Source: a virus
Reading direction: 5' to 3' (one strand)
Length of the DNA: 64,000 nt
IMG/VR virus record: IMGVR_UViG_3300037427_004270
Every line of letters begins with the position of its first letter. The stretch's first letter is position 1. Positions 1 to 64,000 of the stretch are shown piece by piece. The translations under genes were made by a program, and so were the position numbers. The notes beneath the pieces were generated by a model, which saw nothing but the letters and a program-made list of their open reading frames with translations, searched no databases and was not told the DNA's origin.

Positions 1-2
1 CC

Positions 3-1571
3 ACGAGAACTCAAAGCCTGTTGCATGAAACTATAAGCAGAGTCAGTATCTGTGGGATATTCTATGTTTGAAATCTTTGATATATTGAAAATCTGTCCGT
101 ACAAAGTGTCCAGATAACTTGACATGACCTGGCAAAGATTCTTTAAGTTCTTGTTGTCATCCTCTTCTTGGATAAAACTTGCAAAGGAGCGATACAGACT
201 GGTGTGGTTCTGATTATCATACATACTTCCCGTTTTCTGCAAGGATGTCGCTAGTGCAGAAACATCAGGATGTGCAGAATAAATTATAGGGTCCTTTGCT
301 TCTGCGTTGGCTGCGGCTGCAAGAACGATAGCAGAATCTGTGGAACGAGCGCCAACAGCATAACCAGTCCACTTCCCATTCGACATTCTTCCGGAATAGT
401 CCAATACCTTGTTGTCTCTTGAATCTGTAGTGGCAGCGTTGAAAATTCCCTCGTTAAATTTAAAATATAACCCCAAGTCTGGATTTTTGTTCCTATCTGT
501 GTTTGTTCCCCCGAAGACATTGTTTCTCCATCCTCTTCCTATTTCTTCATATGTTCTGTGTTTTCTCCAGAATCTAAAGTCATCCAGAGAAGCTGAAAGT
601 AGGCCCCAACCTTTGCCGGCATGTGCTCCACTTACGTTAGTATACAGAGAACCAATTTGGCCAGCCAAAGCTCCATTAAAGCTGCCTATTGAAGATCCTG
701 TTGTAACTGTCTGGTTTAATGCTCCGTTTCTATAAAGAGAGCAGTTTAAGTTTGAACCATTGTTCTTGAAAGTCAGGGCATAATGAGCCCAGTTGTTATC
801 GTCAATATCTAAGCCCGTACCAACCTCTGCGTAAAACGAACCACTTGAGCCAGACATCAATTCAAAGCGGAAAGCGTCTGCAGAAGAGCCAGACACGAGT
901 TCAACTCGAAATCTCAAATAAGAGGCTGCGCCGAATGTTGCGCCGTTGCTCACATCAAAGATTACTTGTTTGTCGCTCTGTGCCGTATTGAAAACTGGTT
1001 TCTTCATCCAGAATTCTACCGTGGCTCCAGAGGTTCCAGTGAAAGAAAGGTTTGATTTCAAGTTCTCGTCTTCGTCGAACTTGTTTGCATCGGAAAAGTT
1101 TTGATATAAAGGCGACGATGCCATTGGAGAAGAAGATGTATGAGGGCCGCCAACAAAATAAATATATTCATCTGAGGCTGGTTTTTTATAATTGTTTTGT
1201 GCTGCGACGGCAGCGAGGGTGCTGCCAAGGCCAATCTTAGCATGGCCGTTGGTTTTCGGATATAGGTTGTCGTACACATAAGTTTCTAAAGCCGATGCTG
1301 AGAGTTCCCAATGTATCTTCTCTGATTCCGAACCATCATATGGATAGCTATTATAAACATGCTTCATCGCAGAGTCATAGTACTCTTCTGCTAGACCATA
1401 AATGGCAAAGTTTTCTGGCTTAGAGTAGTCCAGGCGTGGTACGAGCTTCTTGTTATTAAGATTTGCTGCTTCGAGTGCTTTAAAACTCTCTACGCCTTCT
1501 GCCTTAAAGTCATCTAGGCTTCTCGCCTTAATGGGCTTCTTTGTATTTTTATATAAGTCTTTTAAAGACAT
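3..1571 (-). CDS. LamG/concanavalin A-like domain virion (baseplate-associated) protein, truncated at the left window edge; absent from the ORF track
   Basis: Hand translation: ATG at 1569-1571 overlaps the upstream TGA. The frame MSLKDLYKNTKK... stays open to base 3. It contains LamG-type motifs TVEFWMKK, NWAHYALTFKN, SLDDFRFWRKHRT and LYFKFNEG. Confidence 0.8.
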   Translation of the reverse strand, partial: MSLKDLYKNTKKPIKARSLDDFKAEGVESFKALEAANLNNKKLVPRLDYSKPENFAIYGLAEEYYDSAMKHVYNSYPYDGSESEKIHWELSASALETYVYDNLYPKTNGHAKIGLGSTLAAVAAQNNYKKPASDEYIYFVGGPHTSSSPMASSPLYQNFSDANKFDEDENLKSNLSFTGTSGATVEFWMKKPVFNTAQSDKQVIFDVSNGATFGAASYLRFRVELVSGSSADAFRFELMSGSSGSFYAEVGTGLDIDDNNWAHYALTFKNNGSNLNCSLYRNGALNQTVTTGSSIGSFNGALAGQIGSLYTNVSGAHAGKGWGLLSASLDDFRFWRKHRTYEEIGRGWRNNVFGGTNTDRNKNPDLGLYFKFNEGIFNAATTDSRDNKVLDYSGRMSNGKWTGYAVGARSTDSAIVLAAAANAEAKDPIIYSAHPDVSALATSLQKTGSMYDNQNHTSLYRSFASFIQEEDDNKNLKNLCQVMSSYLDTLYGQIFNISKISNIEYPTDTDSAYSFMQQALSSR

Positions 1572-2983
1572 CAGTCTACCCTAAATTTAAATGTTTCTCT
1601 TTGCTCTTCATACCTGTCTTCGAATTTGTAAAGAATTTTAATGGCATAAGAATAGCCACTAACCAGGTTTGACATATCAAAGTCAAAATAGTTAGACTCC
1701 CTGTCGTAAGACATTCTAGTGTGATTCAAACTTCCCGTACCATACCCAACAACTTGTTGTCCATCAACAACTCTGTATATTTTGTAAAATGCGTTTTCGA
1801 ATATCTCACTTTGAATATTTTTATTTGCCACAGTATAAATTGTGGGACACCAATCTCTGTCCCTAACGTACAAGCGAAATCTTGTCTTTTCGCTCGGAGA
1901 ATAAGATGGTTTCATGTTCACGATATTGGTAACATAGTCTCCAATACCTGCCTGCACGTCGCTATCAAATGTTCTCACTGTTATTTGACTTCCCGTTGTG
2001 TAGGTGGTGGAACCGCTCGTCCATACATCGTAGAGATATGAACATGTCGTGTCAATGGCCACAGACGCCTTGTAGAGGCCGGTTGATACATAGCTACCCG
2101 TTGCTCTGGTCTTGCCGTCAGAAAGCGTTAGAGCGGAGCCTGTAGGCCCTGTAGAGCCACTATAAAAGCTTACATAAATACTTCCTGTCCCGATGGACGG
2201 AATATTGGTAAGTTTTCCCCTTATTCTATTATAGATGTATACATGATTCAAGTTGTCTGCACCTGGGGCTAATGAGCTGCTAGCATAAAAAGAGTCTCTT
2301 CTGTCTGCAACAGTTGAATCCCATCTTGCTTCGATGACTGGCTTTTTAAGTTCATATTGTGTATTTCTTGCAAAAAACTTTTTAGTATAATAACTTCTGG
2401 TTGCAGTCTCTAAACTAGAGGTTAGTTGGATGCCAAAACCATAGTTACTCTTTGCTCCCGCTATCCACTGCTCCACCAAAGGAGTTACATCTAGTTCCAA
2501 GTGCTCAAGCCCAGTATCAAAAGTTTGAGTAAAGACTGGCGCTGCATGGTAGTCTCCACCAGCAGCAGACCAAGTGACAGCTGTAGTTGCTGTTGTCCAG
2601 TTTGACACATCCTTATCTGAATAGTCTTCCATGTCTAGACCAATTCCTTCGGTCCATGAGCGAGAAACAGCATTCACCACAAGGTTGTAGCTCTTTGGCA
2701 CAGTTTGGCTGTGCTCTGCGTTAAACATCTTCAGATAAAAACGAACACTACCAGAGACAGGTATGTCTCCACTTGTTCGGTCTTGAGATATTGTGGTCAC
2801 TGGAAACGAAACTAAGGAACGGGCAAGCTCAGAAGAAGAGGTCGAATACTGACCGTAAATGCTGAACACTTCCAAAATATCGGAAGCTCCCATGTTAGAG
2901 CCCGTCCCCCGAAGAGAGAACGTACTATTGTAAGCATTTGTGATTGTGTTGTCGGCATTTGCCGAATATCTTTTAAAAGCCAT
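1571..2983 (-). CDS. Ser/Thr-rich virion protein with a DNRLRE/CBM96-like domain (470 aa)
   Basis: LELDVTPLVEQWIAG..NYGFGIQL..KKPVIEARWD resembles DNRLRE-type domains; lies between baseplate genes. Confidence 0.55.
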   Translation of the reverse strand: MAFKRYSANADNTITNAYNSTFSLRGTGSNMGASDILEVFSIYGQYSTSSSELARSLVSFPVTTISQDRTSGDIPVSGSVRFYLKMFNAEHSQTVPKSYNLVVNAVSRSWTEGIGLDMEDYSDKDVSNWTTATTAVTWSAAGGDYHAAPVFTQTFDTGLEHLELDVTPLVEQWIAGAKSNYGFGIQLTSSLETATRSYYTKKFFARNTQYELKKPVIEARWDSTVADRRDSFYASSSLAPGADNLNHVYIYNRIRGKLTNIPSIGTGSIYVSFYSGSTGPTGSALTLSDGKTRATGSYVSTGLYKASVAIDTTCSYLYDVWTSGSTTYTTGSQITVRTFDSDVQAGIGDYVTNIVNMKPSYSPSEKTRFRLYVRDRDWCPTIYTVANKNIQSEIFENAFYKIYRVVDGQQVVGYGTGSLNHTRMSYDRESNYFDFDMSNLVSGYSYAIKILYKFEDRYEEQRETFKFRVD

Positions 2984-4776
2984 TAGATTACCGATCCTTT
3001 AATATCTGCTTTTGGCAACTTTATTTCGTAAACCACATTCTTTGGCAGGTTGATATCTCTTCCGTCTCTTGAGGTGTGCTTGTCGATGTCTAGATATATT
3101 CCAGAATAAGATGCTCCCGTCTTGTTTACAATAGAAACATTTTGAGTATCCAAAACTCCCTCTACAGCGTTTAGGTGCTGATATATCTCTGATATTGAAA
3201 AGTCCTCTCCAATATGGGCGACTTTTTCTGCATAAACCTCTTGAAGCCTCAGAAGACAATTGTTTAGTACATCTGCACTTTCATAGTCCTCTCTGACCGA
3301 TATGCTAAAGTTTATTCCAAAGTTCGCTATCTTGCCGTCAAGAATATCCACTGTGTCGTTAATCATCTTATTTTTTGAAACCCAAGTTTTTAGGTTGTTT
3401 TTTAGAATTGTATTTGCGGTTGTCAAAGAGCCATCAACATTCTCTGTTAGGACATAGATGTTCATATTCTTTCTTACAGATTGCGGGTCTTTGCATATCT
3501 TGGCTCTCTTTACCGAACCAAACTTTGCAGGCATTAAATAACACATGGCCTCATAGTCTTGCTCTGTTACAGCTCTGTTTTGTGCACCAAACGTATTCAT
3601 TGCTCTCACTTTGATATCTTCAACGGTCAAGTCAATATTATCTCCAGTGATAGGTTCATCGTTTGTGCTCTCCAAAGAGCCACGAACGACATTAGAAGTA
3701 GTGACACTTAGCAGCTCTTCATTATCAAAAGATATTTCTTTTCTCACCACTTTGTCTAAAGTGTTGGAAGCAACATTTGTGTTGCTCGTTGTGTTTCTTC
3801 TATAAGTTATAAAAAGAGTAGTATTTGCCGGACTAACGCCCATCTTATCCGAAGATACCAATTTGTTTGGGTCCAGTACTTCGTCGGTGACGTAATGTTT
3901 TCCGGATATCTTCATGGCAATATTAGAGGGATCGAGAGCTTTGTCTGCAGCGAAGTCCTCTTCCTGGCCAGCGCCAAACTGAAGTTCGACCCTATCTCTA
4001 AAAAAGTCTGTCGTAAATCTTCTCGATGCCACAAAGGGCTTCATAATCTGAGGTGCCTGAGTTCTTGAGCCTGGGTCTACATTCTTTATCGCTTTGTATA
4101 CTGTGTTCTGACTCAGATAGTCTACTTCGTAATATTCATTACCCAGAGAGTCTGTAACTGATATTATCTCGTTTATATCTGCTATGCTCACCGTAACTCT
4201 TTTGAACTTTTTAAATTCACCGACTACAATCTCTGCTCTATTCTTTGTTCCCGACGAAACCTTTCCATAAGCCTTCAGTGCATAATATGTGACTGCATTG
4301 GTGGAGGAGTCGAACCTAGCTGCAGTTGCTTCGCCGTTCTTAAAATCTACATCTTGGTCTAGAATGAAAGATGTACCATTTTTGGACATGAGCTCTGCTC
4401 CTGCCTTTAAGACGGGAATATAGCTTTGATTTATTTTTGTGCCATCGCCAGATGCAGGGACCAAAACAAAAAAGGCTGCGAGCCCTTGAGAAGAGGGAGT
4501 ATTTGTAAACTTGTAGCCAGACTGTTTTGCCAGTGCAATAACATTGTCAATCTCTGAGGCGTTTTGTAAAAATGTCTCATTTGCTTGATAATCCAAATAA
4601 AAAGACAAAGAGTCCCCAATATAGGAGACTGTATCCATCATGAGCGAACCGAAGCCTGCTTTACTAAAATCTTGATATGAATTCGGATAGTATCTTTTGG
4701 AATATTCTATAAGAGATTTCTTGATTGAATCGAAGTCTCTTGATGTATAATCTATGAACTTACTTTTTTTAGGCAT
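2983..4776 (-). CDS. Baseplate wedge subunit (T4 gp6-like / baseplate J-like), 597 aa
   Basis: N-terminal YTSRDFDSIKKSL..GSLMMDTVSYIGDSLSFYLDYQANETFL..A..GYK and C-terminal AQNRAVTEQDYE motifs are typical of gp6-like wedges. Confidence 0.85.
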   Translation of the reverse strand: MPKKSKFIDYTSRDFDSIKKSLIEYSKRYYPNSYQDFSKAGFGSLMMDTVSYIGDSLSFYLDYQANETFLQNASEIDNVIALAKQSGYKFTNTPSSQGLAAFFVLVPASGDGTKINQSYIPVLKAGAELMSKNGTSFILDQDVDFKNGEATAARFDSSTNAVTYYALKAYGKVSSGTKNRAEIVVGEFKKFKRVTVSIADINEIISVTDSLGNEYYEVDYLSQNTVYKAIKNVDPGSRTQAPQIMKPFVASRRFTTDFFRDRVELQFGAGQEEDFAADKALDPSNIAMKISGKHYVTDEVLDPNKLVSSDKMGVSPANTTLFITYRRNTTSNTNVASNTLDKVVRKEISFDNEELLSVTTSNVVRGSLESTNDEPITGDNIDLTVEDIKVRAMNTFGAQNRAVTEQDYEAMCYLMPAKFGSVKRAKICKDPQSVRKNMNIYVLTENVDGSLTTANTILKNNLKTWVSKNKMINDTVDILDGKIANFGINFSISVREDYESADVLNNCLLRLQEVYAEKVAHIGEDFSISEIYQHLNAVEGVLDTQNVSIVNKTGASYSGIYLDIDKHTSRDGRDINLPKNVVYEIKLPKADIKGSVI

Positions 4777-4798
4777 AAAAAACCCTCGCTGCTACTCT

Positions 4799-5263
4799 CT
4801 AAATAGAGATATAGTCAGATAATTCTCCCCTATCGTTGAATAAAAGAGTGGCCCCTTCTTGAATTGAAGAAACAAATATCTGCATTAACACTAAAATTTT
4901 ATTATTGTCTTCGGTATCCTCGACAACCTCAAGTCTAGTAATATCCATGTATGGCATATACTTGTTGTATTGAGAAGATATCCTACCCCTTATATCATCG
5001 AGCAGGCTTTCTGAAATATTTTCAAATAAATAAGTTTGCAGCCCCACTCCAAATTCTGGGTCCATTACTCTTTCTCCCGGAATTGTGAACATTATCATTT
5101 TTGCATTTTGTTTTATCAAATCAATATACTCATCAACATGAGCAAAGTCCAAAGTATCGTCCTTCTTTAGGGGGATAGATGGGGTAATGTTATTGCTCTC
5201 TGCACCCTCCATCCTGAACTTCTTTTGAATATCACTTAAACTTCTAATATTATTCTTTACCAT
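4799..5263 (-). CDS. Baseplate wedge protein, GPW/gp25-like
   Basis: IKQNAKMIMFTIPGERVMDPEFGVGLQTYLFE is the gp25 signature. Start moved to the ATG at 5263, just after the upstream stop. Confidence 0.85.
   Translation of the reverse strand: MVKNNIRSLSDIQKKFRMEGAESNNITPSIPLKKDDTLDFAHVDEYIDLIKQNAKMIMFTIPGERVMDPEFGVGLQTYLFENISESLLDDIRGRISSQYNKYMPYMDITRLEVVEDTEDNNKILVLMQIFVSSIQEGATLLFNDRGELSDYISI
4800..4806 (-). promoter_or_regulatory. CTATTTA candidate late-promoter motif upstream of the wedge gene
   Basis: Coding-strand CTATTTA 23 nt before the ATG at 4776; overlaps the upstream stop codon. Confidence 0.4.
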
Positions 5264-5264
5264 T

Positions 5265-8200
5265 TTAACACCCTCTTGCTTTTCCAAACTTTGACATGTC
5301 TAGAATACTAAATGTTGTTTCGCTCTCTGGCTTGCAAAGAGAGTAAGAAGAGTCTTCGACCTCATCTGGCTCCTCTGATGCCTCTTCACCCTTGTCACAA
5401 ATAATGCACGAACCGTCTTGTCTTATGTTCAGGCCTATGTTGTCTAGCTCTCGTTTGAGATCTTCGTTCTCTAGCACTTGATTGCTCGATATCCCATCAA
5501 GTAAAAATAAGAGAGGATCGACAGCGGCATAATATATTAGGCCGAAAGGAGTTGGAATAAAAGGAGGTGCACCGACAACAAGAGGGGCATAAGTTACCCC
5601 AAGGGCAGTTAACTGAGTCATACCGGGAAAGTCTACCCGGACCCCTGGATAAACTGGAGTGTTTATGGGTAGGCATCTCTTGGGATCTGAAAATGGTATT
5701 TCAAATGACTTTTCCTCTAATTTTGGTATTATCAAGCCTGCCTTCAATAGTTCAACTATTGTCTGCGTTATTAGCGTGTGAGGATCTGCTGTCTTTACCC
5801 AGCCCTTGTAAACCTGCAGCGGCGTTCGTAACATGAAAAGAAGCAAATCTGGGTTCCAACTATGAGCAGGGAATTCAAAAGTTTTGGATGCCTGAGATGA
5901 ATTACATTCCTCGAAACTCTTGTTGTAATCTGAAAGTTCTTCTCCTATCGCTGTCAGCATGGCTATGTTGTGTTTCGTTTGTGAAAACATCTGTTCAAAC
6001 TCTTGAGATGTGTTGGCCATATATGCATAAGAAGAGACGAGGGAAGTATATTTATCCAAGTCAAACGAAAAGTCAAACATAATTCTAAATTCGTCATCCT
6101 TCGCAACTTGCCTTAATAAATTGCTGAACAGTTGGTCGCTTAGTGTTAAGTCAAAGTCTAGAGGTATTTGCTCAGTATGGACATGATCGTGCGTGATGTT
6201 CTTTTTATATTTTACTAAAACATAGTTGTTTATGCTGTCGCGGTTAAGGGGAGTGTACTTTTCTCCGTCGGCAAAGGTAACTGGATAGTCTTCATTGTGT
6301 TCTTCGATCATAGCCAGAACTTCTTCCTCGGTCTTGTTGAAAAATCTTATGCTCCTGTCTGTTAGTAAGCCCGGCTCTTGTCCGGAGGCGAACTCTTGTA
6401 GCGGCCAAGAGCTTGGCCTCTTATAATTACCTCGCAGCGACGAAGCTTTCGATAGCCACACGTTCATCTCCGCCTGCACCACTGCAGGCTTTATGGTGTT
6501 TCCTACAATGTCGTGTGTGTGCTCTTTGTTCACTGCATCGTTGTAACTTATGTAGTATCTGTCCACAACCATCCTGCCGGTAGTCTCCGAAGTGATATCT
6601 TCGGAACTAATACTTTGATGTTCTTCGCTTGGCAAAGAAACCGCATTGTGATGGTGGGACTTCACAACAATTCTTTTTGTTCTGACTCTGCCAAAGTCTG
6701 GATCTGGTAAGGAATAGCTTCCATCTGTTTCAACATAGTCAAAAGCAATGTTGAGGTCTTTCTCTGTTGTTTTAAGCTCTTTCGAGGAATCTCTTGTGAA
6801 GAACTGTTCTATGTCACAAGGGTCTGCAGTATCGACCCCCAAGTTTTGCAGTGCCTGCTCTCTAGTCTCCTCGTATGAGCATAAGACATGAACGAACATC
6901 ATCTCTTGGTAGTCACCACTGTCAACAACCTGAACATGTGCCTTATCACTTTGCTCCACTTTGTCGAAATCTATGTTTTGCAAAATTTGCAAGTCTATCT
7001 TTTGGTCTTCTGGCGTTTGCTCTACTACGCCGTACTTGTTGAGATACATATTTGGCTCTTGCTTCTCGACGTAGGCTACTCTAACCCCGTATGCTGCAAC
7101 ATCTTTGCTAAGAAGCAACTCTTCGTTATCCCACTCAAAGTCATACCTTACTTGATCAGGGTTTGGATCTCCCTCCATATGAAACCTTCTCATCTTCGTA
7201 ATAACTTCGCCGTTGATGCCTCTGACATATTTTTCTAGAATTATCTTTCCCTTGCTTGCGTCTTGCCAGTTAAAGTCTTTAAATCTGTTTTTCTCCACAG
7301 ATAAAACTTGCAAGGAGTCTACAAATTTCTCTCTCAAAGCAAGGTCCACAACGTTCTGCTCTTCTTCTGTAATCGAAGGTACCTCGCAAACATTATTTAT
7401 ATTTTGCTTCAACTTTTTAGTGACCTCAAGATATTCTCTTTCAATAAGGTAATCTAGCACCTCAAAAAGGCCATCCTTTGAATCGCTAACAATCGGACGG
7501 TCTGAAAAGTCGTAATACGATCCCATCTCTTCACCGGAAGTTGGATACTTAAACTTTGAGTCAACCATGCTATTGTTTGCTTTTATTATCGCCTTAGACA
7601 TTTTTGGGGTCATGTTAAAAGTTTCCGACATCTCCGTCATCATTCTCTTTTTTATCAACTCTTTAGTTAAAGCATCCATTGGCTTGTTATAGTACAAGAT
7701 GGGGACTATAGCCTGTAATACATATTCTAGGCAATACGCTCTCACGAGCATCAATGCCGACATCGAGGCCATTGTCATAGACATTGGCGTATCTACATTC
7801 TTATCTGCAGAAACATTGTACTTCCTATTTTCTTGTGAATTTAAATGAGCAAACAACGATGTCGCTAGTTCGTAGATGCTGTCAAAGTTGAACAGCCTTG
7901 GATCTTTCTTTGCCTTCTTATGTGCGGGGCTCTGCGTAGGATTGAAGTTTATAAAATGAGCGCCAATAAGACTCTCTCCGGTATCAACATTCTCTGTCCC
8001 GTTTACTGGAGTTATAAGTGGGCTGCTGGATAATTCTTCACTGAGAAAGGATATTATCTCGCGAGTTATCCTGTCAAAAACTGAAGTTTGTTTTTCCGTG
8101 AAGTTATCCAAGTATGGCTTTAGCATCTTGTTTTCGATAGTAGCAATATAAGAAGCTCTATCTGCTGCAGATTCAGAAGCTTGATAAACCTTTGTCCAAT

Positions 8201-11200
8201 ATCTCCTCATCAGGACATTAAATGCTCTCTCTTGGCTTGTCATTTTTAAGTTACTGACTCCATCCGCAATGAGATCTTCACACTCAGTGTCTGCTGCTTC
8301 TTCGGGATCTATTGCCTCTAGCATTTTTGCAAGTTCCGGAGATAGGGAGTTCTCAACTTCTGCGACTGCTGAATATGGGGTTCTTCCGAACCTCTCAATA
8401 AACAACTTTGTTTTGTTCTCATAACTCAAACTATATTCATCAGAAAAGCGAACAGTGAAGTCGTTCTTCATGGCTGGGTCTACAAAACCGCTGGTGGTGG
8501 CCACATCCGATAATACAGTCTCCGATGTCTGCCCTCTCATTCCATAATATGAGGAGTCTCTTACAATATTCTCAATAGCCACACTATAATCTTCTGGCGA
8601 CGTGTATATGTTCTCCATGTATAACTTTTCCAGGCCTCTAGTAAAATACGCAAGCTGGCTATACATCATTCCCTTTGACTGGTTGTTGTTTTCTAAAATT
8701 ACGCCTATGGCCACTACCTTGCTGTGCAAGTCGGAAATAGAGTTTAACAATTCGTGAGTACTGCAAGCCCATTGTGAATCTACGAACTGTTCCGTCGTTA
8801 CAGTAGCTGTGGTTCCTGCAGTCGTAACAGGCGTGGTTAGATTCATAGAACGACTTGTGGCTGCGTACCTGGAAGTGACTCTAACTCCATTGAGTATTAG
8901 GACTCTTACGATAGTTTCTTCCACTTCGTCTCCGATAGTTGTCATGCTATCTCCGAAGCCAAACATGTCGGAAATATTAAAAGATATATCCTCTTCCGTG
9001 TCCAAACTCTTAAAGCTTCCGTTATCCAACTCTCTACCAGAGAAGAAGCTTTTTGTAAGAGTTTCAGCTTTCAAATGATCTCTCAAATTGCCCATCAAGA
9101 TGTTTGTTTCTATCTTCCTTGTGGCTATTGGGTTTTCAAAGTCAGTGTAAGGGCCGACCGATTCTGCATCCCTGAATTTAGCGTTCACGACCCTATCTTC
9201 ACCGAAGTCGCTCTTTTTGTAAATTATCGTATCGTTGATATATTCCTGGTCTTCATCCCTAGCAAGATACCCTCCCTCTGGAGTTCCGTCAATGGTGATA
9301 CCATCTTCGAGAAGTGGGACGTAGCCAGTAGACAATAATGCTTGGAATTCTGGGTTTACCATTGTTTTCTGGACTTCTCCTCGCTGCTCTATAAACTTAG
9401 TCTCTTCTAGAGAGCGAAAAGTTATGTTCTCGCCTTTAGCAAGAATCTTTGGTATTTTCTTTTCATGAATCTTTTTCTTTGCAATTGCAGCTTTGTACAG
9501 TTTCATATCCTTGTCAAAAGATATTTTCACTGGATCTAGCATCTTTCTAAAAACCTTCTGCGTGATATTTTGCAAAATCTTTGGTTGTGGTATTACCTCC
9601 ATCTGATCTTTTAGATCACCGCCAAGGTTTGTACCCATTTGCTTGATACTCTCAATCGCGACTTGAAGTGCTTGCTTCTTTTCTTCCTGTGCCTTTTCCC
9701 TAGCTCTGTCTGCTTCTTCCTCGGTAATCTCGCCCCTGTCTAGGCTTTGCTCTAGGATACGCTCTCGAATATCTGCTTGTGTTATGCACGATTGGAATGG
9801 CTCTTTTGCCGAAAAGCTTTCTTGTGCTTTTGCAACAATGTCTTTCTTGATATCGCTCAAACCGGCAAGATGACCAATAAGAGAAAATGTTGAAGACAGT
9901 GCATCATTTTTGTCCACAAAAAGAGTTCTTAAATTCTGAGGCAAGGCCTCTCTTGCCTTTTCGATTGTTTCTTCCTCTGCCTCTCCAATGAGCAGTGACA
10001 TATTCTCGTAGGGAGTCAGCTCCTGAGAAACAGAAGTCACTGATTGTAGCATGGAAATACTATTTTGTGCTGAGGTTGTCGATGGAGGGCTGAGTGGTCC
10101 TTGGGTCGAAGCCGCCAAAGTAACTTGGTCTGGTGTTACGACGTTCAGATCTGAGTATTTATTCAGAGTGTCTTCAAGGAAAGAAAAGGCCGATGTTCCT
10201 TTGGCCTTTGTTTTGGTATTGCCTGCAGCGTCGGATGTTATAGAAAAGTTGTCGGTTGTTGATATTGCGCCGCCTGGACCTGCGCTATCCATTCCAATGT
10301 CGAGTCTTGCCTGTGCTAAGTCTTTCAACATTGGTGCAATCTTCTTTACAGCGGCCTCCAGCTCATCACTTATTCCCTTGTTCGCCATTTGAGATATCTC
10401 TGTCATAGCACCAGCTATATCCCCAGAAAGAAAGTCTGCAGCGTTTTTGACATTCAGCATGTTACAATCAATAAGCTTCTCTAGGAGACTAACTATGAGT
10501 CCCCACAAAATGCCAAAAATTGCCATAGCGACTGCTTGATTTATCTGAAAGTAAAAGTTTCCAAACGGGCGAACCAATGTTGCTCTAGGGGTATCAAACG
10601 TCGGAAATCTAGCTCCAAAGGCCTCTAGCATGAGGCGTACCAAGACCGTACAAAAGGCGTTAATGTCGATGTGCTTTTCTATCTCTTGCATCACGAGGTC
10701 AGCGGCATTGGCTGGCTCTCTAGCTGCAATGACGATGCCCGTCTCAAAACCAGGAAGCTGAGGTCCTTTGTATTCGAACCCAAATGGTGTTCCGTGATAT
10801 TCTTCTCTTATCTGGTTAAATATTCTGTTTGTCTTTGTGTCTCTATTGGTCTTATCTATCGAATCCTCAAGGTCGTCTCCCATTCTAAGCCAAATGACCA
10901 TATCTTCAGTTATACTATCCACTTCTGATATTCCGAGGTCTTCATTTGGAAAACCATCTAGCGCCTTGTTATACATTTTAAAATTATCAAACTTACCTGA
11001 AAAGGTTGAGTTTCCTCCTCTGGTGTCGTCGCCAGCAAGAACAATCTTAACCCTACTGGTTCCTGCTCCAACAGTTTGACGCAACTCTTCTGGTATTTGG
11101 TATGATTCTGCCCTCTCGTTTTGAGTTGTTTTCAGGATAAGCTCTGCATCTAGAGAGTAAGCTTTCACTCTACCTTCTTTGTAGGTAAAGCCAAACGGTA

Positions 11201-12674
11201 TAAAGGTAGAATCGCTGCTGGTTAGGATATTACTCTCTGTCACCAAAGATAGTTTTCTGGTGGCGGCACCTTCTCGATAGTAAACTTCTATAATGATGTT
11301 GCCGTCTTTTCCCGCCTTTATTGACCAGGCCCGATTGTTAACGCCCGACATATGAGAGGCTATGATGGTCCCTGGTGGGTTCTTTAAATAAGATGCGGCA
11401 ATGTTCATGGAGACAGAGAATTCGCTTCTATAGAGCGCCTGCAGCTCTTCATCGGCCTTTATTCTTATCCTATTTCCCCTGTCAAGCTTTACTACTTCTG
11501 TGTTAAACTGACTGTTCAACTCCCTGACTCCATTTAACATTTCGACATATTTGCTGTCCGATGCGACGAAGGTTTCAATGACAGGAAGCAGTGCTGGAAT
11601 ACCAATGGTTGTTATCAAGTCTCTACAGTCTGTTGTTCCCAAATTACATTCTATAACCTTGCTTATAATTGAACTTGGACATGCTTTGTGTAAGACCTTG
11701 TTGTACAGGTCAGATATGTTGGTGACTTCTGTTACAAGTTTTTTTAAGTTACTTTCTGTAAAAAAGTCATCCCCAATGTATTCGAAACTTTCGTAGAAGT
11801 TCTCTAAATCTTTTATAACATCGGTGCCGGCCTTGTTTATATTTTCTTCGTACCATTTCCAGTCGTGCCACGACGTTCTTTTCTTAAATTTGTCAGGGGC
11901 CTTTTCAATGGTTGATTTTTCTTTTCTTTTTGGACCCAAAGCATCCGAATATGGGTGCGCGTTATATTTAAGCGAAAAGTCATACCAGTCCCAACGAGGG
12001 GGCTCTTTGACTGAACCTAGTTTTCTCTGTCTATTGAAGATTCCCACAATGCCGGTACCTTCTGTGACTCTATCACAATCGTCAGAAGCTCTCTCAAGGT
12101 GACTCTTCAGCTCTCTAGGTTTTTTATATATTGTGTTTGCGAGAGCAGAAACAATATCTAGGTTACTCAAGTATCCTACGATAACGGGGTCAAGTGAGCT
12201 TTTGATGTTAATTATCAAAGGAGAGCTCTCTTGTTCTTGTGGGCCAATCCATTTCCAGGTAATATACGCACCCTCTACAGATAAGGCTCGTTTAGGAGTC
12301 TCCTGGCCTATCGTTCCTCTGTACTCTATAACAAGGTCTTCCACCAGGAAGTCTCCTATATTAGACTTTCCTCCGTTTGCTTGTGATATCGTTTGAAACC
12401 TTGCTCTTATTCTAGTCAGAACTTCTTTGGTAAACTTCCTCAACAGCGTTGCTTCTCTAGAATAAGAAAAGCCATTAGGGTCGCCATCTTTTGATAGCTC
12501 CTTTTGGTAATACCTCAGCAACTGAATTGTCTTATCTACCTTTAGGCCAAACTCAGTGTTTGCAACCAAGCCGTCGTATGTCAAGTCCTTTTGGTCTGGC
12601 TTTTCTTTTACGCCGGACCACACAGGAAGATATATGTCTCTCAGGCCTATAACTATGCTTTTTGTTTGGGACAT
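5265..12674 (-). CDS. Very large (2469 aa) putative virion protein with an internal LamG-like segment
   Basis: Uninterrupted ORF within the baseplate operon; GKFDNFKMYNKAL..MVIWLRMGD is LamG-like; His-rich HxH motifs near the C-terminus. Confidence 0.6.
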   Translation of the reverse strand: MSQTKSIVIGLRDIYLPVWSGVKEKPDQKDLTYDGLVANTEFGLKVDKTIQLLRYYQKELSKDGDPNGFSYSREATLLRKFTKEVLTRIRARFQTISQANGGKSNIGDFLVEDLVIEYRGTIGQETPKRALSVEGAYITWKWIGPQEQESSPLIINIKSSLDPVIVGYLSNLDIVSALANTIYKKPRELKSHLERASDDCDRVTEGTGIVGIFNRQRKLGSVKEPPRWDWYDFSLKYNAHPYSDALGPKRKEKSTIEKAPDKFKKRTSWHDWKWYEENINKAGTDVIKDLENFYESFEYIGDDFFTESNLKKLVTEVTNISDLYNKVLHKACPSSIISKVIECNLGTTDCRDLITTIGIPALLPVIETFVASDSKYVEMLNGVRELNSQFNTEVVKLDRGNRIRIKADEELQALYRSEFSVSMNIAASYLKNPPGTIIASHMSGVNNRAWSIKAGKDGNIIIEVYYREGAATRKLSLVTESNILTSSDSTFIPFGFTYKEGRVKAYSLDAELILKTTQNERAESYQIPEELRQTVGAGTSRVKIVLAGDDTRGGNSTFSGKFDNFKMYNKALDGFPNEDLGISEVDSITEDMVIWLRMGDDLEDSIDKTNRDTKTNRIFNQIREEYHGTPFGFEYKGPQLPGFETGIVIAAREPANAADLVMQEIEKHIDINAFCTVLVRLMLEAFGARFPTFDTPRATLVRPFGNFYFQINQAVAMAIFGILWGLIVSLLEKLIDCNMLNVKNAADFLSGDIAGAMTEISQMANKGISDELEAAVKKIAPMLKDLAQARLDIGMDSAGPGGAISTTDNFSITSDAAGNTKTKAKGTSAFSFLEDTLNKYSDLNVVTPDQVTLAASTQGPLSPPSTTSAQNSISMLQSVTSVSQELTPYENMSLLIGEAEEETIEKAREALPQNLRTLFVDKNDALSSTFSLIGHLAGLSDIKKDIVAKAQESFSAKEPFQSCITQADIRERILEQSLDRGEITEEEADRAREKAQEEKKQALQVAIESIKQMGTNLGGDLKDQMEVIPQPKILQNITQKVFRKMLDPVKISFDKDMKLYKAAIAKKKIHEKKIPKILAKGENITFRSLEETKFIEQRGEVQKTMVNPEFQALLSTGYVPLLEDGITIDGTPEGGYLARDEDQEYINDTIIYKKSDFGEDRVVNAKFRDAESVGPYTDFENPIATRKIETNILMGNLRDHLKAETLTKSFFSGRELDNGSFKSLDTEEDISFNISDMFGFGDSMTTIGDEVEETIVRVLILNGVRVTSRYAATSRSMNLTTPVTTAGTTATVTTEQFVDSQWACSTHELLNSISDLHSKVVAIGVILENNNQSKGMMYSQLAYFTRGLEKLYMENIYTSPEDYSVAIENIVRDSSYYGMRGQTSETVLSDVATTSGFVDPAMKNDFTVRFSDEYSLSYENKTKLFIERFGRTPYSAVAEVENSLSPELAKMLEAIDPEEAADTECEDLIADGVSNLKMTSQERAFNVLMRRYWTKVYQASESAADRASYIATIENKMLKPYLDNFTEKQTSVFDRITREIISFLSEELSSSPLITPVNGTENVDTGESLIGAHFINFNPTQSPAHKKAKKDPRLFNFDSIYELATSLFAHLNSQENRKYNVSADKNVDTPMSMTMASMSALMLVRAYCLEYVLQAIVPILYYNKPMDALTKELIKKRMMTEMSETFNMTPKMSKAIIKANNSMVDSKFKYPTSGEEMGSYYDFSDRPIVSDSKDGLFEVLDYLIEREYLEVTKKLKQNINNVCEVPSITEEEQNVVDLALREKFVDSLQVLSVEKNRFKDFNWQDASKGKIILEKYVRGINGEVITKMRRFHMEGDPNPDQVRYDFEWDNEELLLSKDVAAYGVRVAYVEKQEPNMYLNKYGVVEQTPEDQKIDLQILQNIDFDKVEQSDKAHVQVVDSGDYQEMMFVHVLCSYEETREQALQNLGVDTADPCDIEQFFTRDSSKELKTTEKDLNIAFDYVETDGSYSLPDPDFGRVRTKRIVVKSHHHNAVSLPSEEHQSISSEDITSETTGRMVVDRYYISYNDAVNKEHTHDIVGNTIKPAVVQAEMNVWLSKASSLRGNYKRPSSWPLQEFASGQEPGLLTDRSIRFFNKTEEEVLAMIEEHNEDYPVTFADGEKYTPLNRDSINNYVLVKYKKNITHDHVHTEQIPLDFDLTLSDQLFSNLLRQVAKDDEFRIMFDFSFDLDKYTSLVSSYAYMANTSQEFEQMFSQTKHNIAMLTAIGEELSDYNKSFEECNSSQASKTFEFPAHSWNPDLLLFMLRTPLQVYKGWVKTADPHTLITQTIVELLKAGLIIPKLEEKSFEIPFSDPKRCLPINTPVYPGVRVDFPGMTQLTALGVTYAPLVVGAPPFIPTPFGLIYYAAVDPLLFLLDGISSNQVLENEDLKRELDNIGLNIRQDGSCIICDKGEEASEEPDEVEDSSYSLCKPESETTFSILDMSKFGKARGC

Positions 12675-13597
12675 TAGTTTACCTTGTTATACCTACTGTT
12701 GATATATTTGTTTCCACCCATAGCAGATAAATAGTCTTTAGAAAAGTTTGCTAAGTTATCTCGCAAATAACCTTCAAGACCCAATGCATAATCTTGTAGC
12801 TGATTACACATAGTTTTTACGCCCTGAAAGGTGACTGGCTCTGAAAAGAGGCTGATGTTATCATAAAAGCCTGTAAAGTGCATATGGTCTATCAGCGTCA
12901 TGTTGAGGTCGTTTTGTGTGGAGTAATATGAAACTTGCAATTGTATTAGTTGCTCCAAAAGCTCCGCCAGGTATGACAATGCGTCCACTAGGTTATCCCC
13001 CAAGACTATGGGCTGCAGCGAGTCTGTCTCGTTATTCGCGATGATGTCGATACCTGTGTTACTCGACGGCGAGGGCGTCAAACCCTGCTCTGCATGTATT
13101 TTCATGGATGCATGGGTAGGCTCACCTGTCGTTATTATTTTTAAACTTCTTCTCCCCACCATTCTTACATCATCTGCTTTCATACCAATTGAAGATCTTG
13201 TTTGAATTTGTTGCTCTCCTCCGGATGAAGCCATTAAATCATATTTCCTATCAATTAAAGAATTTTCTGAAATGCAAATAGATGCTGCATCTGCTCCGAA
13301 ATTTGGATTGTTCTCTATTCTTCCACAGAGTAAAGTTATTGATGATGTCCCAGCTTTTGGGCTGCGACCTTCTCCAGTTGACCAAGAGCCATCTCGATCC
13401 CTACCAAGAACAATTTCACAGTTGGTGTTGCCAGGGTAAACTACTTCACAGGCAGCCTTGTTCCACTTTGTTTTTGGCTCGTTGGTGATTCCTTGGGCCA
13501 GGCCACTGGACAGGACTTTTTCTCTGTCTTCTTTTGATGAATTCGCTTGAGTATGTTTTTTGTTTGCCGGGGGCTTGTTAGAAATAAAGTCAGACAT
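12674..13597 (-). CDS. Putative baseplate spike / gp5 C-terminal-like protein (307 aa)
   Basis: Beta-rich repeats, LQPIVLGDNLVDAL, C-terminal HxH (DHMHF) as in gpV/gp138 spikes, and baseplate position. Confidence 0.5.
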   Translation of the reverse strand: MSDFISNKPPANKKHTQANSSKEDREKVLSSGLAQGITNEPKTKWNKAACEVVYPGNTNCEIVLGRDRDGSWSTGEGRSPKAGTSSITLLCGRIENNPNFGADAASICISENSLIDRKYDLMASSGGEQQIQTRSSIGMKADDVRMVGRRSLKIITTGEPTHASMKIHAEQGLTPSPSSNTGIDIIANNETDSLQPIVLGDNLVDALSYLAELLEQLIQLQVSYYSTQNDLNMTLIDHMHFTGFYDNISLFSEPVTFQGVKTMCNQLQDYALGLEGYLRDNLANFSKDYLSAMGGNKYINSRYNKVN

Positions 13598-14793
13598 TAT
13601 GCTACTCCACCCCCTTCATCGGGTGCCCTGTTCCAAGCCATCAGAAGAGGCTTTGGATCGACCTTCCTTCTCCTTGGGTGAGTCATAAGTGTGTAGTGTA
13701 GGTGAACACCTTGGCTGCGGCCTGTTTTTCCCATAGTCGCTACCTGATCACCTTTCTCGACTCTTTGGCCCACCTTAACCGTCACTGTTTCGCAGTGCAA
13801 ATAAAGAGATCTATATCCATTATCGTGAATAATAGAAACTTGGTTTCCTCCTGGATATTTCTTTATGTTTGATGCCAAGCTACCATTTGCCGAGTCTATT
13901 ACCCCTCCCAACGGGGCCAGCATAGGGTGTCCAGCCTTGCCATCGACGGCCAAGTCGATGCCGTTGTGGTCTTGTATGAGGGGTTTTCCGTTCCTGTCTT
14001 TTGCTACTGGGTGTGGTCTGTTTTTTTGAAAGTCGGAAGACATTCTAACCGCATTTGGAACCAACAGTCTTGCAGCTGCACCAAACTCATCAATTTGTGC
14101 AGGAGTCATGATGCTTCCGTTTATTTCTGCCATGACCTTTCCTGTTTCCCTGTCGGTAGGTACTCGAAATTTTGTTTTTTGCTTTTCGGGCTCACCCATT
14201 ATTTGATCATAAACAGTACCAACATGCTGACCCAATTGGCCGAACATACCCTTTACTGCGTCTTGTGCAACTGTGGACATATCCCTATTTGCAGAGCCAG
14301 CATTCGCACTAGACTCTATAATCTCTGTTATTAAAACACCATCTCTATCTTTTGGGTGAAGATATTTGCACTCGACAAGATCTCCTACGCTGAGAATAGC
14401 TCCCTCGTTACCATAGTCTAAAAAGGCGTCTGGGTGTAATGACATGTAAAAGAGCCTTTCTTTAGTCCCCTCGTCATATGAGAATGGATCTTCCAAGTGG
14501 CCATACAGGTCTGCTCTTATTTTATATACTCTTTCTGTACCACTGCTTTTTCTTCCAAGCTTTGTGTTAAGAAGTGACGAAACTATATCTGGGTCTGTAA
14601 TAATGTCTATTATTTTGGCGTCGAAGCTATCAGGATCGGTTGGTGCCATCTCTCTGAAGACGGTGCTCAATATAGAGTCGATGGGGCTTTCTCGGTTTAC
14701 GTTAACCCTTCCCGATCTCATCTTATCAGACGAATCATTTAATTTAGATATATTATCTGGCAGTCTTGTTCCGACTTTTTCATCTTTTGCCAT
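13597..14793 (-). CDS. M23/LytM peptidoglycan endopeptidase with an N-terminal OB-like domain (398 aa)
   Basis: HNGIDLA (HxxxD), GGNQVSIIH..YRSLYLHC, VKVGQRVEKGDQVATMGKTGRSQGVHLHY (HxH), VDP. Confidence 0.9.
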   Translation of the reverse strand: MAKDEKVGTRLPDNISKLNDSSDKMRSGRVNVNRESPIDSILSTVFREMAPTDPDSFDAKIIDIITDPDIVSSLLNTKLGRKSSGTERVYKIRADLYGHLEDPFSYDEGTKERLFYMSLHPDAFLDYGNEGAILSVGDLVECKYLHPKDRDGVLITEIIESSANAGSANRDMSTVAQDAVKGMFGQLGQHVGTVYDQIMGEPEKQKTKFRVPTDRETGKVMAEINGSIMTPAQIDEFGAAARLLVPNAVRMSSDFQKNRPHPVAKDRNGKPLIQDHNGIDLAVDGKAGHPMLAPLGGVIDSANGSLASNIKKYPGGNQVSIIHDNGYRSLYLHCETVTVKVGQRVEKGDQVATMGKTGRSQGVHLHYTLMTHPRRRKVDPKPLLMAWNRAPDEGGGVA

Positions 14794-14796
14794 TTA

Positions 14797-15090
14797 CTAG
14801 CCCTCTTTAATAATGCGAAATAACTCTTCCTTGTCGTCATCGCTAAGAGTGGCAGATTCTTTCTGTTCTTTCTTCTGTAATAAAGATGCGATCTTTACCA
14901 ACTGCTCATTAGAGCGTTGGAGTGTTTCTAAATATTTTGCAGCCACAGTTCCCACTTCTGCATGCTTGCTTGGTGATACACCTATGTACATCATCAAATC
15001 TTCTAGAAGTTTGGTAGTAACTGTTCTGTCTTTTGTAATATTATCTATCGCTGTCTCTATCTGCGTCGAGAACTTTTTATTTGATTTCAT
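14797..15090 (-). CDS. Hypothetical helical protein (97 aa)
   Basis: Compact ORF tiled in the operon. Confidence 0.7.
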   Translation of the reverse strand: MKSNKKFSTQIETAIDNITKDRTVTTKLLEDLMMYIGVSPSKHAEVGTVAAKYLETLQRSNEQLVKIASLLQKKEQKESATLSDDDKEELFRIIKEG

Positions 15091-15790
15091 CTTCGACCCA
15101 CCTCTCTTTGAATGTCCTATATTTTCCCCTAAGTTTATTTAAGCTGTTTACAATTTGTTTTGTATTCATACCCGTTATTTCTCTTAGGTAAAAGTAAATA
15201 GCCTTTTTGTTGAAAATTTCTAGGGACTCGCTGTTCGCAAATAGCGTCTTTGTTGCCATTAGGACTTTTTTTTCGTTTGGTTTGAGCTTTTCTTCTTCCC
15301 AGCTATCCATTTCTTTCCAGAGGTGTTCCCAAAATTCTCTGTGCTTCTTTACTTTTTCGTACTCATTTTCGACAGAAAAGTATCGCTGCTCGGTGTCTTT
15401 GTTCATGTCGTCATAAAGAACTTCCCTTTTCAGCTGGGCTGTGTTTTTCTTTACTTTGTGAATGAACCAGTTTTTTGTAGTTACACTAAAATAACTAAAA
15501 GCCTTTGAACCTTTGTCCGGATCAAACTTATCTAAAATAGTAGTTAGCCAAACCTTACACTCTGCCTTTAAGTCGTCAATATTTGGCAAAGTAGTGAACT
15601 TGTAGGTATAGACTATTTTATCAACAAGTTCGTCAAAAGCTGGGTGTATGAAATCTCTATATAATTGTTCTTTTGTTTTTCTATCATCAGTAGATGCATA
15701 TTGGACGATAGCGGCTTCGTGTACTTCCGTAAAGTAATTTCTCTTTTTTCTACGGCCTCGCTTTTTGGTCGTCTTCTTCTTTGTCGTCAT
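15077..15790 (-). CDS. Phage RNA polymerase sigma factor, gp55-like / sigma70 region 2
   Basis: ILDKFDPDKGSKAFSYFSVTTKNWFIHKVKK resembles gp55 (NFDPEKSKNPFAYFTQI). Start reassigned to the ATG at 15790, which has GGAG 7 nt upstream. Confidence 0.7.
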   Translation of the reverse strand: MTTKKKTTKKRGRRKKRNYFTEVHEAAIVQYASTDDRKTKEQLYRDFIHPAFDELVDKIVYTYKFTTLPNIDDLKAECKVWLTTILDKFDPDKGSKAFSYFSVTTKNWFIHKVKKNTAQLKREVLYDDMNKDTEQRYFSVENEYEKVKKHREFWEHLWKEMDSWEEEKLKPNEKKVLMATKTLFANSESLEIFNKKAIYFYLREITGMNTKQIVNSLNKLRGKYRTFKERWVEDEIK

Positions 15791-16070
15791 CTTCTTCTCC
15801 GTTGGTACTGCTTTCATTCAAAACGGCTTCCATGTCAAGAAGATAAGAACCTAGTTCTCTTGAGTGGTCCAGCATATTTTGCAGGGTGTCATCGCCATAA
15901 AAGGTTTCCATCTGATAAACATCTGATAGATGTCCTTGGAAACTTTGTAGGCTAAAAATAATTTCATCAATATTATCAGAAAAATATAAAGCTCTCCTTA
16001 AAGTGCGGTATAGCAAATAAGATAGCCCTATGTTGAATATTAAAGATATTAAAAACAGTATTAAATACAT
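15750..16070 (-). CDS. Hypothetical single-pass membrane protein (106 aa)
   Basis: Hydrophobic N-terminus MYLILFLISLIFNIGLSYLLY; acidic tail. Confidence 0.7.
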   Translation of the reverse strand: MYLILFLISLIFNIGLSYLLYRTLRRALYFSDNIDEIIFSLQSFQGHLSDVYQMETFYGDDTLQNMLDHSRELGSYLLDMEAVLNESSTNGEEDDDKEEDDQKARP

Positions 16071-16071
16071 A

Positions 16072-16332
16072 TTAGTTATAAGTTACTTTCTTTAGTCTAT
16101 CCCTCTCGCCCTTAACTTCGGTGCGAATTTCTTCGATAGACCTCTTTACAATATCACCATTATTGCTTTTTTTTAAGTCATTTTTTTTAGTAAACGTGCG
16201 AAAAGAAGAGACTTTTTTACTAACACAGCCAGTCTCGTTACATTCTGGACATTCCTCACAAGTCTCACTCATGAGGTGTGTGGCGTAAAATTCCTCTTCG
16301 CATTCTTCACATTTATAAAGATATTTAGGCAT
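16072..16332 (-). CDS. FmdB-family zinc-ribbon protein (86 aa)
   Basis: MPKYLYKCEECEEEF..CPEC matches the MPxYxYxCxxC..CPxC pattern. Confidence 0.85.
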   Translation of the reverse strand: MPKYLYKCEECEEEFYATHLMSETCEECPECNETGCVSKKVSSFRTFTKKNDLKKSNNGDIVKRSIEEIRTEVKGERDRLKKVTYN

Positions 16333-16522
16333 CGCCTAATATTCCCTTGTCTAGCTTGCTTTCATCAATCTGCAAGTTAGGTGGGTTCAACACAACAAGT
16401 TCACCGTCGTCGCCGGGTTCAAAGTTGAGGTCTTCTAAAAGTGGCATAATATCACTTTGTTCCATTAAACATTTCTGCAGAGTCATCATAAGTGCACCTG
16501 CTGCTTGATTTGACAATTTCAT
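16325..16522 (-). CDS. Hypothetical protein (65 aa)
   Basis: Tiled ORF overlapping its neighbour. Confidence 0.7.
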   Translation of the reverse strand: MKLSNQAAGALMMTLQKCLMEQSDIMPLLEDLNFEPGDDGELVVLNPPNLQIDESKLDKGILGDA

Positions 16523-16525
16523 TTT

Positions 16526-16834
16526 TTACTCCTCTTCAGAAAAAAAAGTTTCTGAGTTTATGTTTTTATCATCAATAAAAATATCGTAATGAGGTTTCCA
16601 CATCTTCAGCTCATGATGCTTGGCTCCCCATTCTGATAACTGTTTGTGAGTTAGTTCTGTCCAGTCTATTCCTGTGTTAGAACCTCTCGCTGTCCAATAA
16701 ACGACCGTATGACCTTCGTCGTACAGCTTGTTTATCTTTTCAATTCTCTCCATCCACGGTACCGCATTGTCATACTTTCCCTGTGTGTTGCAACATATCG
16801 TACCATCAATATCTACATAATATATTTTTTTCAT
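16526..16834 (-). CDS. Short HAD-superfamily phosphatase (capsule-biosynthesis type), 102 aa
   Basis: YVDIDGTIC (DxDxT), WTARG, KP..DIFIDDK. Confidence 0.85.
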   Translation of the reverse strand: MKKIYYVDIDGTICCNTQGKYDNAVPWMERIEKINKLYDEGHTVVYWTARGSNTGIDWTELTHKQLSEWGAKHHELKMWKPHYDIFIDDKNINSETFFSEEE

Positions 16835-17598
16835 GTTCTCTCCCCGATCTTCTTTACCCTGTCCATAAAAGACTCTGCCTTTAGAGAGTGAAAGTGTTCT
16901 CTTTTGGCCAAAAGCATCTGTTCGTATTCGATTGCTTGTTTGATTGCATCATCTATAGACACTCCACTCACCATATCAAAGACTACTGCCCTTGTTTCAA
17001 AGCCATCCAAGAGGCCTTTTTCGTGCATCTCTTCTAGGCGGGGAGCACTTTTCTTGGAGACAGAGCCTCCCATTTTTGTTTTTAGGTTATACTTTTTTGC
17101 TGCTGTCAGTGCTTTCTCTGCGTATACCATGACCAAGTAATCATCAACATTGTTTTTTGATAAGCCAAGAGAGCGCGATAAGTCAGAACGTCCCACTACA
17201 ATGCCGTCTATGCTTTTGTGGTGTTCTTTAAGTATGTCCTCTATCTTCTCACATGCTGTCTTTGTCTCGATGTTAATAAACTGTTGTGGCGGCGTGACTT
17301 TCAGCAAATCACATCTACTTTCCATGGAAGATATAAATTTAGAAACTGCAAATTCACTTTCCACCATTGGTGCGACCACGCCTGCCACGCCGAGCCTTAA
17401 ACACTTCTCAATGTCCCTGTTTGCTTCGCATCCACCTATCTTAACGAAGACCTGTAAATCTGGTGTGCCAGCAAGCATAACCAGATCTGTTAAGTCAGAG
17501 TCTGTTACTCCCTCGTCCTCGAAAGAGGCTTTCAGAGCTGAAGCTCCGTACTTCTCTTTCATTAGTGTTATCTTTTGTTTAATCTTATCATTGAACAT
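16831..17598 (-). CDS. HpcH/HpaI aldolase / citrate-lyase family protein
   Basis: VKIGGCEA..GVVAPMVES..FINIETKTA..GIVVGRSDLSRSLG. Start reassigned to the ATG at 17598. Confidence 0.8.
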   Translation of the reverse strand: MFNDKIKQKITLMKEKYGASALKASFEDEGVTDSDLTDLVMLAGTPDLQVFVKIGGCEANRDIEKCLRLGVAGVVAPMVESEFAVSKFISSMESRCDLLKVTPPQQFINIETKTACEKIEDILKEHHKSIDGIVVGRSDLSRSLGLSKNNVDDYLVMVYAEKALTAAKKYNLKTKMGGSVSKKSAPRLEEMHEKGLLDGFETRAVVFDMVSGVSIDDAIKQAIEYEQMLLAKREHFHSLKAESFMDRVKKIGERT

Positions 17599-18262
17599 TT
17601 TTAAACTCACTCTCGTAGATATATTCAGCAAACTTAAAGTCTAAGGCAGTGTCTATATCCATTGCCTCTATTTCATCCAATATTAAGAATGCTGGTTTTT
17701 TACCTACGATGTTCTTATTTTCCATTATTAAATCTCTGGGACAGATACAAACGCCATAGGTAATTTTATAAATATTTGGCAACTCTTGGCTATTAGGGGA
17801 ATTACTCGGGTCATAGTTTAGTGGTTTGCCTCCAAGCCACATGTGATGCTTCATTGTAGACACGGTTGCAACAGAGTCAATACCATGTCCTACCTGAAAT
17901 GCTCTTTTTGCCTTTTCTAGAGTCTCTTTGTTTATAAAAGGACTTGTTGGAGGACAATAGGCTATTGCGCCCTCGGACACAATTGTAGTTAAATTACAAA
18001 AAAAATCACTAGCAGAACAATAGTCGCTAGCATAATATTCCTCCCTCTTATGGGAGCTTATGCCATGTCTTTCTGCAAACTTCAAAATGTCATCCGAGTC
18101 CGTAGAGAGTATTATCTCATCAAAAACTTCCGCTTCCTTGAGAGACTCAATCTTTAGATCCAGCAATGTAGTGTCGCCAAAAGGTCGAACACTCTTGTTG
18201 GGCACTCTCTTAGAGCCTGAGCGCACTGGTATTATAGCTGTTATCTTGCTGGAGCTTCTCAT
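17588..18262 (-). CDS. neuA: CMP-nonulosonate synthetase (acylneuraminate cytidylyltransferase), 224 aa
   Basis: AIIPVRSGSKRVPNKSVRPFG, PTSPF, DIDTALDFKFAE. Confidence 0.9.
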   Translation of the reverse strand: MRSSSKITAIIPVRSGSKRVPNKSVRPFGDTTLLDLKIESLKEAEVFDEIILSTDSDDILKFAERHGISSHKREEYYASDYCSASDFFCNLTTIVSEGAIAYCPPTSPFINKETLEKAKRAFQVGHGIDSVATVSTMKHHMWLGGKPLNYDPSNSPNSQELPNIYKITYGVCICPRDLIMENKNIVGKKPAFLILDEIEAMDIDTALDFKFAEYIYESEFKNVQ

Positions 18263-18957
18263 AAGTTTGTTGCCCTATAAATGAAGTCCAAGTATTTGAA
18301 TTGCCACTCATGATCTATGTCCAGAGACTCTCTTTCAGATATAGGGAACAGTTCGATATCTCCCTGCTCGGAAAAGTCTCCCATAAAAACGCCGTCGCCG
18401 ATGGTGGCCATTTCGCTAGCATACAGACAATGAGCTGCTTCGTATGTGGCTTCAACCGCCTTTGTATTTAAGTTTGGTTCTCCCTCGGGCCACTCGTTCA
18501 ACATTTTCCCACTCTCGTTCCAAAAGTAGTTCTTCTTCTCTATGACCGCGAACAAGCCCTTGCTTGGTGTTTGCAAATAGTGTTCGTAAAAGCTATCTAT
18601 GGTGGATGTCTCCAAAAATGGATTGCAGGCGTTGACAAGTATGATATACTTATAAGATAGTTTATCCCACCACTCATACATGCCCGTTAACTTAGATCCG
18701 GTTCCGCCGTCCCATACTGCAGAGTGTTCGCTCCTCTTGAATATATTGACTCCATTTTTTACCCCGACATCTACAAGTTCAGGCTCATTAACGGATAAAT
18801 AAAAGTTTTCTTTTGGGATAGCTTTGGAATCCAATATCTTCTTGACTGCGATATCAACCAAATTGGTTCCGCCAAAATCTCTTATCATTTTCCTTTTGCA
18901 TCTTTCCGAAGAAAGTCTTGCTTGAATTATCACACATACTTCTGATGGTTTTTTCAT
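18259..18957 (-). CDS. NeuA/SpsF-like cytidylyltransferase, paralogue 2 (232 aa)
   Basis: IIQARLSSERCKRKMIRDF, CNPFL, LDIDHEWQF. Confidence 0.8.
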   Translation of the reverse strand: MKKPSEVCVIIQARLSSERCKRKMIRDFGGTNLVDIAVKKILDSKAIPKENFYLSVNEPELVDVGVKNGVNIFKRSEHSAVWDGGTGSKLTGMYEWWDKLSYKYIILVNACNPFLETSTIDSFYEHYLQTPSKGLFAVIEKKNYFWNESGKMLNEWPEGEPNLNTKAVEATYEAAHCLYASEMATIGDGVFMGDFSEQGDIELFPISERESLDIDHEWQFKYLDFIYRATNL

Positions 18958-19305
18958 TTAATCTCCCTTTTCGACCCTATAGCTGTCCTCGTCAAAATGA
19001 GTAGTAGAAAACTCATACATCTCTGTGTCCTCTAGCGCGATCATTCTGTGAATAAGGCCAGTGGGGACATGGAAGTTGTCTCCCTTTTCTAAAATGACTT
19101 CAGATGCAGTGCTAATATCCTCATCATAAGAATATAATACTCTCAGCTTCCCGCTATGGATATAGAAAACTTCATCTTTAATTTTATGGTAATGCCAAGA
19201 ACACTTTTTTCCTTTTACAAAAAACAAAAGCTTACCGCAGTATTTATCGTTATTGACAATCCATTTTTCATAACCCCAACCTTTGGGGACAAAATTCATT
19301 TCCAT
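18958..19305 (-). CDS. Cupin, mannose-6-phosphate isomerase type II C-terminal-like (115 aa)
   Basis: VPKGWGYEKW, SWHYHKIKDEVFYIHSG, HVPTGLIHRM. Confidence 0.85.
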   Translation of the reverse strand: MEMNFVPKGWGYEKWIVNNDKYCGKLLFFVKGKKCSWHYHKIKDEVFYIHSGKLRVLYSYDEDISTASEVILEKGDNFHVPTGLIHRMIALEDTEMYEFSTTHFDEDSYRVEKGD

Positions 19306-20298
19306 TTACAACTCCAGAGGAAAAAACCTTTTTGAGATCTCTTTGCTCATATTATTATCGTAGTTTTCTCCAATATTTTGATATTTTATCATTCTATTAT
19401 TATAAGTTAAGAGATAATCCCAAAACAAAACTGCTTCTCTTCTTTGAAAATCAAAGTTATAGTTTGCGCTTATCTTCAACTTCTTGTTTGGCTCGAATGC
19501 GTGAGCGCCTGCATTAATGTTTTCTATCTGCTCTTGTGTCCAGCCATCCCATCCAGCAAATATAACCTTTTTAGCTCCCAAATATGTCGCTAATGTTATC
19601 AGCTTTGGAACAGCTCCCGATGTCAATGATACCCTCTGGTTAAAGAGGAAGCACTTGCACATCTCGTCATAAAATGTCTGGATCATCGACGGGCTTCTAG
19701 ATATAGAGGTATCTATGGCGCAGATAGTGTCGTCTCTCTCTACAACGTCTGCGAACTCTGGTATGTTCATATCAAGCTCTGAGTTAATGTAGCATAGAGA
19801 TATTTCTCTTTCTTTCAGTTCCTTGTTTTTGTAGAATGCGTTACAAGTCCACAAGTAATCTCTTTCTACGTTATCGTAGTCAATCTGAAGTGCGGATGGT
19901 CCTCCGCCGACGATAAGTATTGTGCTGTCTCTGTACTTCTTCAGTTCTTCTAAATTTTCACACCACATGTCGCCAGTTCTAGTGACGCTCTTTTGGGGGT
20001 GTGTTAAGAACGAACGATAAGGTTCCGGTGGCGGGTATCCATGTTTTGCATTTAAAAGAAAGTCTTCTTTTGTTGTTAGCATACTTGCTTCATTAGCGGG
20101 ATACTTTGAAACTATATTGCTATAAGTTTCATCCGGGCCAAAGCACCTTTTGCTTATTTTATCATACCACACATTGTACTCTGGCTCTCTGGCTATTCTT
20201 TTCCTAAATTCAGAGTATGCACCTTGCCACTCGCTTTCAACAAAAAGTTTATCTTCTCTAGAATTGTATATCTGAATACAGTTGTCTATTTCTAACAA
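19306..20298 (-). CDS. GT42/Cst-II-like (Maf-like) nonulosonate transferase candidate (330 aa)
   Basis: LIVGGGPSALQIDY..LWTCNAFY..FNQRVSLTSG..ATYLGAKKVIFAGWDG..HAFE parallels Campylobacter Cst-II (IIAGNGPSLKEIDY..FRCNQFY..FNQRITSG..ALGYKEIYLSGIDF..YAFD; recalled from memory). Confidence 0.65.
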   Translation of the reverse strand: MLEIDNCIQIYNSREDKLFVESEWQGAYSEFRKRIAREPEYNVWYDKISKRCFGPDETYSNIVSKYPANEASMLTTKEDFLLNAKHGYPPPEPYRSFLTHPQKSVTRTGDMWCENLEELKKYRDSTILIVGGGPSALQIDYDNVERDYLWTCNAFYKNKELKEREISLCYINSELDMNIPEFADVVERDDTICAIDTSISRSPSMIQTFYDEMCKCFLFNQRVSLTSGAVPKLITLATYLGAKKVIFAGWDGWTQEQIENINAGAHAFEPNKKLKISANYNFDFQRREAVLFWDYLLTYNNRMIKYQNIGENYDNNMSKEISKRFFPLEL

Positions 20299-20308
20299 AG
20301 CAGGCTCT

Positions 20309-21967
20309 CTATTTCTCTATGATATATTTTCCAACGACCAAGACATCAATGTTTGTACTCATAAAGCATTTGTACGCATCTTCACAGTCGTTTACAATAG
20401 GTTGCCCCTTCACGTTAAATGAAGTATTAAGCAAAATGGGGTATCCAGTTTGCTTGTTGAAAGTCTCTATCAAGGTTCTATATCTCGGGTTAAGTGAGTG
20501 GACAGTCTGTACCCTAGCAGAATTGTCAACATGAATAACTGCACCGATGTCCTCGACTTTATCCTCTCGACATTGGACTGCCCTTAGCATATGAGGGCTA
20601 TCATATCTTATCTCAAACCATTCTCTTGCTTCCTCTGCCAAGACAGAGGGCGCGAAGGGCCGAAAAGCTTCTCTAAATTTAACACGGGCGTTTACATGAT
20701 CTTTTATCGCAGAGGGAAATGGCTTTGCCAAAATACTTCTATTGCCTAAAGCTCTTGGCCCAAACTCAGCGCCACCTTGCACCCACCCTATTATTTTTCC
20801 TTCTTCTAACCTCTGGGAAACCAGTGAGAAAGCTTCATCTGCTTCCACATAGGTTATTTCCTCTCTGTCTAGAAAAGATTTTATTTCTTCGTCTGTTTGA
20901 CGGTGGCCAAGAAAGAAATCGTGATACTTCCCGATCTCTACTTTGCCTCTTCTGGACAAACTCAAATAGGCTGCTCCGATGGAAGTTCCATTGTCTCCGG
21001 ATGCAGGAGGTACGAAGATCTCATCGAAAATGTTCTTGCTTTCTATCTTGCCGTTAAGAGAGCAGTTCAAGCCAACCCCGCCTGAAATGCACAGTTTGTC
21101 CACTTCGTACTCTTTTCGTAACAGTGTCAGTTGCTCTAGAACAATCTCTTCTAGTCTGTCTTGCAGTGCTGCAGCAATGTTCTTATGGTTGTCTGTTATT
21201 TCGTCTTCCCACTTTTTAAGTGGACCAAACATAGAGATAAACTCGTCACTAACAAATTTGTCTCTCTCTTTGTGAAAAGAAAACCATTTTTTATTTATTT
21301 CGATGTCGTATCCATTTACATTGACCATCTCCCTAAAGACATCAATATATCTCTTATCTGTATTTGGAATAGTTTCTCTGCTGTTTCCTAATGGAGCAAG
21401 GCCCATGACAATTCCCTCGTCACACATTGGTTTCCATCCAAGATAAAATGTTATAGCAGAGTAAAAAAGACCCAATGAGTTGGGCCATGGGTTCCCCTTG
21501 TGTATTACTTTTATCTCTCCATTGACGGCCATGGCCATCATGGAGCAGTGGGTTTCTCCAATGCCATCGTTGCTATATAGGAGAGCAGTATCAAAGCCGC
21601 TTGGATAATAAGAACTTGCCACATGACACAAGTGATGGTGATTAAAATCAACGTCACCGTCATATCCAATTTGCTCTTTTAGTATTCTTACATACTCTTT
21701 TTCTGAAGGGAGATCCCTTCTCATTTTTCTTACCTGCCCAGAGGCTTTAAGAAGAATGGAAGGCTTGTAGGAAAAGCTAACAACATCTATATCGGAAATT
21801 TCCAAAGAGGCAATCTTCAAACAATCATTAATTGCATTCTTTGGAAAGTCTCTTGTGTGCTTATCCCCACAGTACCTCTCCTCTTCGCAGGCGGCCACGA
21901 GTTTGCCGTTCTTTAAAAGAGCTGCAGATGTGTCGTGGCCACCATAATTAATTCCTAAAATATTCAT
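20309..21967 (-). CDS. Carbamoyltransferase, NodU/CmcH family (552 aa)
   Basis: ILGINYGGHDTSAALL..EEERY..KH, HHHLCH, SLGLFYS, SGGVGLNC, EFGPRALGNRSIL, REAFRPFAP, LNTSFNVKGQPIV. Confidence 0.95.
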   Translation of the reverse strand: MNILGINYGGHDTSAALLKNGKLVAACEEERYCGDKHTRDFPKNAINDCLKIASLEISDIDVVSFSYKPSILLKASGQVRKMRRDLPSEKEYVRILKEQIGYDGDVDFNHHHLCHVASSYYPSGFDTALLYSNDGIGETHCSMMAMAVNGEIKVIHKGNPWPNSLGLFYSAITFYLGWKPMCDEGIVMGLAPLGNSRETIPNTDKRYIDVFREMVNVNGYDIEINKKWFSFHKERDKFVSDEFISMFGPLKKWEDEITDNHKNIAAALQDRLEEIVLEQLTLLRKEYEVDKLCISGGVGLNCSLNGKIESKNIFDEIFVPPASGDNGTSIGAAYLSLSRRGKVEIGKYHDFFLGHRQTDEEIKSFLDREEITYVEADEAFSLVSQRLEEGKIIGWVQGGAEFGPRALGNRSILAKPFPSAIKDHVNARVKFREAFRPFAPSVLAEEAREWFEIRYDSPHMLRAVQCREDKVEDIGAVIHVDNSARVQTVHSLNPRYRTLIETFNKQTGYPILLNTSFNVKGQPIVNDCEDAYKCFMSTNIDVLVVGKYIIEK

Positions 21968-21977
21968 GTTTACCTTT

Positions 21978-22859
21978 TTACACTACCATAACATTAGGGG
22001 TAAAGTATCTAAGTTTGTTTGCGACCTCAACTTCGTGCTTTAAGAAGTGTTTCTGGCCAGTGCCAAGGGTGTTTACGACTTGTCTGGAAACATCTACCAA
22101 CTCTTTAAGTTCGCCCTCCTCAATAGAGGCAGATTGGTCCGAACCATACATGCTTCTGTCCAGCGTGATGTGCCGCTCTAATGCTTTAGCGCCATAGGCG
22201 ACTGCCAAGATAGACGGAAATATTCCTTGTTCGTGACCGCTGTATCCCACAGGGACGTTGTACTTTTCTGCAAGAGTTTTAACTGCCAAAATATTGCAGT
22301 CTTCATTTTTGCAAGGGTAGGTAGAAACACAGTGAAGCAAAGTAAACTCGCACTCATGTGAGTTAAAGATCATCATTGCTTTCTCGATGTCAGAAGAATT
22401 GCACATCCCTGTCGAGATAAACGTGTGCTTTTTCTCTGAAGCTATCTCATTTAAAAGTTCTTCGTATGTCAACATGGCCGAGGCCACTTTGTTAAAAGAC
22501 ACATCGTATTGTCTCAAGAAGTGTTGGCTCTTTATGTCCCATGCCGATGCAGTCCATAAGATACCTTTTTCTTTACAATATTCAGAGATCTGATCATACT
22601 CTTCTTTTCCGAATTCTAAGCCTTCTTTTTGATCTCTCTGTGTAGTCCCCCAGGGAGACTGTCTACTGGATTTTAAATATTCCTGTGTGTAAACAGTATC
22701 AATATCTCTTTTCTGAAACTTGACTGCTTGGCATCCCGAACGTACTGCCGCATCTATCAACTTCTTTGCAACCTCAATATCACCATTGTGGTTGATGCCG
22801 ATCTCGGCAATAAAAAATGGATTATTGACTGTCTTTTCATATGGATTAAATTTGCTCAT
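21978..22859 (-). CDS. neuB: Nonulosonate synthase, short form without SAF/antifreeze domain (293 aa)
   Basis: FIAEIGINHNGD..AVKFQKR, KVASA, ISTGM, LHCVSTYP, VGYSGHE, ERHITLDR..GSD. Confidence 0.92.
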   Translation of the reverse strand: MSKFNPYEKTVNNPFFIAEIGINHNGDIEVAKKLIDAAVRSGCQAVKFQKRDIDTVYTQEYLKSSRQSPWGTTQRDQKEGLEFGKEEYDQISEYCKEKGILWTASAWDIKSQHFLRQYDVSFNKVASAMLTYEELLNEIASEKKHTFISTGMCNSSDIEKAMMIFNSHECEFTLLHCVSTYPCKNEDCNILAVKTLAEKYNVPVGYSGHEQGIFPSILAVAYGAKALERHITLDRSMYGSDQSASIEEGELKELVDVSRQVVNTLGTGQKHFLKHEVEVANKLRYFTPNVMVV

Positions 22860-22873
22860 TCTTATTTTTCCTT

Positions 22874-23686
22874 TTATAATTCTTTAAACGGAAGAACCCT
22901 GTTTAAATATGACATATTGTCGGGTGCACTTGTGTAAATGTTCATCCCATGCAACTCCTTCCATTGTAACCACTTTTTCAAAATATTTAAAGGTATTTCC
23001 AAACTTTTTTCCATTTCGCCATTTTGAGACTCATCTGACCAAGGGTGCCTGTCGTCGTCGTTATAAAATCTAGGGCCAAACATATCAAAACCTAATATGC
23101 AAATCTCCTTTGCGCCCAGTGCATAGCAGATGGGAAAGACAGCACTACTAAGCTTGTTTTCAAGTCCCCACTTGTATTGTAAGCCGATAACAGATTCGCT
23201 ATCAAATTCTATAGAACCCACTATAGTTTCAGGGTGCATAAATCTGTAATATGCGCCTTCTGTAAAGATATCTTCTTCTGGAAAACTCTTAGAGTTGTTT
23301 TTAATATATTTTGTAGTAGTACACTTCACTTCCTCTATATTATATTTTTCCGAAACTTTCTCTATGAGTTCCTCAAACATTTTCCACCCTCCTGGAATTC
23401 TCATTAGAGGTGTAGTGCCGCAGTATCTTCTGTATTCGGGAAACCCTTGTTTGAAGAATGATGGTATAATGATTCTCATGTCGGAGAATTCTTGTGTTTC
23501 GTTTTTCAACAAATATTCAAAACCCTCCACATAAGCAAACGGGTCTGCACTAAACCATATATCCGGAACGATACCTAGTCTTTCGTGACAGTGGGGAAAG
23601 GTTCTTTGGAAGGCCATTATTTTTTCCCCGTCTTTTTTCTTTGCCAGTTTTGTACTAAGGCCTGGTCCTATCACTAATATGTTCAT
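22874..23686 (-). CDS. Second Maf/GT42-like transferase candidate (270 aa)
   Basis: ILVIGPGLS, PDIWFSAD, CYALGAKEICILGFDMFG. Confidence 0.5.
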   Translation of the reverse strand: MNILVIGPGLSTKLAKKKDGEKIMAFQRTFPHCHERLGIVPDIWFSADPFAYVEGFEYLLKNETQEFSDMRIIIPSFFKQGFPEYRRYCGTTPLMRIPGGWKMFEELIEKVSEKYNIEEVKCTTTKYIKNNSKSFPEEDIFTEGAYYRFMHPETIVGSIEFDSESVIGLQYKWGLENKLSSAVFPICYALGAKEICILGFDMFGPRFYNDDDRHPWSDESQNGEMEKSLEIPLNILKKWLQWKELHGMNIYTSAPDNMSYLNRVLPFKEL

Positions 23687-24369
23687 CGTTCTTCATCTTT
23701 CTTTTTCTTGTAGAGTGACTCGCACAATTCAAACTGCCATTCGTAGTCTACGTCTAGCGCCTCTTTTTCTTCCATGGTCCACAGTTTGACGTCACCCTGC
23801 TTTGTGAGATCGCCCATCCAGATGTCGTTACCAATATCCTCTATAGAGCCAGCATACAGACAGTGGGCTGCTTCTCTAACTGGGGCTGCTGACTTTGTAT
23901 TCATATTTTCTGAAAATGGTGTCAACAGCTTTCCATCTTCTTGCCAAAAATAGTTTTTCTTTTCTAGGACAGCAAACATGCCATTCTTATCGGTGCTCAA
24001 GTAGTCGCTGTAAAAACGCTCTATTGTGGACGTATTAAGAAATGGGCAGCATGCACTAACCATGACAATGTTTTTGAAGGGTATCTTGTCCCACCATTCA
24101 AAAATTTCTGTTATCGGATCTCCTTCAGAGTTCGCAGACTTCTCACTTCGACGAAAGATATTGACAGGATATTGTTTTACCTTTTCAAGCAACTCCTCTT
24201 CGTATACCGAACAATAGATATTTTCGTTTGGTATATTAGATGATACCAGTTTCTCTAAAAGAATGTCCATGAGAGTCGTATCGTGAAATTTTCTAGTCAT
24301 CTTTCCTGGGCATCTCTGAGAAGAAAGTCTTGCTTGTACCATGAGTGCCACTTCCTTTTTCTTTTTCAA
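23683..24369 (-). CDS. NeuA/SpsF-like cytidylyltransferase, paralogue 3 (228 aa)
   Basis: VQARLSSQRCPGKMTRKF, CCPFL, LDVDYEWQF; clearly paralogous to 18259-18957. Confidence 0.8.
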   Translation of the reverse strand: MKKKKEVALMVQARLSSQRCPGKMTRKFHDTTLMDILLEKLVSSNIPNENIYCSVYEEELLEKVKQYPVNIFRRSEKSANSEGDPITEIFEWWDKIPFKNIVMVSACCPFLNTSTIERFYSDYLSTDKNGMFAVLEKKNYFWQEDGKLLTPFSENMNTKSAAPVREAAHCLYAGSIEDIGNDIWMGDLTKQGDVKLWTMEEKEALDVDYEWQFELCESLYKKKKDEER

Positions 24370-25139
24370 GTCTCTCCTCCTGCATCGTTTTCCGACAGTT
24401 CTTCCAATAGTTCATTTACAATTCTGTCGCACTCTTTTATATCTTTGAAGATCTCTCTTGCTCTGTCTGGTGCTAGCTCGAAACACAACCTGACTGCATC
24501 CATCCAGTTTACGTTGTTTCTCTCTCTTATCTTCTGCACGTCGTCAATTATATCTTTATCTGTTCTTTCCTTCAGAAAACCGTCTATAGAGGAAACCTGA
24601 GTGTTCCAGCCATCTTTCTCTAACAAATGCATGTGTGGTTCTTTGTGCTTCATTCTATGGGTATTACCCTCGCTGATATCTTGTTTCATTCTTTTATATT
24701 TTCTTTTCTTTATGTAATACCATTTTTCAATAAACAAATTAATAAGATTATCATTAAGTTTCTGATAGGAGGAAGACAGTGTATCACTTTTATTAAAAGA
24801 CACTTCTCTTTGAAAAATTACATCCCCAGTGTCAACGCCTGCATCGACATGGTGGATAGTCACCCCTTTTGGGGTTCCCTCAAGAAAGCTCCACAAGTTA
24901 GGGTCAGAACCCCTGTTCCAAGGCAACATAGAGATATGAAGGTTGATAATATTATCCCCAGACTCATCAATTATATTTTGCTTTATGATGTGCCTATATC
25001 TGTAACTTATGCATAGTTCTATGTTATTTTCAGTAATGAACCCTGGCTCTATCTTTTCTGAGGTGTAAACAACTTCGTTGCCTTCTTCTAAAAAGTCTTT
25101 CAGTTCGTATGGCTCTACTCCAAGATACAAAATTTTCAT
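24366..25139 (-). CDS. N10-formyl-THF-dependent (sugar) N-formyltransferase with an extra C-terminal helical domain (257 aa)
   Basis: SYRYRHII, INLHISMLPWNRG, GVTIHHVDAGVDTGDVI. Confidence 0.85.
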   Translation of the reverse strand: MKILYLGVEPYELKDFLEEGNEVVYTSEKIEPGFITENNIELCISYRYRHIIKQNIIDESGDNIINLHISMLPWNRGSDPNLWSFLEGTPKGVTIHHVDAGVDTGDVIFQREVSFNKSDTLSSSYQKLNDNLINLFIEKWYYIKKRKYKRMKQDISEGNTHRMKHKEPHMHLLEKDGWNTQVSSIDGFLKERTDKDIIDDVQKIRERNNVNWMDAVRLCFELAPDRAREIFKDIKECDRIVNELLEELSENDAGGET

Positions 25140-26140
25140 TATCCCAGATCCTCTCTTCTGATTACGGTTCCCGGTGCTATATCTCTGAGTGTCTTACTTC
25201 CGATGATCTCCCTATAGGAGCTAGCAGGAACAGCCCCTTCAAGAAATGGGCGACTTGTGGTTATATTTTCCTGTGTAAGTTCTTGACCTTTTTTTATTTC
25301 TTCTTTGGAAATAACAGAACGTCTTGCCATTTTAAAATCTTTTTCTGAGTCGGTATATTCCGACTTCTTTCTTTTCAGAGAAAGTTCTGCCAAGGAAATC
25401 TCTTCGTTCATCTTCTTTAAATCATTCGGCTCCATAGCAAACGGATGATCAGGGCCTGGTAGTTTATTAGAAATTGTAAAGTGCTTTTCTATTGTTGTTG
25501 CCCCTACCATAACTGCTAAGGCAGGAGTTATGGTGCTCATTGTATGATCAGACAAACCCACCTTCACTCCCTGTTTACCATACTTTTCTAGTATGTCCTT
25601 TACCATCAACAGGTTTATATCTTCCTGGGGTGTTGGATATGCATTGTTACAATGGAGAATTGTTATGTCGTAGTTGTCTTGCTTATGACATGTGTCTATT
25701 ATTTCTTGAATAAAGTCTATGTGACAGCCTATACCTGCAGATATAATAAGCGGCAATTTTGTTGCTGCCACCATTTCAACAAAGCGCAAGTCTGTTGATT
25801 CAAAGCCAGCAATCTTCATCCTCTTTACGCCAACATCGCAAAGTTGCTGAATGGCTTCTTCGTCAAATGGTGTTGCCATAAACTCTATGTTCTTTTTATC
25901 ACAATATTCTTTTATTTTAGGAACCCACTCTCTCGGCAGCTCAAGCGTTTTCATGAGGGCGTTTATGTCCCCATAGCCTGCAAAGTTTGGTGTGTTTTCT
26001 GCATATAAAGTTTTTGAAGAAAATATTTGAAACTTTACTGCTTGTGCGCCAGACTCTTTGGCCACGTCCACAAGAGCATATGCCTGTTCGAGACTCTTAT
26101 TGTGATTTGAGCCTGCTTCTGCGATAACAAAAGTATTCAT
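25139..26140 (-). CDS. neuB: Nonulosonate synthase with SAF domain (PseI/NeuB-like), 333 aa
   Basis: VIAEAGSNHN..AVKFQ, LHCNNAYPTP, GLSDHT, IEKHFT..GPDH, and C-terminal RRSVI..KKGQELT SAF domain. Confidence 0.93.
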   Translation of the reverse strand: MNTFVIAEAGSNHNKSLEQAYALVDVAKESGAQAVKFQIFSSKTLYAENTPNFAGYGDINALMKTLELPREWVPKIKEYCDKKNIEFMATPFDEEAIQQLCDVGVKRMKIAGFESTDLRFVEMVAATKLPLIISAGIGCHIDFIQEIIDTCHKQDNYDITILHCNNAYPTPQEDINLLMVKDILEKYGKQGVKVGLSDHTMSTITPALAVMVGATTIEKHFTISNKLPGPDHPFAMEPNDLKKMNEEISLAELSLKRKKSEYTDSEKDFKMARRSVISKEEIKKGQELTQENITTSRPFLEGAVPASSYREIIGSKTLRDIAPGTVIRREDLG

Positions 26141-27141
26141 AGTACAGATATTATATATTCAATCTGCTCTTTTGTTAAGTTATGGTGTATGGGGAAGTTC
26201 ACTATCTTTGGATGAACTTTCTCTGCATTGATCAATATTGTTCTCTGCTTCATCGCCGTCGTCTTGTGGAGAAGTGGGTACAACCTAGATGTGTTAAGTT
26301 TTTTCATTATATCTTCTGAGTTCTCTCTCAGTGCTGAACCGATGTAGTAAGAAGAATTTGGAGAATGCTGAACCAAGGGTTTATCCACCATTTCGGAAAT
26401 ATACTCGTAGTTTTCTTTTCTCCTCTCGCGGAGTTCTTCATATACTCTCATACTTTCCAGGCCAAAGGTTGCATTCAAGTTGTTCATATAAAACTTAAAG
26501 CCATTCATAACTATGTCGTAGGTATTTCCAGCATTTTTTCTACCAAAGTTTCTAAAAGAACGAAAATACTCAGAGGCGGAATCGTGGTTTGTGGAAATCA
26601 TCCCTCCGTCGGATGTGCATATCGGCTTCATTGGATGAAAGGAAAAGAACGAAAAGTCACACTCTAAACTTGGTGTAACGCAGTGGGCAGAGTCTACAAC
26701 AACTATTTCATCACCCACCAGGTTCCATCCCTTTATGTTATCAACTCCACCGTATAATACAGGCATGACAACCTTGGGGTTGACTGAGTTTGTGTTTCTT
26801 CTCTTTATTCTATAATCTTTACAGTCGAACTGTAGCTCTTTTGTTATGTCCACATAGTGAACTGTGTGTCCGACGTGTTTAGCTGCCCAAGCAGGAGATA
26901 TAAATCCCAGGGTTGTGGTGTAGACCTCGCAGGGACCATACTGTTCATAGAGGTAATAAAAGATCATGAAGGCGGCTGCACTAGCAGAGTTAGTGGCTAT
27001 ATTGTTTTTCTTTTGCGAGAAGCTCTTAAACTTGTTCTCAAACTCAACAACATTGGGGCCAAAGCCCAAGTTTCCACTCTCGATGGTCTTTGATATTTTA
27101 TCGTAACTATCTCTGAGGAAAAATGGTTCGTATATCTTCAT
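26137..27141 (-). CDS. pseC: DegT/DnrJ/EryC1/StrS PLP-dependent sugar aminotransferase (PseC-like), 334 aa
   Basis: TNSASAA, VDSAH, FSFHPMKPICTSDGGMI (PLP lysine); adjacent to PseB-like gene. Confidence 0.8.
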   Translation of the reverse strand: MKIYEPFFLRDSYDKISKTIESGNLGFGPNVVEFENKFKSFSQKKNNIATNSASAAAFMIFYYLYEQYGPCEVYTTTLGFISPAWAAKHVGHTVHYVDITKELQFDCKDYRIKRRNTNSVNPKVVMPVLYGGVDNIKGWNLVGDEIVVVDSAHCVTPSLECDFSFFSFHPMKPICTSDGGMISTNHDSASEYFRSFRNFGRKNAGNTYDIVMNGFKFYMNNLNATFGLESMRVYEELRERRKENYEYISEMVDKPLVQHSPNSSYYIGSALRENSEDIMKKLNTSRLYPLLHKTTAMKQRTILINAEKVHPKIVNFPIHHNLTKEQIEYIISVL

Positions 27142-28127
27142 TAGCTGCTCTCTTTGGTTCCCCTAGAGATAAGTTCCAGCAGAACATTAACATCGTCGCT
27201 CATGTGAAGAGATGAATTGAATTCAGTTCCTTCATATTTCTTCCACTTGGCCCTGTTCGTTCTTTTCGTATATTGTGGTCTAACACAAAGAAGGTTTAGG
27301 TTTGCCACTTCGTAAGTAAACGGCAGTTCTGTTTCCGCCAACATATCTTCGTGAAGCTTTTCTCCTGGTCTTAGTCCTACTATTTCCTTCTCGAAAGAAG
27401 AACCATGAAGTTTTTCGATTGCCTTCAGGATAGTTTCCATTCCATATGATTTAATCTTCGGAATAAAGACCTCGCCACCTTCACTAGCCTCGACTGCGTT
27501 CAGGACCGTATCTACGGCATCCTCAAGCGTAAACAAGAACCTACTCATATCCAGAGAGGTAACTTTTATTTTCTCGTTAGAAGCGAGCAGAGAGAGCCAC
27601 AGGGGTATAAATGAACCACGGCTAGCTATAACATTACCATACCGGACAGAAGAGAACACAGTTTCCGTGGAATGATAGTCATAATTGGTAAAGAAACGCT
27701 CTGCAATAAATTTAGAAGAACCATATACATTAACCGGAAGACATGCTTTGTCGGTGGATACAAGAACACACTTCTTTATATCATTTAAAAGTGCGGCTTT
27801 TGCAACATTCTCAGAACCAAGTACATTGGTATTGACACATTCATCTGGGTGGAATTCCATATCGTCTATTCTCTTTAATGCAGCAGTGTGGATGATAAGG
27901 TCTGGTTTTGTTCTTTTTAGGGTAACATTAAATTTGTCAAAGTCTCTAATATCCCCGATAACACAGTGAACCGAGCTACCGCCATAAATTAATGCTTGCT
28001 TTCCCTCATCCCTAGAAAAGATGATGATCTGGTTTCCTTGTTTTACCAGCCTTTTTGTCAGTGCTTTTCCTAGTGAGCCTGTCCCCCCTGTTATTAGGAT
28101 CTTTTTTCCCGTTATGTTTTTGTGCAT
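27141..28127 (-). CDS. pseB: UDP-GlcNAc 4,6-dehydratase (PseB/FlaA1-like SDR), 328 aa
   Basis: ITGGTGSLG, FSRDEGKQ, HTAALK, STDKACLPVNVYGSSK, VRYGNVIASRGS, RPGEKLHE. Confidence 0.85.
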   Translation of the reverse strand: MHKNITGKKILITGGTGSLGKALTKRLVKQGNQIIIFSRDEGKQALIYGGSSVHCVIGDIRDFDKFNVTLKRTKPDLIIHTAALKRIDDMEFHPDECVNTNVLGSENVAKAALLNDIKKCVLVSTDKACLPVNVYGSSKFIAERFFTNYDYHSTETVFSSVRYGNVIASRGSFIPLWLSLLASNEKIKVTSLDMSRFLFTLEDAVDTVLNAVEASEGGEVFIPKIKSYGMETILKAIEKLHGSSFEKEIVGLRPGEKLHEDMLAETELPFTYEVANLNLLCVRPQYTKRTNRAKWKKYEGTEFNSSLHMSDDVNVLLELISRGTKESS

Positions 28128-30130
28128 TATATCTTTACTCTCTCGATGTCTTCACTAGCTTGGTTGATATCTGAACATATTTTTAAGGTGCATCCTTTTT
28201 CGCTTAACCATTTTGACCACTTGCCAATTGCCTCAACGGAGATGCGCTCCTCTTCTTTGAGTTTTTCCATAGGCACGATGGACATGGTATCATTTTCTTG
28301 AATAAAATCTTTTTTATCAAAAGATGTTCCGCTTTTAGTGTAGAAGTGTTGCTTCTCTTTATCAGCGCCGATAAGTCTGTTATCATAACCCACTGTTACT
28401 ATCTCAGATAGACCTAAGTGTTCAACAAGGTAAATGACTGCTTCTGTCATAATGCCGGGACCATATGGCCGTAGAACCTTTTGCTTTTCAAGAGTCCAAT
28501 CTTCATATTCGTCAGTTGATGCCAGAGAATTTGCAAAGTCCCTCTCTTTGATAAAGAATTTCAAATCGCATTGCCCCAATCTATAAGGGGTAGATGAAGC
28601 CTCCATAACAAGAGGATGCTTTTTATTATAGTCATAGTGTTTGAAGTTGGCACAATTATAAACGTGAAAGTCTACAAACTCACCATACAAGTCATAAGCT
28701 TGCTTTACTGATATGCAAATGTTTTCTTCAAGCAGTTTTTTTAACTTTTCTTGATCGTTGTCCAACAGAGTTGGTCCACAAGAAACAATATATGCCTTTT
28801 CTCCCTTTAGAGAATCTTTTAAGAATCTCAACTTCTCGTTCTGAGAAGGGATTTCTCTACATTTTTCTACTATAAAATCTGCTTTCTTTTTTCCCTCTAG
28901 CTTATCAGCCTCTTCTCTTAAAGCAGGAATAGGATCGACGTACTCCACATGGCCCATCGCATCCATAAACTGTGCCATTACTTTATCTGGGCTATGTTTT
29001 TCGAGCAATATTTTTTGAAGCTTGTTTGCTTGACTCTTTAGTCTAGTATGCTCCTTGGCCATCTCTTCTATTCTCTGCTGAAATGATACCTTCTTTGGAA
29101 AGCACCACGATGCATAAGGCTCTATAACACCTTTCCAGTGTGCCTCTTTTTGTACTCTTCCCATCTCAAATTGAACATTTGAAAAATATTTCTTTTTCTT
29201 TTTCTTTCCTTTTTCTTCCTGCGTTAAGAAGTCCATCTGTCCAGACCAGCCTGGGGCTATCACCGGAAGGCCATGATAGGCTGCTTCAAATAAAGGAAGC
29301 CCATATCCCTCGCCATGGGCCAGGCTGACCATTGCTTTCACTTTATCGTGTTGCAACAAAGATGACATCTCTTCCTCTGTCATCCTTCCATGCAGAAGGT
29401 GCACTTTGCACTTTCTAGTTGGATATTTATTCAATATAGATGAGATCTTGTGTTTCGTATGCATGAGGTCTAACTCTGAATTTCCTGCCATGCCGGTCTT
29501 TAAGATAAGGCCCACATCTTCTCTATCATGAAACTTCTCAATAAACCACATTATGGTGTTTTCAACGTTCTTTCTTACGCCCATAAGGGCGACGAGCAGA
29601 AAGTTAAAGTCAGAGGAAAAGTCTATATCAAGCTTCTTTTCTGAGATCTCTTTTACTGGGTATCCGACAACATCCACAGGAGTATTTAACGCTAGTTGAG
29701 CTCCGCCGCCTGCATCAAGCGAAGTGTCCAAGAGTCCACTTTTAGCATGTTCTGATACAACAATTACCTTATTCATCAAATTGCACTTCTGAATCCACTC
29801 TGGTGAGATCTGGTCGCATTCAATTCCTGCAGTGCATCCGATATTATAATTTGCCACCTCATTATTGAACTCATTCGGGATAGTCACTTGCAAGGATATG
29901 TCGAACGCCTGATCTGCTGGTGGTTTGGTTGTCAGTTTGTCGGCCAACTCTGTCATCCATCGGCCTTCGTCTGTATCTGGAAACTCCCATGAGGTTTGGC
30001 CCCAGTTTAAAGGATGAAGATAAATATCATAAGTATTCTCGTGTTCTCGAAGTGATCTAAGAACAAAGCGACAATGCTCTCCGTAACCTGATGCGCTAAA
30101 TGCTGGCCCTATTACGATTACTGTTTTCAT
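28127..30130 (-). CDS. Two-domain glycosyltransferase: GT4-like N-terminus plus Maf/DUF115-like C-terminus
   Basis: SGYG, HGEGYGLPLFEAA (GT-B ExxGxxxxE), then KAYIVSCGPTL..GPGIM..LGLSEIVTVGYD. Start at the ATG 30130 (ATGA overlap). Confidence 0.8.
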   Translation of the reverse strand: MKTVIVIGPAFSASGYGEHCRFVLRSLREHENTYDIYLHPLNWGQTSWEFPDTDEGRWMTELADKLTTKPPADQAFDISLQVTIPNEFNNEVANYNIGCTAGIECDQISPEWIQKCNLMNKVIVVSEHAKSGLLDTSLDAGGGAQLALNTPVDVVGYPVKEISEKKLDIDFSSDFNFLLVALMGVRKNVENTIMWFIEKFHDREDVGLILKTGMAGNSELDLMHTKHKISSILNKYPTRKCKVHLLHGRMTEEEMSSLLQHDKVKAMVSLAHGEGYGLPLFEAAYHGLPVIAPGWSGQMDFLTQEEKGKKKKKKYFSNVQFEMGRVQKEAHWKGVIEPYASWCFPKKVSFQQRIEEMAKEHTRLKSQANKLQKILLEKHSPDKVMAQFMDAMGHVEYVDPIPALREEADKLEGKKKADFIVEKCREIPSQNEKLRFLKDSLKGEKAYIVSCGPTLLDNDQEKLKKLLEENICISVKQAYDLYGEFVDFHVYNCANFKHYDYNKKHPLVMEASSTPYRLGQCDLKFFIKERDFANSLASTDEYEDWTLEKQKVLRPYGPGIMTEAVIYLVEHLGLSEIVTVGYDNRLIGADKEKQHFYTKSGTSFDKKDFIQENDTMSIVPMEKLKEEERISVEAIGKWSKWLSEKGCTLKICSDINQASEDIERVKI

Positions 30131-31392
30131 AGCTCTACGTGCCTCCATGTTTCATAATTTTTTCTAGTTTCCCAAGAGCCATGCTCCTCGGCGACTCGCT
30201 CAAAGATGTCTTGCCATTGTTTGTTAAAATTATCAAAGTTATAATTTTTCAAGACATGTTCTCTGCCTTTTTTGCCCATCTCTCTTCGTTCTTTTTCAGA
30301 CATATTAATAAACTTCTCTAGGCATTCAATAAGGTCATCTTCGTTTATTCGGTCCTCGTAGATATATGGTATTTCTTGTGAACCAATAATTGCCTTTGAA
30401 GAAGGCTCAATACCAAAGCCAAACCATTCTTCTCCATCTGTAACTTGTTCTTGTAAGCCGCCTGTCATATTAACTATGATGGGGCGCTCAGCCGACAGAC
30501 TCTCAAGAGTCGCGAGGCCGAAGCCCTCGGCGTCGCTTATGTTTATGGTACAGTCAATGCAGTTATACAAAGTGCCCATATTTTCAGGAGGTAGTTTTTG
30601 AGTGGAGAACTTTACTTGACCTTCTGTAAGTTTTAGATATCCCAAAATTGCATCTAGGTCTTGGCCATGAACATCCTTAACATCTGTGTGCATAAGTAAC
30701 ATAGCTTTGTCGTGACCTACTTTATCTAGAAACTTTTTAAACCAAAAAATCAAAGAACCACTTTGTTTTCTCCTGGCGTTTCTATTGTTCCAAAAAAATA
30801 TTACTTTTTCGGAGTTATTGTTGGTTAGTTCCTGCCTCATCCTGCGAACATCTTCGTTGTCATCTGGGAGTCTTTTGAAGATCTCTGAGTCTACAGCGTG
30901 AGGCACCCTCTCTCTGTCTACATTTGGTGCAAGAGTCTTGACAATATCGTCAGTGACCTTACTGATCGTAGCTATAAAATCATTTGAGCGGTACCACACT
31001 GAATTGTAATCTGGGTATGGATAGTTGTCCCAGACATGATAATACAAAAGTGGACACTTAGATCTTATCTCGTCTTCCATCGACCACAGCCAACCATAAA
31101 ATCTTGGGTCTGTCATGATCCAAACAAAGTCTGGCTTGTCCGTATTGATAATGGACCTGACCATTTCTTTTGTTCCGTATCCATCTACTGGTTTTATTAG
31201 CCAGTCTTGGCCGAACTCTTCTACGCTTTGTAGACGATAGTCAATGTGTTTTATAGCTCCGGCCAAGGAAAGTATTTTATATTTTCCTGTCCTAAGCAGA
31301 GCTTCACAAACGTACTTTGTTTGTGTTCCGACGCCACTTGGTGAAAGAGGGTGGTCGGAAATTGTTAAAATAGTTTTTTTCTTTTCGGACAT
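30127..31392 (-). CDS. GT4-family glycosyltransferase (421 aa)
   Basis: SDHPLSPSGVG, NNRNARRKQ, SDAEGFGLATLESL. Confidence 0.9.
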   Translation of the reverse strand: MSEKKKTILTISDHPLSPSGVGTQTKYVCEALLRTGKYKILSLAGAIKHIDYRLQSVEEFGQDWLIKPVDGYGTKEMVRSIINTDKPDFVWIMTDPRFYGWLWSMEDEIRSKCPLLYYHVWDNYPYPDYNSVWYRSNDFIATISKVTDDIVKTLAPNVDRERVPHAVDSEIFKRLPDDNEDVRRMRQELTNNNSEKVIFFWNNRNARRKQSGSLIFWFKKFLDKVGHDKAMLLMHTDVKDVHGQDLDAILGYLKLTEGQVKFSTQKLPPENMGTLYNCIDCTINISDAEGFGLATLESLSAERPIIVNMTGGLQEQVTDGEEWFGFGIEPSSKAIIGSQEIPYIYEDRINEDDLIECLEKFINMSEKERREMGKKGREHVLKNYNFDNFNKQWQDIFERVAEEHGSWETRKNYETWRHVEL

Positions 31393-31404
31393 TTATTACT
31401 CCAT

Positions 31405-32187
31405 TTATGGACAATGCTCCGTTCTGTGAAAGGCGCATGTGCGGCACGATAAGCGGTTCTTAAACCAACGCTCACTATCGACATTGTACACTGCATCACT
31501 CAACATTTTAAGAGCATTATTTATTTTCTTTTCGCCGTTTGCAACTTCGACGAATTCAACTTCGTTTTTCTTCGCAGTTCTTTTTAACAAAGCAAAATAA
31601 GTTTTAATGTTTTCCTTGGGAATCCCGAGGGCTTCAGAGACAAAGTGTTTGTAATATGAAAGCTGATAAGTGGTCATGGTGTCTGCCTTCTTTCTAGCAT
31701 CCCATCCCCACGAACAAGTCTTCCAATCTATAACGTGATATGTGTCTCCGGTTTTGATAATGAGATCGACATAACCAACAAAGTCGTATTCATCGGTGGT
31801 GTCGAATTCTAGGTCCCTTATCTTTTCTCTTATTTCGTATTCAGCATCAACAACTTTGAATTCCCCAAACCTCTTCTTGAGTTCTGGGTATACCAAGTGT
31901 GATAGCTTTTTTCCTTGTTCTAGAAATTCATAATAGGTATCTTCATCATATTCTTCTATTACATCTTGTGGTAGTTTTTTCATTTCTAGGAAATATTGTT
32001 TCTCGAAGATAGCTTCGTGATTTACATTATTGTTTTTAAGTACTGCGTTCTCACACAATGTGTGGAGAGCCGTACCAAAAGCAGTGTAGATATTTCCCTG
32101 AAAAGCTTTTAGCTTATCTACTCTTGTAAGTTTATAATAGAAAGGACAGAATTTCCAGTCTTTGATACCCGAAAAAGATAAATGCAT
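31405..32187 (-). CDS. Cas4/RecB-like PD-(D/E)xK nuclease with four cysteines (probable Fe-S cluster)
   Basis: LSFS..KFCP, GYVDL..VIDWKT, YQLSYY, CRTCAFHRTEHC. AAGGAG ribosome-binding site precedes the ATG at 32187. Confidence 0.85.
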   Translation of the reverse strand: MHLSFSGIKDWKFCPFYYKLTRVDKLKAFQGNIYTAFGTALHTLCENAVLKNNNVNHEAIFEKQYFLEMKKLPQDVIEEYDEDTYYEFLEQGKKLSHLVYPELKKRFGEFKVVDAEYEIREKIRDLEFDTTDEYDFVGYVDLIIKTGDTYHVIDWKTCSWGWDARKKADTMTTYQLSYYKHFVSEALGIPKENIKTYFALLKRTAKKNEVEFVEVANGEKKINNALKMLSDAVYNVDSERWFKNRLSCRTCAFHRTEHCP

Positions 32188-32212
32188 ATTTACTCCTTGA
32201 GGTATTATTATA

Positions 32213-32605
32213 TCACTTAGTTGTTGTTTTGTCAACTACTTTTGTTTGAAAACTTGTTTTCTTTGCAAAAACAGGCACTTCAGGGCTTCCTTCTGTTGCC
32301 GACCTTACCGTTTTTTTGAGTTTTTGTTTTGGTGGTATCGTTTTTTTAGGAACTTTTGGCTTGCTTTGTTGTTGCGATAGCGGAAAGATCCATGTACCTT
32401 GGTGCTGACATGTTCCCTTTTCGTTTGAAAGAGTGCATTCTTTTATGAATGTTTTTGAGAAAACAATTCCCTCTTCCTTGAGCAGTTGAATTACATCTCT
32501 GGTTGTCACTTGTTTTTGTTCCTGTGTTGCTAGTTTTCTTTTTGGAAGTTTAATAGTTATAGAAACTGTGCCTTCCTTATTATTTATTTTAATATCTTTT
32601 TTCAT
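32213..32605 (-). CDS. Hypothetical basic protein (130 aa)
   Basis: GAGGAG ribosome-binding site; tiled ORF. Confidence 0.7.
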   Translation of the reverse strand: MKKDIKINNKEGTVSITIKLPKRKLATQEQKQVTTRDVIQLLKEEGIVFSKTFIKECTLSNEKGTCQHQGTWIFPLSQQQSKPKVPKKTIPPKQKLKKTVRSATEGSPEVPVFAKKTSFQTKVVDKTTTK

Positions 32606-32616
32606 TATTTCTCCTC

Positions 32617-33231
32617 TTAATGTTCGATAGCTTTGCTTATAATTTTATACACCTTATTGTGCATTTGTTTAAGTCTTGTTTTCTTTTTTTGATAATAACC
32701 AACGAGACAATCTGAAAAATATTCTTCTATACTCACAATAGATTCTTCATTTAGAAAGCTCTTTTTTATTTGCTTTGACAGAAGTTCTGTATCTATTTTC
32801 GCTATTTGTCTTTCAAAACTATTATTTTTTTCCTCATACAAAAAGTCGCAGAGAGGAACTTTGTTTGTTTTTCCGACAACGCCATAATATAATTCTACTT
32901 TTTTGGCAAAATAGAGATCTCTTATCTTTGCAGAGATTCTTTTTTCATTTTCTCGATAATATTCAAGGGAGATCTCTTTTAAGAATGAGGAAAAACATTT
33001 TTCTATATTATAAACTTCGTTAGATAAAAATACAGTACCTTTTTTATAAGAAGCTTTTCTGTCTTCCAGCTTTTCTTGTCTGATGAATATAATTTTTTTG
33101 ATATTCGATAAAAAAACTTTATCTACTTTATCTATCTTTTTTATTAAAATATTGACATCAAAGTTTATGGGAGCGGTATCTCTAAAATATACGGGAATTC
33201 CTTGTTTAGTTTCATAATACTTTCGCTGCAA
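32617..33231 (-). CDS. Hypothetical AT-rich protein, possibly a degenerate zincin-like homologue; start uncertain
   Basis: Long ORF with a TTG start and no early Met; no intact HExxH. Confidence 0.5.
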   Translation of the reverse strand: MQRKYYETKQGIPVYFRDTAPINFDVNILIKKIDKVDKVFLSNIKKIIFIRQEKLEDRKASYKKGTVFLSNEVYNIEKCFSSFLKEISLEYYRENEKRISAKIRDLYFAKKVELYYGVVGKTNKVPLCDFLYEEKNNSFERQIAKIDTELLSKQIKKSFLNEESIVSIEEYFSDCLVGYYQKKKTRLKQMHNKVYKIISKAIEH

Positions 33232-34549
33232 GGGAAGCCACCTCTGATCTTTCTCCCTTTTTAAGTGTGATATGCCCGGATATCTGATATTCTTTAAACT
33301 TTTCTACTGCATGAACAAGACCGTTCGAAGTCTCATTGATATAGACATTATCTATTTGTTCGACATCGCCGGTGAGAATAATCTTTGTATTGTCGCCGAC
33401 TCTTGTTATTATAGTCTTAATTTCGTGTCTTGTTAAGTTTTGAGCCTCATCAATTATAATATATGCGTTTGCGATAGATCTGCCTCTAATAAAAGTTAGG
33501 GCCTCTACCTCAATAATACCTTTGTCCATATATTCCTGAAACATCTCTTTGTCATTACCCATCAAGAACTGAAGGTTGTCTTGTATCGGGGATAACCAAG
33601 GGATCATTTTTTCCTCTAGTGTTCCTGGCAAGAAGCCAATGTCTTTCCCTAAAGGCTGTACTGGTCTTGAAATTATAAGCCTGGAGTATGCATCTGTATC
33701 GTTTGACAAAGTTTGCTGTAGGCCTGCAGCGAGGGCACACAATGTTTTTCCCGAACCTGCTCTACCAATGAGGGAAACTACTTTGATGTTCTTATCCATA
33801 AGAAGATCAAATGCAAAGCTCTGCTCTTTGTTTCTTGGCTGTAAGCCCCATACTGAGTCTCTTTTTACAATCTTCCTAAGTGGTGTCTCATAGTCTGTAA
33901 ACCTAGACAGTGCTGTTTTCTTTTCGCTAGAGTTGGATATCAACATTATAAATTCATTGCACTTGTGATTGGGGTGTTGTTCCTTGTCGAGATAAATATC
34001 ATCTCCCGCATAAAACCTGTCTATGAGCTCGTCATCCATCAAAATTTCAGAAAAGCCATAATAAACATCCTCTTCGCTACTAACAACCTTTTCCGTATCG
34101 AAGTCTGCGGATTTCATGCCAATGCATTGACATATGACTCGCATATTGATATCTCTTGATACGACAACAATTTCGTCTAAAATATTTATTTTTCTTGCAT
34201 AGTTGTAGATTGTCTGCAGTATTTGATGATCTGCTATCTCTTGCGAAAGCTCTTTTGGGAGTGCTAGCTCTCCAGTGTCATAAACAACAATAAGGTTTCC
34301 TTTCCCCTCTGTTATCTGAACACCCTCTCTCAAGTCTCCCTTCTCTCGAAGTTCATCAAGGGCTTTGATCGCAAGCCTAGCGTTCATGCCAACAGAGTCT
34401 TGGCGCTTCTTGTGTTTATCTATCTCTTCTAATACTTTTATTGGAAGAACTATGTCGCTTTTACTACCAAAGCTATATATGCAACTTGCGTTTGTCAATA
34501 AAACACTGGTGTCTAAAGCGTAGGTTATGCGTTTTTCTGTCATTAACAT
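33212..34549 (-). CDS. phoH: PIN-PhoH (PhoH2/YlaK-type) protein (445 aa)
   Basis: PIN: YALDTSVLL, VLEEIDKHK, SRDINMR. PhoH: GRAGSGKT, ISRP, RGRS, IIDEAQN, GDVEQID. Confidence 0.92.
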   Translation of the reverse strand: MLMTEKRITYALDTSVLLTNASCIYSFGSKSDIVLPIKVLEEIDKHKKRQDSVGMNARLAIKALDELREKGDLREGVQITEGKGNLIVVYDTGELALPKELSQEIADHQILQTIYNYARKINILDEIVVVSRDINMRVICQCIGMKSADFDTEKVVSSEEDVYYGFSEILMDDELIDRFYAGDDIYLDKEQHPNHKCNEFIMLISNSSEKKTALSRFTDYETPLRKIVKRDSVWGLQPRNKEQSFAFDLLMDKNIKVVSLIGRAGSGKTLCALAAGLQQTLSNDTDAYSRLIISRPVQPLGKDIGFLPGTLEEKMIPWLSPIQDNLQFLMGNDKEMFQEYMDKGIIEVEALTFIRGRSIANAYIIIDEAQNLTRHEIKTIITRVGDNTKIILTGDVEQIDNVYINETSNGLVHAVEKFKEYQISGHITLKKGERSEVASLAAKVL

Positions 34550-34561
34550 TCCTTACACTTA

Positions 34562-34568
34562 TAAATAG
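34562..34568 (-). promoter_or_regulatory. CTATTTA candidate late-promoter motif upstream of phoH
   Basis: Coding-strand AACTATTTAT in the intergenic gap, 12 nt before the ATG. Confidence 0.5.
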
Positions 34569-34605
34569 TTTTATAAAAATATTTTGTAGAATATCACTCG
34601 AAAGT

Positions 34606-34612
34606 ATATTTA
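34606..34612 (+). promoter_or_regulatory. ATATTTA variant of the candidate late promoter, 4 nt before the protease ATG
   Basis: TATTTA-catt-ATG; same spacing as the copies at 41401 and 52559. Confidence 0.4.
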
Positions 34613-34616
34613 CATT

Positions 34617-35336
34617 ATGAAGAAAATATTCTTAACGAGCCTGTGTGCACTATTTTTATTATCATCTTGTACAATTTTTAGCACACTCGTTATCAAAAAT
34701 AAGAAAGATTCTTTCGTTCAAGTCCTTTCTATAAAGACGGTAAGCGGTGGAGAGATCGGACTTAGCACTGCTTCCGGAGTAGTTGTTGAAAACCGAGGTA
34801 ACAAGTCCTACATTTTGACTGCTGGTCACTTTTGTCTAGATAAAGACGATATTAATAAAACTATATCGCCTATCGAGGGAGTGGTTATAACTAAATTAAA
34901 CGGAGGGCATGAGAAAGGTCGAGTCTTTGCGATCTCTAGATTGTGGGACATATGCCTGTTAGAATCCCCGAAGCTGGGTCTTGACTCTGTTAAAGTCGCT
35001 GCTCACGATATTGAGGTTGGCGACAACGTAGTAAACATCGCTGCACCTAACGGTTTATTTGGAAAAGATCTTGTAATGTCATATGAAGGACGATATTCCG
35101 GGCATGGCGGGAACGGATATGCTGTGGAGACAGAAGTTGATTTCTATACATTCCCTGTCGCTCCTGGTAGTTCAGGGAGTCCAATATTTAATTTAAAAGG
35201 CGAAATTGTAGGCTTAGTATTCGCCGTAGACGCCAGGTATCACCATATTACCTTGGCAGTAACAAGAGAACAAATAATAATGTTTTTAGAGAGTGTTCTC
35301 GACCTAGACTATATTATAGAAAGACCAAGGAAGTAA
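34617..35336 (+). CDS. Trypsin-like (S1) serine protease, predicted lipoprotein (239 aa)
   Basis: Signal peptide ending LLSSC; catalytic triad motifs LTAGHFC, WDICLL, PGSSGSP. Confidence 0.9.
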   Translation: MKKIFLTSLCALFLLSSCTIFSTLVIKNKKDSFVQVLSIKTVSGGEIGLSTASGVVVENRGNKSYILTAGHFCLDKDDINKTISPIEGVVITKLNGGHEKGRVFAISRLWDICLLESPKLGLDSVKVAAHDIEVGDNVVNIAAPNGLFGKDLVMSYEGRYSGHGGNGYAVETEVDFYTFPVAPGSSGSPIFNLKGEIVGLVFAVDARYHHITLAVTREQIIMFLESVLDLDYIIERPRK

Positions 35337-35343
35337 CTATTTA
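35337..35343 (+). promoter_or_regulatory. CTATTTA candidate late-promoter motif upstream of the J-domain gene
   Basis: Plus-strand copy in the gap before a plus-strand gene; orientation follows the gene. Confidence 0.45.
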
Positions 35344-35367
35344 CCTGTATTAACCTGGTCCTTTCTC

Positions 35368-36042
35368 TTGAAAACAAAAAACAAAAAAAGAAAAATTCTA
35401 AAGTTTGAGTTATTGTCCTTAGACTATCAAGACGTATGTGATGTTTTTGAAACATGCGAAACTGAATTTCATAAGAATTTCTTTGATCCCAAATTAGAAG
35501 AGCAAATAAAAGAACAAGAAGAAGCTATGAAAAAAAGGGAAGAAAAAGATAAGGAAAACAATGCCAAGGAAAAAGAAAAAAAGATGTCCGATTCCACAGA
35601 TATTCAATCTCCCAACAAACAAGAACAGAGCAGCGAGAAAGAAAGCAGCGAACTCGAAGTAAAAGAAGAGAAGATCTCTAAAAAAGTGGTTCGAAAGTTG
35701 TTCAGGGCAATTGCGCTTGAGACACACCCCGATGCTCTATACGGCGAAGATGCAGATACAATAGAATATAAAGAGAGCTTATATAAAAAAGCAGCTCGTG
35801 CTGCCAAAAAAGGTAAGGAGTACGAGCTGCTTGAAATAGCTGTATCGTTAGGTATTACTGATATATTAAACGATACGGAAATTTATTTATTATTAGATAA
35901 AGCCATGATGAACTTGAAAAATAAAGTACATCAACTAAAAAATTCTATAATGTGGCTATGGTATCACGCCAACGGTAAACAGAAAAATATTCTTGAAATA
36001 CAGATACAAAAACAACTTGGCCTTAAAAAAAGAGATGAATAA
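35368..36042 (+). CDS. J-domain-like protein with charged coiled-coil (224 aa)
   Basis: VVRKLFRAIALETHPD matches the J-domain helix II-HPD pattern; TTG start. Confidence 0.65.
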   Translation: MKTKNKKRKILKFELLSLDYQDVCDVFETCETEFHKNFFDPKLEEQIKEQEEAMKKREEKDKENNAKEKEKKMSDSTDIQSPNKQEQSSEKESSELEVKEEKISKKVVRKLFRAIALETHPDALYGEDADTIEYKESLYKKAARAAKKGKEYELLEIAVSLGITDILNDTEIYLLLDKAMMNLKNKVHQLKNSIMWLWYHANGKQKNILEIQIQKQLGLKKRDE

Positions 36043-36043
36043 A

Positions 36044-36226
36044 TTATTCTTCTGAGGCGCAGGCGACAGTAATTTTCTGAGGTTCGAAAACATAGCTTGT
36101 TTCTGTTCCCGAGTCTTTTTCATTGCCAGCGTCTGGAATGCCTGCATCTGGGCTGTCTACAACCAGAGGGTTGCACGATAGGCAAGTCAATGCCAAGAAA
36201 GTAAGGGTACTTGCTCTTTTTTTCAT
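36044..36226 (-). CDS. Small predicted lipoprotein with PDAG repeats (60 aa)
   Basis: AAAGGA ribosome-binding site; MKKR + hydrophobic stretch + CLSC; SPDAGIPDAG. Confidence 0.55.
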   Translation of the reverse strand: MKKRASTLTFLALTCLSCNPLVVDSPDAGIPDAGNEKDSGTETSYVFEPQKITVACASEE

Positions 36227-36288
36227 TTTAATGTCCTTTGTTTTGAAATATTAGTAAAAAATAAGATGTATTAGCTGTATAAGTAGTA

Positions 36289-36807
36289 TCATACTACGTC
36301 AAAATCCTCTTTGCGGCGCTTAGAAAACCATTTTGGGATCTTTTCTTGTGGATACCGCATCTTTGGCTTGTCAGAATAGAAGTCACGATATGACTTGACA
36401 ACGTTGTCACTCTTATATTCATCGGGCATACACAGAGGAAGTTGCGTAGGCTCGTGGCTTGGGAACTTCGATACATCGAACAACTCTTTGCAAATGTTTA
36501 ATACACGCTCACACTTGTGAACTTTGTGTTGGCCGAAGCGCAACTTGTATTCTTCCAACATAGCCTCGGTATGTTTTACCAAGTTAAGGAAGTTGGCAGA
36601 AGACTCGCGCACCCATTTTGTAGATGGGTGGTTGAAGTGTGCATTACGATAAGGTGTCTCGAAGCCGTGATGGTTGAGAGTTGTGCAAAGCATTTGACAG
36701 CTTTCTAATATCATCTTGACAACACGATAGTTGTCTAGCTCACGAGCTGACTGTTCCCAGTCGATAGTTCCGGTTTGTTCGCATCCACTAATAGCAAAAA
36801 TATTCAT
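36289..36807 (-). CDS. Pyrimidine-dimer DNA glycosylase-like (DenV/endonuclease V family) protein (172 aa)
   Basis: MNIF..VVKMILESCQMLCT..HFNHPSTKWVRES..EYKLRFG..H, CMPDEYK..VKSYRDFY. Confidence 0.7.
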   Translation of the reverse strand: MNIFAISGCEQTGTIDWEQSARELDNYRVVKMILESCQMLCTTLNHHGFETPYRNAHFNHPSTKWVRESSANFLNLVKHTEAMLEEYKLRFGQHKVHKCERVLNICKELFDVSKFPSHEPTQLPLCMPDEYKSDNVVKSYRDFYSDKPKMRYPQEKIPKWFSKRRKEDFDVV

Positions 36808-36829
36808 ATGATCCCTCCTAGAGAGTCAT

Positions 36830-36858
36830 ATTATACTACATGTGTGGATATTTGTCAA
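36830..36858 (-). promoter_or_regulatory. Sigma70 promoter TTGACA-17-TATAAT
   Basis: Exact consensus; AGGAGG ribosome-binding site before the ATG at 36807. Confidence 0.9.
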
Positions 36859-36864
36859 GTATGT

Positions 36865-37779
36865 TTATTCTGCGTCGGTGAATGTAACGATTGTTCCGTC
36901 ATCAAGCTGCAGGCTAGCTAGCCAGTCTATATCACCGTTCTGATCTCTTTGAATTGGGGAGTCATCTCCAGTAAAAAGATCTCTCATACTTTTTGTGCCC
37001 TTTTCAATTGTAGCTTTTGCGTCTCTGCCATAGGATTTCTCAACATGAGATTCTGCGGCCTCTACACTAGGAAACGTGGTTGGTGTATTTGCTTGTGCAC
37101 CTGTGCCGAATAGGGATGCAGCCATTATGCCGCCTATCACCAGAGGAACACCAAGTTTCCTTTTCAGAGAGCTAACAAATTGCTTTGCTCCCTCATTTAA
37201 ATGTAAATCATATTCTTCAAGGAGAGTATCTATTTCTTCTTCCAATAGTTGCTCGTCCAATTGCTTTGAGAATCTTTCGATGATGTCTTCTTCGCGCATT
37301 GCTTGAGTGGTTGAAGCACGATCTGTCCTTGTTTTGCTGGGCACTGTGTCTGCACCACTCTTAACGCCCGGCATTGAACGAGTATTTTCATCATCGTCAT
37401 CATATATGTCATCTAGTGTGGCTTTTGGTAAAGTATCTGTGATGTTCTTTGCCATGATCTTCTGGACGCCTGGATCAAAGATGATACCCTTAACAATCTT
37501 TTCAATTGTTTTTATCATCTCTGGGGTTACTTTGTTTTTTCTGAATTTGTCAAGAAAACTAGATTTTTTAGCATCGTCTGGTGTGACACTTTTCACTGCT
37601 TGATCTACAGTGTTCATTCTTGAGTCTTTCGACTGCTTTTTAAGGAGTGCGCGGTAAACTTTTGGATCGTTTGGATCTAAGCCCTGACGCTTGAGGGCCG
37701 CTATTCCTGCGGGACTAAAGTTTATCCCGTCTCCTGGAGCTTCTTGTACTCTTCCTCTTTTAACAATAACCTTTTTCAT
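36865..37779 (-). CDS. Hypothetical protein, possibly capsid-internal (304 aa)
   Basis: Low complexity; clustered L/M-x-E motifs (MREE, LLEE, LNEG); late hydrophobic segment. Confidence 0.65.
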   Translation of the reverse strand: MKKVIVKRGRVQEAPGDGINFSPAGIAALKRQGLDPNDPKVYRALLKKQSKDSRMNTVDQAVKSVTPDDAKKSSFLDKFRKNKVTPEMIKTIEKIVKGIIFDPGVQKIMAKNITDTLPKATLDDIYDDDDENTRSMPGVKSGADTVPSKTRTDRASTTQAMREEDIIERFSKQLDEQLLEEEIDTLLEEYDLHLNEGAKQFVSSLKRKLGVPLVIGGIMAASLFGTGAQANTPTTFPSVEAAESHVEKSYGRDAKATIEKGTKSMRDLFTGDDSPIQRDQNGDIDWLASLQLDDGTIVTFTDAE

Positions 37780-37808
37780 ATCTCACCTCGATATTATATA
37801 TAGAAGCT

Positions 37809-39212
37809 TTATTCTGAAAAATACTTTATCTTTGGCATGCCAGTATATTTACAAGCTTCCTCCAGGGCAGCTCTTAGCATTTGTTCTCTCTTTTTGGGAT
37901 CTTTCCAGTCCTCTTTCATTGACGGAGATAATGTTCGTAGTGGGTCAACATATGTAAATAATTTACCTCGCTTTACAGCAGGTGCCTTAAATACTGATAT
38001 GCCAGTTTTTCGGTCGTAATGTTCGTAGCTGTGTGCATCTCTTTTTCCGCCACCGCCCATTGTATCCACAATAAACAAAGGAACATTAAAGCCTGCAGTA
38101 GAACCTCGGACTTCTTTCTCTAGGTCAATAGCTGTTTGGACTGTGGTTCTAAGATCTTCCGTTCCTCTAACCAAGTCGTGTACATAAACATAATATGGAT
38201 GCACATTGATGTAACTTAGTTTCTTAATTAAGTCTCCCATGAGTTCTGGAGTGTCGTTTACTCCTGCCTGTAATACCGTTTGGTTGCGAACAGTGATACC
38301 CCTCTCAAATAATAGGTTCATGGCATCCTGAGAAATACCCGTCACTTCGTTTGGGGTATTGAAGTGAGTATGTATAACAACTTCTTTGTGAAGCTTTCTA
38401 CCTCTCTCCACGATTTCAGTTACTGCGTCCGTCCATTCTGTGTCAGTTAAGATCTTCATAGGCTGAATGGCCAGACCCTTAGTGGCAAAGCGGAATCTCC
38501 TGACATGTGGAATATCTAACAATGCATGGCCCAACTCAAGAACTTGGCTTGGCTTTAAACGATACATGTCGCCACCGCTGATGACAATATCTTCTAGCTC
38601 TTTGCGTTCCTTAATATACTGAAACGCCTTGTCCCATCTTTCTTGGTTTGCTTTGAGCTGTACTTTCTCGACGGTATCTGTATCTAAGCCAACAGCATAG
38701 GAGCGAGTACAAAAACGACAATACACTGGGCATGTGTCCAGAGCTAGAAACAGGGCTTTGTCTGGGTATCTGTGAGTAAGGCCGTCAACAGGTGCATCGG
38801 CCTGCTCATGTAGTGAATCCAAAGTTAGGAGAGGGTGGTCTTCTTCTAGTTGAGAGCCCACTGGAAGGAATTGCCTTCGTATAGGGTCTGTGTAGGGGTT
38901 TTCCCAATCAATGAGAGAAAGCAAATAGGGAGATATTCGAACTGCCATAGGTGCAGCACCAAAGCCAGCTTTGACATCTTCAATAAACTCTTCTGATACA
39001 ATATCCTGAACTGCTGCTATGAGCTTCTTTGGTTTTGTGATAGCATTTCTCTCTTGCCACTTATGGCTCAAGAAAGTTTCTTCATCTATCTCTTTCCAAG
39101 CTGGTATTCTCTGCCAGAAGGCATCTCTCCTTAAATTTCTCCACGAAAGACTCTGTTCCGAAACTTTTGGCTTTAAGTGATTTACCTTCTCTTCTACTAT
39201 CTTCAAACTCAT
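37809..39212 (-). CDS. kamA: Lysine 2,3-aminomutase (KamA/EpmB family radical SAM enzyme)
   Basis: LTHRYPDK, CPVYCRFCTR (CxxxCxxC), ISGGD, HFNTP, NQTVL..GVND, PYY, GGGGK (PLP lysine). GGAGG ribosome-binding site before the ATG at 39212. Confidence 0.92.
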   Translation of the reverse strand: MSLKIVEEKVNHLKPKVSEQSLSWRNLRRDAFWQRIPAWKEIDEETFLSHKWQERNAITKPKKLIAAVQDIVSEEFIEDVKAGFGAAPMAVRISPYLLSLIDWENPYTDPIRRQFLPVGSQLEEDHPLLTLDSLHEQADAPVDGLTHRYPDKALFLALDTCPVYCRFCTRSYAVGLDTDTVEKVQLKANQERWDKAFQYIKERKELEDIVISGGDMYRLKPSQVLELGHALLDIPHVRRFRFATKGLAIQPMKILTDTEWTDAVTEIVERGRKLHKEVVIHTHFNTPNEVTGISQDAMNLLFERGITVRNQTVLQAGVNDTPELMGDLIKKLSYINVHPYYVYVHDLVRGTEDLRTTVQTAIDLEKEVRGSTAGFNVPLFIVDTMGGGGKRDAHSYEHYDRKTGISVFKAPAVKRGKLFTYVDPLRTLSPSMKEDWKDPKKREQMLRAALEEACKYTGMPKIKYFSE

Positions 39213-39232
39213 AAGGGCCTCCAACATTGCAC

Positions 39233-39261
39233 ATTATATCATACATAGCATTTTTTGTAAA
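39233..39261 (-). promoter_or_regulatory. Sigma70 promoter TTTACA-17-(TGn)TATAAT for kamA
   Basis: The -35 element lies in the U-tract of the upstream terminator; extended -10. Confidence 0.75.
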
Positions 39262-39286
39262 AAAAAAGAGCCCCTTTCGGGGCTCT
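39259..39286 (-). terminator. Rho-independent terminator after the beta-barrel gene
   Basis: GAGCCCC-GAAA-GGGGCTC stem followed by 9 T on the minus strand. Confidence 0.9.
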
Positions 39287-39308
39287 CTTGCTTCTAAGGG
39301 CCGAAAGC

Positions 39309-39950
39309 TTAGAAGTTAATTCCCGCCGACAGTGTAACAACGTTTGCGTCGTCACCTTCGGTATTCTGTTGACGGAAGTATTCTGCACGAACACTAACGC
39401 CTGCGCCCACTTCTGTTGACGCTCCGGCAAGGATGCGGTTCTCTGATACACCGTCTTGGTTAACGTGTACTTCATCGCCCACGGATACATCAACGGTTGC
39501 GATCTTTAAGTCCAAAGACTTTGTGAGCATAATTTGCTCACGAACTCGCATTTGTTCTGTGCCAACGGCAGTAACGTCGCCATGCTCATCTAGTTGCAGG
39601 CGCAGTCTGTTGGCTAATGTAATACCGAGTGGTAATGCCACATCGTTATTTACATCTAAAGAAACTCGGTTCTCTGATGTGCCATTAGTATTAGTGTTTC
39701 GGATGCGTAACTGTAAATCCATATTCTCAGTTAAGTCACGAGACACTGCGAACACGGTGTGTTCATAACCAGCGGCCTTCGTAACCATGTCCTCACTAAT
39801 GCTTAGATCATGGCGAACTTGCTCTTCTGCTGAGAGTGTAAAGCCGCCAAGCTTTGCAGATCCAGCGGTAGCTTCCAAACGAAGTTCGTCTGCATAACTA
39901 ACGCTACTTACCAAAAACGCCATAACGGTCGCTAATAGTGCTTTTTTCAT
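39309..39950 (-). CDS. Outer-membrane beta-barrel protein (DUF2490-like)
   Basis: Signal peptide MKKALLATVMAFLVSSVSYA, alternating amphipathic beta-strands, C-terminal Phe (LSAGINF), AAGGAG ribosome-binding site. Confidence 0.8.
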   Translation of the reverse strand: MKKALLATVMAFLVSSVSYADELRLEATAGSAKLGGFTLSAEEQVRHDLSISEDMVTKAAGYEHTVFAVSRDLTENMDLQLRIRNTNTNGTSENRVSLDVNNDVALPLGITLANRLRLQLDEHGDVTAVGTEQMRVREQIMLTKSLDLKIATVDVSVGDEVHVNQDGVSENRILAGASTEVGAGVSVRAEYFRQQNTEGDDANVVTLSAGINF

Positions 39951-40005
39951 AGTTTTCTCCTTTTCATTCACCCGCTTAATTGCGGAGTGATGTTAAGTTG
40001 ATATA

Positions 40006-40034
40006 ATTCTATCACGGTTCGTATATTATGTCAA
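40006..40034 (-). promoter_or_regulatory. Sigma70 promoter TTGACA-17-(TGn)TAGAAT
   Basis: Near-consensus with extended -10, upstream of the beta-barrel gene. Confidence 0.85.
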
Positions 40035-40096
40035 GGGGTGTATCTAAAGTAAAACTTTAACTTTGACGCAATGGGTCATACGAGGAGAAAAAGTGT

Positions 40097-40142
40097 AATA
40101 AAAACAAGCATTTAGGATGGTTTGTAAGTACTTGTTTTTATT
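40097..40142. repeat. Perfect 12-bp inverted repeat AATAAAAACAAG-N22-CTTGTTTTTATT
   Basis: Read directly in the intergenic gap. Confidence 0.8.
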
Positions 40143-40149
40143 GCGTTTT

Positions 40150-41229
40150 TTACCACTTTCTACAAGACCAATATCTAGCTTTTGTCTTAGGTCCTGGATT
40201 CTTGCAATTGTGACGGGCTCTAAAGCTCTTTCTTCTTTTTGGGTTTGACTTTTTAATTTTCATTCCCTTTTGTCCGAAGTTTACTTTCTTGACGTTTCCT
40301 GTCTTTGGATCTTTCACATAAACTTTGAATTTCTTAACGTCGCCGCGCATAGGCTTGTTGAGCTTTACTTTGCGTCCTTGGTACTCTGCTTCAGCAACAA
40401 CGTCGTCCCAGAACTCCATGTTCTCTTCAACAGGAGTGCCGTCATCATAAGTAGCGTCAGAGATATGATAATAAGTTTCCAACATTCTGAACTGTTCGTC
40501 TTTTAAAATTTCCGCTACGACTCTAGCGATAAAGTTTTGTTCGTTTTGCATCTCAATCGACTCCTTTTTCTTTCCCCACTTTTTTCCTTTTCCCTTTGTC
40601 CCACACGCTGATGGCGTTGGTCGGCAGGATGGATATTTAGATCTTTTTTCTCCATCTTTTCTTCCGCAAGACTTGCAGGTCTTTCTTCCCGTCTTCTTGT
40701 CTTTCCTGCAGGTGTTGCAGTCAACCCAGCCTTTGCTTTTACCTTTCCCGCCTTGGCGAGAAAACCAACCATGAAGGCCATCTTTCTTTTCTTTGGAATA
40801 GTCTGTCTTGGCTTTCTTCTTTTTTACTTTTCTCTTCTTTTTCTTTTCTTCGATGCTCTTTCTTATTTCTTTCTTTATTTTAACTGGTTCTGCTTGTGCG
40901 CCTCTACCAAAAAACTTTTGCCTCATACCTACTGATAGAGTATCCTCGCCAGAAAGAACTGATGCTAAATAATCAATGCTGGCGTCGAGGTCTTCGAGGG
41001 TGTCTAGCTTGTTACTAATTTGCCTTAACAGGTTTAGCTCTTCTGTGTTCTCTTCTGTCTCTTCGACTTCTTTGATACCTTTCCAAATTTTACCTTGTCG
41101 GCATTTTACAACAGCTCCGGAAGCATAAGCGGATGGCCACACATCATATTTTCTTTTAGCAATACGAGTGCATCTATCTGATTTTTTCTTTTTTACTTTA
41201 CGCTTTTTCTTTTCTTCGATATCACTCAT
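40150..41229 (-). CDS. Lys/Cys-rich modular basic protein (DUF5872- and DUF6321-like modules), probably capsid-internal (359 aa)
   Basis: Modules KYDVWPSAYASGAVVKCR, GWVDCNTC..CKSC..YPSCRP and AEYQGRKVKLNKP..RKSFRARHNC..ARYWSC, separated by acidic x-x-E linkers. Confidence 0.65.
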   Translation of the reverse strand: MSDIEEKKKRKVKKKKSDRCTRIAKRKYDVWPSAYASGAVVKCRQGKIWKGIKEVEETEENTEELNLLRQISNKLDTLEDLDASIDYLASVLSGEDTLSVGMRQKFFGRGAQAEPVKIKKEIRKSIEEKKKKRKVKKKKAKTDYSKEKKDGLHGWFSRQGGKGKSKGWVDCNTCRKDKKTGRKTCKSCGRKDGEKRSKYPSCRPTPSACGTKGKGKKWGKKKESIEMQNEQNFIARVVAEILKDEQFRMLETYYHISDATYDDGTPVEENMEFWDDVVAEAEYQGRKVKLNKPMRGDVKKFKVYVKDPKTGNVKKVNFGQKGMKIKKSNPKRRKSFRARHNCKNPGPKTKARYWSCRKW

Positions 41230-41396
41230 TTTTTCTTGCCTCTTTTCTTAACCTTTTTTTCCACTTGCTCTAAACGCACTTTTATAAGTTCGTTATCAAT
41301 TTCAAGCTGGCGTATAGTAGTCAACTGATATGTCATAACTCCCACAACAAGCGTTGTGACGAGTGCAGTGGCTACTTTTGTAAGATCTATATGCAT
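41226..41396 (-). CDS. Small membrane/coiled-coil protein (56 aa), absent from the ORF track
   Basis: MHIDLTKVATALVTTLVVGVMTYQLTTIRQLEIDNELIKVRLEQVEKKVKKRGKKK; ATGA overlap with the next gene; CTATTTA 4 nt upstream. Confidence 0.75.
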   Translation of the reverse strand: MHIDLTKVATALVTTLVVGVMTYQLTTIRQLEIDNELIKVRLEQVEKKVKKRGKKK

Positions 41397-41400
41397 ACAA

Positions 41401-41407
41401 TAAATAG
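41401..41407 (-). promoter_or_regulatory. CTATTTA candidate late-promoter motif
   Basis: 4 nt before the ATG at 41396. Confidence 0.5.
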
Positions 41408-41446
41408 ATGCGTATTTCTTAAAGTATTTGGTTGTTGTTTATTTTT

Positions 41447-41632
41447 TTAATATAAGATGCCGATGATCATACATTCAGACAAGGTATGTGATGATTTCGA
41501 GACACATTCAGCAAACAAGATAAGAGACTCCGCGATAACTTTCACTACTAAGGCCCCGAGGATAGCACCAACCGTCACTCTCCCTATCCCTGCAGCTAAG
41601 GCTGGCCTGCATATGTCTATCAGCTTTTTCAT
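41447..41632 (-). CDS. Small hydrophobic protein (61 aa)
   Basis: Hydrophobic ORF filling the gap; CTATATA 6 nt upstream. Confidence 0.5.
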   Translation of the reverse strand: MKKLIDICRPALAAGIGRVTVGAILGALVVKVIAESLILFAECVSKSSHTLSECMIIGILY

Positions 41633-41649
41633 GCAGAGTATATAGGGTC

Positions 41650-42042
41650 TTATTCTTTAAAATATTTACCTGGACTATATTTCTTTAGAAGTCTAGACCA
41701 AGCTTCTTCTTTTAATCCTAAGAAGTCTCTGGCATCGTTTAAAGAATTACATTTGCTGAGGGCATATAAGATAATTGATTCATTAACAATATCTCTGACA
41801 GCATTCCAAATATTAAAGCCAAAATACTTGCCATGACACTTCTTAGTAGTTAATTCTAATTTAAGAGAGATCAATTCTTCTAGACTTAAAGAATTAATAG
41901 CTATCTCTACTTTTTCATCAATTACATTATCAGCATAGAGTTTGTTTCTAACTGAGTAATCTTTATTTAATCCTTGAGTGTGCTTAGATCTAATCATAAC
42001 TGCTTTAGTGCTTAGGCATAGTGCATTGCCTCGCCCACCCAC
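41650..42042 (-). CDS. Hypothetical protein with a possible C-terminal Fis-type HTH; start may be the ATG at 41997
   Basis: SLNDARDFLGLKEEAWSRLLKKY resembles the Fis HTH (AxxLGIxRxTLxxKLKKY). Confidence 0.55.
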   Translation of the reverse strand: MGGRGNALCLSTKAVMIRSKHTQGLNKDYSVRNKLYADNVIDEKVEIAINSLSLEELISLKLELTTKKCHGKYFGFNIWNAVRDIVNESIILYALSKCNSLNDARDFLGLKEEAWSRLLKKYSPGKYFKE

Positions 42043-42085
42043 ACCCTAAGCTTAATATAGAATATAAAATTAATTAAGTAACGAT

Positions 42086-42952
42086 TTATAAATTATCTAA
42101 ATCAAGTTCAGGTTCTTCTTCAGCAGGCTCTTCAGTAGGTTCTTCTTCAGTACCTAAGTCATCTAAATTTAGATCCCCTAATCCTGCATCGTCTTCACCA
42201 GCAGATCCCAAGCCAATATCACCACTAGAAACTTCTTTTTCTGCATCGTCATATTCAGGATTTGTTGGTTCATCTACGCTAGTTGAGAGCTCATCTTCAA
42301 ATCTATCAAAATATAATTTTAAGTTTGCAGTCAAATAGTCGTAGAATAGATCACTGTCAGAGGGATCAGCTAAGAGCTTGTAGGAGTCCAAGATGTTTTT
42401 TTCAATTTTCTGGAATGTAACCATTGCAAAGTTACGACCAGTTTCATCAGCACCAGAGATGCCAAAAGAATCAGCGTCCTGCTTCTTACCGCCACTCGTT
42501 GTGATGTCGGGCTTTGTTTTTCCGTATATGTCAATGAACTTATTTAAGATGTTTTCATCTTCAACTTCATCTTCCATCACGACAGATGCATCTTCAGAGA
42601 GGCCAGACCTTTCCATACCAATTTCAGGCAACAATAAGTTTTGGACAGCCTTTACAATGTGTGCCCTAAAAGATTCCCTCTGTTCAGAGCTGGAGGTTAA
42701 AGTTTTAAAGTCTTGTTCGAGGACAGGAATAATTTTCTTTAATAATTTCTCTAGCTCGTTGATACCAGTGTTTTTGTGCGGAGAATTCTCTACATCTTCA
42801 GCAACCATCTTCTTGATGGCTTTTCTAATTTCTGTCTCGCTGATAAGCTTCTGTAAAACTTCTACATCTTTTTCAGCAAACTTCTTTGCGACAGATTCTC
42901 TAATAGCTTTACGAAGGTATATTTCTTCGTGCATGTCTTTTCTACTAAGCAT
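42086..42952 (-). CDS. Acidic hypothetical protein, probably capsid-internal/core (288 aa)
   Basis: Very acidic C-terminal tail; x-x-E motifs. Confidence 0.7.
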   Translation of the reverse strand: MLSRKDMHEEIYLRKAIRESVAKKFAEKDVEVLQKLISETEIRKAIKKMVAEDVENSPHKNTGINELEKLLKKIIPVLEQDFKTLTSSSEQRESFRAHIVKAVQNLLLPEIGMERSGLSEDASVVMEDEVEDENILNKFIDIYGKTKPDITTSGGKKQDADSFGISGADETGRNFAMVTFQKIEKNILDSYKLLADPSDSDLFYDYLTANLKLYFDRFEDELSTSVDEPTNPEYDDAEKEVSSGDIGLGSAGEDDAGLGDLNLDDLGTEEEPTEEPAEEEPELDLDNL

Positions 42953-45017
42953 TTTTACGTCTCCTTCGAACCTTTTTGGTGGCCTTACCGCTGTGCCCTA
43001 CAGCACTACCAATGGCCATTCCCGAAATTTCTTTAAGTTTTCTTTTTACAATTTTAATTTCTCTCTTCACCGGAACAACAGCGATCCCTTCAGCATCCTC
43101 CGGCTCGCTCTCTTCTTCAATACTGGCCCACCGTCTTCGTGTGGACGGATAAGCTTCGTTAACACATTGTAATACAATATCTTGTATTTCTTTACCTTCA
43201 ATAGTTAAAGCCTCATTCAGACCAATGTTAGATCTAAGCAAAGAAAATATTTCCATCGCATCGTCGCGCTTCGTTTTATCCTGGTAAATATCGGGCATCA
43301 TTTTTAAAAATGTTTCAAAGTCATCTTCCCGAACCGAGTTGCGAACATCGGTGGCTCTTGCAAAACGACCTGCGACAACTTGGTCTATAACAATATCGTC
43401 CCTGTCTTTTCCAGCATTATTGTATCTTCCGTCCTTGACATCATCTTCACCGATGACAAGAACAATGCGTGAGTTAGCCGGTGCATTATCAATATAGTCG
43501 TAAACAGCTTGTATAGGGGAAGGAACATCAGTTGTCATCAATTCATTATGAAAAAGGGGGATAATATCTCCCTGCAAACCATGATGCTCAACAAACAGTT
43601 CCCAAACCTGCCTTGAGAGCTCCGGAGAGAAGTTCTCATGCGTTTTCTCGGATATTGCCACTAACACCTCGTCCGTACTCTGCAAAGCCTTTAGAGCGGC
43701 GTCAAAGTGGCCTTTGTGTGGTGGCTTAAACTTACCTGGGAATAATGCGATGTTTAATGGTCTATCCGAACCTTCTTCTTTAATACTTTTAGGGTCTACC
43801 TTTTTGGTTCTACCAAACTTTAAGATACCGAGTATTTGGTTTACGGGTGCAAAGTTTCCGGTAAACTTATATACGTTTCCTTTATAATTGAAAACAAAGC
43901 CCTCCGACGCAGTGGTGATATTGTCGAAGTCTTTAATTTTTGAAAGTTGCTTTCTTAGGATATTAAGCTCGCCTTCGTCATTAGCTGACGTGATGGCATC
44001 TATTGCTTGTTTCAATTGCTTCTTTAATCTTTTTACCTCTGCTCTGTTGTCAAGGACATACATGCTATTGAGGTTCTTTAACATCTCTACGGCAAAATCA
44101 TGAATAGTATCTTCTAGTGGATAAACAATCCCACTTAGCATCTTGGGGGATTCTTTAATAAAGTCTTTAACTGCGCTGCGAACACCAACATCATCCTTTG
44201 GGATCATTTTCATTATTTGTGGAATACCTGCGCCTTTTACCTTAAAGACTCTTCTAATAACCTCGACACGAACATCATCTTCAATGCCCGGTATTGCTTC
44301 CCTTAATTTCTCATCCACGTTCTTTACCATGAAATCACCAACAGTGTCTCCATCGCTAAGGTTGTTTCTGTCTAGCAAGCTATCTATCCTATCAAGAGCC
44401 TTATCCAAGTGTTTGCCGTCGGACAATGCTTTGAGTCGTATATAGGCGCTCACATGTACCTCATGTTCTCCCTGCTGGCCAAGCTCTCCTACCTTGTTGA
44501 GGATATTCTCGATGGTGGCAATATTATCATCATTCTCTAGCGGAGTCATTTCTTTTGTCTTGGGATCAATACGAACATGACCACTTCTATGTAATGTAAT
44601 ATATTTTCCGCCCAAGTTTACAACATTAGCAGTTCTTGGGTCCATTATTTCAACACTATAGAATTTGTCAGCATCACGTCCAAAGACTTTTCTCTGGGCC
44701 GAGTATGGAAGACTTCTACAGAAGTTCTCGAAAGCTGCAAGAGCCTCGGAAAAAGTAAACTCTAAGTCTCCTCTTCCCTTGAACTTATCCACTAGCTGGT
44801 CTACATCTAAGCCACCATCTTTTATATTGGATTTATTTCTAGCAGAAACAGCTTTATCTCTCGCAATAGAGTAAGATACAAACAGGTTCTGTCCATCTGT
44901 CTTTTCTGTACCAACAAGTTCACCCTGACTTGCTTTGCTGAAAAGTTCTTTTATCTCAGCGAATGTCAAATCAGGGTTATCATGTAGGTGCATCAAGTGA
45001 CCATAAAGTCCACCCAT
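42945..45017 (-). CDS. Fusion of an ATP-grasp ligase-like nucleotidyltransferase (DUF6267-like) and a HIGH-motif cytidylyltransferase-like domain (690 aa)
   Basis: EKTDG (KxDG motif I), EGFVF (motif IV), YKFTG (motif V), then FPGKFKPPHKGH (HxGH). Start at the ATG 45017 (TAATG overlap). Confidence 0.7.
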   Translation of the reverse strand: MGGLYGHLMHLHDNPDLTFAEIKELFSKASQGELVGTEKTDGQNLFVSYSIARDKAVSARNKSNIKDGGLDVDQLVDKFKGRGDLEFTFSEALAAFENFCRSLPYSAQRKVFGRDADKFYSVEIMDPRTANVVNLGGKYITLHRSGHVRIDPKTKEMTPLENDDNIATIENILNKVGELGQQGEHEVHVSAYIRLKALSDGKHLDKALDRIDSLLDRNNLSDGDTVGDFMVKNVDEKLREAIPGIEDDVRVEVIRRVFKVKGAGIPQIMKMIPKDDVGVRSAVKDFIKESPKMLSGIVYPLEDTIHDFAVEMLKNLNSMYVLDNRAEVKRLKKQLKQAIDAITSANDEGELNILRKQLSKIKDFDNITTASEGFVFNYKGNVYKFTGNFAPVNQILGILKFGRTKKVDPKSIKEEGSDRPLNIALFPGKFKPPHKGHFDAALKALQSTDEVLVAISEKTHENFSPELSRQVWELFVEHHGLQGDIIPLFHNELMTTDVPSPIQAVYDYIDNAPANSRIVLVIGEDDVKDGRYNNAGKDRDDIVIDQVVAGRFARATDVRNSVREDDFETFLKMMPDIYQDKTKRDDAMEIFSLLRSNIGLNEALTIEGKEIQDIVLQCVNEAYPSTRRRWASIEEESEPEDAEGIAVVPVKREIKIVKRKLKEISGMAIGSAVGHSGKATKKVRRRRKNA

Positions 45018-45265
45018 TACTTTTTCTCCTGCAGAGGTTTTTGCTCTTCCTCTAAGACCTTCACCCTCTCTTGAAGCCTCTTCGCATGCTTGCGACATTG
45101 CTTGATGCTTTCTTTCGCAACCGCAATCCTTCGAGCCTCTTGCTTGGAAGCAGGTCTAATACTAGAAAGAATTTCTCCGACATGTTGAATATATTCCAAC
45201 AAGCCAGGTTTGTCAAGTGACTCCCCCATGAGAAATCTTCTGGTCATCTTATCATAATCAATCAT
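45017..45265 (-). CDS. Hypothetical protein (82 aa)
   Basis: Tiled, coiled-coil C-terminus. Confidence 0.7.
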   Translation of the reverse strand: MIDYDKMTRRFLMGESLDKPGLLEYIQHVGEILSSIRPASKQEARRIAVAKESIKQCRKHAKRLQERVKVLEEEQKPLQEKK

Positions 45266-45476
45266 TAAGAATTTCCCTTATACTTCTAGCCTTCTTTTTG
45301 GGAGCTTCGACCACCTCTTCAACTACTTCTTCTTCTGCAGTCTCAACTTCGGCAACCTCTACGGGCTCCTCTACAACAACAACTCTCTTAGGAATAACCT
45401 CAGTTACTGTTTCTCTTTCTTGTTCTCTCAAGAGCATTGCTCTAGCTCTCTTCTTTCTTTGCTTTGGACTTGCCAT
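45258..45476 (-). CDS. Hypothetical protein with basic N-terminus and acidic core (72 aa)
   Basis: Tiled; GGTGGTG ribosome-binding site. Confidence 0.65.
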   Translation of the reverse strand: MASPKQRKKRARAMLLREQERETVTEVIPKRVVVVEEPVEVAEVETAEEEVVEEVVEAPKKKARSIREILND

Positions 45477-46746
45477 ATCTAATCACCACCTTTCGTTTTT
45501 TATTTTCTCGTAACATCCCTTCCTTAAAAGGGATATTGTTAATTTTAAATTCTCCTGCCAATGCCTGAAGGACTTGTTTGATAGCATCTCCGGGAATATT
45601 TCTACTTTTCATAGTGTCTTTAAGGGATTGGCTCCCTTTCACTTTAGTATTCCCCACTGCAGATGGACCTCTTGTTAGGGGTGCAGTTTTTGCATCGAGT
45701 TGCTCGTCGTCGCCTTTTAGCTTTGGCGCAACTTTCATATATTTGGAAAGAACGTTTTTCAGGCCCGTTGCTATGTCTGAAGGGTTTGGTATCTTGTCGT
45801 TTACTATATCTGTAATTGCTGTAATCACTTCTTCATACTCAGCTCTGCTATTGATGAGAGCGAGTTGCCTTATCAGAGCGGGATTCTTTCCCATATAAGT
45901 TTGCAATCTCTTTGCATCAGAAGTTTTGTACCCACCAAGAGCCTGCTCAATATCTGCCTTAACTGCCTCTTCGTTCATGCTTGTGAGTTTGTTTGTGAAG
46001 TTGAACACATTTGGTGCGGTCCAGGCAGCATTGGCTTTCCAATTGGTTTTGGTATTCCCCCAGTTTCCTTTGGCGGGATCAAAATAGGAATCCATAGCCC
46101 TAGCTAAAGATTTTAGGGCTCCTGGCTCTACGCCGGGATAATCTTTAAGCCACTTGATAATACCCAAAGTATCAATCTTTCCTTTTTCTCCTGCTAGCTT
46201 TAGAGGAGGATATTTATCAGGAGCAAGTTCAACATCTGCAGGAACTTCTTTAGCAACAGCAGTAACATCTGTTGCATCAAGCTCGCCGTCCTGGGCGACC
46301 TTCTTAATGTTATCTATAGCTTTCTCTGTTTCTTCTGGGGGCTTGTCGGCCAACATACCAGCAAGCTTGCCGAGGAGGTCCCTTGTATTACTTTGTAAAT
46401 CAGTAAGACCAAGACTCGCAACTTGTTGCATAAGCCGATCAGCCTTTTCCTTATCGGACACTGGAGCCTCTTCCTTCTTTAGTTTTCCTGTTGAATGCCA
46501 CCATTCGGCTGCAGCTTGATATAATTGTTTTTCAGCTTCAGGATCTGACATACCGGAAGAAGCAATATCCCATGCGTCTTTCCAGGCATCCTCGCCAGTG
46601 GAACCAACAACTGCTTGCTTGAAACTACTGAGTCTTTTGCTGAGAGAAACCTCGTTGAGAGTGTTATCTTTTTTCAAAGAAACACCTTGGTTCTCCAAAA
46701 GCCTTTCAAACAGCTTCAGGTTTCTTTTGTCAAAGACCTTCTTCAC
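45442..46746 (-). CDS. Probable capsid-internal protein (434 aa) with the RNxKLFxRLLENQG leader
   Basis: GTG at 46746 overlaps the upstream TAG; leader shared with the 46746-47159 gene. Confidence 0.65.
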   Translation of the reverse strand: MKKVFDKRNLKLFERLLENQGVSLKKDNTLNEVSLSKRLSSFKQAVVGSTGEDAWKDAWDIASSGMSDPEAEKQLYQAAAEWWHSTGKLKKEEAPVSDKEKADRLMQQVASLGLTDLQSNTRDLLGKLAGMLADKPPEETEKAIDNIKKVAQDGELDATDVTAVAKEVPADVELAPDKYPPLKLAGEKGKIDTLGIIKWLKDYPGVEPGALKSLARAMDSYFDPAKGNWGNTKTNWKANAAWTAPNVFNFTNKLTSMNEEAVKADIEQALGGYKTSDAKRLQTYMGKNPALIRQLALINSRAEYEEVITAITDIVNDKIPNPSDIATGLKNVLSKYMKVAPKLKGDDEQLDAKTAPLTRGPSAVGNTKVKGSQSLKDTMKSRNIPGDAIKQVLQALAGEFKINNIPFKEGMLRENKKRKVVIRYGKSKAKKEES

Positions 46747-47159
46747 TACTCGTCTTCCTTCGTAGAACAATGAGCTTCGTCTACTTTTTCCTCGCCACTG
46801 AGCTTTGCGCCACAGTTCGTGCAGTGGTTGTTAGCTTTGCTATTCAAAGTTCCGCACTGAGGACAGTGCATGGCCATGATGCCTTCTCTAACTTCTTCTT
46901 GCTCTTCTTTCATCTCACACTCACAAGGAGACTTGCCACACTTGGGACACACTTCGCCTTCAGTGACTTCTTTTTTGGCTTTTGCGTCTTTTGCAGCTTT
47001 TTCCATTGGCTCGTCTTTGTTGCCATCACCGTCGAGATCTCGATAATCAGGCTTCTTTTCTTCTTCCTTGATGGAACTCTCGTGTTTTAAACCTTGGTTT
47101 TCAAGCAGTCTATTGAAGAGTTTTTCATTTCTGTTATTTAATAGCTTATGTCGTTTCAT
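46746..47159 (-). CDS. Probable capsid-internal protein with two zinc-finger-like CxxC pairs (137 aa)
   Basis: Shared leader; KPDYRDLDGDGNKDEPMEKAAKDAK motif; CPKC..CEC and CPQC..CTNC. Confidence 0.7.
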   Translation of the reverse strand: MKRHKLLNNRNEKLFNRLLENQGLKHESSIKEEEKKPDYRDLDGDGNKDEPMEKAAKDAKAKKEVTEGEVCPKCGKSPCECEMKEEQEEVREGIMAMHCPQCGTLNSKANNHCTNCGAKLSGEEKVDEAHCSTKEDE

Positions 47160-47548
47160 TTTTTAATACTCCCGTATTTTATTCCATCTTCCCAATCTCG
47201 CAGGAGACAGTTACCTTCTAAGTAGGCTTCTTTTTCCATTAATCTCAAATGTTCGTTGTTTTGCATATATCCCTCTGTTGCAGGGCCAGCGTTATCAAAC
47301 TCACCTCGACAGTTCTGTGCGTGATGTACCAGCTCGTGTGCAAGAGAACGCATACAGTCTTTCGGCTGTCTGTTTGTTGTGTATATCACAATCTTGTTTT
47401 CTGCAGGAGAATAGTGAGCAGTCATCCCCAATAATAGTTTAGCATTTTCAGGGTCATGACGCAATACGACTCTCACAGGCTTATTATATCCGAGGACACC
47501 CTGTGCATACGGAACGAATTCCTTTATCATATCTTTTAGATCTTTCAT
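47156..47548 (-). CDS. Zincin-like metallopeptidase (130 aa)
   Basis: MRSLAHELVHHAQ (HExxH), downstream EKEAYLEG. Confidence 0.75.
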   Translation of the reverse strand: MKDLKDMIKEFVPYAQGVLGYNKPVRVVLRHDPENAKLLLGMTAHYSPAENKIVIYTTNRQPKDCMRSLAHELVHHAQNCRGEFDNAGPATEGYMQNNEHLRLMEKEAYLEGNCLLRDWEDGIKYGSIKK

Positions 47549-47553
47549 GCATA

Positions 47554-47560
47554 TAAATAG
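47554..47560 (-). promoter_or_regulatory. CTATTTA candidate late-promoter motif
   Basis: 5 nt before the ATG at 47548, in a 16-nt gap. Confidence 0.5.
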
Positions 47561-47564
47561 TATT

Positions 47565-47900
47565 TTATAGTGCTACTTGCACTAAAATAATGATTATACA
47601 CAGTACAAGGCATATTCCGGTCTTAATTGTTACGGTTTCACCGAGAAAAAAATAGGTCATAAAAGTGAAAACAATTGTACCGATAGTAAAGCCCATGATG
47701 CGACAAGGCCAGAGATTTTCCTCAAAAACTTCATAGCCAAGTCTCGTAGCTTGAATAAAGATATATGAAAATGGAATACCAAGGAGACACAGCAGCGGAG
47801 TGTTATCTCTAAAACTTTTCCAAACAAGTTGGCCACTACTCTGTAGCCAGACAAGAATATGCCCTAAGAATACTAAGCCAACAAATGTCAGGAGTTTCAT
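47565..47900 (-). CDS. Small four-TM membrane protein (SMR/DMT-like), 111 aa
   Basis: Four hydrophobic segments; ends FFLGETVTIKTGICLVL. Confidence 0.7.
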   Translation of the reverse strand: MKLLTFVGLVFLGHILVWLQSSGQLVWKSFRDNTPLLCLLGIPFSYIFIQATRLGYEVFEENLWPCRIMGFTIGTIVFTFMTYFFLGETVTIKTGICLVLCIIIILVQVAL

Positions 47901-50900
47901 TACGCACCAGAGCCAGGAGGAGCACTCTTACTTCTCTTGGTGGGTGCAAGCTTGTGCCCCTTATCAGCCGTTTTTCCAGGAACTCTTATAAGCAGGCCCT
48001 TCCTCGTGGAGTGTTGTTTTTTAGCCGGACTATTCTGGTAGTCTTTTGCTTCTTGAGCTGGCTGTGGAGCTCCCAACGTTGCACCCACTGGCTCTCCTGC
48101 TTGGACACCTGCGAGCTTTCTGTCGGCATCAAAATTATTATCTCTTCTGATACTCTGAGGGTTCATCTTTATCCATCTCTCAGTAGCAGACTGAAGAGAG
48201 GCTTGCCAGAGCTTCCAGTGTTTGTCGAATAGTCTAGTTCCGTCAACAATAGCGTCGAGTTCTTCCTCGCTGTATTTGGAGAGTTCAACGGATATATCCA
48301 TTTTAGCTGTTGTCTTATAAACTATCATGTAACCCACCAAATCATTTCTTTCCGAAACATACATGATTCTATCAATGATATCGTCTGTGTCCTGCTCCTC
48401 CATACCTGGTAGAGAAGGCTGTCTTTGTAGAAGCTTTTGAAAGACATTTAGTCCTCTTCTGAGTATTTTCTGAGCTCCGTCATTACTTGGCCTATCACCA
48501 ATAATTTGTGTCTTGTCTTGCTGTACTTCTTCCGGTGGTGGATAAGGAATACTAAATTCCATCTCGCCATTTTCCGGGTCAAAAGATATCAAGTGAAGAT
48601 TCTTATATTGTTCTTCAAACTCATCCTGTAATTCTTTTGCAGTTTTATCTTCAACTTCTCTGCCGTCGTCTTCGGGGTCATATACTTGAACTTCAGCATT
48701 CTCACCCTGACCATAAAGCAAAGTATCATATTTTGTGAAAGGTAAAACACCTCCCTCAATGAGAGTTGCCCTTATTTTTCCTTGGCATGCTTCATATTTG
48801 TTATCGGGACCATACTCGACATTGTTGAAGAAGTCTTCTGCTCCTTCTATACCACTTTCTCCATAAAAAGAGCCATAGCATTCAATTGTTACTTTCACAG
48901 TTCTTCCACTAACGTGGATATCAATATACTGCATAAGATCTTGCATGATGGCCGGGTCTTCCTGATTGCCAATCATGAGGTTCTGATTTGCATCCTGAAA
49001 CGCATCCCGAAGGGCATCGAGCTCATACATATCCAAGTCTTCTTTCCCGTCAAACTCTCCTGAGTCGTAGATAAAAGATATCGTTGCTTCCACATTGATA
49101 GTCATATCTTCGTAGTCGTCGTATGTATCGAAAGCTAGCGATATTCTATTTCCATGATCGAGGCGCTGTTCTGCTGCTTCCATTATCTCTTTCAGTTTAC
49201 TATCGTAATCAATCATCTCATAATCGAATACAGTATCAAACCTACCTTCAAAGCCATTGTCTTTAAGTACATCTTTTAATTTACCATGTAATATTTCAAA
49301 CTCATCCCCGCGCACAGGAGTATCTGTTACATCCATAAACTGCTTTGAACCATAATGAAACTGGAATCTGTCTCCGTCATCTTCGGGATCATCACGAGTA
49401 TCTCCCGGAGTATGGATATAAAACAACGGGTCATCCTCGCCACCGTAGTATTGATTAAAATAATCTAAGCCAGGAGAAGCAGTGCACCAGCTAGTCTTTT
49501 TACCTAGTAAACATGCAGCGCCCTTTCCATGAGCTGCAGCAATAACCCAGCCATCCTTACTTCTTCTAAACTGAGGGATGCCCTGCTCGTCTCGAAGAAC
49601 TTGGCCCTTGTCATCTAACTTATACCCACCAGCGAAAAACTCTGTTCTGCCAACAGCATCATTTGCCATCTTCTTGTCGTTTTCTGCATCAATAGAAGCC
49701 TGTCCAGCTTTGACGACATCATCTAGCATTTCTTTAGTTTTTATTTGCCCGATGTCAGAAACTTTCATATGTCTTGGGTGCTGAAAGAACGTTTCGAAGT
49801 TCTGACGGATAAGTATAGCATCACGGTTGGCCAGCGGGTACTGTCCTGAGAGTATTCTGTCTCTCAGCTCAGTGTCTGTTTTAAGATACCTCAGCCACCA
49901 AAATATTATCTGAGCTCGGTTTGAATCTTGTATGGATTTGTGTTTCTCCGGTTGGTGGGTGCGAGAAATGTTACCAGGAACTACATCTGCCGGAGTATAT
50001 GTCAGAGATATTACTGAATGCAATTTCTTGTGTAGTCTATTATAGTCATCACCGGGATCTTTACCTTGATCAAAGTTATAGCTTTTGATAATCTTCTTTC
50101 CGGCTTTGCCTCCGAGGGAACTCATTGCGTCGTCAAGACTGACTTCTTGCAACAACTCCTCTCCAAGTAGTTTTACTAAAATTCTTTCTTCTAACTTCAT
50201 AGCACTTTCCTCTAGACCTAACTGGCCCATAATAGCATCAATACTGTCTCGCGTACCTACGAGCTCTTTTTCTGGAGCCTCTCGCGGATGATTCTTTATC
50301 CACTCTTTCGCAAGTTTTGTAAACTCTTTAAAAGCTTTCACGTCCATCTTTTCGGGCCACTCATTAGCGGCGGGACCGGTCGTTGCTGGCAAATCTGAAC
50401 TCAACGAATGTGAGAAGTTTCTCAAATCGCTGATAGCACCTGCATAAAGCCTATCCATTTCTTCTGCTGGAATTTTGCTTTCGGGGTCTGTGATCATCAC
50501 TGACCAGCGCATGTCCATAATAATATATTCTTGCTTTCCTTTGCGGCCAGTAATATCAAGCTTTGGTTCTCTTATTTTGGCCTTGAAAACTCTATCCACA
50601 GGAACTTCGCCATTATCATATTTTTCCTTACCACTGTTGAATGTATGTAATGCAACGCCTTCAACCATCTTAGAATATTCAGGAAGGTCCATTTTCATTC
50701 GGAGGTAACTCACAAACTGCTCGTTCCTTGATCTGTCGTTACCTCGGAATTCCTCGTGTCCTGTCATCTTCTCATAACCACCGATTTCATCTGGTATGGG
50801 CAAATAAACAAAATTCTTAATATTTGCAACGAGCCTTCCAGCTTCAACCTCAGTGGCAGACATATATGCGTGTGCACTTGGTTTGTCCGGAGCTTCGTTG

Positions 50901-51970
50901 TGTAGGGGAAGAACTTTGTCGTGATAGTTGCTTTCCCATTCTTTAGTCAACTTGTCCATCAGGTCTGAATATTTCTTTTGACGTGATGCTGCAGGGTTTG
51001 GGTTTTTCTCTAGGTCATCTTCCAGTGTATCAAGCAACACATCCACCATCATTTCTATCTTGTCTTCTTCAACACCCCAAGCTTTAAGAGCACCATCAAG
51101 AAAGTCAATGTCGTGCTGCTTATCTTCTGCGTCGAATATTTCCATCCGACCGTTGGCGTTGAACACAAGCGCGACTTTATCGTAGCGAGTTCGATCTTTA
51201 GTCTTCGTCGGCTTCTTTTCTTTCCCAGGTTTTTCTTCTCGACCGATAAAGGGGAGAAGTTCGTGGTATTTTTTGATGAGGTTTGTGACTCTGTTGCGAG
51301 CAAACAACTCTCTTCTTCCGCTGACCTTGCCATCGTCGTCCAGCACAACTATATCATTTGCGTTTTTAACCATCCAGGCTAAATATTTGTTTTTTCCAGA
51401 AGGGTCTTCTTGTGACATCTTGTCAATACCCCTTGGGCCACTGTATGTCTTATTCCAGTCTTCATAATCTGATAGAACCCATTGGGGGTATTTCTTTTTT
51501 AAGTCTTCGAGTTTGCCTTCAAACAGGTCGTCGAGCTGAGCGTTGAAGTCTTCAACCTCATCATCAGACATGTCTCCTGCTCTACCAGCATCAACACTTT
51601 TCGGAAGAATGTAATAGAGAGTTACGCCATGACGGTTATAATATCTATCAAACATATTTGATTCTTTGGAACCAGCCGTACACCACTTTGTCCCAGAACC
51701 ATAGTGACAAGAAGCTTCTGTTGTTTTCGGTGCGACAATTTGAAATGCATCACTAGGACTTTCTACTTTTCTGTATTCTTCTGGGGGAACACTTTTCTTT
51801 GCTTTCTTTTCTTGAGAGGCTTTCTTTAAGCTTGCGGCCTTCTGAATGACGACTCCCATTTCCCTGGGGGTGAGAGTAGTGTGGTCTTTAGGGTTTGACT
51901 TCTTTCCTTCTTCTATCTCGTTGTCTGGCTTTCTTGTTATTTTAGCATATATCTTTTCTTCTAATTTCAT
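47900..51970 (-). CDS. Large two-part protein (1356 aa) with a duplicated WCTA domain and a repeated MKLEE leader
   Basis: ASCHYGSGTKWCTA and AACLLGKKTSWCTA; MKLEEKIYAKI at residue 1 and MKLEERILVKL at residue 591. Confidence 0.75.
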   Translation of the reverse strand: MKLEEKIYAKITRKPDNEIEEGKKSNPKDHTTLTPREMGVVIQKAASLKKASQEKKAKKSVPPEEYRKVESPSDAFQIVAPKTTEASCHYGSGTKWCTAGSKESNMFDRYYNRHGVTLYYILPKSVDAGRAGDMSDDEVEDFNAQLDDLFEGKLEDLKKKYPQWVLSDYEDWNKTYSGPRGIDKMSQEDPSGKNKYLAWMVKNANDIVVLDDDGKVSGRRELFARNRVTNLIKKYHELLPFIGREEKPGKEKKPTKTKDRTRYDKVALVFNANGRMEIFDAEDKQHDIDFLDGALKAWGVEEDKIEMMVDVLLDTLEDDLEKNPNPAASRQKKYSDLMDKLTKEWESNYHDKVLPLHNEAPDKPSAHAYMSATEVEAGRLVANIKNFVYLPIPDEIGGYEKMTGHEEFRGNDRSRNEQFVSYLRMKMDLPEYSKMVEGVALHTFNSGKEKYDNGEVPVDRVFKAKIREPKLDITGRKGKQEYIIMDMRWSVMITDPESKIPAEEMDRLYAGAISDLRNFSHSLSSDLPATTGPAANEWPEKMDVKAFKEFTKLAKEWIKNHPREAPEKELVGTRDSIDAIMGQLGLEESAMKLEERILVKLLGEELLQEVSLDDAMSSLGGKAGKKIIKSYNFDQGKDPGDDYNRLHKKLHSVISLTYTPADVVPGNISRTHQPEKHKSIQDSNRAQIIFWWLRYLKTDTELRDRILSGQYPLANRDAILIRQNFETFFQHPRHMKVSDIGQIKTKEMLDDVVKAGQASIDAENDKKMANDAVGRTEFFAGGYKLDDKGQVLRDEQGIPQFRRSKDGWVIAAAHGKGAACLLGKKTSWCTASPGLDYFNQYYGGEDDPLFYIHTPGDTRDDPEDDGDRFQFHYGSKQFMDVTDTPVRGDEFEILHGKLKDVLKDNGFEGRFDTVFDYEMIDYDSKLKEIMEAAEQRLDHGNRISLAFDTYDDYEDMTINVEATISFIYDSGEFDGKEDLDMYELDALRDAFQDANQNLMIGNQEDPAIMQDLMQYIDIHVSGRTVKVTIECYGSFYGESGIEGAEDFFNNVEYGPDNKYEACQGKIRATLIEGGVLPFTKYDTLLYGQGENAEVQVYDPEDDGREVEDKTAKELQDEFEEQYKNLHLISFDPENGEMEFSIPYPPPEEVQQDKTQIIGDRPSNDGAQKILRRGLNVFQKLLQRQPSLPGMEEQDTDDIIDRIMYVSERNDLVGYMIVYKTTAKMDISVELSKYSEEELDAIVDGTRLFDKHWKLWQASLQSATERWIKMNPQSIRRDNNFDADRKLAGVQAGEPVGATLGAPQPAQEAKDYQNSPAKKQHSTRKGLLIRVPGKTADKGHKLAPTKRSKSAPPGSGA

Positions 51971-52554
51971 TTGATGTCCTCGTTGAGAAAGATTTCTGTT
52001 TTCCCAAACTTGGGAGTATCAAATATGTCTACTTTCTCTATTTCGAATTTTGCTGCAGCGACATAGCAGCAATCGTATATATCTGCTGAGTCTATCATCC
52101 ATTCATTTTTGTCTACCTTGTTTGGTAAACGATAGTCACACCAATATTCTTGGCCGTTTTTCTCGTATATACATAGTGCATGGGCAGACATCTGTCCGTT
52201 GCCCTTTTTAAGCATAGAATAATATCCGAACCACACTCTGTCAACGAGGTTGGACTTTTTCAAAACAGTAGCCCAAAATATAGCATGGTCGTCACAATCG
52301 CCAAACAGCTTGCCGGAGTCTATATTATTTTGCAGACGTGAAGGATGAGTAAGATAGTCTAGCATTCCATTTACAGGATCTTTGCGATACTTTGTACCCC
52401 AATCAAAAAACTCGGGTATCTCACAAATGTCATTCATTTTTCTTAGTGTAACATTGTCTCTAGTTAGAAACATGGTAAGTCGATACCACACTTTTGCAAA
52501 TGAGACGTTTAGTGAGAATAATTTTTTGGTGAGGAATATCTTAATTTTCTTCAT
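51967..52554 (-). CDS. Transglutaminase-like cysteine protease-fold protein (195 aa)
   Basis: GDCDDHA (catalytic Cys), HALCIY, WCDY (Cys-His-Asp triad). Confidence 0.75.
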   Translation of the reverse strand: MKKIKIFLTKKLFSLNVSFAKVWYRLTMFLTRDNVTLRKMNDICEIPEFFDWGTKYRKDPVNGMLDYLTHPSRLQNNIDSGKLFGDCDDHAIFWATVLKKSNLVDRVWFGYYSMLKKGNGQMSAHALCIYEKNGQEYWCDYRLPNKVDKNEWMIDSADIYDCCYVAAAKFEIEKVDIFDTPKFGKTEIFLNEDIK

Positions 52555-52558
52555 GATA

Positions 52559-52565
52559 TAAATAG
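52559..52565 (-). promoter_or_regulatory. CTATTTA candidate late-promoter motif
   Basis: 4 nt before the ATG at 52554, in a 15-nt gap. Confidence 0.5.
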
Positions 52566-52569
52566 TTTT

Positions 52570-52797
52570 TTAATACACAACTTCTAAAAAGTTTTTATAC
52601 ATGAAGCAGGAATAGGGTTTTTGATCAAAACTGAATGGCGCATCGGGCCGCCAAAGCCAACTAACTTTCACCATTCTTGGGTCCGGTGACAAGCCACTGC
52701 ACTTCAAAATAATACCATATCTTTTTGGGGAACACTTGCTGCTCACTAATGTTCCGACATCAATTTTATTACTCTTAACAGGTTGGACTGATTTCAT
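52570..52797 (-). CDS. Small SH3/KOW-like protein (75 aa)
   Basis: IDVGTLV..YGIIL..MVKVSW. Confidence 0.55.
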   Translation of the reverse strand: MKSVQPVKSNKIDVGTLVSSKCSPKRYGIILKCSGLSPDPRMVKVSWLWRPDAPFSFDQKPYSCFMYKNFLEVVY

Positions 52798-53053
52798 CTA
52801 TTTCTACTCCCATAATAAACAGATTTAACAAAAGTTCTTCATACTCTACTTCATCTAACACAAACATCATATAAGATAAGAATTCTTTAGCATCACTCCT
52901 ACACAGTGTATCTATATGATAACATATAAATGTCATTATCTCTGCGTCGATGACTTCTGGTATTTCCGGAAGGCTCTCGATAGGTATATTGAATTTATAT
53001 TTTGAAATTTCTTTTTTTACTTTAGCTATCTTTTCACTTCTTTTTTCAAACAT
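52775..53053 (-). CDS. Hypothetical protein (92 aa)
   Basis: Tiled ORF. Confidence 0.65.
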   Translation of the reverse strand: MFEKRSEKIAKVKKEISKYKFNIPIESLPEIPEVIDAEIMTFICYHIDTLCRSDAKEFLSYMMFVLDEVEYEELLLNLFIMGVEIDEISPTC

Positions 53054-53573
53054 TTTCTTCCATTAAGCCCTCATAGTATTCGTCCAGCTCCTCTTCTGTC
53101 ATCCATTCTGTAGGTATAAAATCTGAAGTGTTTATCTTTCCTGCGCCGGGCAAAGGAACACTCTCTTTTGTTATTTCATCTTCCCATTCAGAATATAGCT
53201 GGTCTTCTTCCTTATCAGTACGTATCTCTTCGTCTTGTTTTTCAGGCTCGGAAAAAACGTGTCTTAAAATATCATCTCTTGCTTTTTTGCAAACTCTTTC
53301 ATGTTCTTGCAATTGATCGCAAGCTCTTTTAATGCTTTCGTCATATATTATATCATACTTCTCTACTTTAATGCAATAAGAATCTAACGCCCATGCTTCT
53401 CTGTTTTTATATTTTATCCTTAAAAATATAACTCCCTGGTGTGAGCGGCTGGATTTTACATCTATGACTTCACAAACATTTCCAGGTATCATGTTATTTG
53501 ATGCCTTCCAGTATTTCCACCACTTTATTCTATTAGCTATTTGAACCCAATCACCCTTACTAAAGCTCGCCAT
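53046..53573 (-). CDS. Hypothetical protein with an N-terminal SH3-like domain (175 aa)
   Basis: FSKGDWVQI..VCEVIDV..FLRIKY; acidic tail. Confidence 0.65.
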   Translation of the reverse strand: MASFSKGDWVQIANRIKWWKYWKASNNMIPGNVCEVIDVKSSRSHQGVIFLRIKYKNREAWALDSYCIKVEKYDIIYDESIKRACDQLQEHERVCKKARDDILRHVFSEPEKQDEEIRTDKEEDQLYSEWEDEITKESVPLPGAGKINTSDFIPTEWMTEEELDEYYEGLMEENV

Positions 53574-54165
53574 TGTTAACCCCCAAGAACCGAAACCATT
53601 CAGTCTTTTTAAAGCGCCTTGCGTAGTATCTAAAAAATTTAATATCGAAACATAAAGGCTTTGGTCTTTTAAGTAGTTTCATGTTACATTGTAACAGAGT
53701 CTTACTGCCTTTTAAATTATTGCACTCTTTGCAGCTCGTTGCTGCATTTGCCCATGACATCTCTCCCCCTTTGGACTTTGGGATAATATGATCCACGGTC
53801 GCATGGCCTTGGGATAACTTTATTCCGCAGTATTGGCACTCGTACATATCTCTGATAAATATGTTCATCTTGGTACATGAGGGAGAGCGAGTTCTTTTTT
53901 GAATATAGTTTTTAAGTATTATTATTTTTGGAATTCCAAACACACTGCTTACTGAGCGAAGAACTTCGAAGTCTGCATCCCTCATTTCATTCCTGTGTTT
54001 CGAATGTCTCATCCACTCTTCGAGAGTAAAAACATTATAGTCATTATCTATCACATTTGCTGCTTCTCTGAAAACAAGATAAATGGCCCCGCGAACGCTT
54101 GTTATTCTTATGGGGCGATAGTTTTTATCTAAGACTAATACCTTCTTATTAAGAATCAAAGGCAT
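53560..54165 (-). CDS. HNH endonuclease (McrA-like), 201 aa
   Basis: IFIRDMYECQYCG, TVDHIIPKSKGG, ANAATSCKECNNLKG. Confidence 0.92.
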   Translation of the reverse strand: MPLILNKKVLVLDKNYRPIRITSVRGAIYLVFREAANVIDNDYNVFTLEEWMRHSKHRNEMRDADFEVLRSVSSVFGIPKIIILKNYIQKRTRSPSCTKMNIFIRDMYECQYCGIKLSQGHATVDHIIPKSKGGEMSWANAATSCKECNNLKGSKTLLQCNMKLLKRPKPLCFDIKFFRYYARRFKKTEWFRFLGVNNGEL

Positions 54166-54255
54166 GGCAGCATCCTCGGCAAACTCCCTCCTACGGGCGT
54201 AGTGCCCTATGAGGACACCACCATATTAATATATATGATAGAAGAGATATTTTAA

Positions 54256-57200
54256 CTATCCCAAATTTATAAAGTTTACATTGGCAGGCACAGATTCCGC
54301 TTTAATCATGAGGGGCGCATATCCGGCTCCTGCCTTTACTTGTACATTTTCGTTCGTGCTATCAACTTTCATTTGGAAATACATTGTTTTAGATTCCCCA
54401 GCAGCCCAGTTGTGGGTTCCGTCTGTCCCATCAAAATACCACTGAAGAACATATATGCCGAACTTCTCTTCTGTGTGTCCGTTTATTTGTTCATCATTCC
54501 AATCAGAGCCCCAGCTTCCCTCAGTGGATTCAGAGTCGCTATCGGTTATTCTACATCTCCAAAGATTCTCTGAAGAATCAAAATCTCTAATAGACATCTT
54601 GAGAGTCACCAGCACCTTGCGGCTCGCTGGGACAGTGAAAGTGATAGAGGGCTTAATGTTGGCATCACTATCACTATTAATTTGTTTATAGGTCGTTGTG
54701 AAACTGCCGCAGGAAAATGTAGTAGTTGCACCGTCCATAATTGTTTGTGACAAGAGAGTTGAACCGCTGACGATATCGAGAGGAACTTTCGGGTTATTCG
54801 TTCCAATACCTACATTTCCGGAGCCACTAATGAACAAAGAGTTTGCAGTTGCTTTTCTACTTATCGACAACACATTGGTATCTGATGTGGAGTTATCTCT
54901 GACTCCCAAATGAAGCATTCCATTGTGAGGAGAAGCGGCATCACCGTCATAATCTAGAAATGCGCCATAGGTCATAACTTGACTTCCGTTAGTATCCTCT
55001 GCCATCTCTAGCCGACCAGAAAAGTTTGATGCTGAACTGTTGTCTCCACCGAGGCGTATTGAAACTACTCCGCCATCTGCATCGCCCTCAATTGATAAGT
55101 TAGCATAAGGGCTGGTCGTACCAATTCCTACCTTGTTGCCGCTACTATCAACATATAGAGTGTCTGTATCAAACGTCGCATTACCGGTGAAAGTCGGACT
55201 TGCAGTAGGCGCTTTCGCATCAAGCTGAGTTTGAATAGCACTGGTCACACCGTCAACATAATTTAGTTCTGTTGCTGTAGCTGTGACTAAAGTACCGCCC
55301 AGGGATAAGCCTGCCGAAGAGCCGTTATGTGATGATATATCAGCGTCGCCAGTTACAGTGAGATCATCATTTACAAACATATCATCAGTGCATCTTATAT
55401 CTCCGTTCACGTCCAAGGTATAACTTGGGGTACTATCAAGGATGCCAACAAAACCGTTTGTTCCTTTGATGCTTATTGCTGTGTTTGTCGTGCTGTCTCT
55501 TTGTCCAAATATTAAATTACCACTAGAATTATAATAAATAGGAAACCAATTATCTGCATCTGATTTTTCAAGCCTGATGCCGCCTGTGCTATCTTGGGCC
55601 GACTGTTTAATATGAAATTTAGAGTCCGGGTCGTTGGTACCAACACCAACATCACCATCATTCTGGATTCTCATTCTTTCAGTATCGTTTGTGCCGAAAT
55701 AGAGGTCGTAGTTTGTTGATACATTCAGGTAAGTGTTACCGTCGGTATTTATAGAATTGCCGTCAATATACATGTTGGTACTGCTGTCTGTTATTTTTAC
55801 AGTAGCGTTACCTAATGTAAGCCCACCTATATCTCCAACTGTAGCATTTCTGTCAACGTGCAATGCTGCAGCCGGAGAAGTTTCATTGATGCCAACTCTG
55901 TTCAAACTTGGGTTGTAAGAAATACCAGCGTCGGTTTTTAATTGTTGTGTTGCAGCAGTGCTATCAACAAAGGTTAGGTAATGAGATGCGTTGCCGCTAT
56001 CCGTTGCGGTAGTGACGTTAGTAGCGTTAGTAGCGTTGGTAGCAGTTGCGGCATTGCCACCGGTTGCTAATTTTCCGTCTAATTGAGTTTGGATGGCGGA
56101 GGTTACACCGTCAACGTAATTTAGTTCTGTTGCAGTTGCAGTGACTAATGTGCCACCAAGTTTAAATCCATTGGCAGAACCGTCGTGAGTGCTGATATTA
56201 ACATCTGCTCCGAAGGTAGCATCACCATCTTGGTCAACCAACAATGCGTTTACATCTGTGCCACTCTGATTATCCATAATAAGAGCAAACTGGTTTGCAT
56301 CACCGTCATTGTCTCCAAGATACCTAATTGCCCACCCATGCGTTTGGACGCCGCTTTGTAATACCCTAATTACGTCTGCATCCGTATCGTTGCCTCCATT
56401 CATAATTATCGCGGGAGTTGTTTCTGTGAGTTTGGTGATGGTGAGCGAAGCACCATCCCATGTAAGATCACTGTTTCCTTTAAAGGAGCCTGTGCCAGTT
56501 GCTGTAAGGACTCTGTTGTTTGCTCCGCTCGACATAAAGTCAGTAACGTCTACGGATAGATGATCTCCAGTTAAGTCAAGCCCGTTACCTACTGCTAAGT
56601 TTGTATTATCACTTATATCAATTGAGCTGAGTGTTGCCAACGATCCTAAGCCTAGTGTAGCTCTGGCTGTCGAAGCATTTGCGTCGTCGATAAGAGTTTT
56701 ACCGAATGCAGATACGGTCGTTGTGCCAATAGTCAAGTCGCCATCTATCTGCAAGTTTCCGGACTCATCAAGATTTAAAATTTCCGTATTATAAGCATTG
56801 ACAGTAAACTCATTAGATGAATTATTATTTGAGTCTATAACAAGATTTATATCGCCATAAGATCTAATATTGAGATCACTGGTGGTGCCATTTATATCTC
56901 CGCCCTCGACCACGATATCCTTGTGAGCAGTTAAATCTCCTTCAACTCTTAATGTGTCTCCAAGAGTTGCCGCTCCGGAGCCAGAGATGGTCCCTTCGAC
57001 AGACAAGTTATTGCCTAAGCTTGTTGCGCCTGCAACTTGCAAAGTACTAGAGCCGGAAATAGCAGCAGCAGCCAAGTTTCCTGTGAAAGTTGGGCTCGCT
57101 GCAGGCGCTTTCGCATTCAACTGAGTTTGAATAGCACTGGTAACACCGTCAACATAATTTAGTTCTGCTGCAGTTGCAGTAACTAATGTGCCGCCGAGCT

Positions 57201-58311
57201 TGAAGCCATTGGCAGATCCGTCGTGAGTGCTGACATTGACATCTGCGCCGAAAGTGATGTCACCGTCTTGGTCTGCAAGAATTGCATTAACTGGCGTTCC
57301 GTCTTGATTATCCATTTTAAGGGCAAAACGGTTGGCATCACCGGTTCCAGTTCCCATGTACTTAATCTGCCATCCGTGGGTATCTGTCTGGCCCTCTCTT
57401 GCTCTAAGGATGGTGACATCATTATTATCACACTCCGCAACGAAGGCAGGATTATTATCACTCTCTTTGTTTATGGTAAGGGTATTGCTAGAATTAAAAG
57501 TTAAGTTCGCTTCGCCGCTTATTGCAGAAGCCCCCGTTGCGGTTACTACTCTATCGTCTAAACCGTTTGATAGTGTGGCACCACCACCAGCCGAAGGGAG
57601 ATTAGAAATTAAAACTTTCTTAGTAGAGTTGTCAGTTACATCTTGTAAGACAACATAGTCCGAGGTTGCCGCCGTTGTGCCCAAGGCAGATAGTTCATTT
57701 ACATCCAGCGACAATACCCCGCTTGATGCTGCGAGGCCATTGCCAGCCATAAACGTAGCGACATCATCAATACTCTCTAACTGTTCGGTAGAACCGTCGG
57801 AGTCTAAAACTAAAAACTTATCACCAGAGGCTATTTGTACATCTGAAAACTCGCTTATGTCTACATTTAAAGTTGCAGCTCCAGAGTTCGCTCCACCAGA
57901 TAAGCCAGTACCCGCAATAACAGAAGTTATGTCAGCGTCGATGGTGCTTGTAAGGTTTGAAACGGTTACTTTTTTTGTAGAGTTGTCGGTGATGTCCTGC
58001 ACCACGATGAAGTCACCGCTAGCAGGCGCTGTGCCCAACGCTGTTAGCTCGCTAGCATCGAGGGCTAGCGATACCTCACCCGCAGTCCCACCCCCGGAGA
58101 GGCCGACTCCGGCGCTCACAGAGGTAATGTCACCATCACCTCCACCGGTATGAAAGTCAAATATCTCTGTCTCGACACCTTTGATGACTTGAAAAACTTT
58201 AAGATTGTCATCGTCGCCCACACGAATATCGAAATATGTTCCCTTGCTTCGGGCTTTATTCAATATTTTGAGGGTTTCGGACCAAAGGTTGCTTAGTTTG
58301 TTTGAAGGCAT
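54256..58311 (-). CDS. Tail fibre / virion fibre protein with internal repeats (1351 aa)
   Basis: Gly/Ser/Thr/Asp-rich; repeated GNVGIGT motifs; repeated ELNYVDGVTSAIQTQL. Start at the ATG 58311 behind a CTATTTA motif. Confidence 0.8.
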   Translation of the reverse strand: MPSNKLSNLWSETLKILNKARSKGTYFDIRVGDDDNLKVFQVIKGVETEIFDFHTGGGDGDITSVSAGVGLSGGGTAGEVSLALDASELTALGTAPASGDFIVVQDITDNSTKKVTVSNLTSTIDADITSVIAGTGLSGGANSGAATLNVDISEFSDVQIASGDKFLVLDSDGSTEQLESIDDVATFMAGNGLAASSGVLSLDVNELSALGTTAATSDYVVLQDVTDNSTKKVLISNLPSAGGGATLSNGLDDRVVTATGASAISGEANLTFNSSNTLTINKESDNNPAFVAECDNNDVTILRAREGQTDTHGWQIKYMGTGTGDANRFALKMDNQDGTPVNAILADQDGDITFGADVNVSTHDGSANGFKLGGTLVTATAAELNYVDGVTSAIQTQLNAKAPAASPTFTGNLAAAAISGSSTLQVAGATSLGNNLSVEGTISGSGAATLGDTLRVEGDLTAHKDIVVEGGDINGTTSDLNIRSYGDINLVIDSNNNSSNEFTVNAYNTEILNLDESGNLQIDGDLTIGTTTVSAFGKTLIDDANASTARATLGLGSLATLSSIDISDNTNLAVGNGLDLTGDHLSVDVTDFMSSGANNRVLTATGTGSFKGNSDLTWDGASLTITKLTETTPAIIMNGGNDTDADVIRVLQSGVQTHGWAIRYLGDNDGDANQFALIMDNQSGTDVNALLVDQDGDATFGADVNISTHDGSANGFKLGGTLVTATATELNYVDGVTSAIQTQLDGKLATGGNAATATNATNATNVTTATDSGNASHYLTFVDSTAATQQLKTDAGISYNPSLNRVGINETSPAAALHVDRNATVGDIGGLTLGNATVKITDSSTNMYIDGNSINTDGNTYLNVSTNYDLYFGTNDTERMRIQNDGDVGVGTNDPDSKFHIKQSAQDSTGGIRLEKSDADNWFPIYYNSSGNLIFGQRDSTTNTAISIKGTNGFVGILDSTPSYTLDVNGDIRCTDDMFVNDDLTVTGDADISSHNGSSAGLSLGGTLVTATATELNYVDGVTSAIQTQLDAKAPTASPTFTGNATFDTDTLYVDSSGNKVGIGTTSPYANLSIEGDADGGVVSIRLGGDNSSASNFSGRLEMAEDTNGSQVMTYGAFLDYDGDAASPHNGMLHLGVRDNSTSDTNVLSISRKATANSLFISGSGNVGIGTNNPKVPLDIVSGSTLLSQTIMDGATTTFSCGSFTTTYKQINSDSDANIKPSITFTVPASRKVLVTLKMSIRDFDSSENLWRCRITDSDSESTEGSWGSDWNDEQINGHTEEKFGIYVLQWYFDGTDGTHNWAAGESKTMYFQMKVDSTNENVQVKAGAGYAPLMIKAESVPANVNFINLG
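55183..55350 (-). repeat. Fibre repeat module, copy C (short)
   Basis: HNGSSAGLSLGGTLVTATATELNYVDGVTSAIQTQLDAKAPTASPTFTG; boundaries approximate. Confidence 0.75.
56070..56450 (-). repeat. Fibre repeat module, copy B
   Basis: THGWAIRY..DANQFALIMDNQ..HDGSANGFKLGGTLVTATATELNYVDGVTSAIQTQL; boundaries approximate. Confidence 0.75.
57082..57490 (-). repeat. Fibre repeat module, copy A
   Basis: THGWQIKY..DANRFALKMDNQ..HDGSANGFKLGGTLVTATAAELNYVDGVTSAIQTQLNAKAP; boundaries approximate. Confidence 0.75.
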
Positions 58312-58328
58312 AAAAAACTCCGTCCCAA

Positions 58329-58335
58329 TAAATAG
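58329..58335 (-). promoter_or_regulatory. CTATTTA candidate late-promoter motif upstream of the fibre gene
   Basis: 17 nt before the ATG at 58311. Confidence 0.5.
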
Positions 58336-58411
58336 TGAGGAACGGAGCATTTGTTGCTTATCGGCAGCGAAGCGCCGAATTTTTTGCGATTTTTTTTGCG
58401 CTAAATTTTTT

Positions 58412-58624
58412 CTAGAGGCTTAAATTGTATTTTTTGCTCAAATAAGCCTTAATTTCTTCCGGGCTTGAGGCTGTCATGATAGGTCGCTCCTCATTGTGAA
58501 GCATATAAAGCTCCCTACCGTCCTTTGTTCCCATAGTAACGTGCAAATTTAGGCCATTTCTCTTAATAGAGAACACTTCTCTTACTTCATCCCACATATC
58601 TAACTCCAAAATAAACTTATTCAT
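58412..58624 (-). CDS. Hypothetical protein (70 aa)
   Basis: Tiled ORF. Confidence 0.65.
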   Translation of the reverse strand: MNKFILELDMWDEVREVFSIKRNGLNLHVTMGTKDGRELYMLHNEERPIMTASSPEEIKAYLSKKYNLSL

Positions 58625-58817
58625 CCACTTTTTGTTCCGTTACGTCCAGAGTACCAGCGAAATTCGCCCTTTCAGAGACTTTTGCAGTACCATCCATAAG
58701 ACTTTCGAGGTCATAACCTAAATTTTCGAGCGTATCTCGCATAATTTCTGCTTTTTTCTTAGCTTTGCGTTTAATTCGCTCTTCTCTTTTGGTAAACTTC
58801 TTCATCATTTTGCCCAT
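58617..58817 (-). CDS. Hypothetical basic protein (66 aa)
   Basis: AGGAG ribosome-binding site. Confidence 0.7.
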   Translation of the reverse strand: MGKMMKKFTKREERIKRKAKKKAEIMRDTLENLGYDLESLMDGTAKVSERANFAGTLDVTEQKVDE

Positions 58818-58826
58818 TATTGTCTC

Positions 58827-59138
58827 CTATTGTTGTAAGTATGGGGAAACGAGGTCTATCTCCTCGTCAAAAAACTCTTCTTTGCGTCCATCCGGTAAAA
58901 GTACGAGATATAATGGAACATATTCGAACGGTTCATCAGGACTATTATATATTTCAGGGTGCTCGCGGTACAATTCAATATCATAATATCTCTCACTATA
59001 AAAAGGAGACTCCAGCTCGTGACATACATTCAAGACAATGCCAACGTGATGGTACATATCCTTATTAACGAAAGCAGGCTCCCTTATCTTAACTAAGTCT
59101 CCCTTCATGTACTTCGGTTCCTTCTTCTTGACACCCAT
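58827..59138 (-). CDS. SH3/KOW-like hypothetical protein (103 aa)
   Basis: YMKGDLVKI..VGIVL..YLVLL..EEFFDEEI; sigma70 promoter directly upstream. Confidence 0.7.
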   Translation of the reverse strand: MGVKKKEPKYMKGDLVKIREPAFVNKDMYHHVGIVLNVCHELESPFYSERYYDIELYREHPEIYNSPDEPFEYVPLYLVLLPDGRKEEFFDEEIDLVSPYLQQ

Positions 59139-59146
59139 AGCACACT

Positions 59147-59175
59147 ATTGTAGCACAGATACTCACAAAAGTCAA
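59147..59175 (-). promoter_or_regulatory. Sigma70 promoter TTGACT-17-(TGn)TACAAT, probably giving a near-leaderless mRNA
   Basis: The -10 element ends 8 nt before the ATG at 59138. Confidence 0.8.
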
Positions 59176-59178
59176 ATA

Positions 59179-59358
59179 TTATTTAATAAGAGATACTTTA
59201 TCTTCCACATACCATGAGTTACCACCCGCCATCTTGATGAAACCAATAGTAGGCTCAACGTAGTACCATATATCCTCATGGGCTGAGACTCCCCTTACTT
59301 CTCCCTCGAAAAGCAACTCACCATCTTTTACAAGTACCTTGTCTCCAATACTAAGCAT
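59179..59358 (-). CDS. Small SH3-like protein (59 aa)
   Basis: MLSIGDKVLVK..GEVRGV..YYVE; AGGAGG ribosome-binding site supports the ATG at 59358. Confidence 0.65.
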   Translation of the reverse strand: MLSIGDKVLVKDGELLFEGEVRGVSAHEDIWYYVEPTIGFIKMAGGNSWYVEDKVSLIK

Positions 59359-59483
59359 GTACCTAACCCTCCTATGAAACTCTCTTAGAGAAGCTTCTGT
59401 TAGCTTACACAAATATGCTAAGCATTAGTACATAGTATTAGATATATGCTATTGAAAAAACTCAAAAAATAACAAGCAGAATT

Positions 59484-59870
59484 TTAGCAGCCTTCCCATG
59501 ACTCCAAATCATCGTCGTTGTAGGCCATCTCATAAGTATCTGTCTCTTCATTGTACCTAAGAGGCGATAGGTTGTTGTGTCCCATCCACATAGAGCGACA
59601 ACTAAGCTGCTTTACCGCACTTAACATGTCGTCTTTCTCTATCTGTTCTGCTATATCGTGTATTAGGCCCTCGTCTATCCAAGGTTTTATCTTATAATAC
59701 ACCTGATCTAAGTTTACACTGGTCCATGACAATGAAGGATCTTCTTTTATCTCTAGTATTTCCGCTGCATAGCAATAGTCTTTAACAATCTGGCTAGTCG
59801 GCCAACGGTTGACCAACACAATATCACCTATCCTATACATTCCCTTCATCCTTCTCATTAGGTTCCCCAT
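59484..59870 (-). CDS. SH3-like hypothetical protein; true start probably MYRIGD
   Basis: YRIGDIVLV..AEILEI..YYKIK. Confidence 0.65.
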   Translation of the reverse strand: MGNLMRRMKGMYRIGDIVLVNRWPTSQIVKDYCYAAEILEIKEDPSLSWTSVNLDQVYYKIKPWIDEGLIHDIAEQIEKDDMLSAVKQLSCRSMWMGHNNLSPLRYNEETDTYEMAYNDDDLESWEGC

Positions 59871-60078
59871 CCCAATTTTCCATGTATTGGTAAATAGGTG
59901 CCAACTTGACTAACCTCTGAGGATGCCAATCAACTTTTCCTGATGCGTTGTTTGGAATGACCTTGTAGAACACCTCTTTGTCGTGTGCCCTCTCTGCGAC
60001 ATCTGCGACAATGCCCTTAAAACCCATTGATGGTGCGCGTTGCATTACTACAACCTCTGTACCGATGCCTATTATCAT
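59833..60078 (-). CDS. Small SH3-like protein (81 aa)
   Basis: IGIGTEVVV..KGIVADV..FYKVI..WHPQRLV; ATG 1 nt after the upstream stop. Confidence 0.65.
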   Translation of the reverse strand: MIIGIGTEVVVMQRAPSMGFKGIVADVAERAHDKEVFYKVIPNNASGKVDWHPQRLVKLAPIYQYMENWDGEPNEKDEGNV

Positions 60079-60079
60079 G

Positions 60080-60229
60080 CTATTTGTCATACTGGCTCCA
60101 CTCTTCGTTGAATACCCATCGTCTTACGCCCGTCTTGTTGCTCATCATAAGTGCATGGTCAAAGTACAAGTCCAATACGAGCCACGATGTCTCATCCATT
60201 CTTCTTATTAGTAAGTCACCTATTTTCAT
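60080..60229 (-). CDS. Small SH3-like protein (49 aa), absent from the ORF track
   Basis: MKIGDLLIRRMDETSWLVLDLYFDHALMMSNKTGVRRWVFNEEWSQYDK; AAGGAG ribosome-binding site. Confidence 0.75.
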   Translation of the reverse strand: MKIGDLLIRRMDETSWLVLDLYFDHALMMSNKTGVRRWVFNEEWSQYDK

Positions 60230-60290
60230 GCTGTCTCCTTAATTCTCAAAAATTGGGCCGTGTGTTACGAACGCCCTTAGCTTGCTTTAT

Positions 60291-60358
60291 ACCCCCCTAG
60301 TAGGTAGTAGTACCCACTCTCCGGGTACCCCCCCGGTGGGGGGTAGGGGTAGGGGGGT
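60291..60358. other. Nested poly-C/poly-G inverted repeats
   Basis: ACCCCCCTA (60291-60299) / TAGGGGGGT (60350-60358) enclose TACCCCCC-cggt-GGGGGGTA (60326-60345). Confidence 0.8.
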
Positions 60359-60368
60359 GTGCCCTTGC

Positions 60369-60647
60369 TTAGAACACCTCGTCACGCTTGCCCATTTGAT
60401 ATGTCAATGGCCTAAACCAATGGCGACCCTTGCATAGGTTAGGGTGCTGCCTCCTGCATGCATCAAGTGGCTTCTCCTTGGTATCTTCTAAGTGTACCTT
60501 AACATGCACCGCTTGTGTCATGTCAGGATACACGCTGCCATACTTAGTGTTATACTTATACGGCGCAAGGATAGCAGTGAACTCACACAGCATTGCCTTG
60601 ATCGCACCGCGCTTTAACTTCTTACTCTTTGTACTTTTTCTAGCCAT
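60369..60647 (-). CDS. Hypothetical basic protein (92 aa)
   Basis: AGGAG ribosome-binding site and its own sigma70 promoter. Confidence 0.75.
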   Translation of the reverse strand: MARKSTKSKKLKRGAIKAMLCEFTAILAPYKYNTKYGSVYPDMTQAVHVKVHLEDTKEKPLDACRRQHPNLCKGRHWFRPLTYQMGKRDEVF

Positions 60648-60677
60648 GTGATCTCCTAAATGAAATACTTACCTACT

Positions 60678-60706
60678 ATTATACCAAGAATGAACCAGCA
60701 TGTCAA
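60678..60706 (-). promoter_or_regulatory. Sigma70 promoter TTGACA-17-(TGn)TATAAT
   Basis: Exact consensus with extended -10. Confidence 0.9.
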
Positions 60707-60783
60707 GTCTGCTAGGTGTGCTACTAATAGTTTTCTGTTATGTCTCTCGCATACTTTGAGCCACTGATATGTATGATCGTTCA

Positions 60784-61212
60784 TTATGCTTGCTCCCTTA
60801 CATATGTCATCACCCATCGTGATGCATAGTTGTTATATTCTTCTTTGTTTATGTTTATTTTTAATCTACCCGCCAACTTTAGTCCACGCTTCCATGCGTC
60901 TAGCTCCTCCGCGATAACTTCACATCGGTATGCATTGCGGCGCTTGTTGACCTTGCTATCCTTGAAGCGATAGGCAGCGAGGGTAGGGAAACTTTCCTTG
61001 TAACCTTTGCTGTTGTACGCAATCGCATGACCACATTCGTGAAGCAGGGAATAGACTTGGTTCTTCTTGCTCTTGATCTTAGAGTTATAGACAATATGTT
61101 TCTCCTCATGTAGATAGGCATCAATGCCATAGCTCTTGTATACCTCGAAGCCACGTCTATGTGCCCATGCTTCCAGTTTAGCTAATGCTGTAGTATATTC
61201 TTTCTTGTTCAT
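60784..61212 (-). CDS. ImmA/IrrE-like zincin metallopeptidase
   Basis: VYSLLHECGHAI (HExxH), downstream AEELDAWKRG. Confidence 0.75.
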   Translation of the reverse strand: MNKKEYTTALAKLEAWAHRRGFEVYKSYGIDAYLHEEKHIVYNSKIKSKKNQVYSLLHECGHAIAYNSKGYKESFPTLAAYRFKDSKVNKRRNAYRCEVIAEELDAWKRGLKLAGRLKININKEEYNNYASRWVMTYVREQA

Positions 61213-61245
61213 ACTTAACAAATACCTTCTTTTATGTTATAATTA

Positions 61246-61467
61246 TTATAGTTTTGTTCCCGGCAAAACAGGTTGCTCAGTCTCAGCATCGTATATGATC
61301 ACGGGGAGGTCTTGTGATCGAAGCTTGAGCTGAAGTGCTTGCCTAGCATCTTCCAATTCACTGAAGATGGCTACTGTAGTGTGCCCAAAGTGTGGGCTGA
61401 TGGTCCTTAACTCATAGCGAGAGAAGGTTACGTTAGGATGTTTTTGTGAATATAGTTTGTTAGTCAT
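61246..61467 (-). CDS. Hypothetical protein (73 aa)
   Basis: Tiled early-region ORF. Confidence 0.65.
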   Translation of the reverse strand: MTNKLYSQKHPNVTFSRYELRTISPHFGHTTVAIFSELEDARQALQLKLRSQDLPVIIYDAETEQPVLPGTKL

Positions 61468-61468
61468 G

Positions 61469-61792
61469 TTATCGTTCTCCCGCCACAGTATTCATGCGGC
61501 TTTCAGGTGCTAAAAAGGTTTGCCATTCACGGCCATGAAGCTCGGACAGGTCCATAGGCGCACCACGATCATCATAGCGGTTACACATACGCTTGAAGGC
61601 GTTGATGTGCTTGCTTGTGGTTGTGGAATATCTTTCTGCGGTTTCGTGTACGGTTGCGTCACGGTAGTTGACAACTAACACAGGCACACCATAGGAGAAA
61701 TAAACATCCTTGTCCCAAGTGAGGTCCAGTTCTTCATCTGGAATTTGCACAATAACGCGAGTTTGGTTCTTACCTAAGTTTTCTAATTTCAT
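61469..61792 (-). CDS. Conserved-type early phage protein (107 aa)
   Basis: YFSYGVPV..RYSTTTSKHINAF motif, familiar from early phage genes; GAGGAG ribosome-binding site. Confidence 0.7.
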   Translation of the reverse strand: MKLENLGKNQTRVIVQIPDEELDLTWDKDVYFSYGVPVLVVNYRDATVHETAERYSTTTSKHINAFKRMCNRYDDRGAPMDLSELHGREWQTFLAPESRMNTVAGER

Positions 61793-61794
61793 AT

Positions 61795-61938
61795 TTACTC
61801 CTCTTCATATCCGTCAAACCAGCCATCGCCGGAGGTTGCAGGGTCTTTACAGTGGGCTTGTGCTTGTTCGAGAGTTAAACCTCGCTTGATAACACGGTTA
61901 TTGCCTTTAAAACGAAACCTAATAATCTTATATGTCAT
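61795..61938 (-). CDS. Small early phage protein (47 aa)
   Basis: MTYKIIRF..GLTLEQAQAHCKDP..WFDGY; GAGGTG ribosome-binding site; ATG 1 nt after the upstream stop. Confidence 0.7.
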   Translation of the reverse strand: MTYKIIRFRFKGNNRVIKRGLTLEQAQAHCKDPATSGDGWFDGYEEE

Positions 61939-61939
61939 A

Positions 61940-62272
61940 TTATCGCACCTCTTCTTTAACTTCAAGTGAATTGTATTCAGGGCTACGTTCGCGAGTAAAG
62001 AAATAATACTCGTTGTCAAAGCTCCCGAAATACAGGGCATGCTCAGGCTGAGGCTCGCGAGCGTCGGGGTAAGCCTGAGTTTCATTTACCATGCTAGCAA
62101 GATCACCAATGGTGTGCTTTGCCTCATGGTGTGTCCACATAAGGCGAGCAATGGCTAGTTCCATGATCTCGCTCTTGGTCAAACACTTGTTGACCATGTA
62201 TTCGGCCACGGCTTGGCTCACCTTGGTTTGATTGACTTTTGTATTGGGGATAGTGAGGTATTTGTTTTCCAT
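61940..62272 (-). CDS. Hypothetical protein (110 aa)
   Basis: AAGGA ribosome-binding site and an upstream promoter. Confidence 0.7.
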   Translation of the reverse strand: MENKYLTIPNTKVNQTKVSQAVAEYMVNKCLTKSEIMELAIARLMWTHHEAKHTIGDLASMVNETQAYPDAREPQPEHALYFGSFDNEYYFFTRERSPEYNSLEVKEEVR

Positions 62273-62311
62273 GCTTATTTCCTTTTCGGTTTCGCTGTTT
62301 AATATGGGTTA

Positions 62312-62339
62312 ATTATACACTTCTGAGCGAGGATTGCAA
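62312..62339 (-). promoter_or_regulatory. Sigma70-like promoter TTGCAA-16-TATAAT
   Basis: Exact -10, near-consensus -35. Confidence 0.65.
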
Positions 62340-62476
62340 GAACTTTCTTTCCTTATATTCCGGGCACTTACGGATAAAGCGACAATTGAGTGTTTTCGGG
62401 GGGTTGCGCGGGAATGCTGGGACTTACGTGGATCTCCATTGAGGGCAGATCTGCATCGCCATGTCGCACTAGCATT

Positions 62477-62604
62477 AAAAAGACACCCACAACTAGAGTA
62501 GGTTTAGTCATGGGTGCCTCAAAGATAAGGGGGTTTGATCCTAGCCCCTATCATATGTTGTTAAGGCTCGCCGAGCGTAGGAGGGGAACAGCGACATGCC
62601 TAAC
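62477..62604 (-). ncRNA. Candidate ~125-nt small RNA
   Basis: Starts behind a sigma70 promoter; 8-bp bulged hairpin (62524-62552), then a 14-bp hairpin (62482-62518) followed by U5; no long ORF. Confidence 0.4.
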
Positions 62605-62610
62605 TTAAAC

Positions 62611-62639
62611 ATTATATCATGACGACGAGGGTATGTTAA
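62611..62639 (-). promoter_or_regulatory. Sigma70 promoter TTAACA-17-(TGn)TATAAT
   Basis: 5/6 match at -35, exact -10. Confidence 0.75.
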
Positions 62640-62720
62640 GTGGTGACGACGTTATTTGTTACTCTTTTTTAACGCAGTGCGTATATACTATGTAACGTGC
62701 GTGTGCTAGATACATGGCAT

Positions 62721-62781
62721 AGTTCACCACCATTTACCACTTTATTCCACAGAATACCACTAAAGTAGCAACCCCTACCAC
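62721..62781 (-). repeat. GTGG direct-repeat array at 10-bp spacing (MraZ-box-like)
   Basis: Minus strand GTGGTATTCT GTGGAATAAA GTGGTAAATG GTGGTGAACT, plus a fifth GTGGT 21 nt further upstream. Confidence 0.75.
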
Positions 62782-62812
62782 AGGGCATGCAAAGCTATCA
62801 CCCATCTTTTAG

Positions 62813-63001
62813 CTACTCATCATCATCTTCTTTATCGGCATCGAGCTCCGCAGCAAGCATCTCTTTAAAGTGTTTAAGCATAGTCTCAGTACCAACAATG
62901 GGCATGCCTTGTATAGACTCAGTTACCATCTTCTGCTCATAGTCTCTTATCCTATACTCAAGGTATTCTATCTTCTTTTCTTTCTCTTCTCTATTAGTCA
63001 T
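62813..63001 (-). CDS. Hypothetical protein (62 aa)
   Basis: Tiled ORF. Confidence 0.65.
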   Translation of the reverse strand: MTNREEKEKKIEYLEYRIRDYEQKMVTESIQGMPIVGTETMLKHFKEMLAAELDADKEDDDE

Positions 63002-63248
63002 CTTCTTCTACTTTCTTTAATTTAAACTCTTGTAGACCATAATGCTCAGGGTTACTCAGTATGTCCCTACACTTGTCTTTCCATATAAGCTTCTGTATGT
63101 ATACTTGTACCCATTGCCTATTCTCATAGGAACCTCTTTGGTCTGGTTCTAGACCTAGCTTCCTTCTCTTATCCTCTGGTACTGAGTTGTACCTTGTACT
63201 ATACTCTGCTTCTACTTCTTTTACTATTTCATTCCAGCTTTTTATCAT
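62994..63248 (-). CDS. Hypothetical protein (84 aa)
   Basis: AGGAG ribosome-binding site; tiled. Confidence 0.65.
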   Translation of the reverse strand: MIKSWNEIVKEVEAEYSTRYNSVPEDKRRKLGLEPDQRGSYENRQWVQVYIQKLIWKDKCRDILSNPEHYGLQEFKLKKVEEDD

Positions 63249-63259
63249 GATACTTACTC

Positions 63260-63520
63260 CTACCCAAGTATAATGTTGTCTGTGTTCTTCATGTACTTTA
63301 CATGTACTAATTCTATTTTATTATTTACTAATACCCTATAGCATTTATTCTTTATATCCCTCGGGTCATTCCATTCTTCTCCCGCCCATTCTAGGACGAT
63401 GCCCACTGTGCCATGTAGTCGCATCTTGCTGAATACTCCAAGCTCTTCGTACAGGCTGTCTCTTGGTGTGGTATCCCTAATGGAAACCAAGTCACCCTTC
63501 TTAAACGTGTTCTCTTGCAT
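63260..63520 (-). CDS. Small SH3/KOW-like protein (86 aa)
   Basis: FKKGDLVSI..VGIVLE..YRVLVNNKIELVH. Confidence 0.7.
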   Translation of the reverse strand: MQENTFKKGDLVSIRDTTPRDSLYEELGVFSKMRLHGTVGIVLEWAGEEWNDPRDIKNKCYRVLVNNKIELVHVKYMKNTDNIILG

Positions 63521-63532
63521 TGGTGTTCTCTC

Positions 63533-64000
63533 TTATAGGTTTATAAGCTTAAAGTATAAGTTCATTCTTCTTATAAACTGACTATGTTTCTTTGTCCATC
63601 CGCCAAACCTTACACCAACGTGGTCCGGGTCGCAATGAAGGTATCCGTTCTCGGTGCATATGGCGACATGGACGAGCTCGTGGACAAAGCTTGTGTTATG
63701 TAATTTGATGTTCTTTGCCCCTCTCGTTGACACCCATATCCTTGCACCATTTCCCAACGTCAACCCATGCAGTGGAGTCTCCCTCAAGAAACGCCCTTTC
63801 GAGTCGTATACGTTTTGCGCGACAAGCTTCCTTGAGCTAAACTCTATCTCAAGAGAGCGCAAGTCGTCTAAGAGTTGTTGCCTTGTCTCGTCCGTGTGGC
63901 AGAAGCCCTCGTCCACCCAAAAGGAATAGAACAAAGATAGACCCATTGCCAAGTCAAACTTGTCAACAGGGAAGAAGCAAGAGTCTTGCTCTAGCGTTGC
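63533..64000 (-). CDS. Zincin-like (HExxH) protein, 5'-truncated at the right window edge
   Basis: SFVHELVHVA; the frame stays open from base 64000, so the start in the ORF track is not the true start. Confidence 0.65.
   Translation of the reverse strand, partial: ATLEQDSCFFPVDKFDLAMGLSLFYSFWVDEGFCHTDETRQQLLDDLRSLEIEFSSRKLVAQNVYDSKGRFLRETPLHGLTLGNGARIWVSTRGAKNIKLHNTSFVHELVHVAICTENGYLHCDPDHVGVRFGGWTKKHSQFIRRMNLYFKLINL

What the first reader, a model, noticed from the sequence alone, without database searches (positions are those of the whole stretch)
16526..31392. Phage-encoded nonulosonic-acid synthesis, activation and transfer system (~15 kb), a candidate for sialic/pseudaminic-type glycosylation of the virion
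Seen: 16 contiguous co-oriented genes, many with overlapping stop/start codons. They comprise two NeuB synthases, three CMP-transferases, PseB- and PseC-like enzymes, an N-formyltransferase, a carbamoyltransferase, a cupin, a HAD phosphatase, an aldolase, two GT4 domains and three Maf/GT42-like domains. The block sits in the same minus-strand run as the sigma factor and baseplate genes. Known: PseB-PseC-acyltransferase-PseG-PseI-PseF makes CMP-pseudaminic acid, and Maf/GT42 enzymes transfer nonulosonates to proteins or glycans. Inference: the phage builds its own nine-carbon acidic sugars and attaches them to virion proteins (the Ser/Thr-rich fibre, LamG and DNRLRE proteins are candidates) or remodels the host surface. 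Single neuB or GT genes in phages are familiar; a near-complete pathway with dedicated transferases is unusual.
Basis: partly seen in the sequence, partly recalled or inferred. Interest (0 to 1): 0.85.

Follow-up and report, generated by a model that had tools for sequence, protein, structure and literature searches.

The report
Phage sialic-acid-like sugar island
An uncultured marine T4-like phage carries a 15-kb operon to make, activate and attach sialic-acid-like nine-carbon sugars. The same genome position holds a different mix of such sugar genes in dozens of related phages, but what gets sugar-coated (the phage particle or the host surface) is still unknown.

Summary
Window 16526-31392 (minus strand) has 16 tightly packed genes: PseB-like, PseC-like, a sugar N-formyltransferase, two NeuB synthases (one without a SAF domain), three CMP-sugar synthetases, an O-carbamoyltransferase, a cupin, an HpcH aldolase, a mini HAD phosphatase, two GT4 domains and three sialyltransferase-fold domains. 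Predicted folds support the transferases: the 330-aa protein matches Cst-I/Cst-II (Z about 12.5), and the C-terminal domain of the 673-aa protein matches Maf best (Z 11.4). The 270-aa protein is a homologue of that Maf-like domain.

The contig is a real T4-like phage, not a chimera. One other viral contig carries all 16 genes, and 45 contigs carry variants, many at the same site between PhoH/exonuclease and the gp55-like sigma gene. Their inserts differ (methyltransferases, dioxygenase, GNAT, deacetylase, reductase), so this is a hypervariable sugar island.

A perfect sigma-70 promoter heads the unit, so it is probably early, not late. PseG and PseH are absent. No flippase, polymerase or membrane protein occurs in any island, and a complete relative has no hydroxymethylase.

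The acceptor is unproven. I favour cytoplasmic glycosylation of phage proteins (about 45%) over host-envelope remodelling (about 30%). This scan noted similar phage systems before, on DNA of at least 29 other genomes.

The parts
32207..32235 (-). Perfect sigma-70-type promoter (TTGACA, 17 nt, TATAAT, with TG extension) heading the exonuclease-plus-island unit
   Evidence: 3 perfect matches in the window against 0.06 expected. An SD and ATG follow at 32186. Near-consensus promoters lie directly upstream of the first island gene in L008, L016, L018, L022 and L028.
31405..32186 (-). Exonuclease (phrog_69), first gene of the unit. The likely true start is ATG 32186, not TTG 32235.
30127..31392 (-). 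GT4 glycosyltransferase (421 aa), conserved frame gene of the island
   Evidence: Glycos_transf_1, 40 bits. 54-64% identical orthologues at the same place in most loci that cover this flank.
28127..30148 (-). Fusion of a GT4 domain (residues about 1-400) with a Maf-like sialyltransferase-fold domain (residues 421-673)
   Evidence: GT4-conflict 29.6 bits; MptE-like 27.3 bits, below cut-off. C-terminal model pLDDT 83.9. An unbiased fold search gives Maf 5mu5 as top hit, Z 11.4, 184 residues aligned. The domain is stand-alone or fused in relatives.
27141..28127 (-). PseB-like UDP-GlcNAc 4,6-dehydratase (short soluble Polysacc_synt_2)
   Evidence: PseB 264 bits, FnlA 214, LegB 51; below the equivalog cut-off
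26137..27141 (-). PseC-like PLP aminotransferase (DegT family)
25139..26140 (-). NeuB-family nonulosonate synthase with a SAF domain (NeuB1)
   Evidence: NeuB model 282 bits, PseI model 261 bits, both below cut-off
24366..25139 (-). Sugar N-formyltransferase, in the place of the PseH acetyltransferase
   Evidence: best models: dTDP-4-amino-4,6-dideoxyglucose formyltransferase and the ArnA formyltransferase domain
23683..24369 (-). CMP-sugar synthetase 3 (CTP_transf_3), 50% identical to synthetase 2
22874..23686 (-). 270-aa Maf-like protein, found only in loci that also carry PseB
   Evidence: hhalign of its family (A3) against the Maf-like domain family (A2): probability 94.6%, E 7e-8, 209 columns. 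Co-occurrence.
21978..22859 (-). NeuB-family synthase without a SAF domain (NeuB2, 293 aa)
   Evidence: SAF-less NeuB of 274-310 aa is present in 41 of 45 related loci.
20309..21967 (-). O-carbamoyltransferase (NodU/TobZ-type)
   Evidence: Among the loci it is found only here and in L005. There are thousands of marine homologues.
19306..20298 (-). 330-aa protein: an N-terminal domain of unknown fold (1-120) plus a Cst-I/Cst-II-like sialyltransferase-fold domain (124-330)
   Evidence: PDB phmmer: the top 7 hits are all Cst-II or Cst-I, E 0.03. Model pLDDT 87.6. Foldseek top hit Cst-II, 3.6e-5. VIA: Cst-I Z 12.6, Cst-II Z 12.5, MptE 12.7, Maf 10.5.
18958..19305 (-). Small cupin (WbuC-like, weak match); role unknown
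18259..18957 (-). CMP-sugar synthetase 2 (CTP_transf_3)
17588..18262 (-). CMP-sugar synthetase 1, the most PseF-like, only 22% identical to the other two
   Evidence: (PseF 93 bits, below cut-off)
16831..17631 (-). HpcH/HpaI-family class II aldolase (probable start 11 codons downstream)
   Evidence: Found only here and in L005.
16526..16834 (-). Mini HAD phosphatase (102 aa) with intact DxDGT and DD motifs; conserved frame gene at the end of the island
   Evidence: (PDB 9iqw, 1.2e-10)
15077..15817 (-). gp55-like late sigma factor downstream in the same run; conserved flank of the island
   Evidence: no terminator between the HAD gene and the following small ORFs

Best explanation
This is a phage-owned sugar island that is probably transcribed early. 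It makes CMP-activated nine-carbon acidic sugars and transfers them to an acceptor in the host cytoplasm.

Shown:
- The 16 genes form one compact unit behind a consensus sigma-70 promoter in a T4-like marine myovirus.
- The unit is one allele of a hypervariable island. In relatives whose flanks are covered, it sits at the same site between PhoH/exonuclease and the gp55-like sigma gene.

Inferred from family assignments:
- Module 1 is PseB-like, PseC-like, formyltransferase, NeuB1, CMP-synthetase 3 and the 270-aa Maf-like protein. It would turn UDP-GlcNAc into a pseudaminic-type 5-acetamido-7-formamido nonulosonate. The nucleotide-releasing PseG step is either borrowed from the host or done by an unrecognised enzyme.
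- Module 2 is the SAF-less NeuB2, the mini HAD phosphatase, CMP-synthetase 2, a cupin, the O-carbamoyltransferase and the Cst-like 330-aa transferase. It would make a second, probably non-aminated (Kdn-like) nonulosonate through a 9-phosphate intermediate, and may carbamoylate it.
- The HpcH aldolase and the divergent CMP-synthetase 1 may add a third keto-deoxy acid sugar.
- The two GT4 domains and the three sialyltransferase-fold domains would then assemble a short glycan.

Most speculative step: the acceptor is the phage's own proteins, most likely exposed virion proteins. In that case island variability diversifies the particle's surface glycan.

The confidence given (0.45) is for the whole statement including the acceptor. 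That this is a genuine phage-borne system for nonulosonate synthesis, activation and transfer I hold at about 0.85.
For: - Gene families.
- Compact operon and promoter. Similar promoters head the island in relatives.
- Phage identity on both sides.
- All 16 genes recur in L005 at 40-76% identity. Variants occur in 45 IMG/VR loci from roughly three dozen metagenomes. Where both flanks are covered, the island is 9.4-15.1 kb.
- Accessory genes in relatives are all sugar-tailoring enzymes.
- Sialyltransferase or Maf folds for the transferases.
- All island proteins lack membrane segments. None of 212 accessory island ORFs is multi-spanning, so the islands hold no flippase, polymerase or lipid-linked initiating transferase. 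This fits a cytoplasmic acceptor, as in flagellin glycosylation by Maf (established knowledge).
- The Maf-like family is found only in marine metagenome or viral contigs. The Cst-like family was not found in 185,579 prokaryote genomes, though that scan has limited sensitivity.
- No thymidylate-synthase-fold hydroxymethylase occurs in a 190-kb relative rated 100% complete, which argues against DNA as the acceptor.
Against: - No acceptor was identified.
- The island is not inside a capsid or tail module, and its promoter is of the early (host RNA polymerase) type. That fits host take-over or surface remodelling equally well.
- PseG, PseH and NeuC/LegG-type enzymes are missing, so module 1 is not self-sufficient as annotated.
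- All NCBIfam equivalog scores are below cut-off, so the exact sugars are uncertain. NeuB1 scores higher on the NeuB model than on the PseI model.
- The Cst-like fold is used on lipo-oligosaccharide acceptors in Campylobacter.
- The MptE/DUF115 fold also includes non-glycosyltransferase enzymes (HPPK, SteA) with similar Z scores.
- The modular pairing of synthases, synthetases and transferases rests on gene order only.
Confidence: 0.45

Rival explanations
1. Host-envelope remodelling. The phage makes CMP-nonulosonates and, with its GT4 and Cst-like transferases, caps host LPS, LOS or capsule intermediates on the cytoplasmic face. Host export machinery then displays the new glycan, which blocks superinfection by competing phages or changes cell-surface properties during infection.
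For: - This is the published reading of sugar-gene clusters in marine T4-like phages (P-SSM2, PMC1079782; pelagimyophages, PMC7029224).
- The early-type sigma-70 promoter fits host take-over genes.
- The closest solved relatives of the 330-aa protein, Cst-I and Cst-II, sialylate lipo-oligosaccharide.
- The mini HAD matches a 'capsule biosynthesis protein'.
- Hypervariability is expected if competing phages drive it.
Against: - None of 45 islands holds an initiating transferase, flippase, polymerase, ligase or any membrane protein.
- Two of the three transferase domains match the protein glycosyltransferase Maf best.
- The phage is a lytic-type T4-like myovirus with a short window to benefit.
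- The transferase families were not found in cellular genomes, so they do not look like recently borrowed LPS genes.
Confidence: 0.3
2. Glycosylation of a host protein (flagellin, pilin or an S-layer protein) by the Maf-like enzymes, to disable or disguise a receptor used by other phages.
For: Maf is the best structural match of the 673-aa C-terminal domain. All known Maf enzymes act on flagellin (established knowledge; papers listed). The enzymes are soluble.
Against: - The phage domains lack the flanking N- and C-terminal regions of bacterial Maf. They align only to residues 258-506 of 5mu5.
- No flagellin gene is present in the phage or in four relatives, and the host is unknown.
- Nothing links the island to motility genes.
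Confidence: 0.1
3. DNA hypermodification. The GT4 and other transferases decorate modified bases of phage DNA with glycans, as T-even phages do with glucose, to escape restriction.
For: T4-like lineage. The N-terminal domain of the 673-aa protein passes the Pfam cut-off for 'GT4 in conflict systems'. The promoter is of the early type. Viral glycosyltransferases that hypermodify DNA are documented (Pyle 2024, cited within PMC12619734; the paper itself is not held).
Against: - No thymidylate-synthase-fold hydroxymethylase in the own record or in five relatives, one of them 190 kb and rated 100% complete.
- CMP-activated acidic sugars and sialyltransferase-fold enzymes have no precedent on DNA (my knowledge).
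- Nothing else in the island resembles base-modification genes.
Confidence: 0.04
4. Assembly artefact or host island: the block is bacterial DNA joined to a phage contig.
For: All enzyme families are typical of bacterial surface-sugar loci. One homologous 6-kb fragment is filed under a Flavobacteriaceae MAG.
Against: - Phage genes lie on both sides within one strand run and GC is uniform.
- The frame PhoH - exonuclease - GT4 ... HAD - sigma recurs in independent viral contigs from different samples.
- The MAG fragment carries the same carbamoyltransferase plus Cst-like pair, so it is more likely a mis-binned phage piece.
Confidence: 0.01

Closest known systems
Bacterial flagellin O-glycosylation islands (Campylobacter, Helicobacter, Aeromonas: PseB-PseC-PseH-PseG-PseI-PseF plus Maf transferases)
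   Same: A PseB/PseC-type start, a NeuB-family synthase, a CMP-synthetase and DUF115/Maf-fold transferases sit in one cluster. All enzymes are soluble and cytoplasmic. Tailoring genes vary strongly between strains or phages.
   Different: The cluster is carried by a lytic-type phage with no flagellin gene. There is no PseG or PseH, and a formyltransferase takes the acyltransferase slot. The Maf-like domains are reduced to the central catalytic domain and are sometimes fused to GT4. Pfam scores for PF01973 are below cut-off.
Campylobacter jejuni LOS sialylation (NeuB1-NeuC1-NeuA1 with the GT42 sialyltransferases Cst-I and Cst-II)
   Same: The 330-aa protein shares the Cst fold (Z about 12.5, 17-18% identity over about 190 residues). 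It also shares the motifs GxGPS, CNxFY, FNQR..TSG and LGxK..GxD. It sits next to a NeuB and a CMP-synthetase.
   Different: No Pfam CST-I hit. An extra 120-residue N-terminal domain is present. No equivalent of the Cst-II catalytic histidine was identified, and an invariant His in an HAF motif lies where Cst-II has Tyr162. There is no NeuC. The acceptor is unknown.
Sugar ('LPS') gene clusters in hypervariable regions of marine T4-like phages (cyanophage P-SSM2; pelagimyophages)
   Same: T4-like marine myoviruses with large, variable clusters of sugar-nucleotide and glycosyltransferase genes between conserved modules. Function is unproven and usually guessed to be host-surface change (PMC1079782, PMC7029224).
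   Different: Those papers do not mention nonulosonic acid synthases, CMP-synthetases or sialyltransferase/Maf-fold enzymes (term searches). A tblastn of NeuB1 against 50,697 GenBank phage records hits only 3 records, none a characterised isolate.
Mycobacteriophage virion glycosylation (Freeman et al. 2023, cited in PMC12619734)
   Same: Phage-encoded glycosyltransferases that decorate the phage's own capsid and tail proteins. This is the precedent for the favoured reading.
   Different: Different enzyme families, sugars and hosts. In that system the glycosylation was shown on virions; here it is inferred only.
Bacteroides Kdn route (Kdn-9-phosphate synthase plus HAD phosphatase plus CMP-Kdn synthetase; from my own knowledge, not tested)
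   Same: A NeuB-type synthase, a small HAD phosphatase and a CMP-synthetase form the minimal core kept in most of the 45 loci. This would need only a common hexose phosphate from the host.
   Different: Substrates were not tested. The phage NeuB lacks the SAF domain, and the HAD is a 102-aa minimal form related to capsule phosphatases.

Membership tests
CMP-pseudaminic acid pathway | PseB: inverting UDP-GlcNAc 4,6-dehydratase | tested here: inconclusive
   Polysacc_synt_2 262 bits. TIGR03589 PseB is the best model (264 bits) but falls below its 407.75 cut-off; FnlA 214, LegB 51.
CMP-pseudaminic acid pathway | PseC aminotransferase | tested here: inconclusive
   DegT 142 bits. TIGR03588 gives 105 bits against a cut-off of 423.5.
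CMP-pseudaminic acid pathway | PseH N-acetyltransferase | tested here: not met
   No TIGR03585 match at E <= 0.1 in the 118.8-kb record. A Formyl_trans_N enzyme occupies the position. GNAT genes do occur in 12 related islands.
CMP-pseudaminic acid pathway | PseG UDP-sugar hydrolase | tested here: not met
   No TIGR03590 match and no Epimerase_2 match at E <= 0.1 in the record. The record is only 42% complete, so a copy elsewhere in the genome is not excluded.
CMP-pseudaminic acid pathway | PseI synthase | tested here: inconclusive
   NeuB family is clear (233 bits). TIGR03586 PseI scores 261 (cut-off 340), lower than the NeuB model at 282.
CMP-pseudaminic acid pathway | PseF cytidylyltransferase | tested here: inconclusive
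   Three CTP_transf_3 proteins. The best TIGR03584 score is 93 bits against a cut-off of 205.7.
GT42 sialyltransferases (Cst-I/Cst-II) | Cst-type GT-A-variant fold | tested here: met
   330-aa model, pLDDT 87.6. Cst-I Z 12.6 (197 residues aligned, rmsd 3.9). Cst-II Z 12.5. Foldseek top hit Cst-II, E 3.6e-5.
GT42 sialyltransferases (Cst-I/Cst-II) | Sequence membership (Pfam CST-I) and the catalytic histidine | tested here: not met
   No CST-I hit at E <= 0.01. phmmer reaches Cst-II only at E 0.03, and the family profile finds no Cst chain. No invariant His was found at the expected position after the HAF motif.
Maf flagellin glycosyltransferases (PF01973/DUF115) | Central DUF115 catalytic domain | tested here: met
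   At fold level, 5mu5 is the top hit of an unbiased search: Z 11.4, 184 residues aligned to chain residues 258-506. Pfam PF01973 gives 27.3 bits, below the 34.6 cut-off. Several homologues carry precomputed PF01973 hits.
Maf flagellin glycosylation system | Flanking Maf domains | tested here: not met
   The phage domains span only the central domain of Maf and occur stand-alone at 221-253 aa.
Maf flagellin glycosylation system | A flagellin substrate | tested here: not met
   No flagellin gene above cut-off in this phage or in four relatives. The host genome could not be examined.
T4-like myoviruses | Hallmark genes: portal, large terminase, gp46/47, primase, baseplate wedge, gp55-like sigma | tested here: met
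   PHROG hits. TerL is 47% identical to that of Flavobacterium phage vB_FspM_immuto and 45% to that of Microcystis phage Mel-JY01.

The most novel reading that the evidence does not exclude
A widespread lineage of marine T4-like phages coats its own particles with nonulosonic-acid glycans built by phage-specific, cut-down Maf-like and Cst-like transferases. The glycan is diversified at one hypervariable locus, much as bacteria diversify O-antigens. In this allele that would involve up to three parallel acid-sugar routes, giving N-formylated and O-carbamoylated nonulosonates not yet described chemically, with a SAF-less NeuB plus mini-HAD pair as a minimal phosphosugar route.
Probability: 0.3. 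Interest if true: 0.8.

Novelty: new variant of a known kind. Interest (0 to 1): 0.62.

Why it matters
If phages attach sialic-acid-like sugars to their own particles, that would add a new class of virion modification. It would bear on host recognition, escape from host or grazer recognition, particle charge and stickiness in seawater, and phage engineering.

Whatever the acceptor, the island is a compact natural library. It offers minimal nonulosonate synthases, CMP-synthetases, tailoring enzymes (formyl, carbamoyl, methyl, hydroxyl, acetyl) and small sialyltransferase-fold enzymes that glyco-engineering could use.

It also refines the long-standing but untested idea that sugar clusters in marine T4-like phages remodel the host surface. 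The island's lack of any export or lipid-carrier genes is a concrete point against that idea, and it is testable.

Tried and rejected
- Megablast of the block against 50,697 GenBank phages found no match. A tblastn of the 330-aa protein also found none.
- A single-protein scan of IMG/VR with the 673-aa protein found nothing. Only the alignment-based scan worked.
- The profile of the 330-aa family against PDB sequences gave only chance hits.
- hhalign between the Cst-like family (A1) and the Maf-like family (A2) matched only one motif, at 39% probability. A1 against A3 was not meaningful. I therefore treat the Cst-like and Maf-like proteins as two families that share a fold, not as shown homologues.
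- The T4 late-promoter motif TATAAATA is not enriched: 6 found against 4.1 expected. No late promoter could be assigned.
- The scan of 185,579 prokaryote genomes with A1 found no relative, but it used a single peptide pattern.
- Scans for wider relatives of the HpcH aldolase returned only the L005 contig, so the idea of an aldolase plus CMP-synthetase module stays untested.
- The cupin matched sugar isomerases only at non-significant E-values, so a mannose-6-phosphate isomerase role is not supported.
- Ser/Thr content does not single out an acceptor: many fibre-like proteins have 19-23% Ser+Thr.
- Pyle et al. 2024 on DNA glycans is not held.
- I did not run complex prediction. There is no specific acceptor candidate, and enzyme-substrate pairs rarely pass.
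- Host identity is unresolved. TerL and a mis-binned MAG fragment hint at Flavobacteriia, whereas consensus sigma-70 promoters argue against a Bacteroidota host.

Full report
**1. What is there**

The window is bases 48782-112781 of a 118,830-bp IMG/VR virus record, classed linear and rated 42% complete by CheckV. It differs from that record at 5 positions.

Between 16526 and 31392 there are exactly 16 minus-strand ORFs. Junctions range from -44 to +14 nt, and 11 of 15 overlap or abut. GC is 0.39-0.41 in the block and 0.39-0.44 in the flanks.

In transcription order, Pfam and NCBIfam identify:
- a GT4 glycosyltransferase (421 aa);
- a 673-aa fusion of a GT4 domain with an MptE/DUF115-like domain;
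- a PseB-like dehydratase and a PseC-like aminotransferase;
- NeuB with a SAF domain (NeuB1);
- a sugar N-formyltransferase;
- a CMP-sugar synthetase (synthetase 3);
- a 270-aa protein with a faint DUF115 signal;
- a SAF-less NeuB (NeuB2);
- an O-carbamoyltransferase;
- a 330-aa protein with a faint DUF115 signal;
- a cupin;
- two more CMP-sugar synthetases (2, then 1);
- an HpcH/HpaI aldolase;
- a 102-aa HAD phosphatase.

The HAD protein has intact catalytic motifs and matches a solved 'capsule biosynthesis protein' at 1.2e-10. CMP-synthetases 2 and 3 are 50% identical, and synthetase 1 is only 22% identical to either. The two NeuB paralogs are 33% identical. Every NCBIfam equivalog score is below its curated cut-off, so families are certain but exact specificities are not.

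**2. It is phage DNA**

The same strand run carries, on one side, portal, large terminase, a gp46/47-type nuclease and a primase. Closer in lie a baseplate wedge protein, an M23 peptidase and a gp55-like sigma factor. On the other side are an exonuclease and PhoH.

The terminase is 47% identical to that of Flavobacterium phage vB_FspM_immuto, 45% to that of Microcystis phage Mel-JY01, and more distantly related to T4-like Vibrio phages. A related contig of 190,093 bp is rated 100% complete, so genomes of this lineage are about 190 kb.

**3. The transferase-like proteins**

*The 330-aa protein.* Its only PDB sequence hits are Cst-II and Cst-I (E 0.03), sharing the motifs GxGPS, CNxFY, FNQR..TSG and LGxK..GxD. 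A search of 5.8 billion proteins gave 25 relatives, all from marine metagenomes. Invariant positions fall in those motifs and in an HAF motif.

The AlphaFold model built on this alignment has pLDDT 87.6. Foldseek ranks Cst-II first (E 3.6e-5). VIA-align gives MptE HPPK Z 12.7, Cst-I Z 12.6 (197 residues, rmsd 3.9, 17% identity), Cst-II Z 12.5, a Pasteurella sialyltransferase Z 11.8 and Maf Z 10.5, followed by mammalian sialyltransferases at about Z 9. The match covers residues 124-330. Residues 1-120 form an extra domain that I did not characterise.

*The 673-aa protein.* Its C-terminal domain (residues 421-673) occurs fused or stand-alone in relatives. Its model has pLDDT 83.9. A search against about 48,000 representative chains that does not depend on Foldseek puts the Maf glycosyltransferase 5mu5 first: Z 11.4, 184 residues, aligned to chain residues 258-506. 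SteA and MptE follow at Z 9.4 and Cst-I at Z 9.1. Foldseek agrees.

*The 270-aa protein.* Its family aligns end to end with that Maf-like domain family (hhalign probability 94.6%, E 7e-8, 209 columns).

*Limits.* The Cst-like and Maf-like families share only one motif at profile level. I therefore call them two families with one fold. The same fold houses enzymes that are not glycosyltransferases (HPPK, SteA), so the fold alone does not prove transferase activity. The constant company of NeuB and CMP-synthetase genes is what makes that reading likely.

**4. A hypervariable island in many phages**

An alignment-based scan of IMG/VR found 45 loci from roughly three dozen metagenomes that encode a relative of the 330-aa protein. 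I mapped the window's proteins onto them.

- L005 (an 82.5-kb contig) has all 16 genes at 40-76% identity in nearly the same order.
- The most common layout is PhoH, exonuclease, GT4 (about 420 aa), a second GT4 (about 420 aa), a GT4-Maf fusion of about 670 aa, SAF-less NeuB (about 277 aa), Cst-like protein, CMP-synthetase, a variable insert, mini HAD, then the gp55-like sigma gene.
- Where both flanks are covered, the island spans 9.4-15.1 kb.
- The PseB/PseC/NeuB1/formyltransferase set is one of the variable inserts.
- The carbamoyltransferase and the HpcH aldolase were found only here and in L005.
- The 270-aa Maf-like protein occurs only where PseB is present (L005, L007, L037, L043, L048).

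Unassigned island ORFs in relatives cluster into sugar-tailoring families:

| Family | Loci |
|---|---|
| PhyH dioxygenase | 21 |
| FkbM methyltransferases | 13 and 7 |
| GNAT acetyltransferase | 12 |
| PIG-L deacetylase | 10 |
| RmlD-like reductase | 8 |
| a further formyltransferase cluster | 6 |

This is the pattern of an O-antigen or flagellin-glycosylation locus: a fixed frame with a diversified interior.

By contrast, cultured phages almost never carry these genes. NeuB1 hits 3 of 50,697 GenBank phage records, none a characterised isolate.

**5. Expression**

A perfect sigma-70 promoter (TTGACA, 17 nt, TATAAT, with a TG extension) lies at 32235-32207. A Shine-Dalgarno sequence and ATG follow at 32186, which is the likely true start of the exonuclease gene. 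The window has three such perfect sites against 0.06 expected.

Near-consensus promoters sit directly upstream of the first island gene in L008, L016, L018, L022 and L028. No terminator follows the HAD gene. A small ORF starts 5 nt after its stop, and the run continues into the gp55-like gene.

In T4, strong sigma-70-like promoters drive early genes, and gene 55 is expressed before late genes (established knowledge). The island is therefore probably early or middle, not late. Sharing a strand with baseplate genes is no evidence of co-expression with them.

**6. Which sugars (inferred)**

*Module 1.* A short soluble PseB-type dehydratase and a PseC-type aminotransferase would give a UDP-4-amino-4,6-dideoxy-hexosamine. 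The formyltransferase is closest to 4-amino-sugar formyltransferases and would formylate it. After loss of UDP, NeuB1 would condense it with PEP to give a 5-acetamido-7-formamido nonulosonate, and a CMP-synthetase would activate it.

The UDP-releasing enzyme is missing. The record has no PseG, NeuC/LegG-type or PseH match. The host may supply it, it may lie in the unsequenced part of the genome, or an unrecognised protein may do it. The 270-aa protein is a long-shot candidate because of its strict co-occurrence with PseB.

*Module 2.* The SAF-less NeuB, mini HAD and CMP-synthetase form the core kept in most loci. This suggests a route through a 9-phosphate intermediate from a common hexose phosphate, as in Kdn or animal sialic acid synthesis (my knowledge, untested). 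The carbamoyltransferase would add an O-carbamoyl group.

*Possible module 3.* The HpcH aldolase sits next to the divergent CMP-synthetase 1 and could make a third 2-keto-3-deoxy acid. This rests on gene order alone, and I could not widen its context. Related HpcH clusters in the ESM Atlas are largely of phage origin.

**7. What is glycosylated**

This could not be determined.

*For a cytoplasmic, probably protein, acceptor:*
- None of the 16 proteins has a membrane segment.
- None of 212 accessory island ORFs in 45 loci is multi-spanning, so no flippase, polymerase, ligase or lipid-linked initiating transferase is present.
- Two of the three transferase domains resemble Maf, a cytoplasmic protein O-glycosyltransferase.
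- The transferase families look phage-specific.

*Against DNA:* there is no thymidylate-synthase-fold hydroxymethylase in this record or in five relatives, including the complete one.

*Against flagellin:* there is no flagellin gene in the phage or in four relatives.

*For host-envelope remodelling:* this is the standing hypothesis in the literature for sugar clusters of marine T4-like phages. The promoter is of the early type, and Cst enzymes act on lipo-oligosaccharide.

*Candidate virion acceptors* exist but nothing singles one out. They include a 1256-aa protein with a Laminin_G_3 domain and many fibre-like proteins with 19-23% Ser+Thr.

My odds are:

| Acceptor | Odds |
|---|---|
| phage (virion) proteins | about 0.45 |
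| host envelope glycans | about 0.3 |
| host proteins | about 0.1 |
| DNA | about 0.04 |
| other or none | the rest |

**8. Novelty**

Eight full-text searches of the held library were run. None found a paper describing a phage-encoded nonulosonate pathway with Maf-like or Cst-like transferases.

The following are already known:
- sugar clusters in hypervariable regions of marine T4-like phages (PMC1079782, PMC7029224);
- bacterial flagellin glycosylation islands;
- virion glycosylation in mycobacteriophages (cited in PMC12619734).

I therefore rate this a new variant of known kinds. Earlier agents of this scan reported similar phage systems in at least 29 other genomes. Those are unchecked AI notes and are not used as evidence here. 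What this window adds is a T4-like lineage with a fixed-site hypervariable island, a two- or three-route allele with formyl and carbamoyl tailoring, and an early-type promoter.

**9. Limits**

- The record is incomplete.
- The host is unknown. TerL similarity and a probably mis-binned Flavobacteriaceae MAG fragment point one way, and sigma-70-type promoters point another.

Noticed in passing
window 32207-32235, 36830-36858, 60678-60706 (all minus strand): Three perfect TTGACA-N17-TATAAT promoters against 0.06 expected by chance. They probably mark early transcription units of this phage, and they argue for a host whose main sigma factor reads the classical -35/-10 consensus.
   Followed up: partly
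window 31405-32235: The listed TTG start of the exonuclease ORF is the -35 hexamer of the promoter. The real start is most likely ATG at 32186, behind an AAGGAG ribosome-binding site.
   Followed up: yes
window 16333-16521 (minus strand): A small ORF of about 62 aa begins 5 nt after the HAD stop codon, followed directly by an 86-aa ORF (16072-16332) whose product starts MPKYLYKCEEC (zinc-ribbon-like). There is no terminator between the island and the gp55-like gene.
   Followed up: partly
L010, L019, L021, L022 and others, between the HAD and sigma genes (e.g. L022:14403-14708): A conserved ORF of about 100-130 aa with an N-terminal hydrophobic segment sits just upstream of the sigma gene in many related loci (16 ORFs flagged in 16 loci). 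It is the only membrane-like protein near the islands.
   Followed up: no
L006:11613, L011:12222, L012:7106, L016:8019, L018:7953, L019:11334, L040:11309: Relatives carry long NeuB-family proteins of 486-632 aa. These are NeuB fused to an additional domain that I did not identify.
   Followed up: no
window 42945-45098 (minus strand): A 717-aa protein with a cytidylyltransferase-like HxGH domain (Pfam CTP_transf_like, E 1.4e-4; PHROG cytidyltransferase hits). It lies outside the island. Any link to the sugar pathway is unknown.
   Followed up: no
proteins P0019 and P0111 (one 6,019-bp contig filed as a 'Flavobacteriaceae bacterium' MAG): This MAG contig carries the same carbamoyltransferase plus Cst-like gene pair as the window. 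It is probably a phage fragment binned with a bacterial genome, so its taxonomic label is a weak host hint at best.
   Followed up: partly
L026-L032, L035, L039, L017, L015: A subgroup of loci has two Cst-like genes (about 260 aa each) and no Maf-like domain in the covered region. It also has a conserved near-consensus promoter about 4.3 kb upstream of NeuB2. This is a different island architecture, perhaps from another phage lineage.
   Followed up: no
window positions 10716, 14567, 25677, 25678, 40121: The window differs from the held virus record at five bases, so it comes from a near-identical but not identical copy.
   Followed up: no
accession LR756508.1 (484-kb uncultured phage), hits H2 and H9: This huge uncultured phage shares both a related terminase (44%) and a NeuB homologue (29%) with the window's phage. 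It may carry a comparable sugar system.
   Followed up: no
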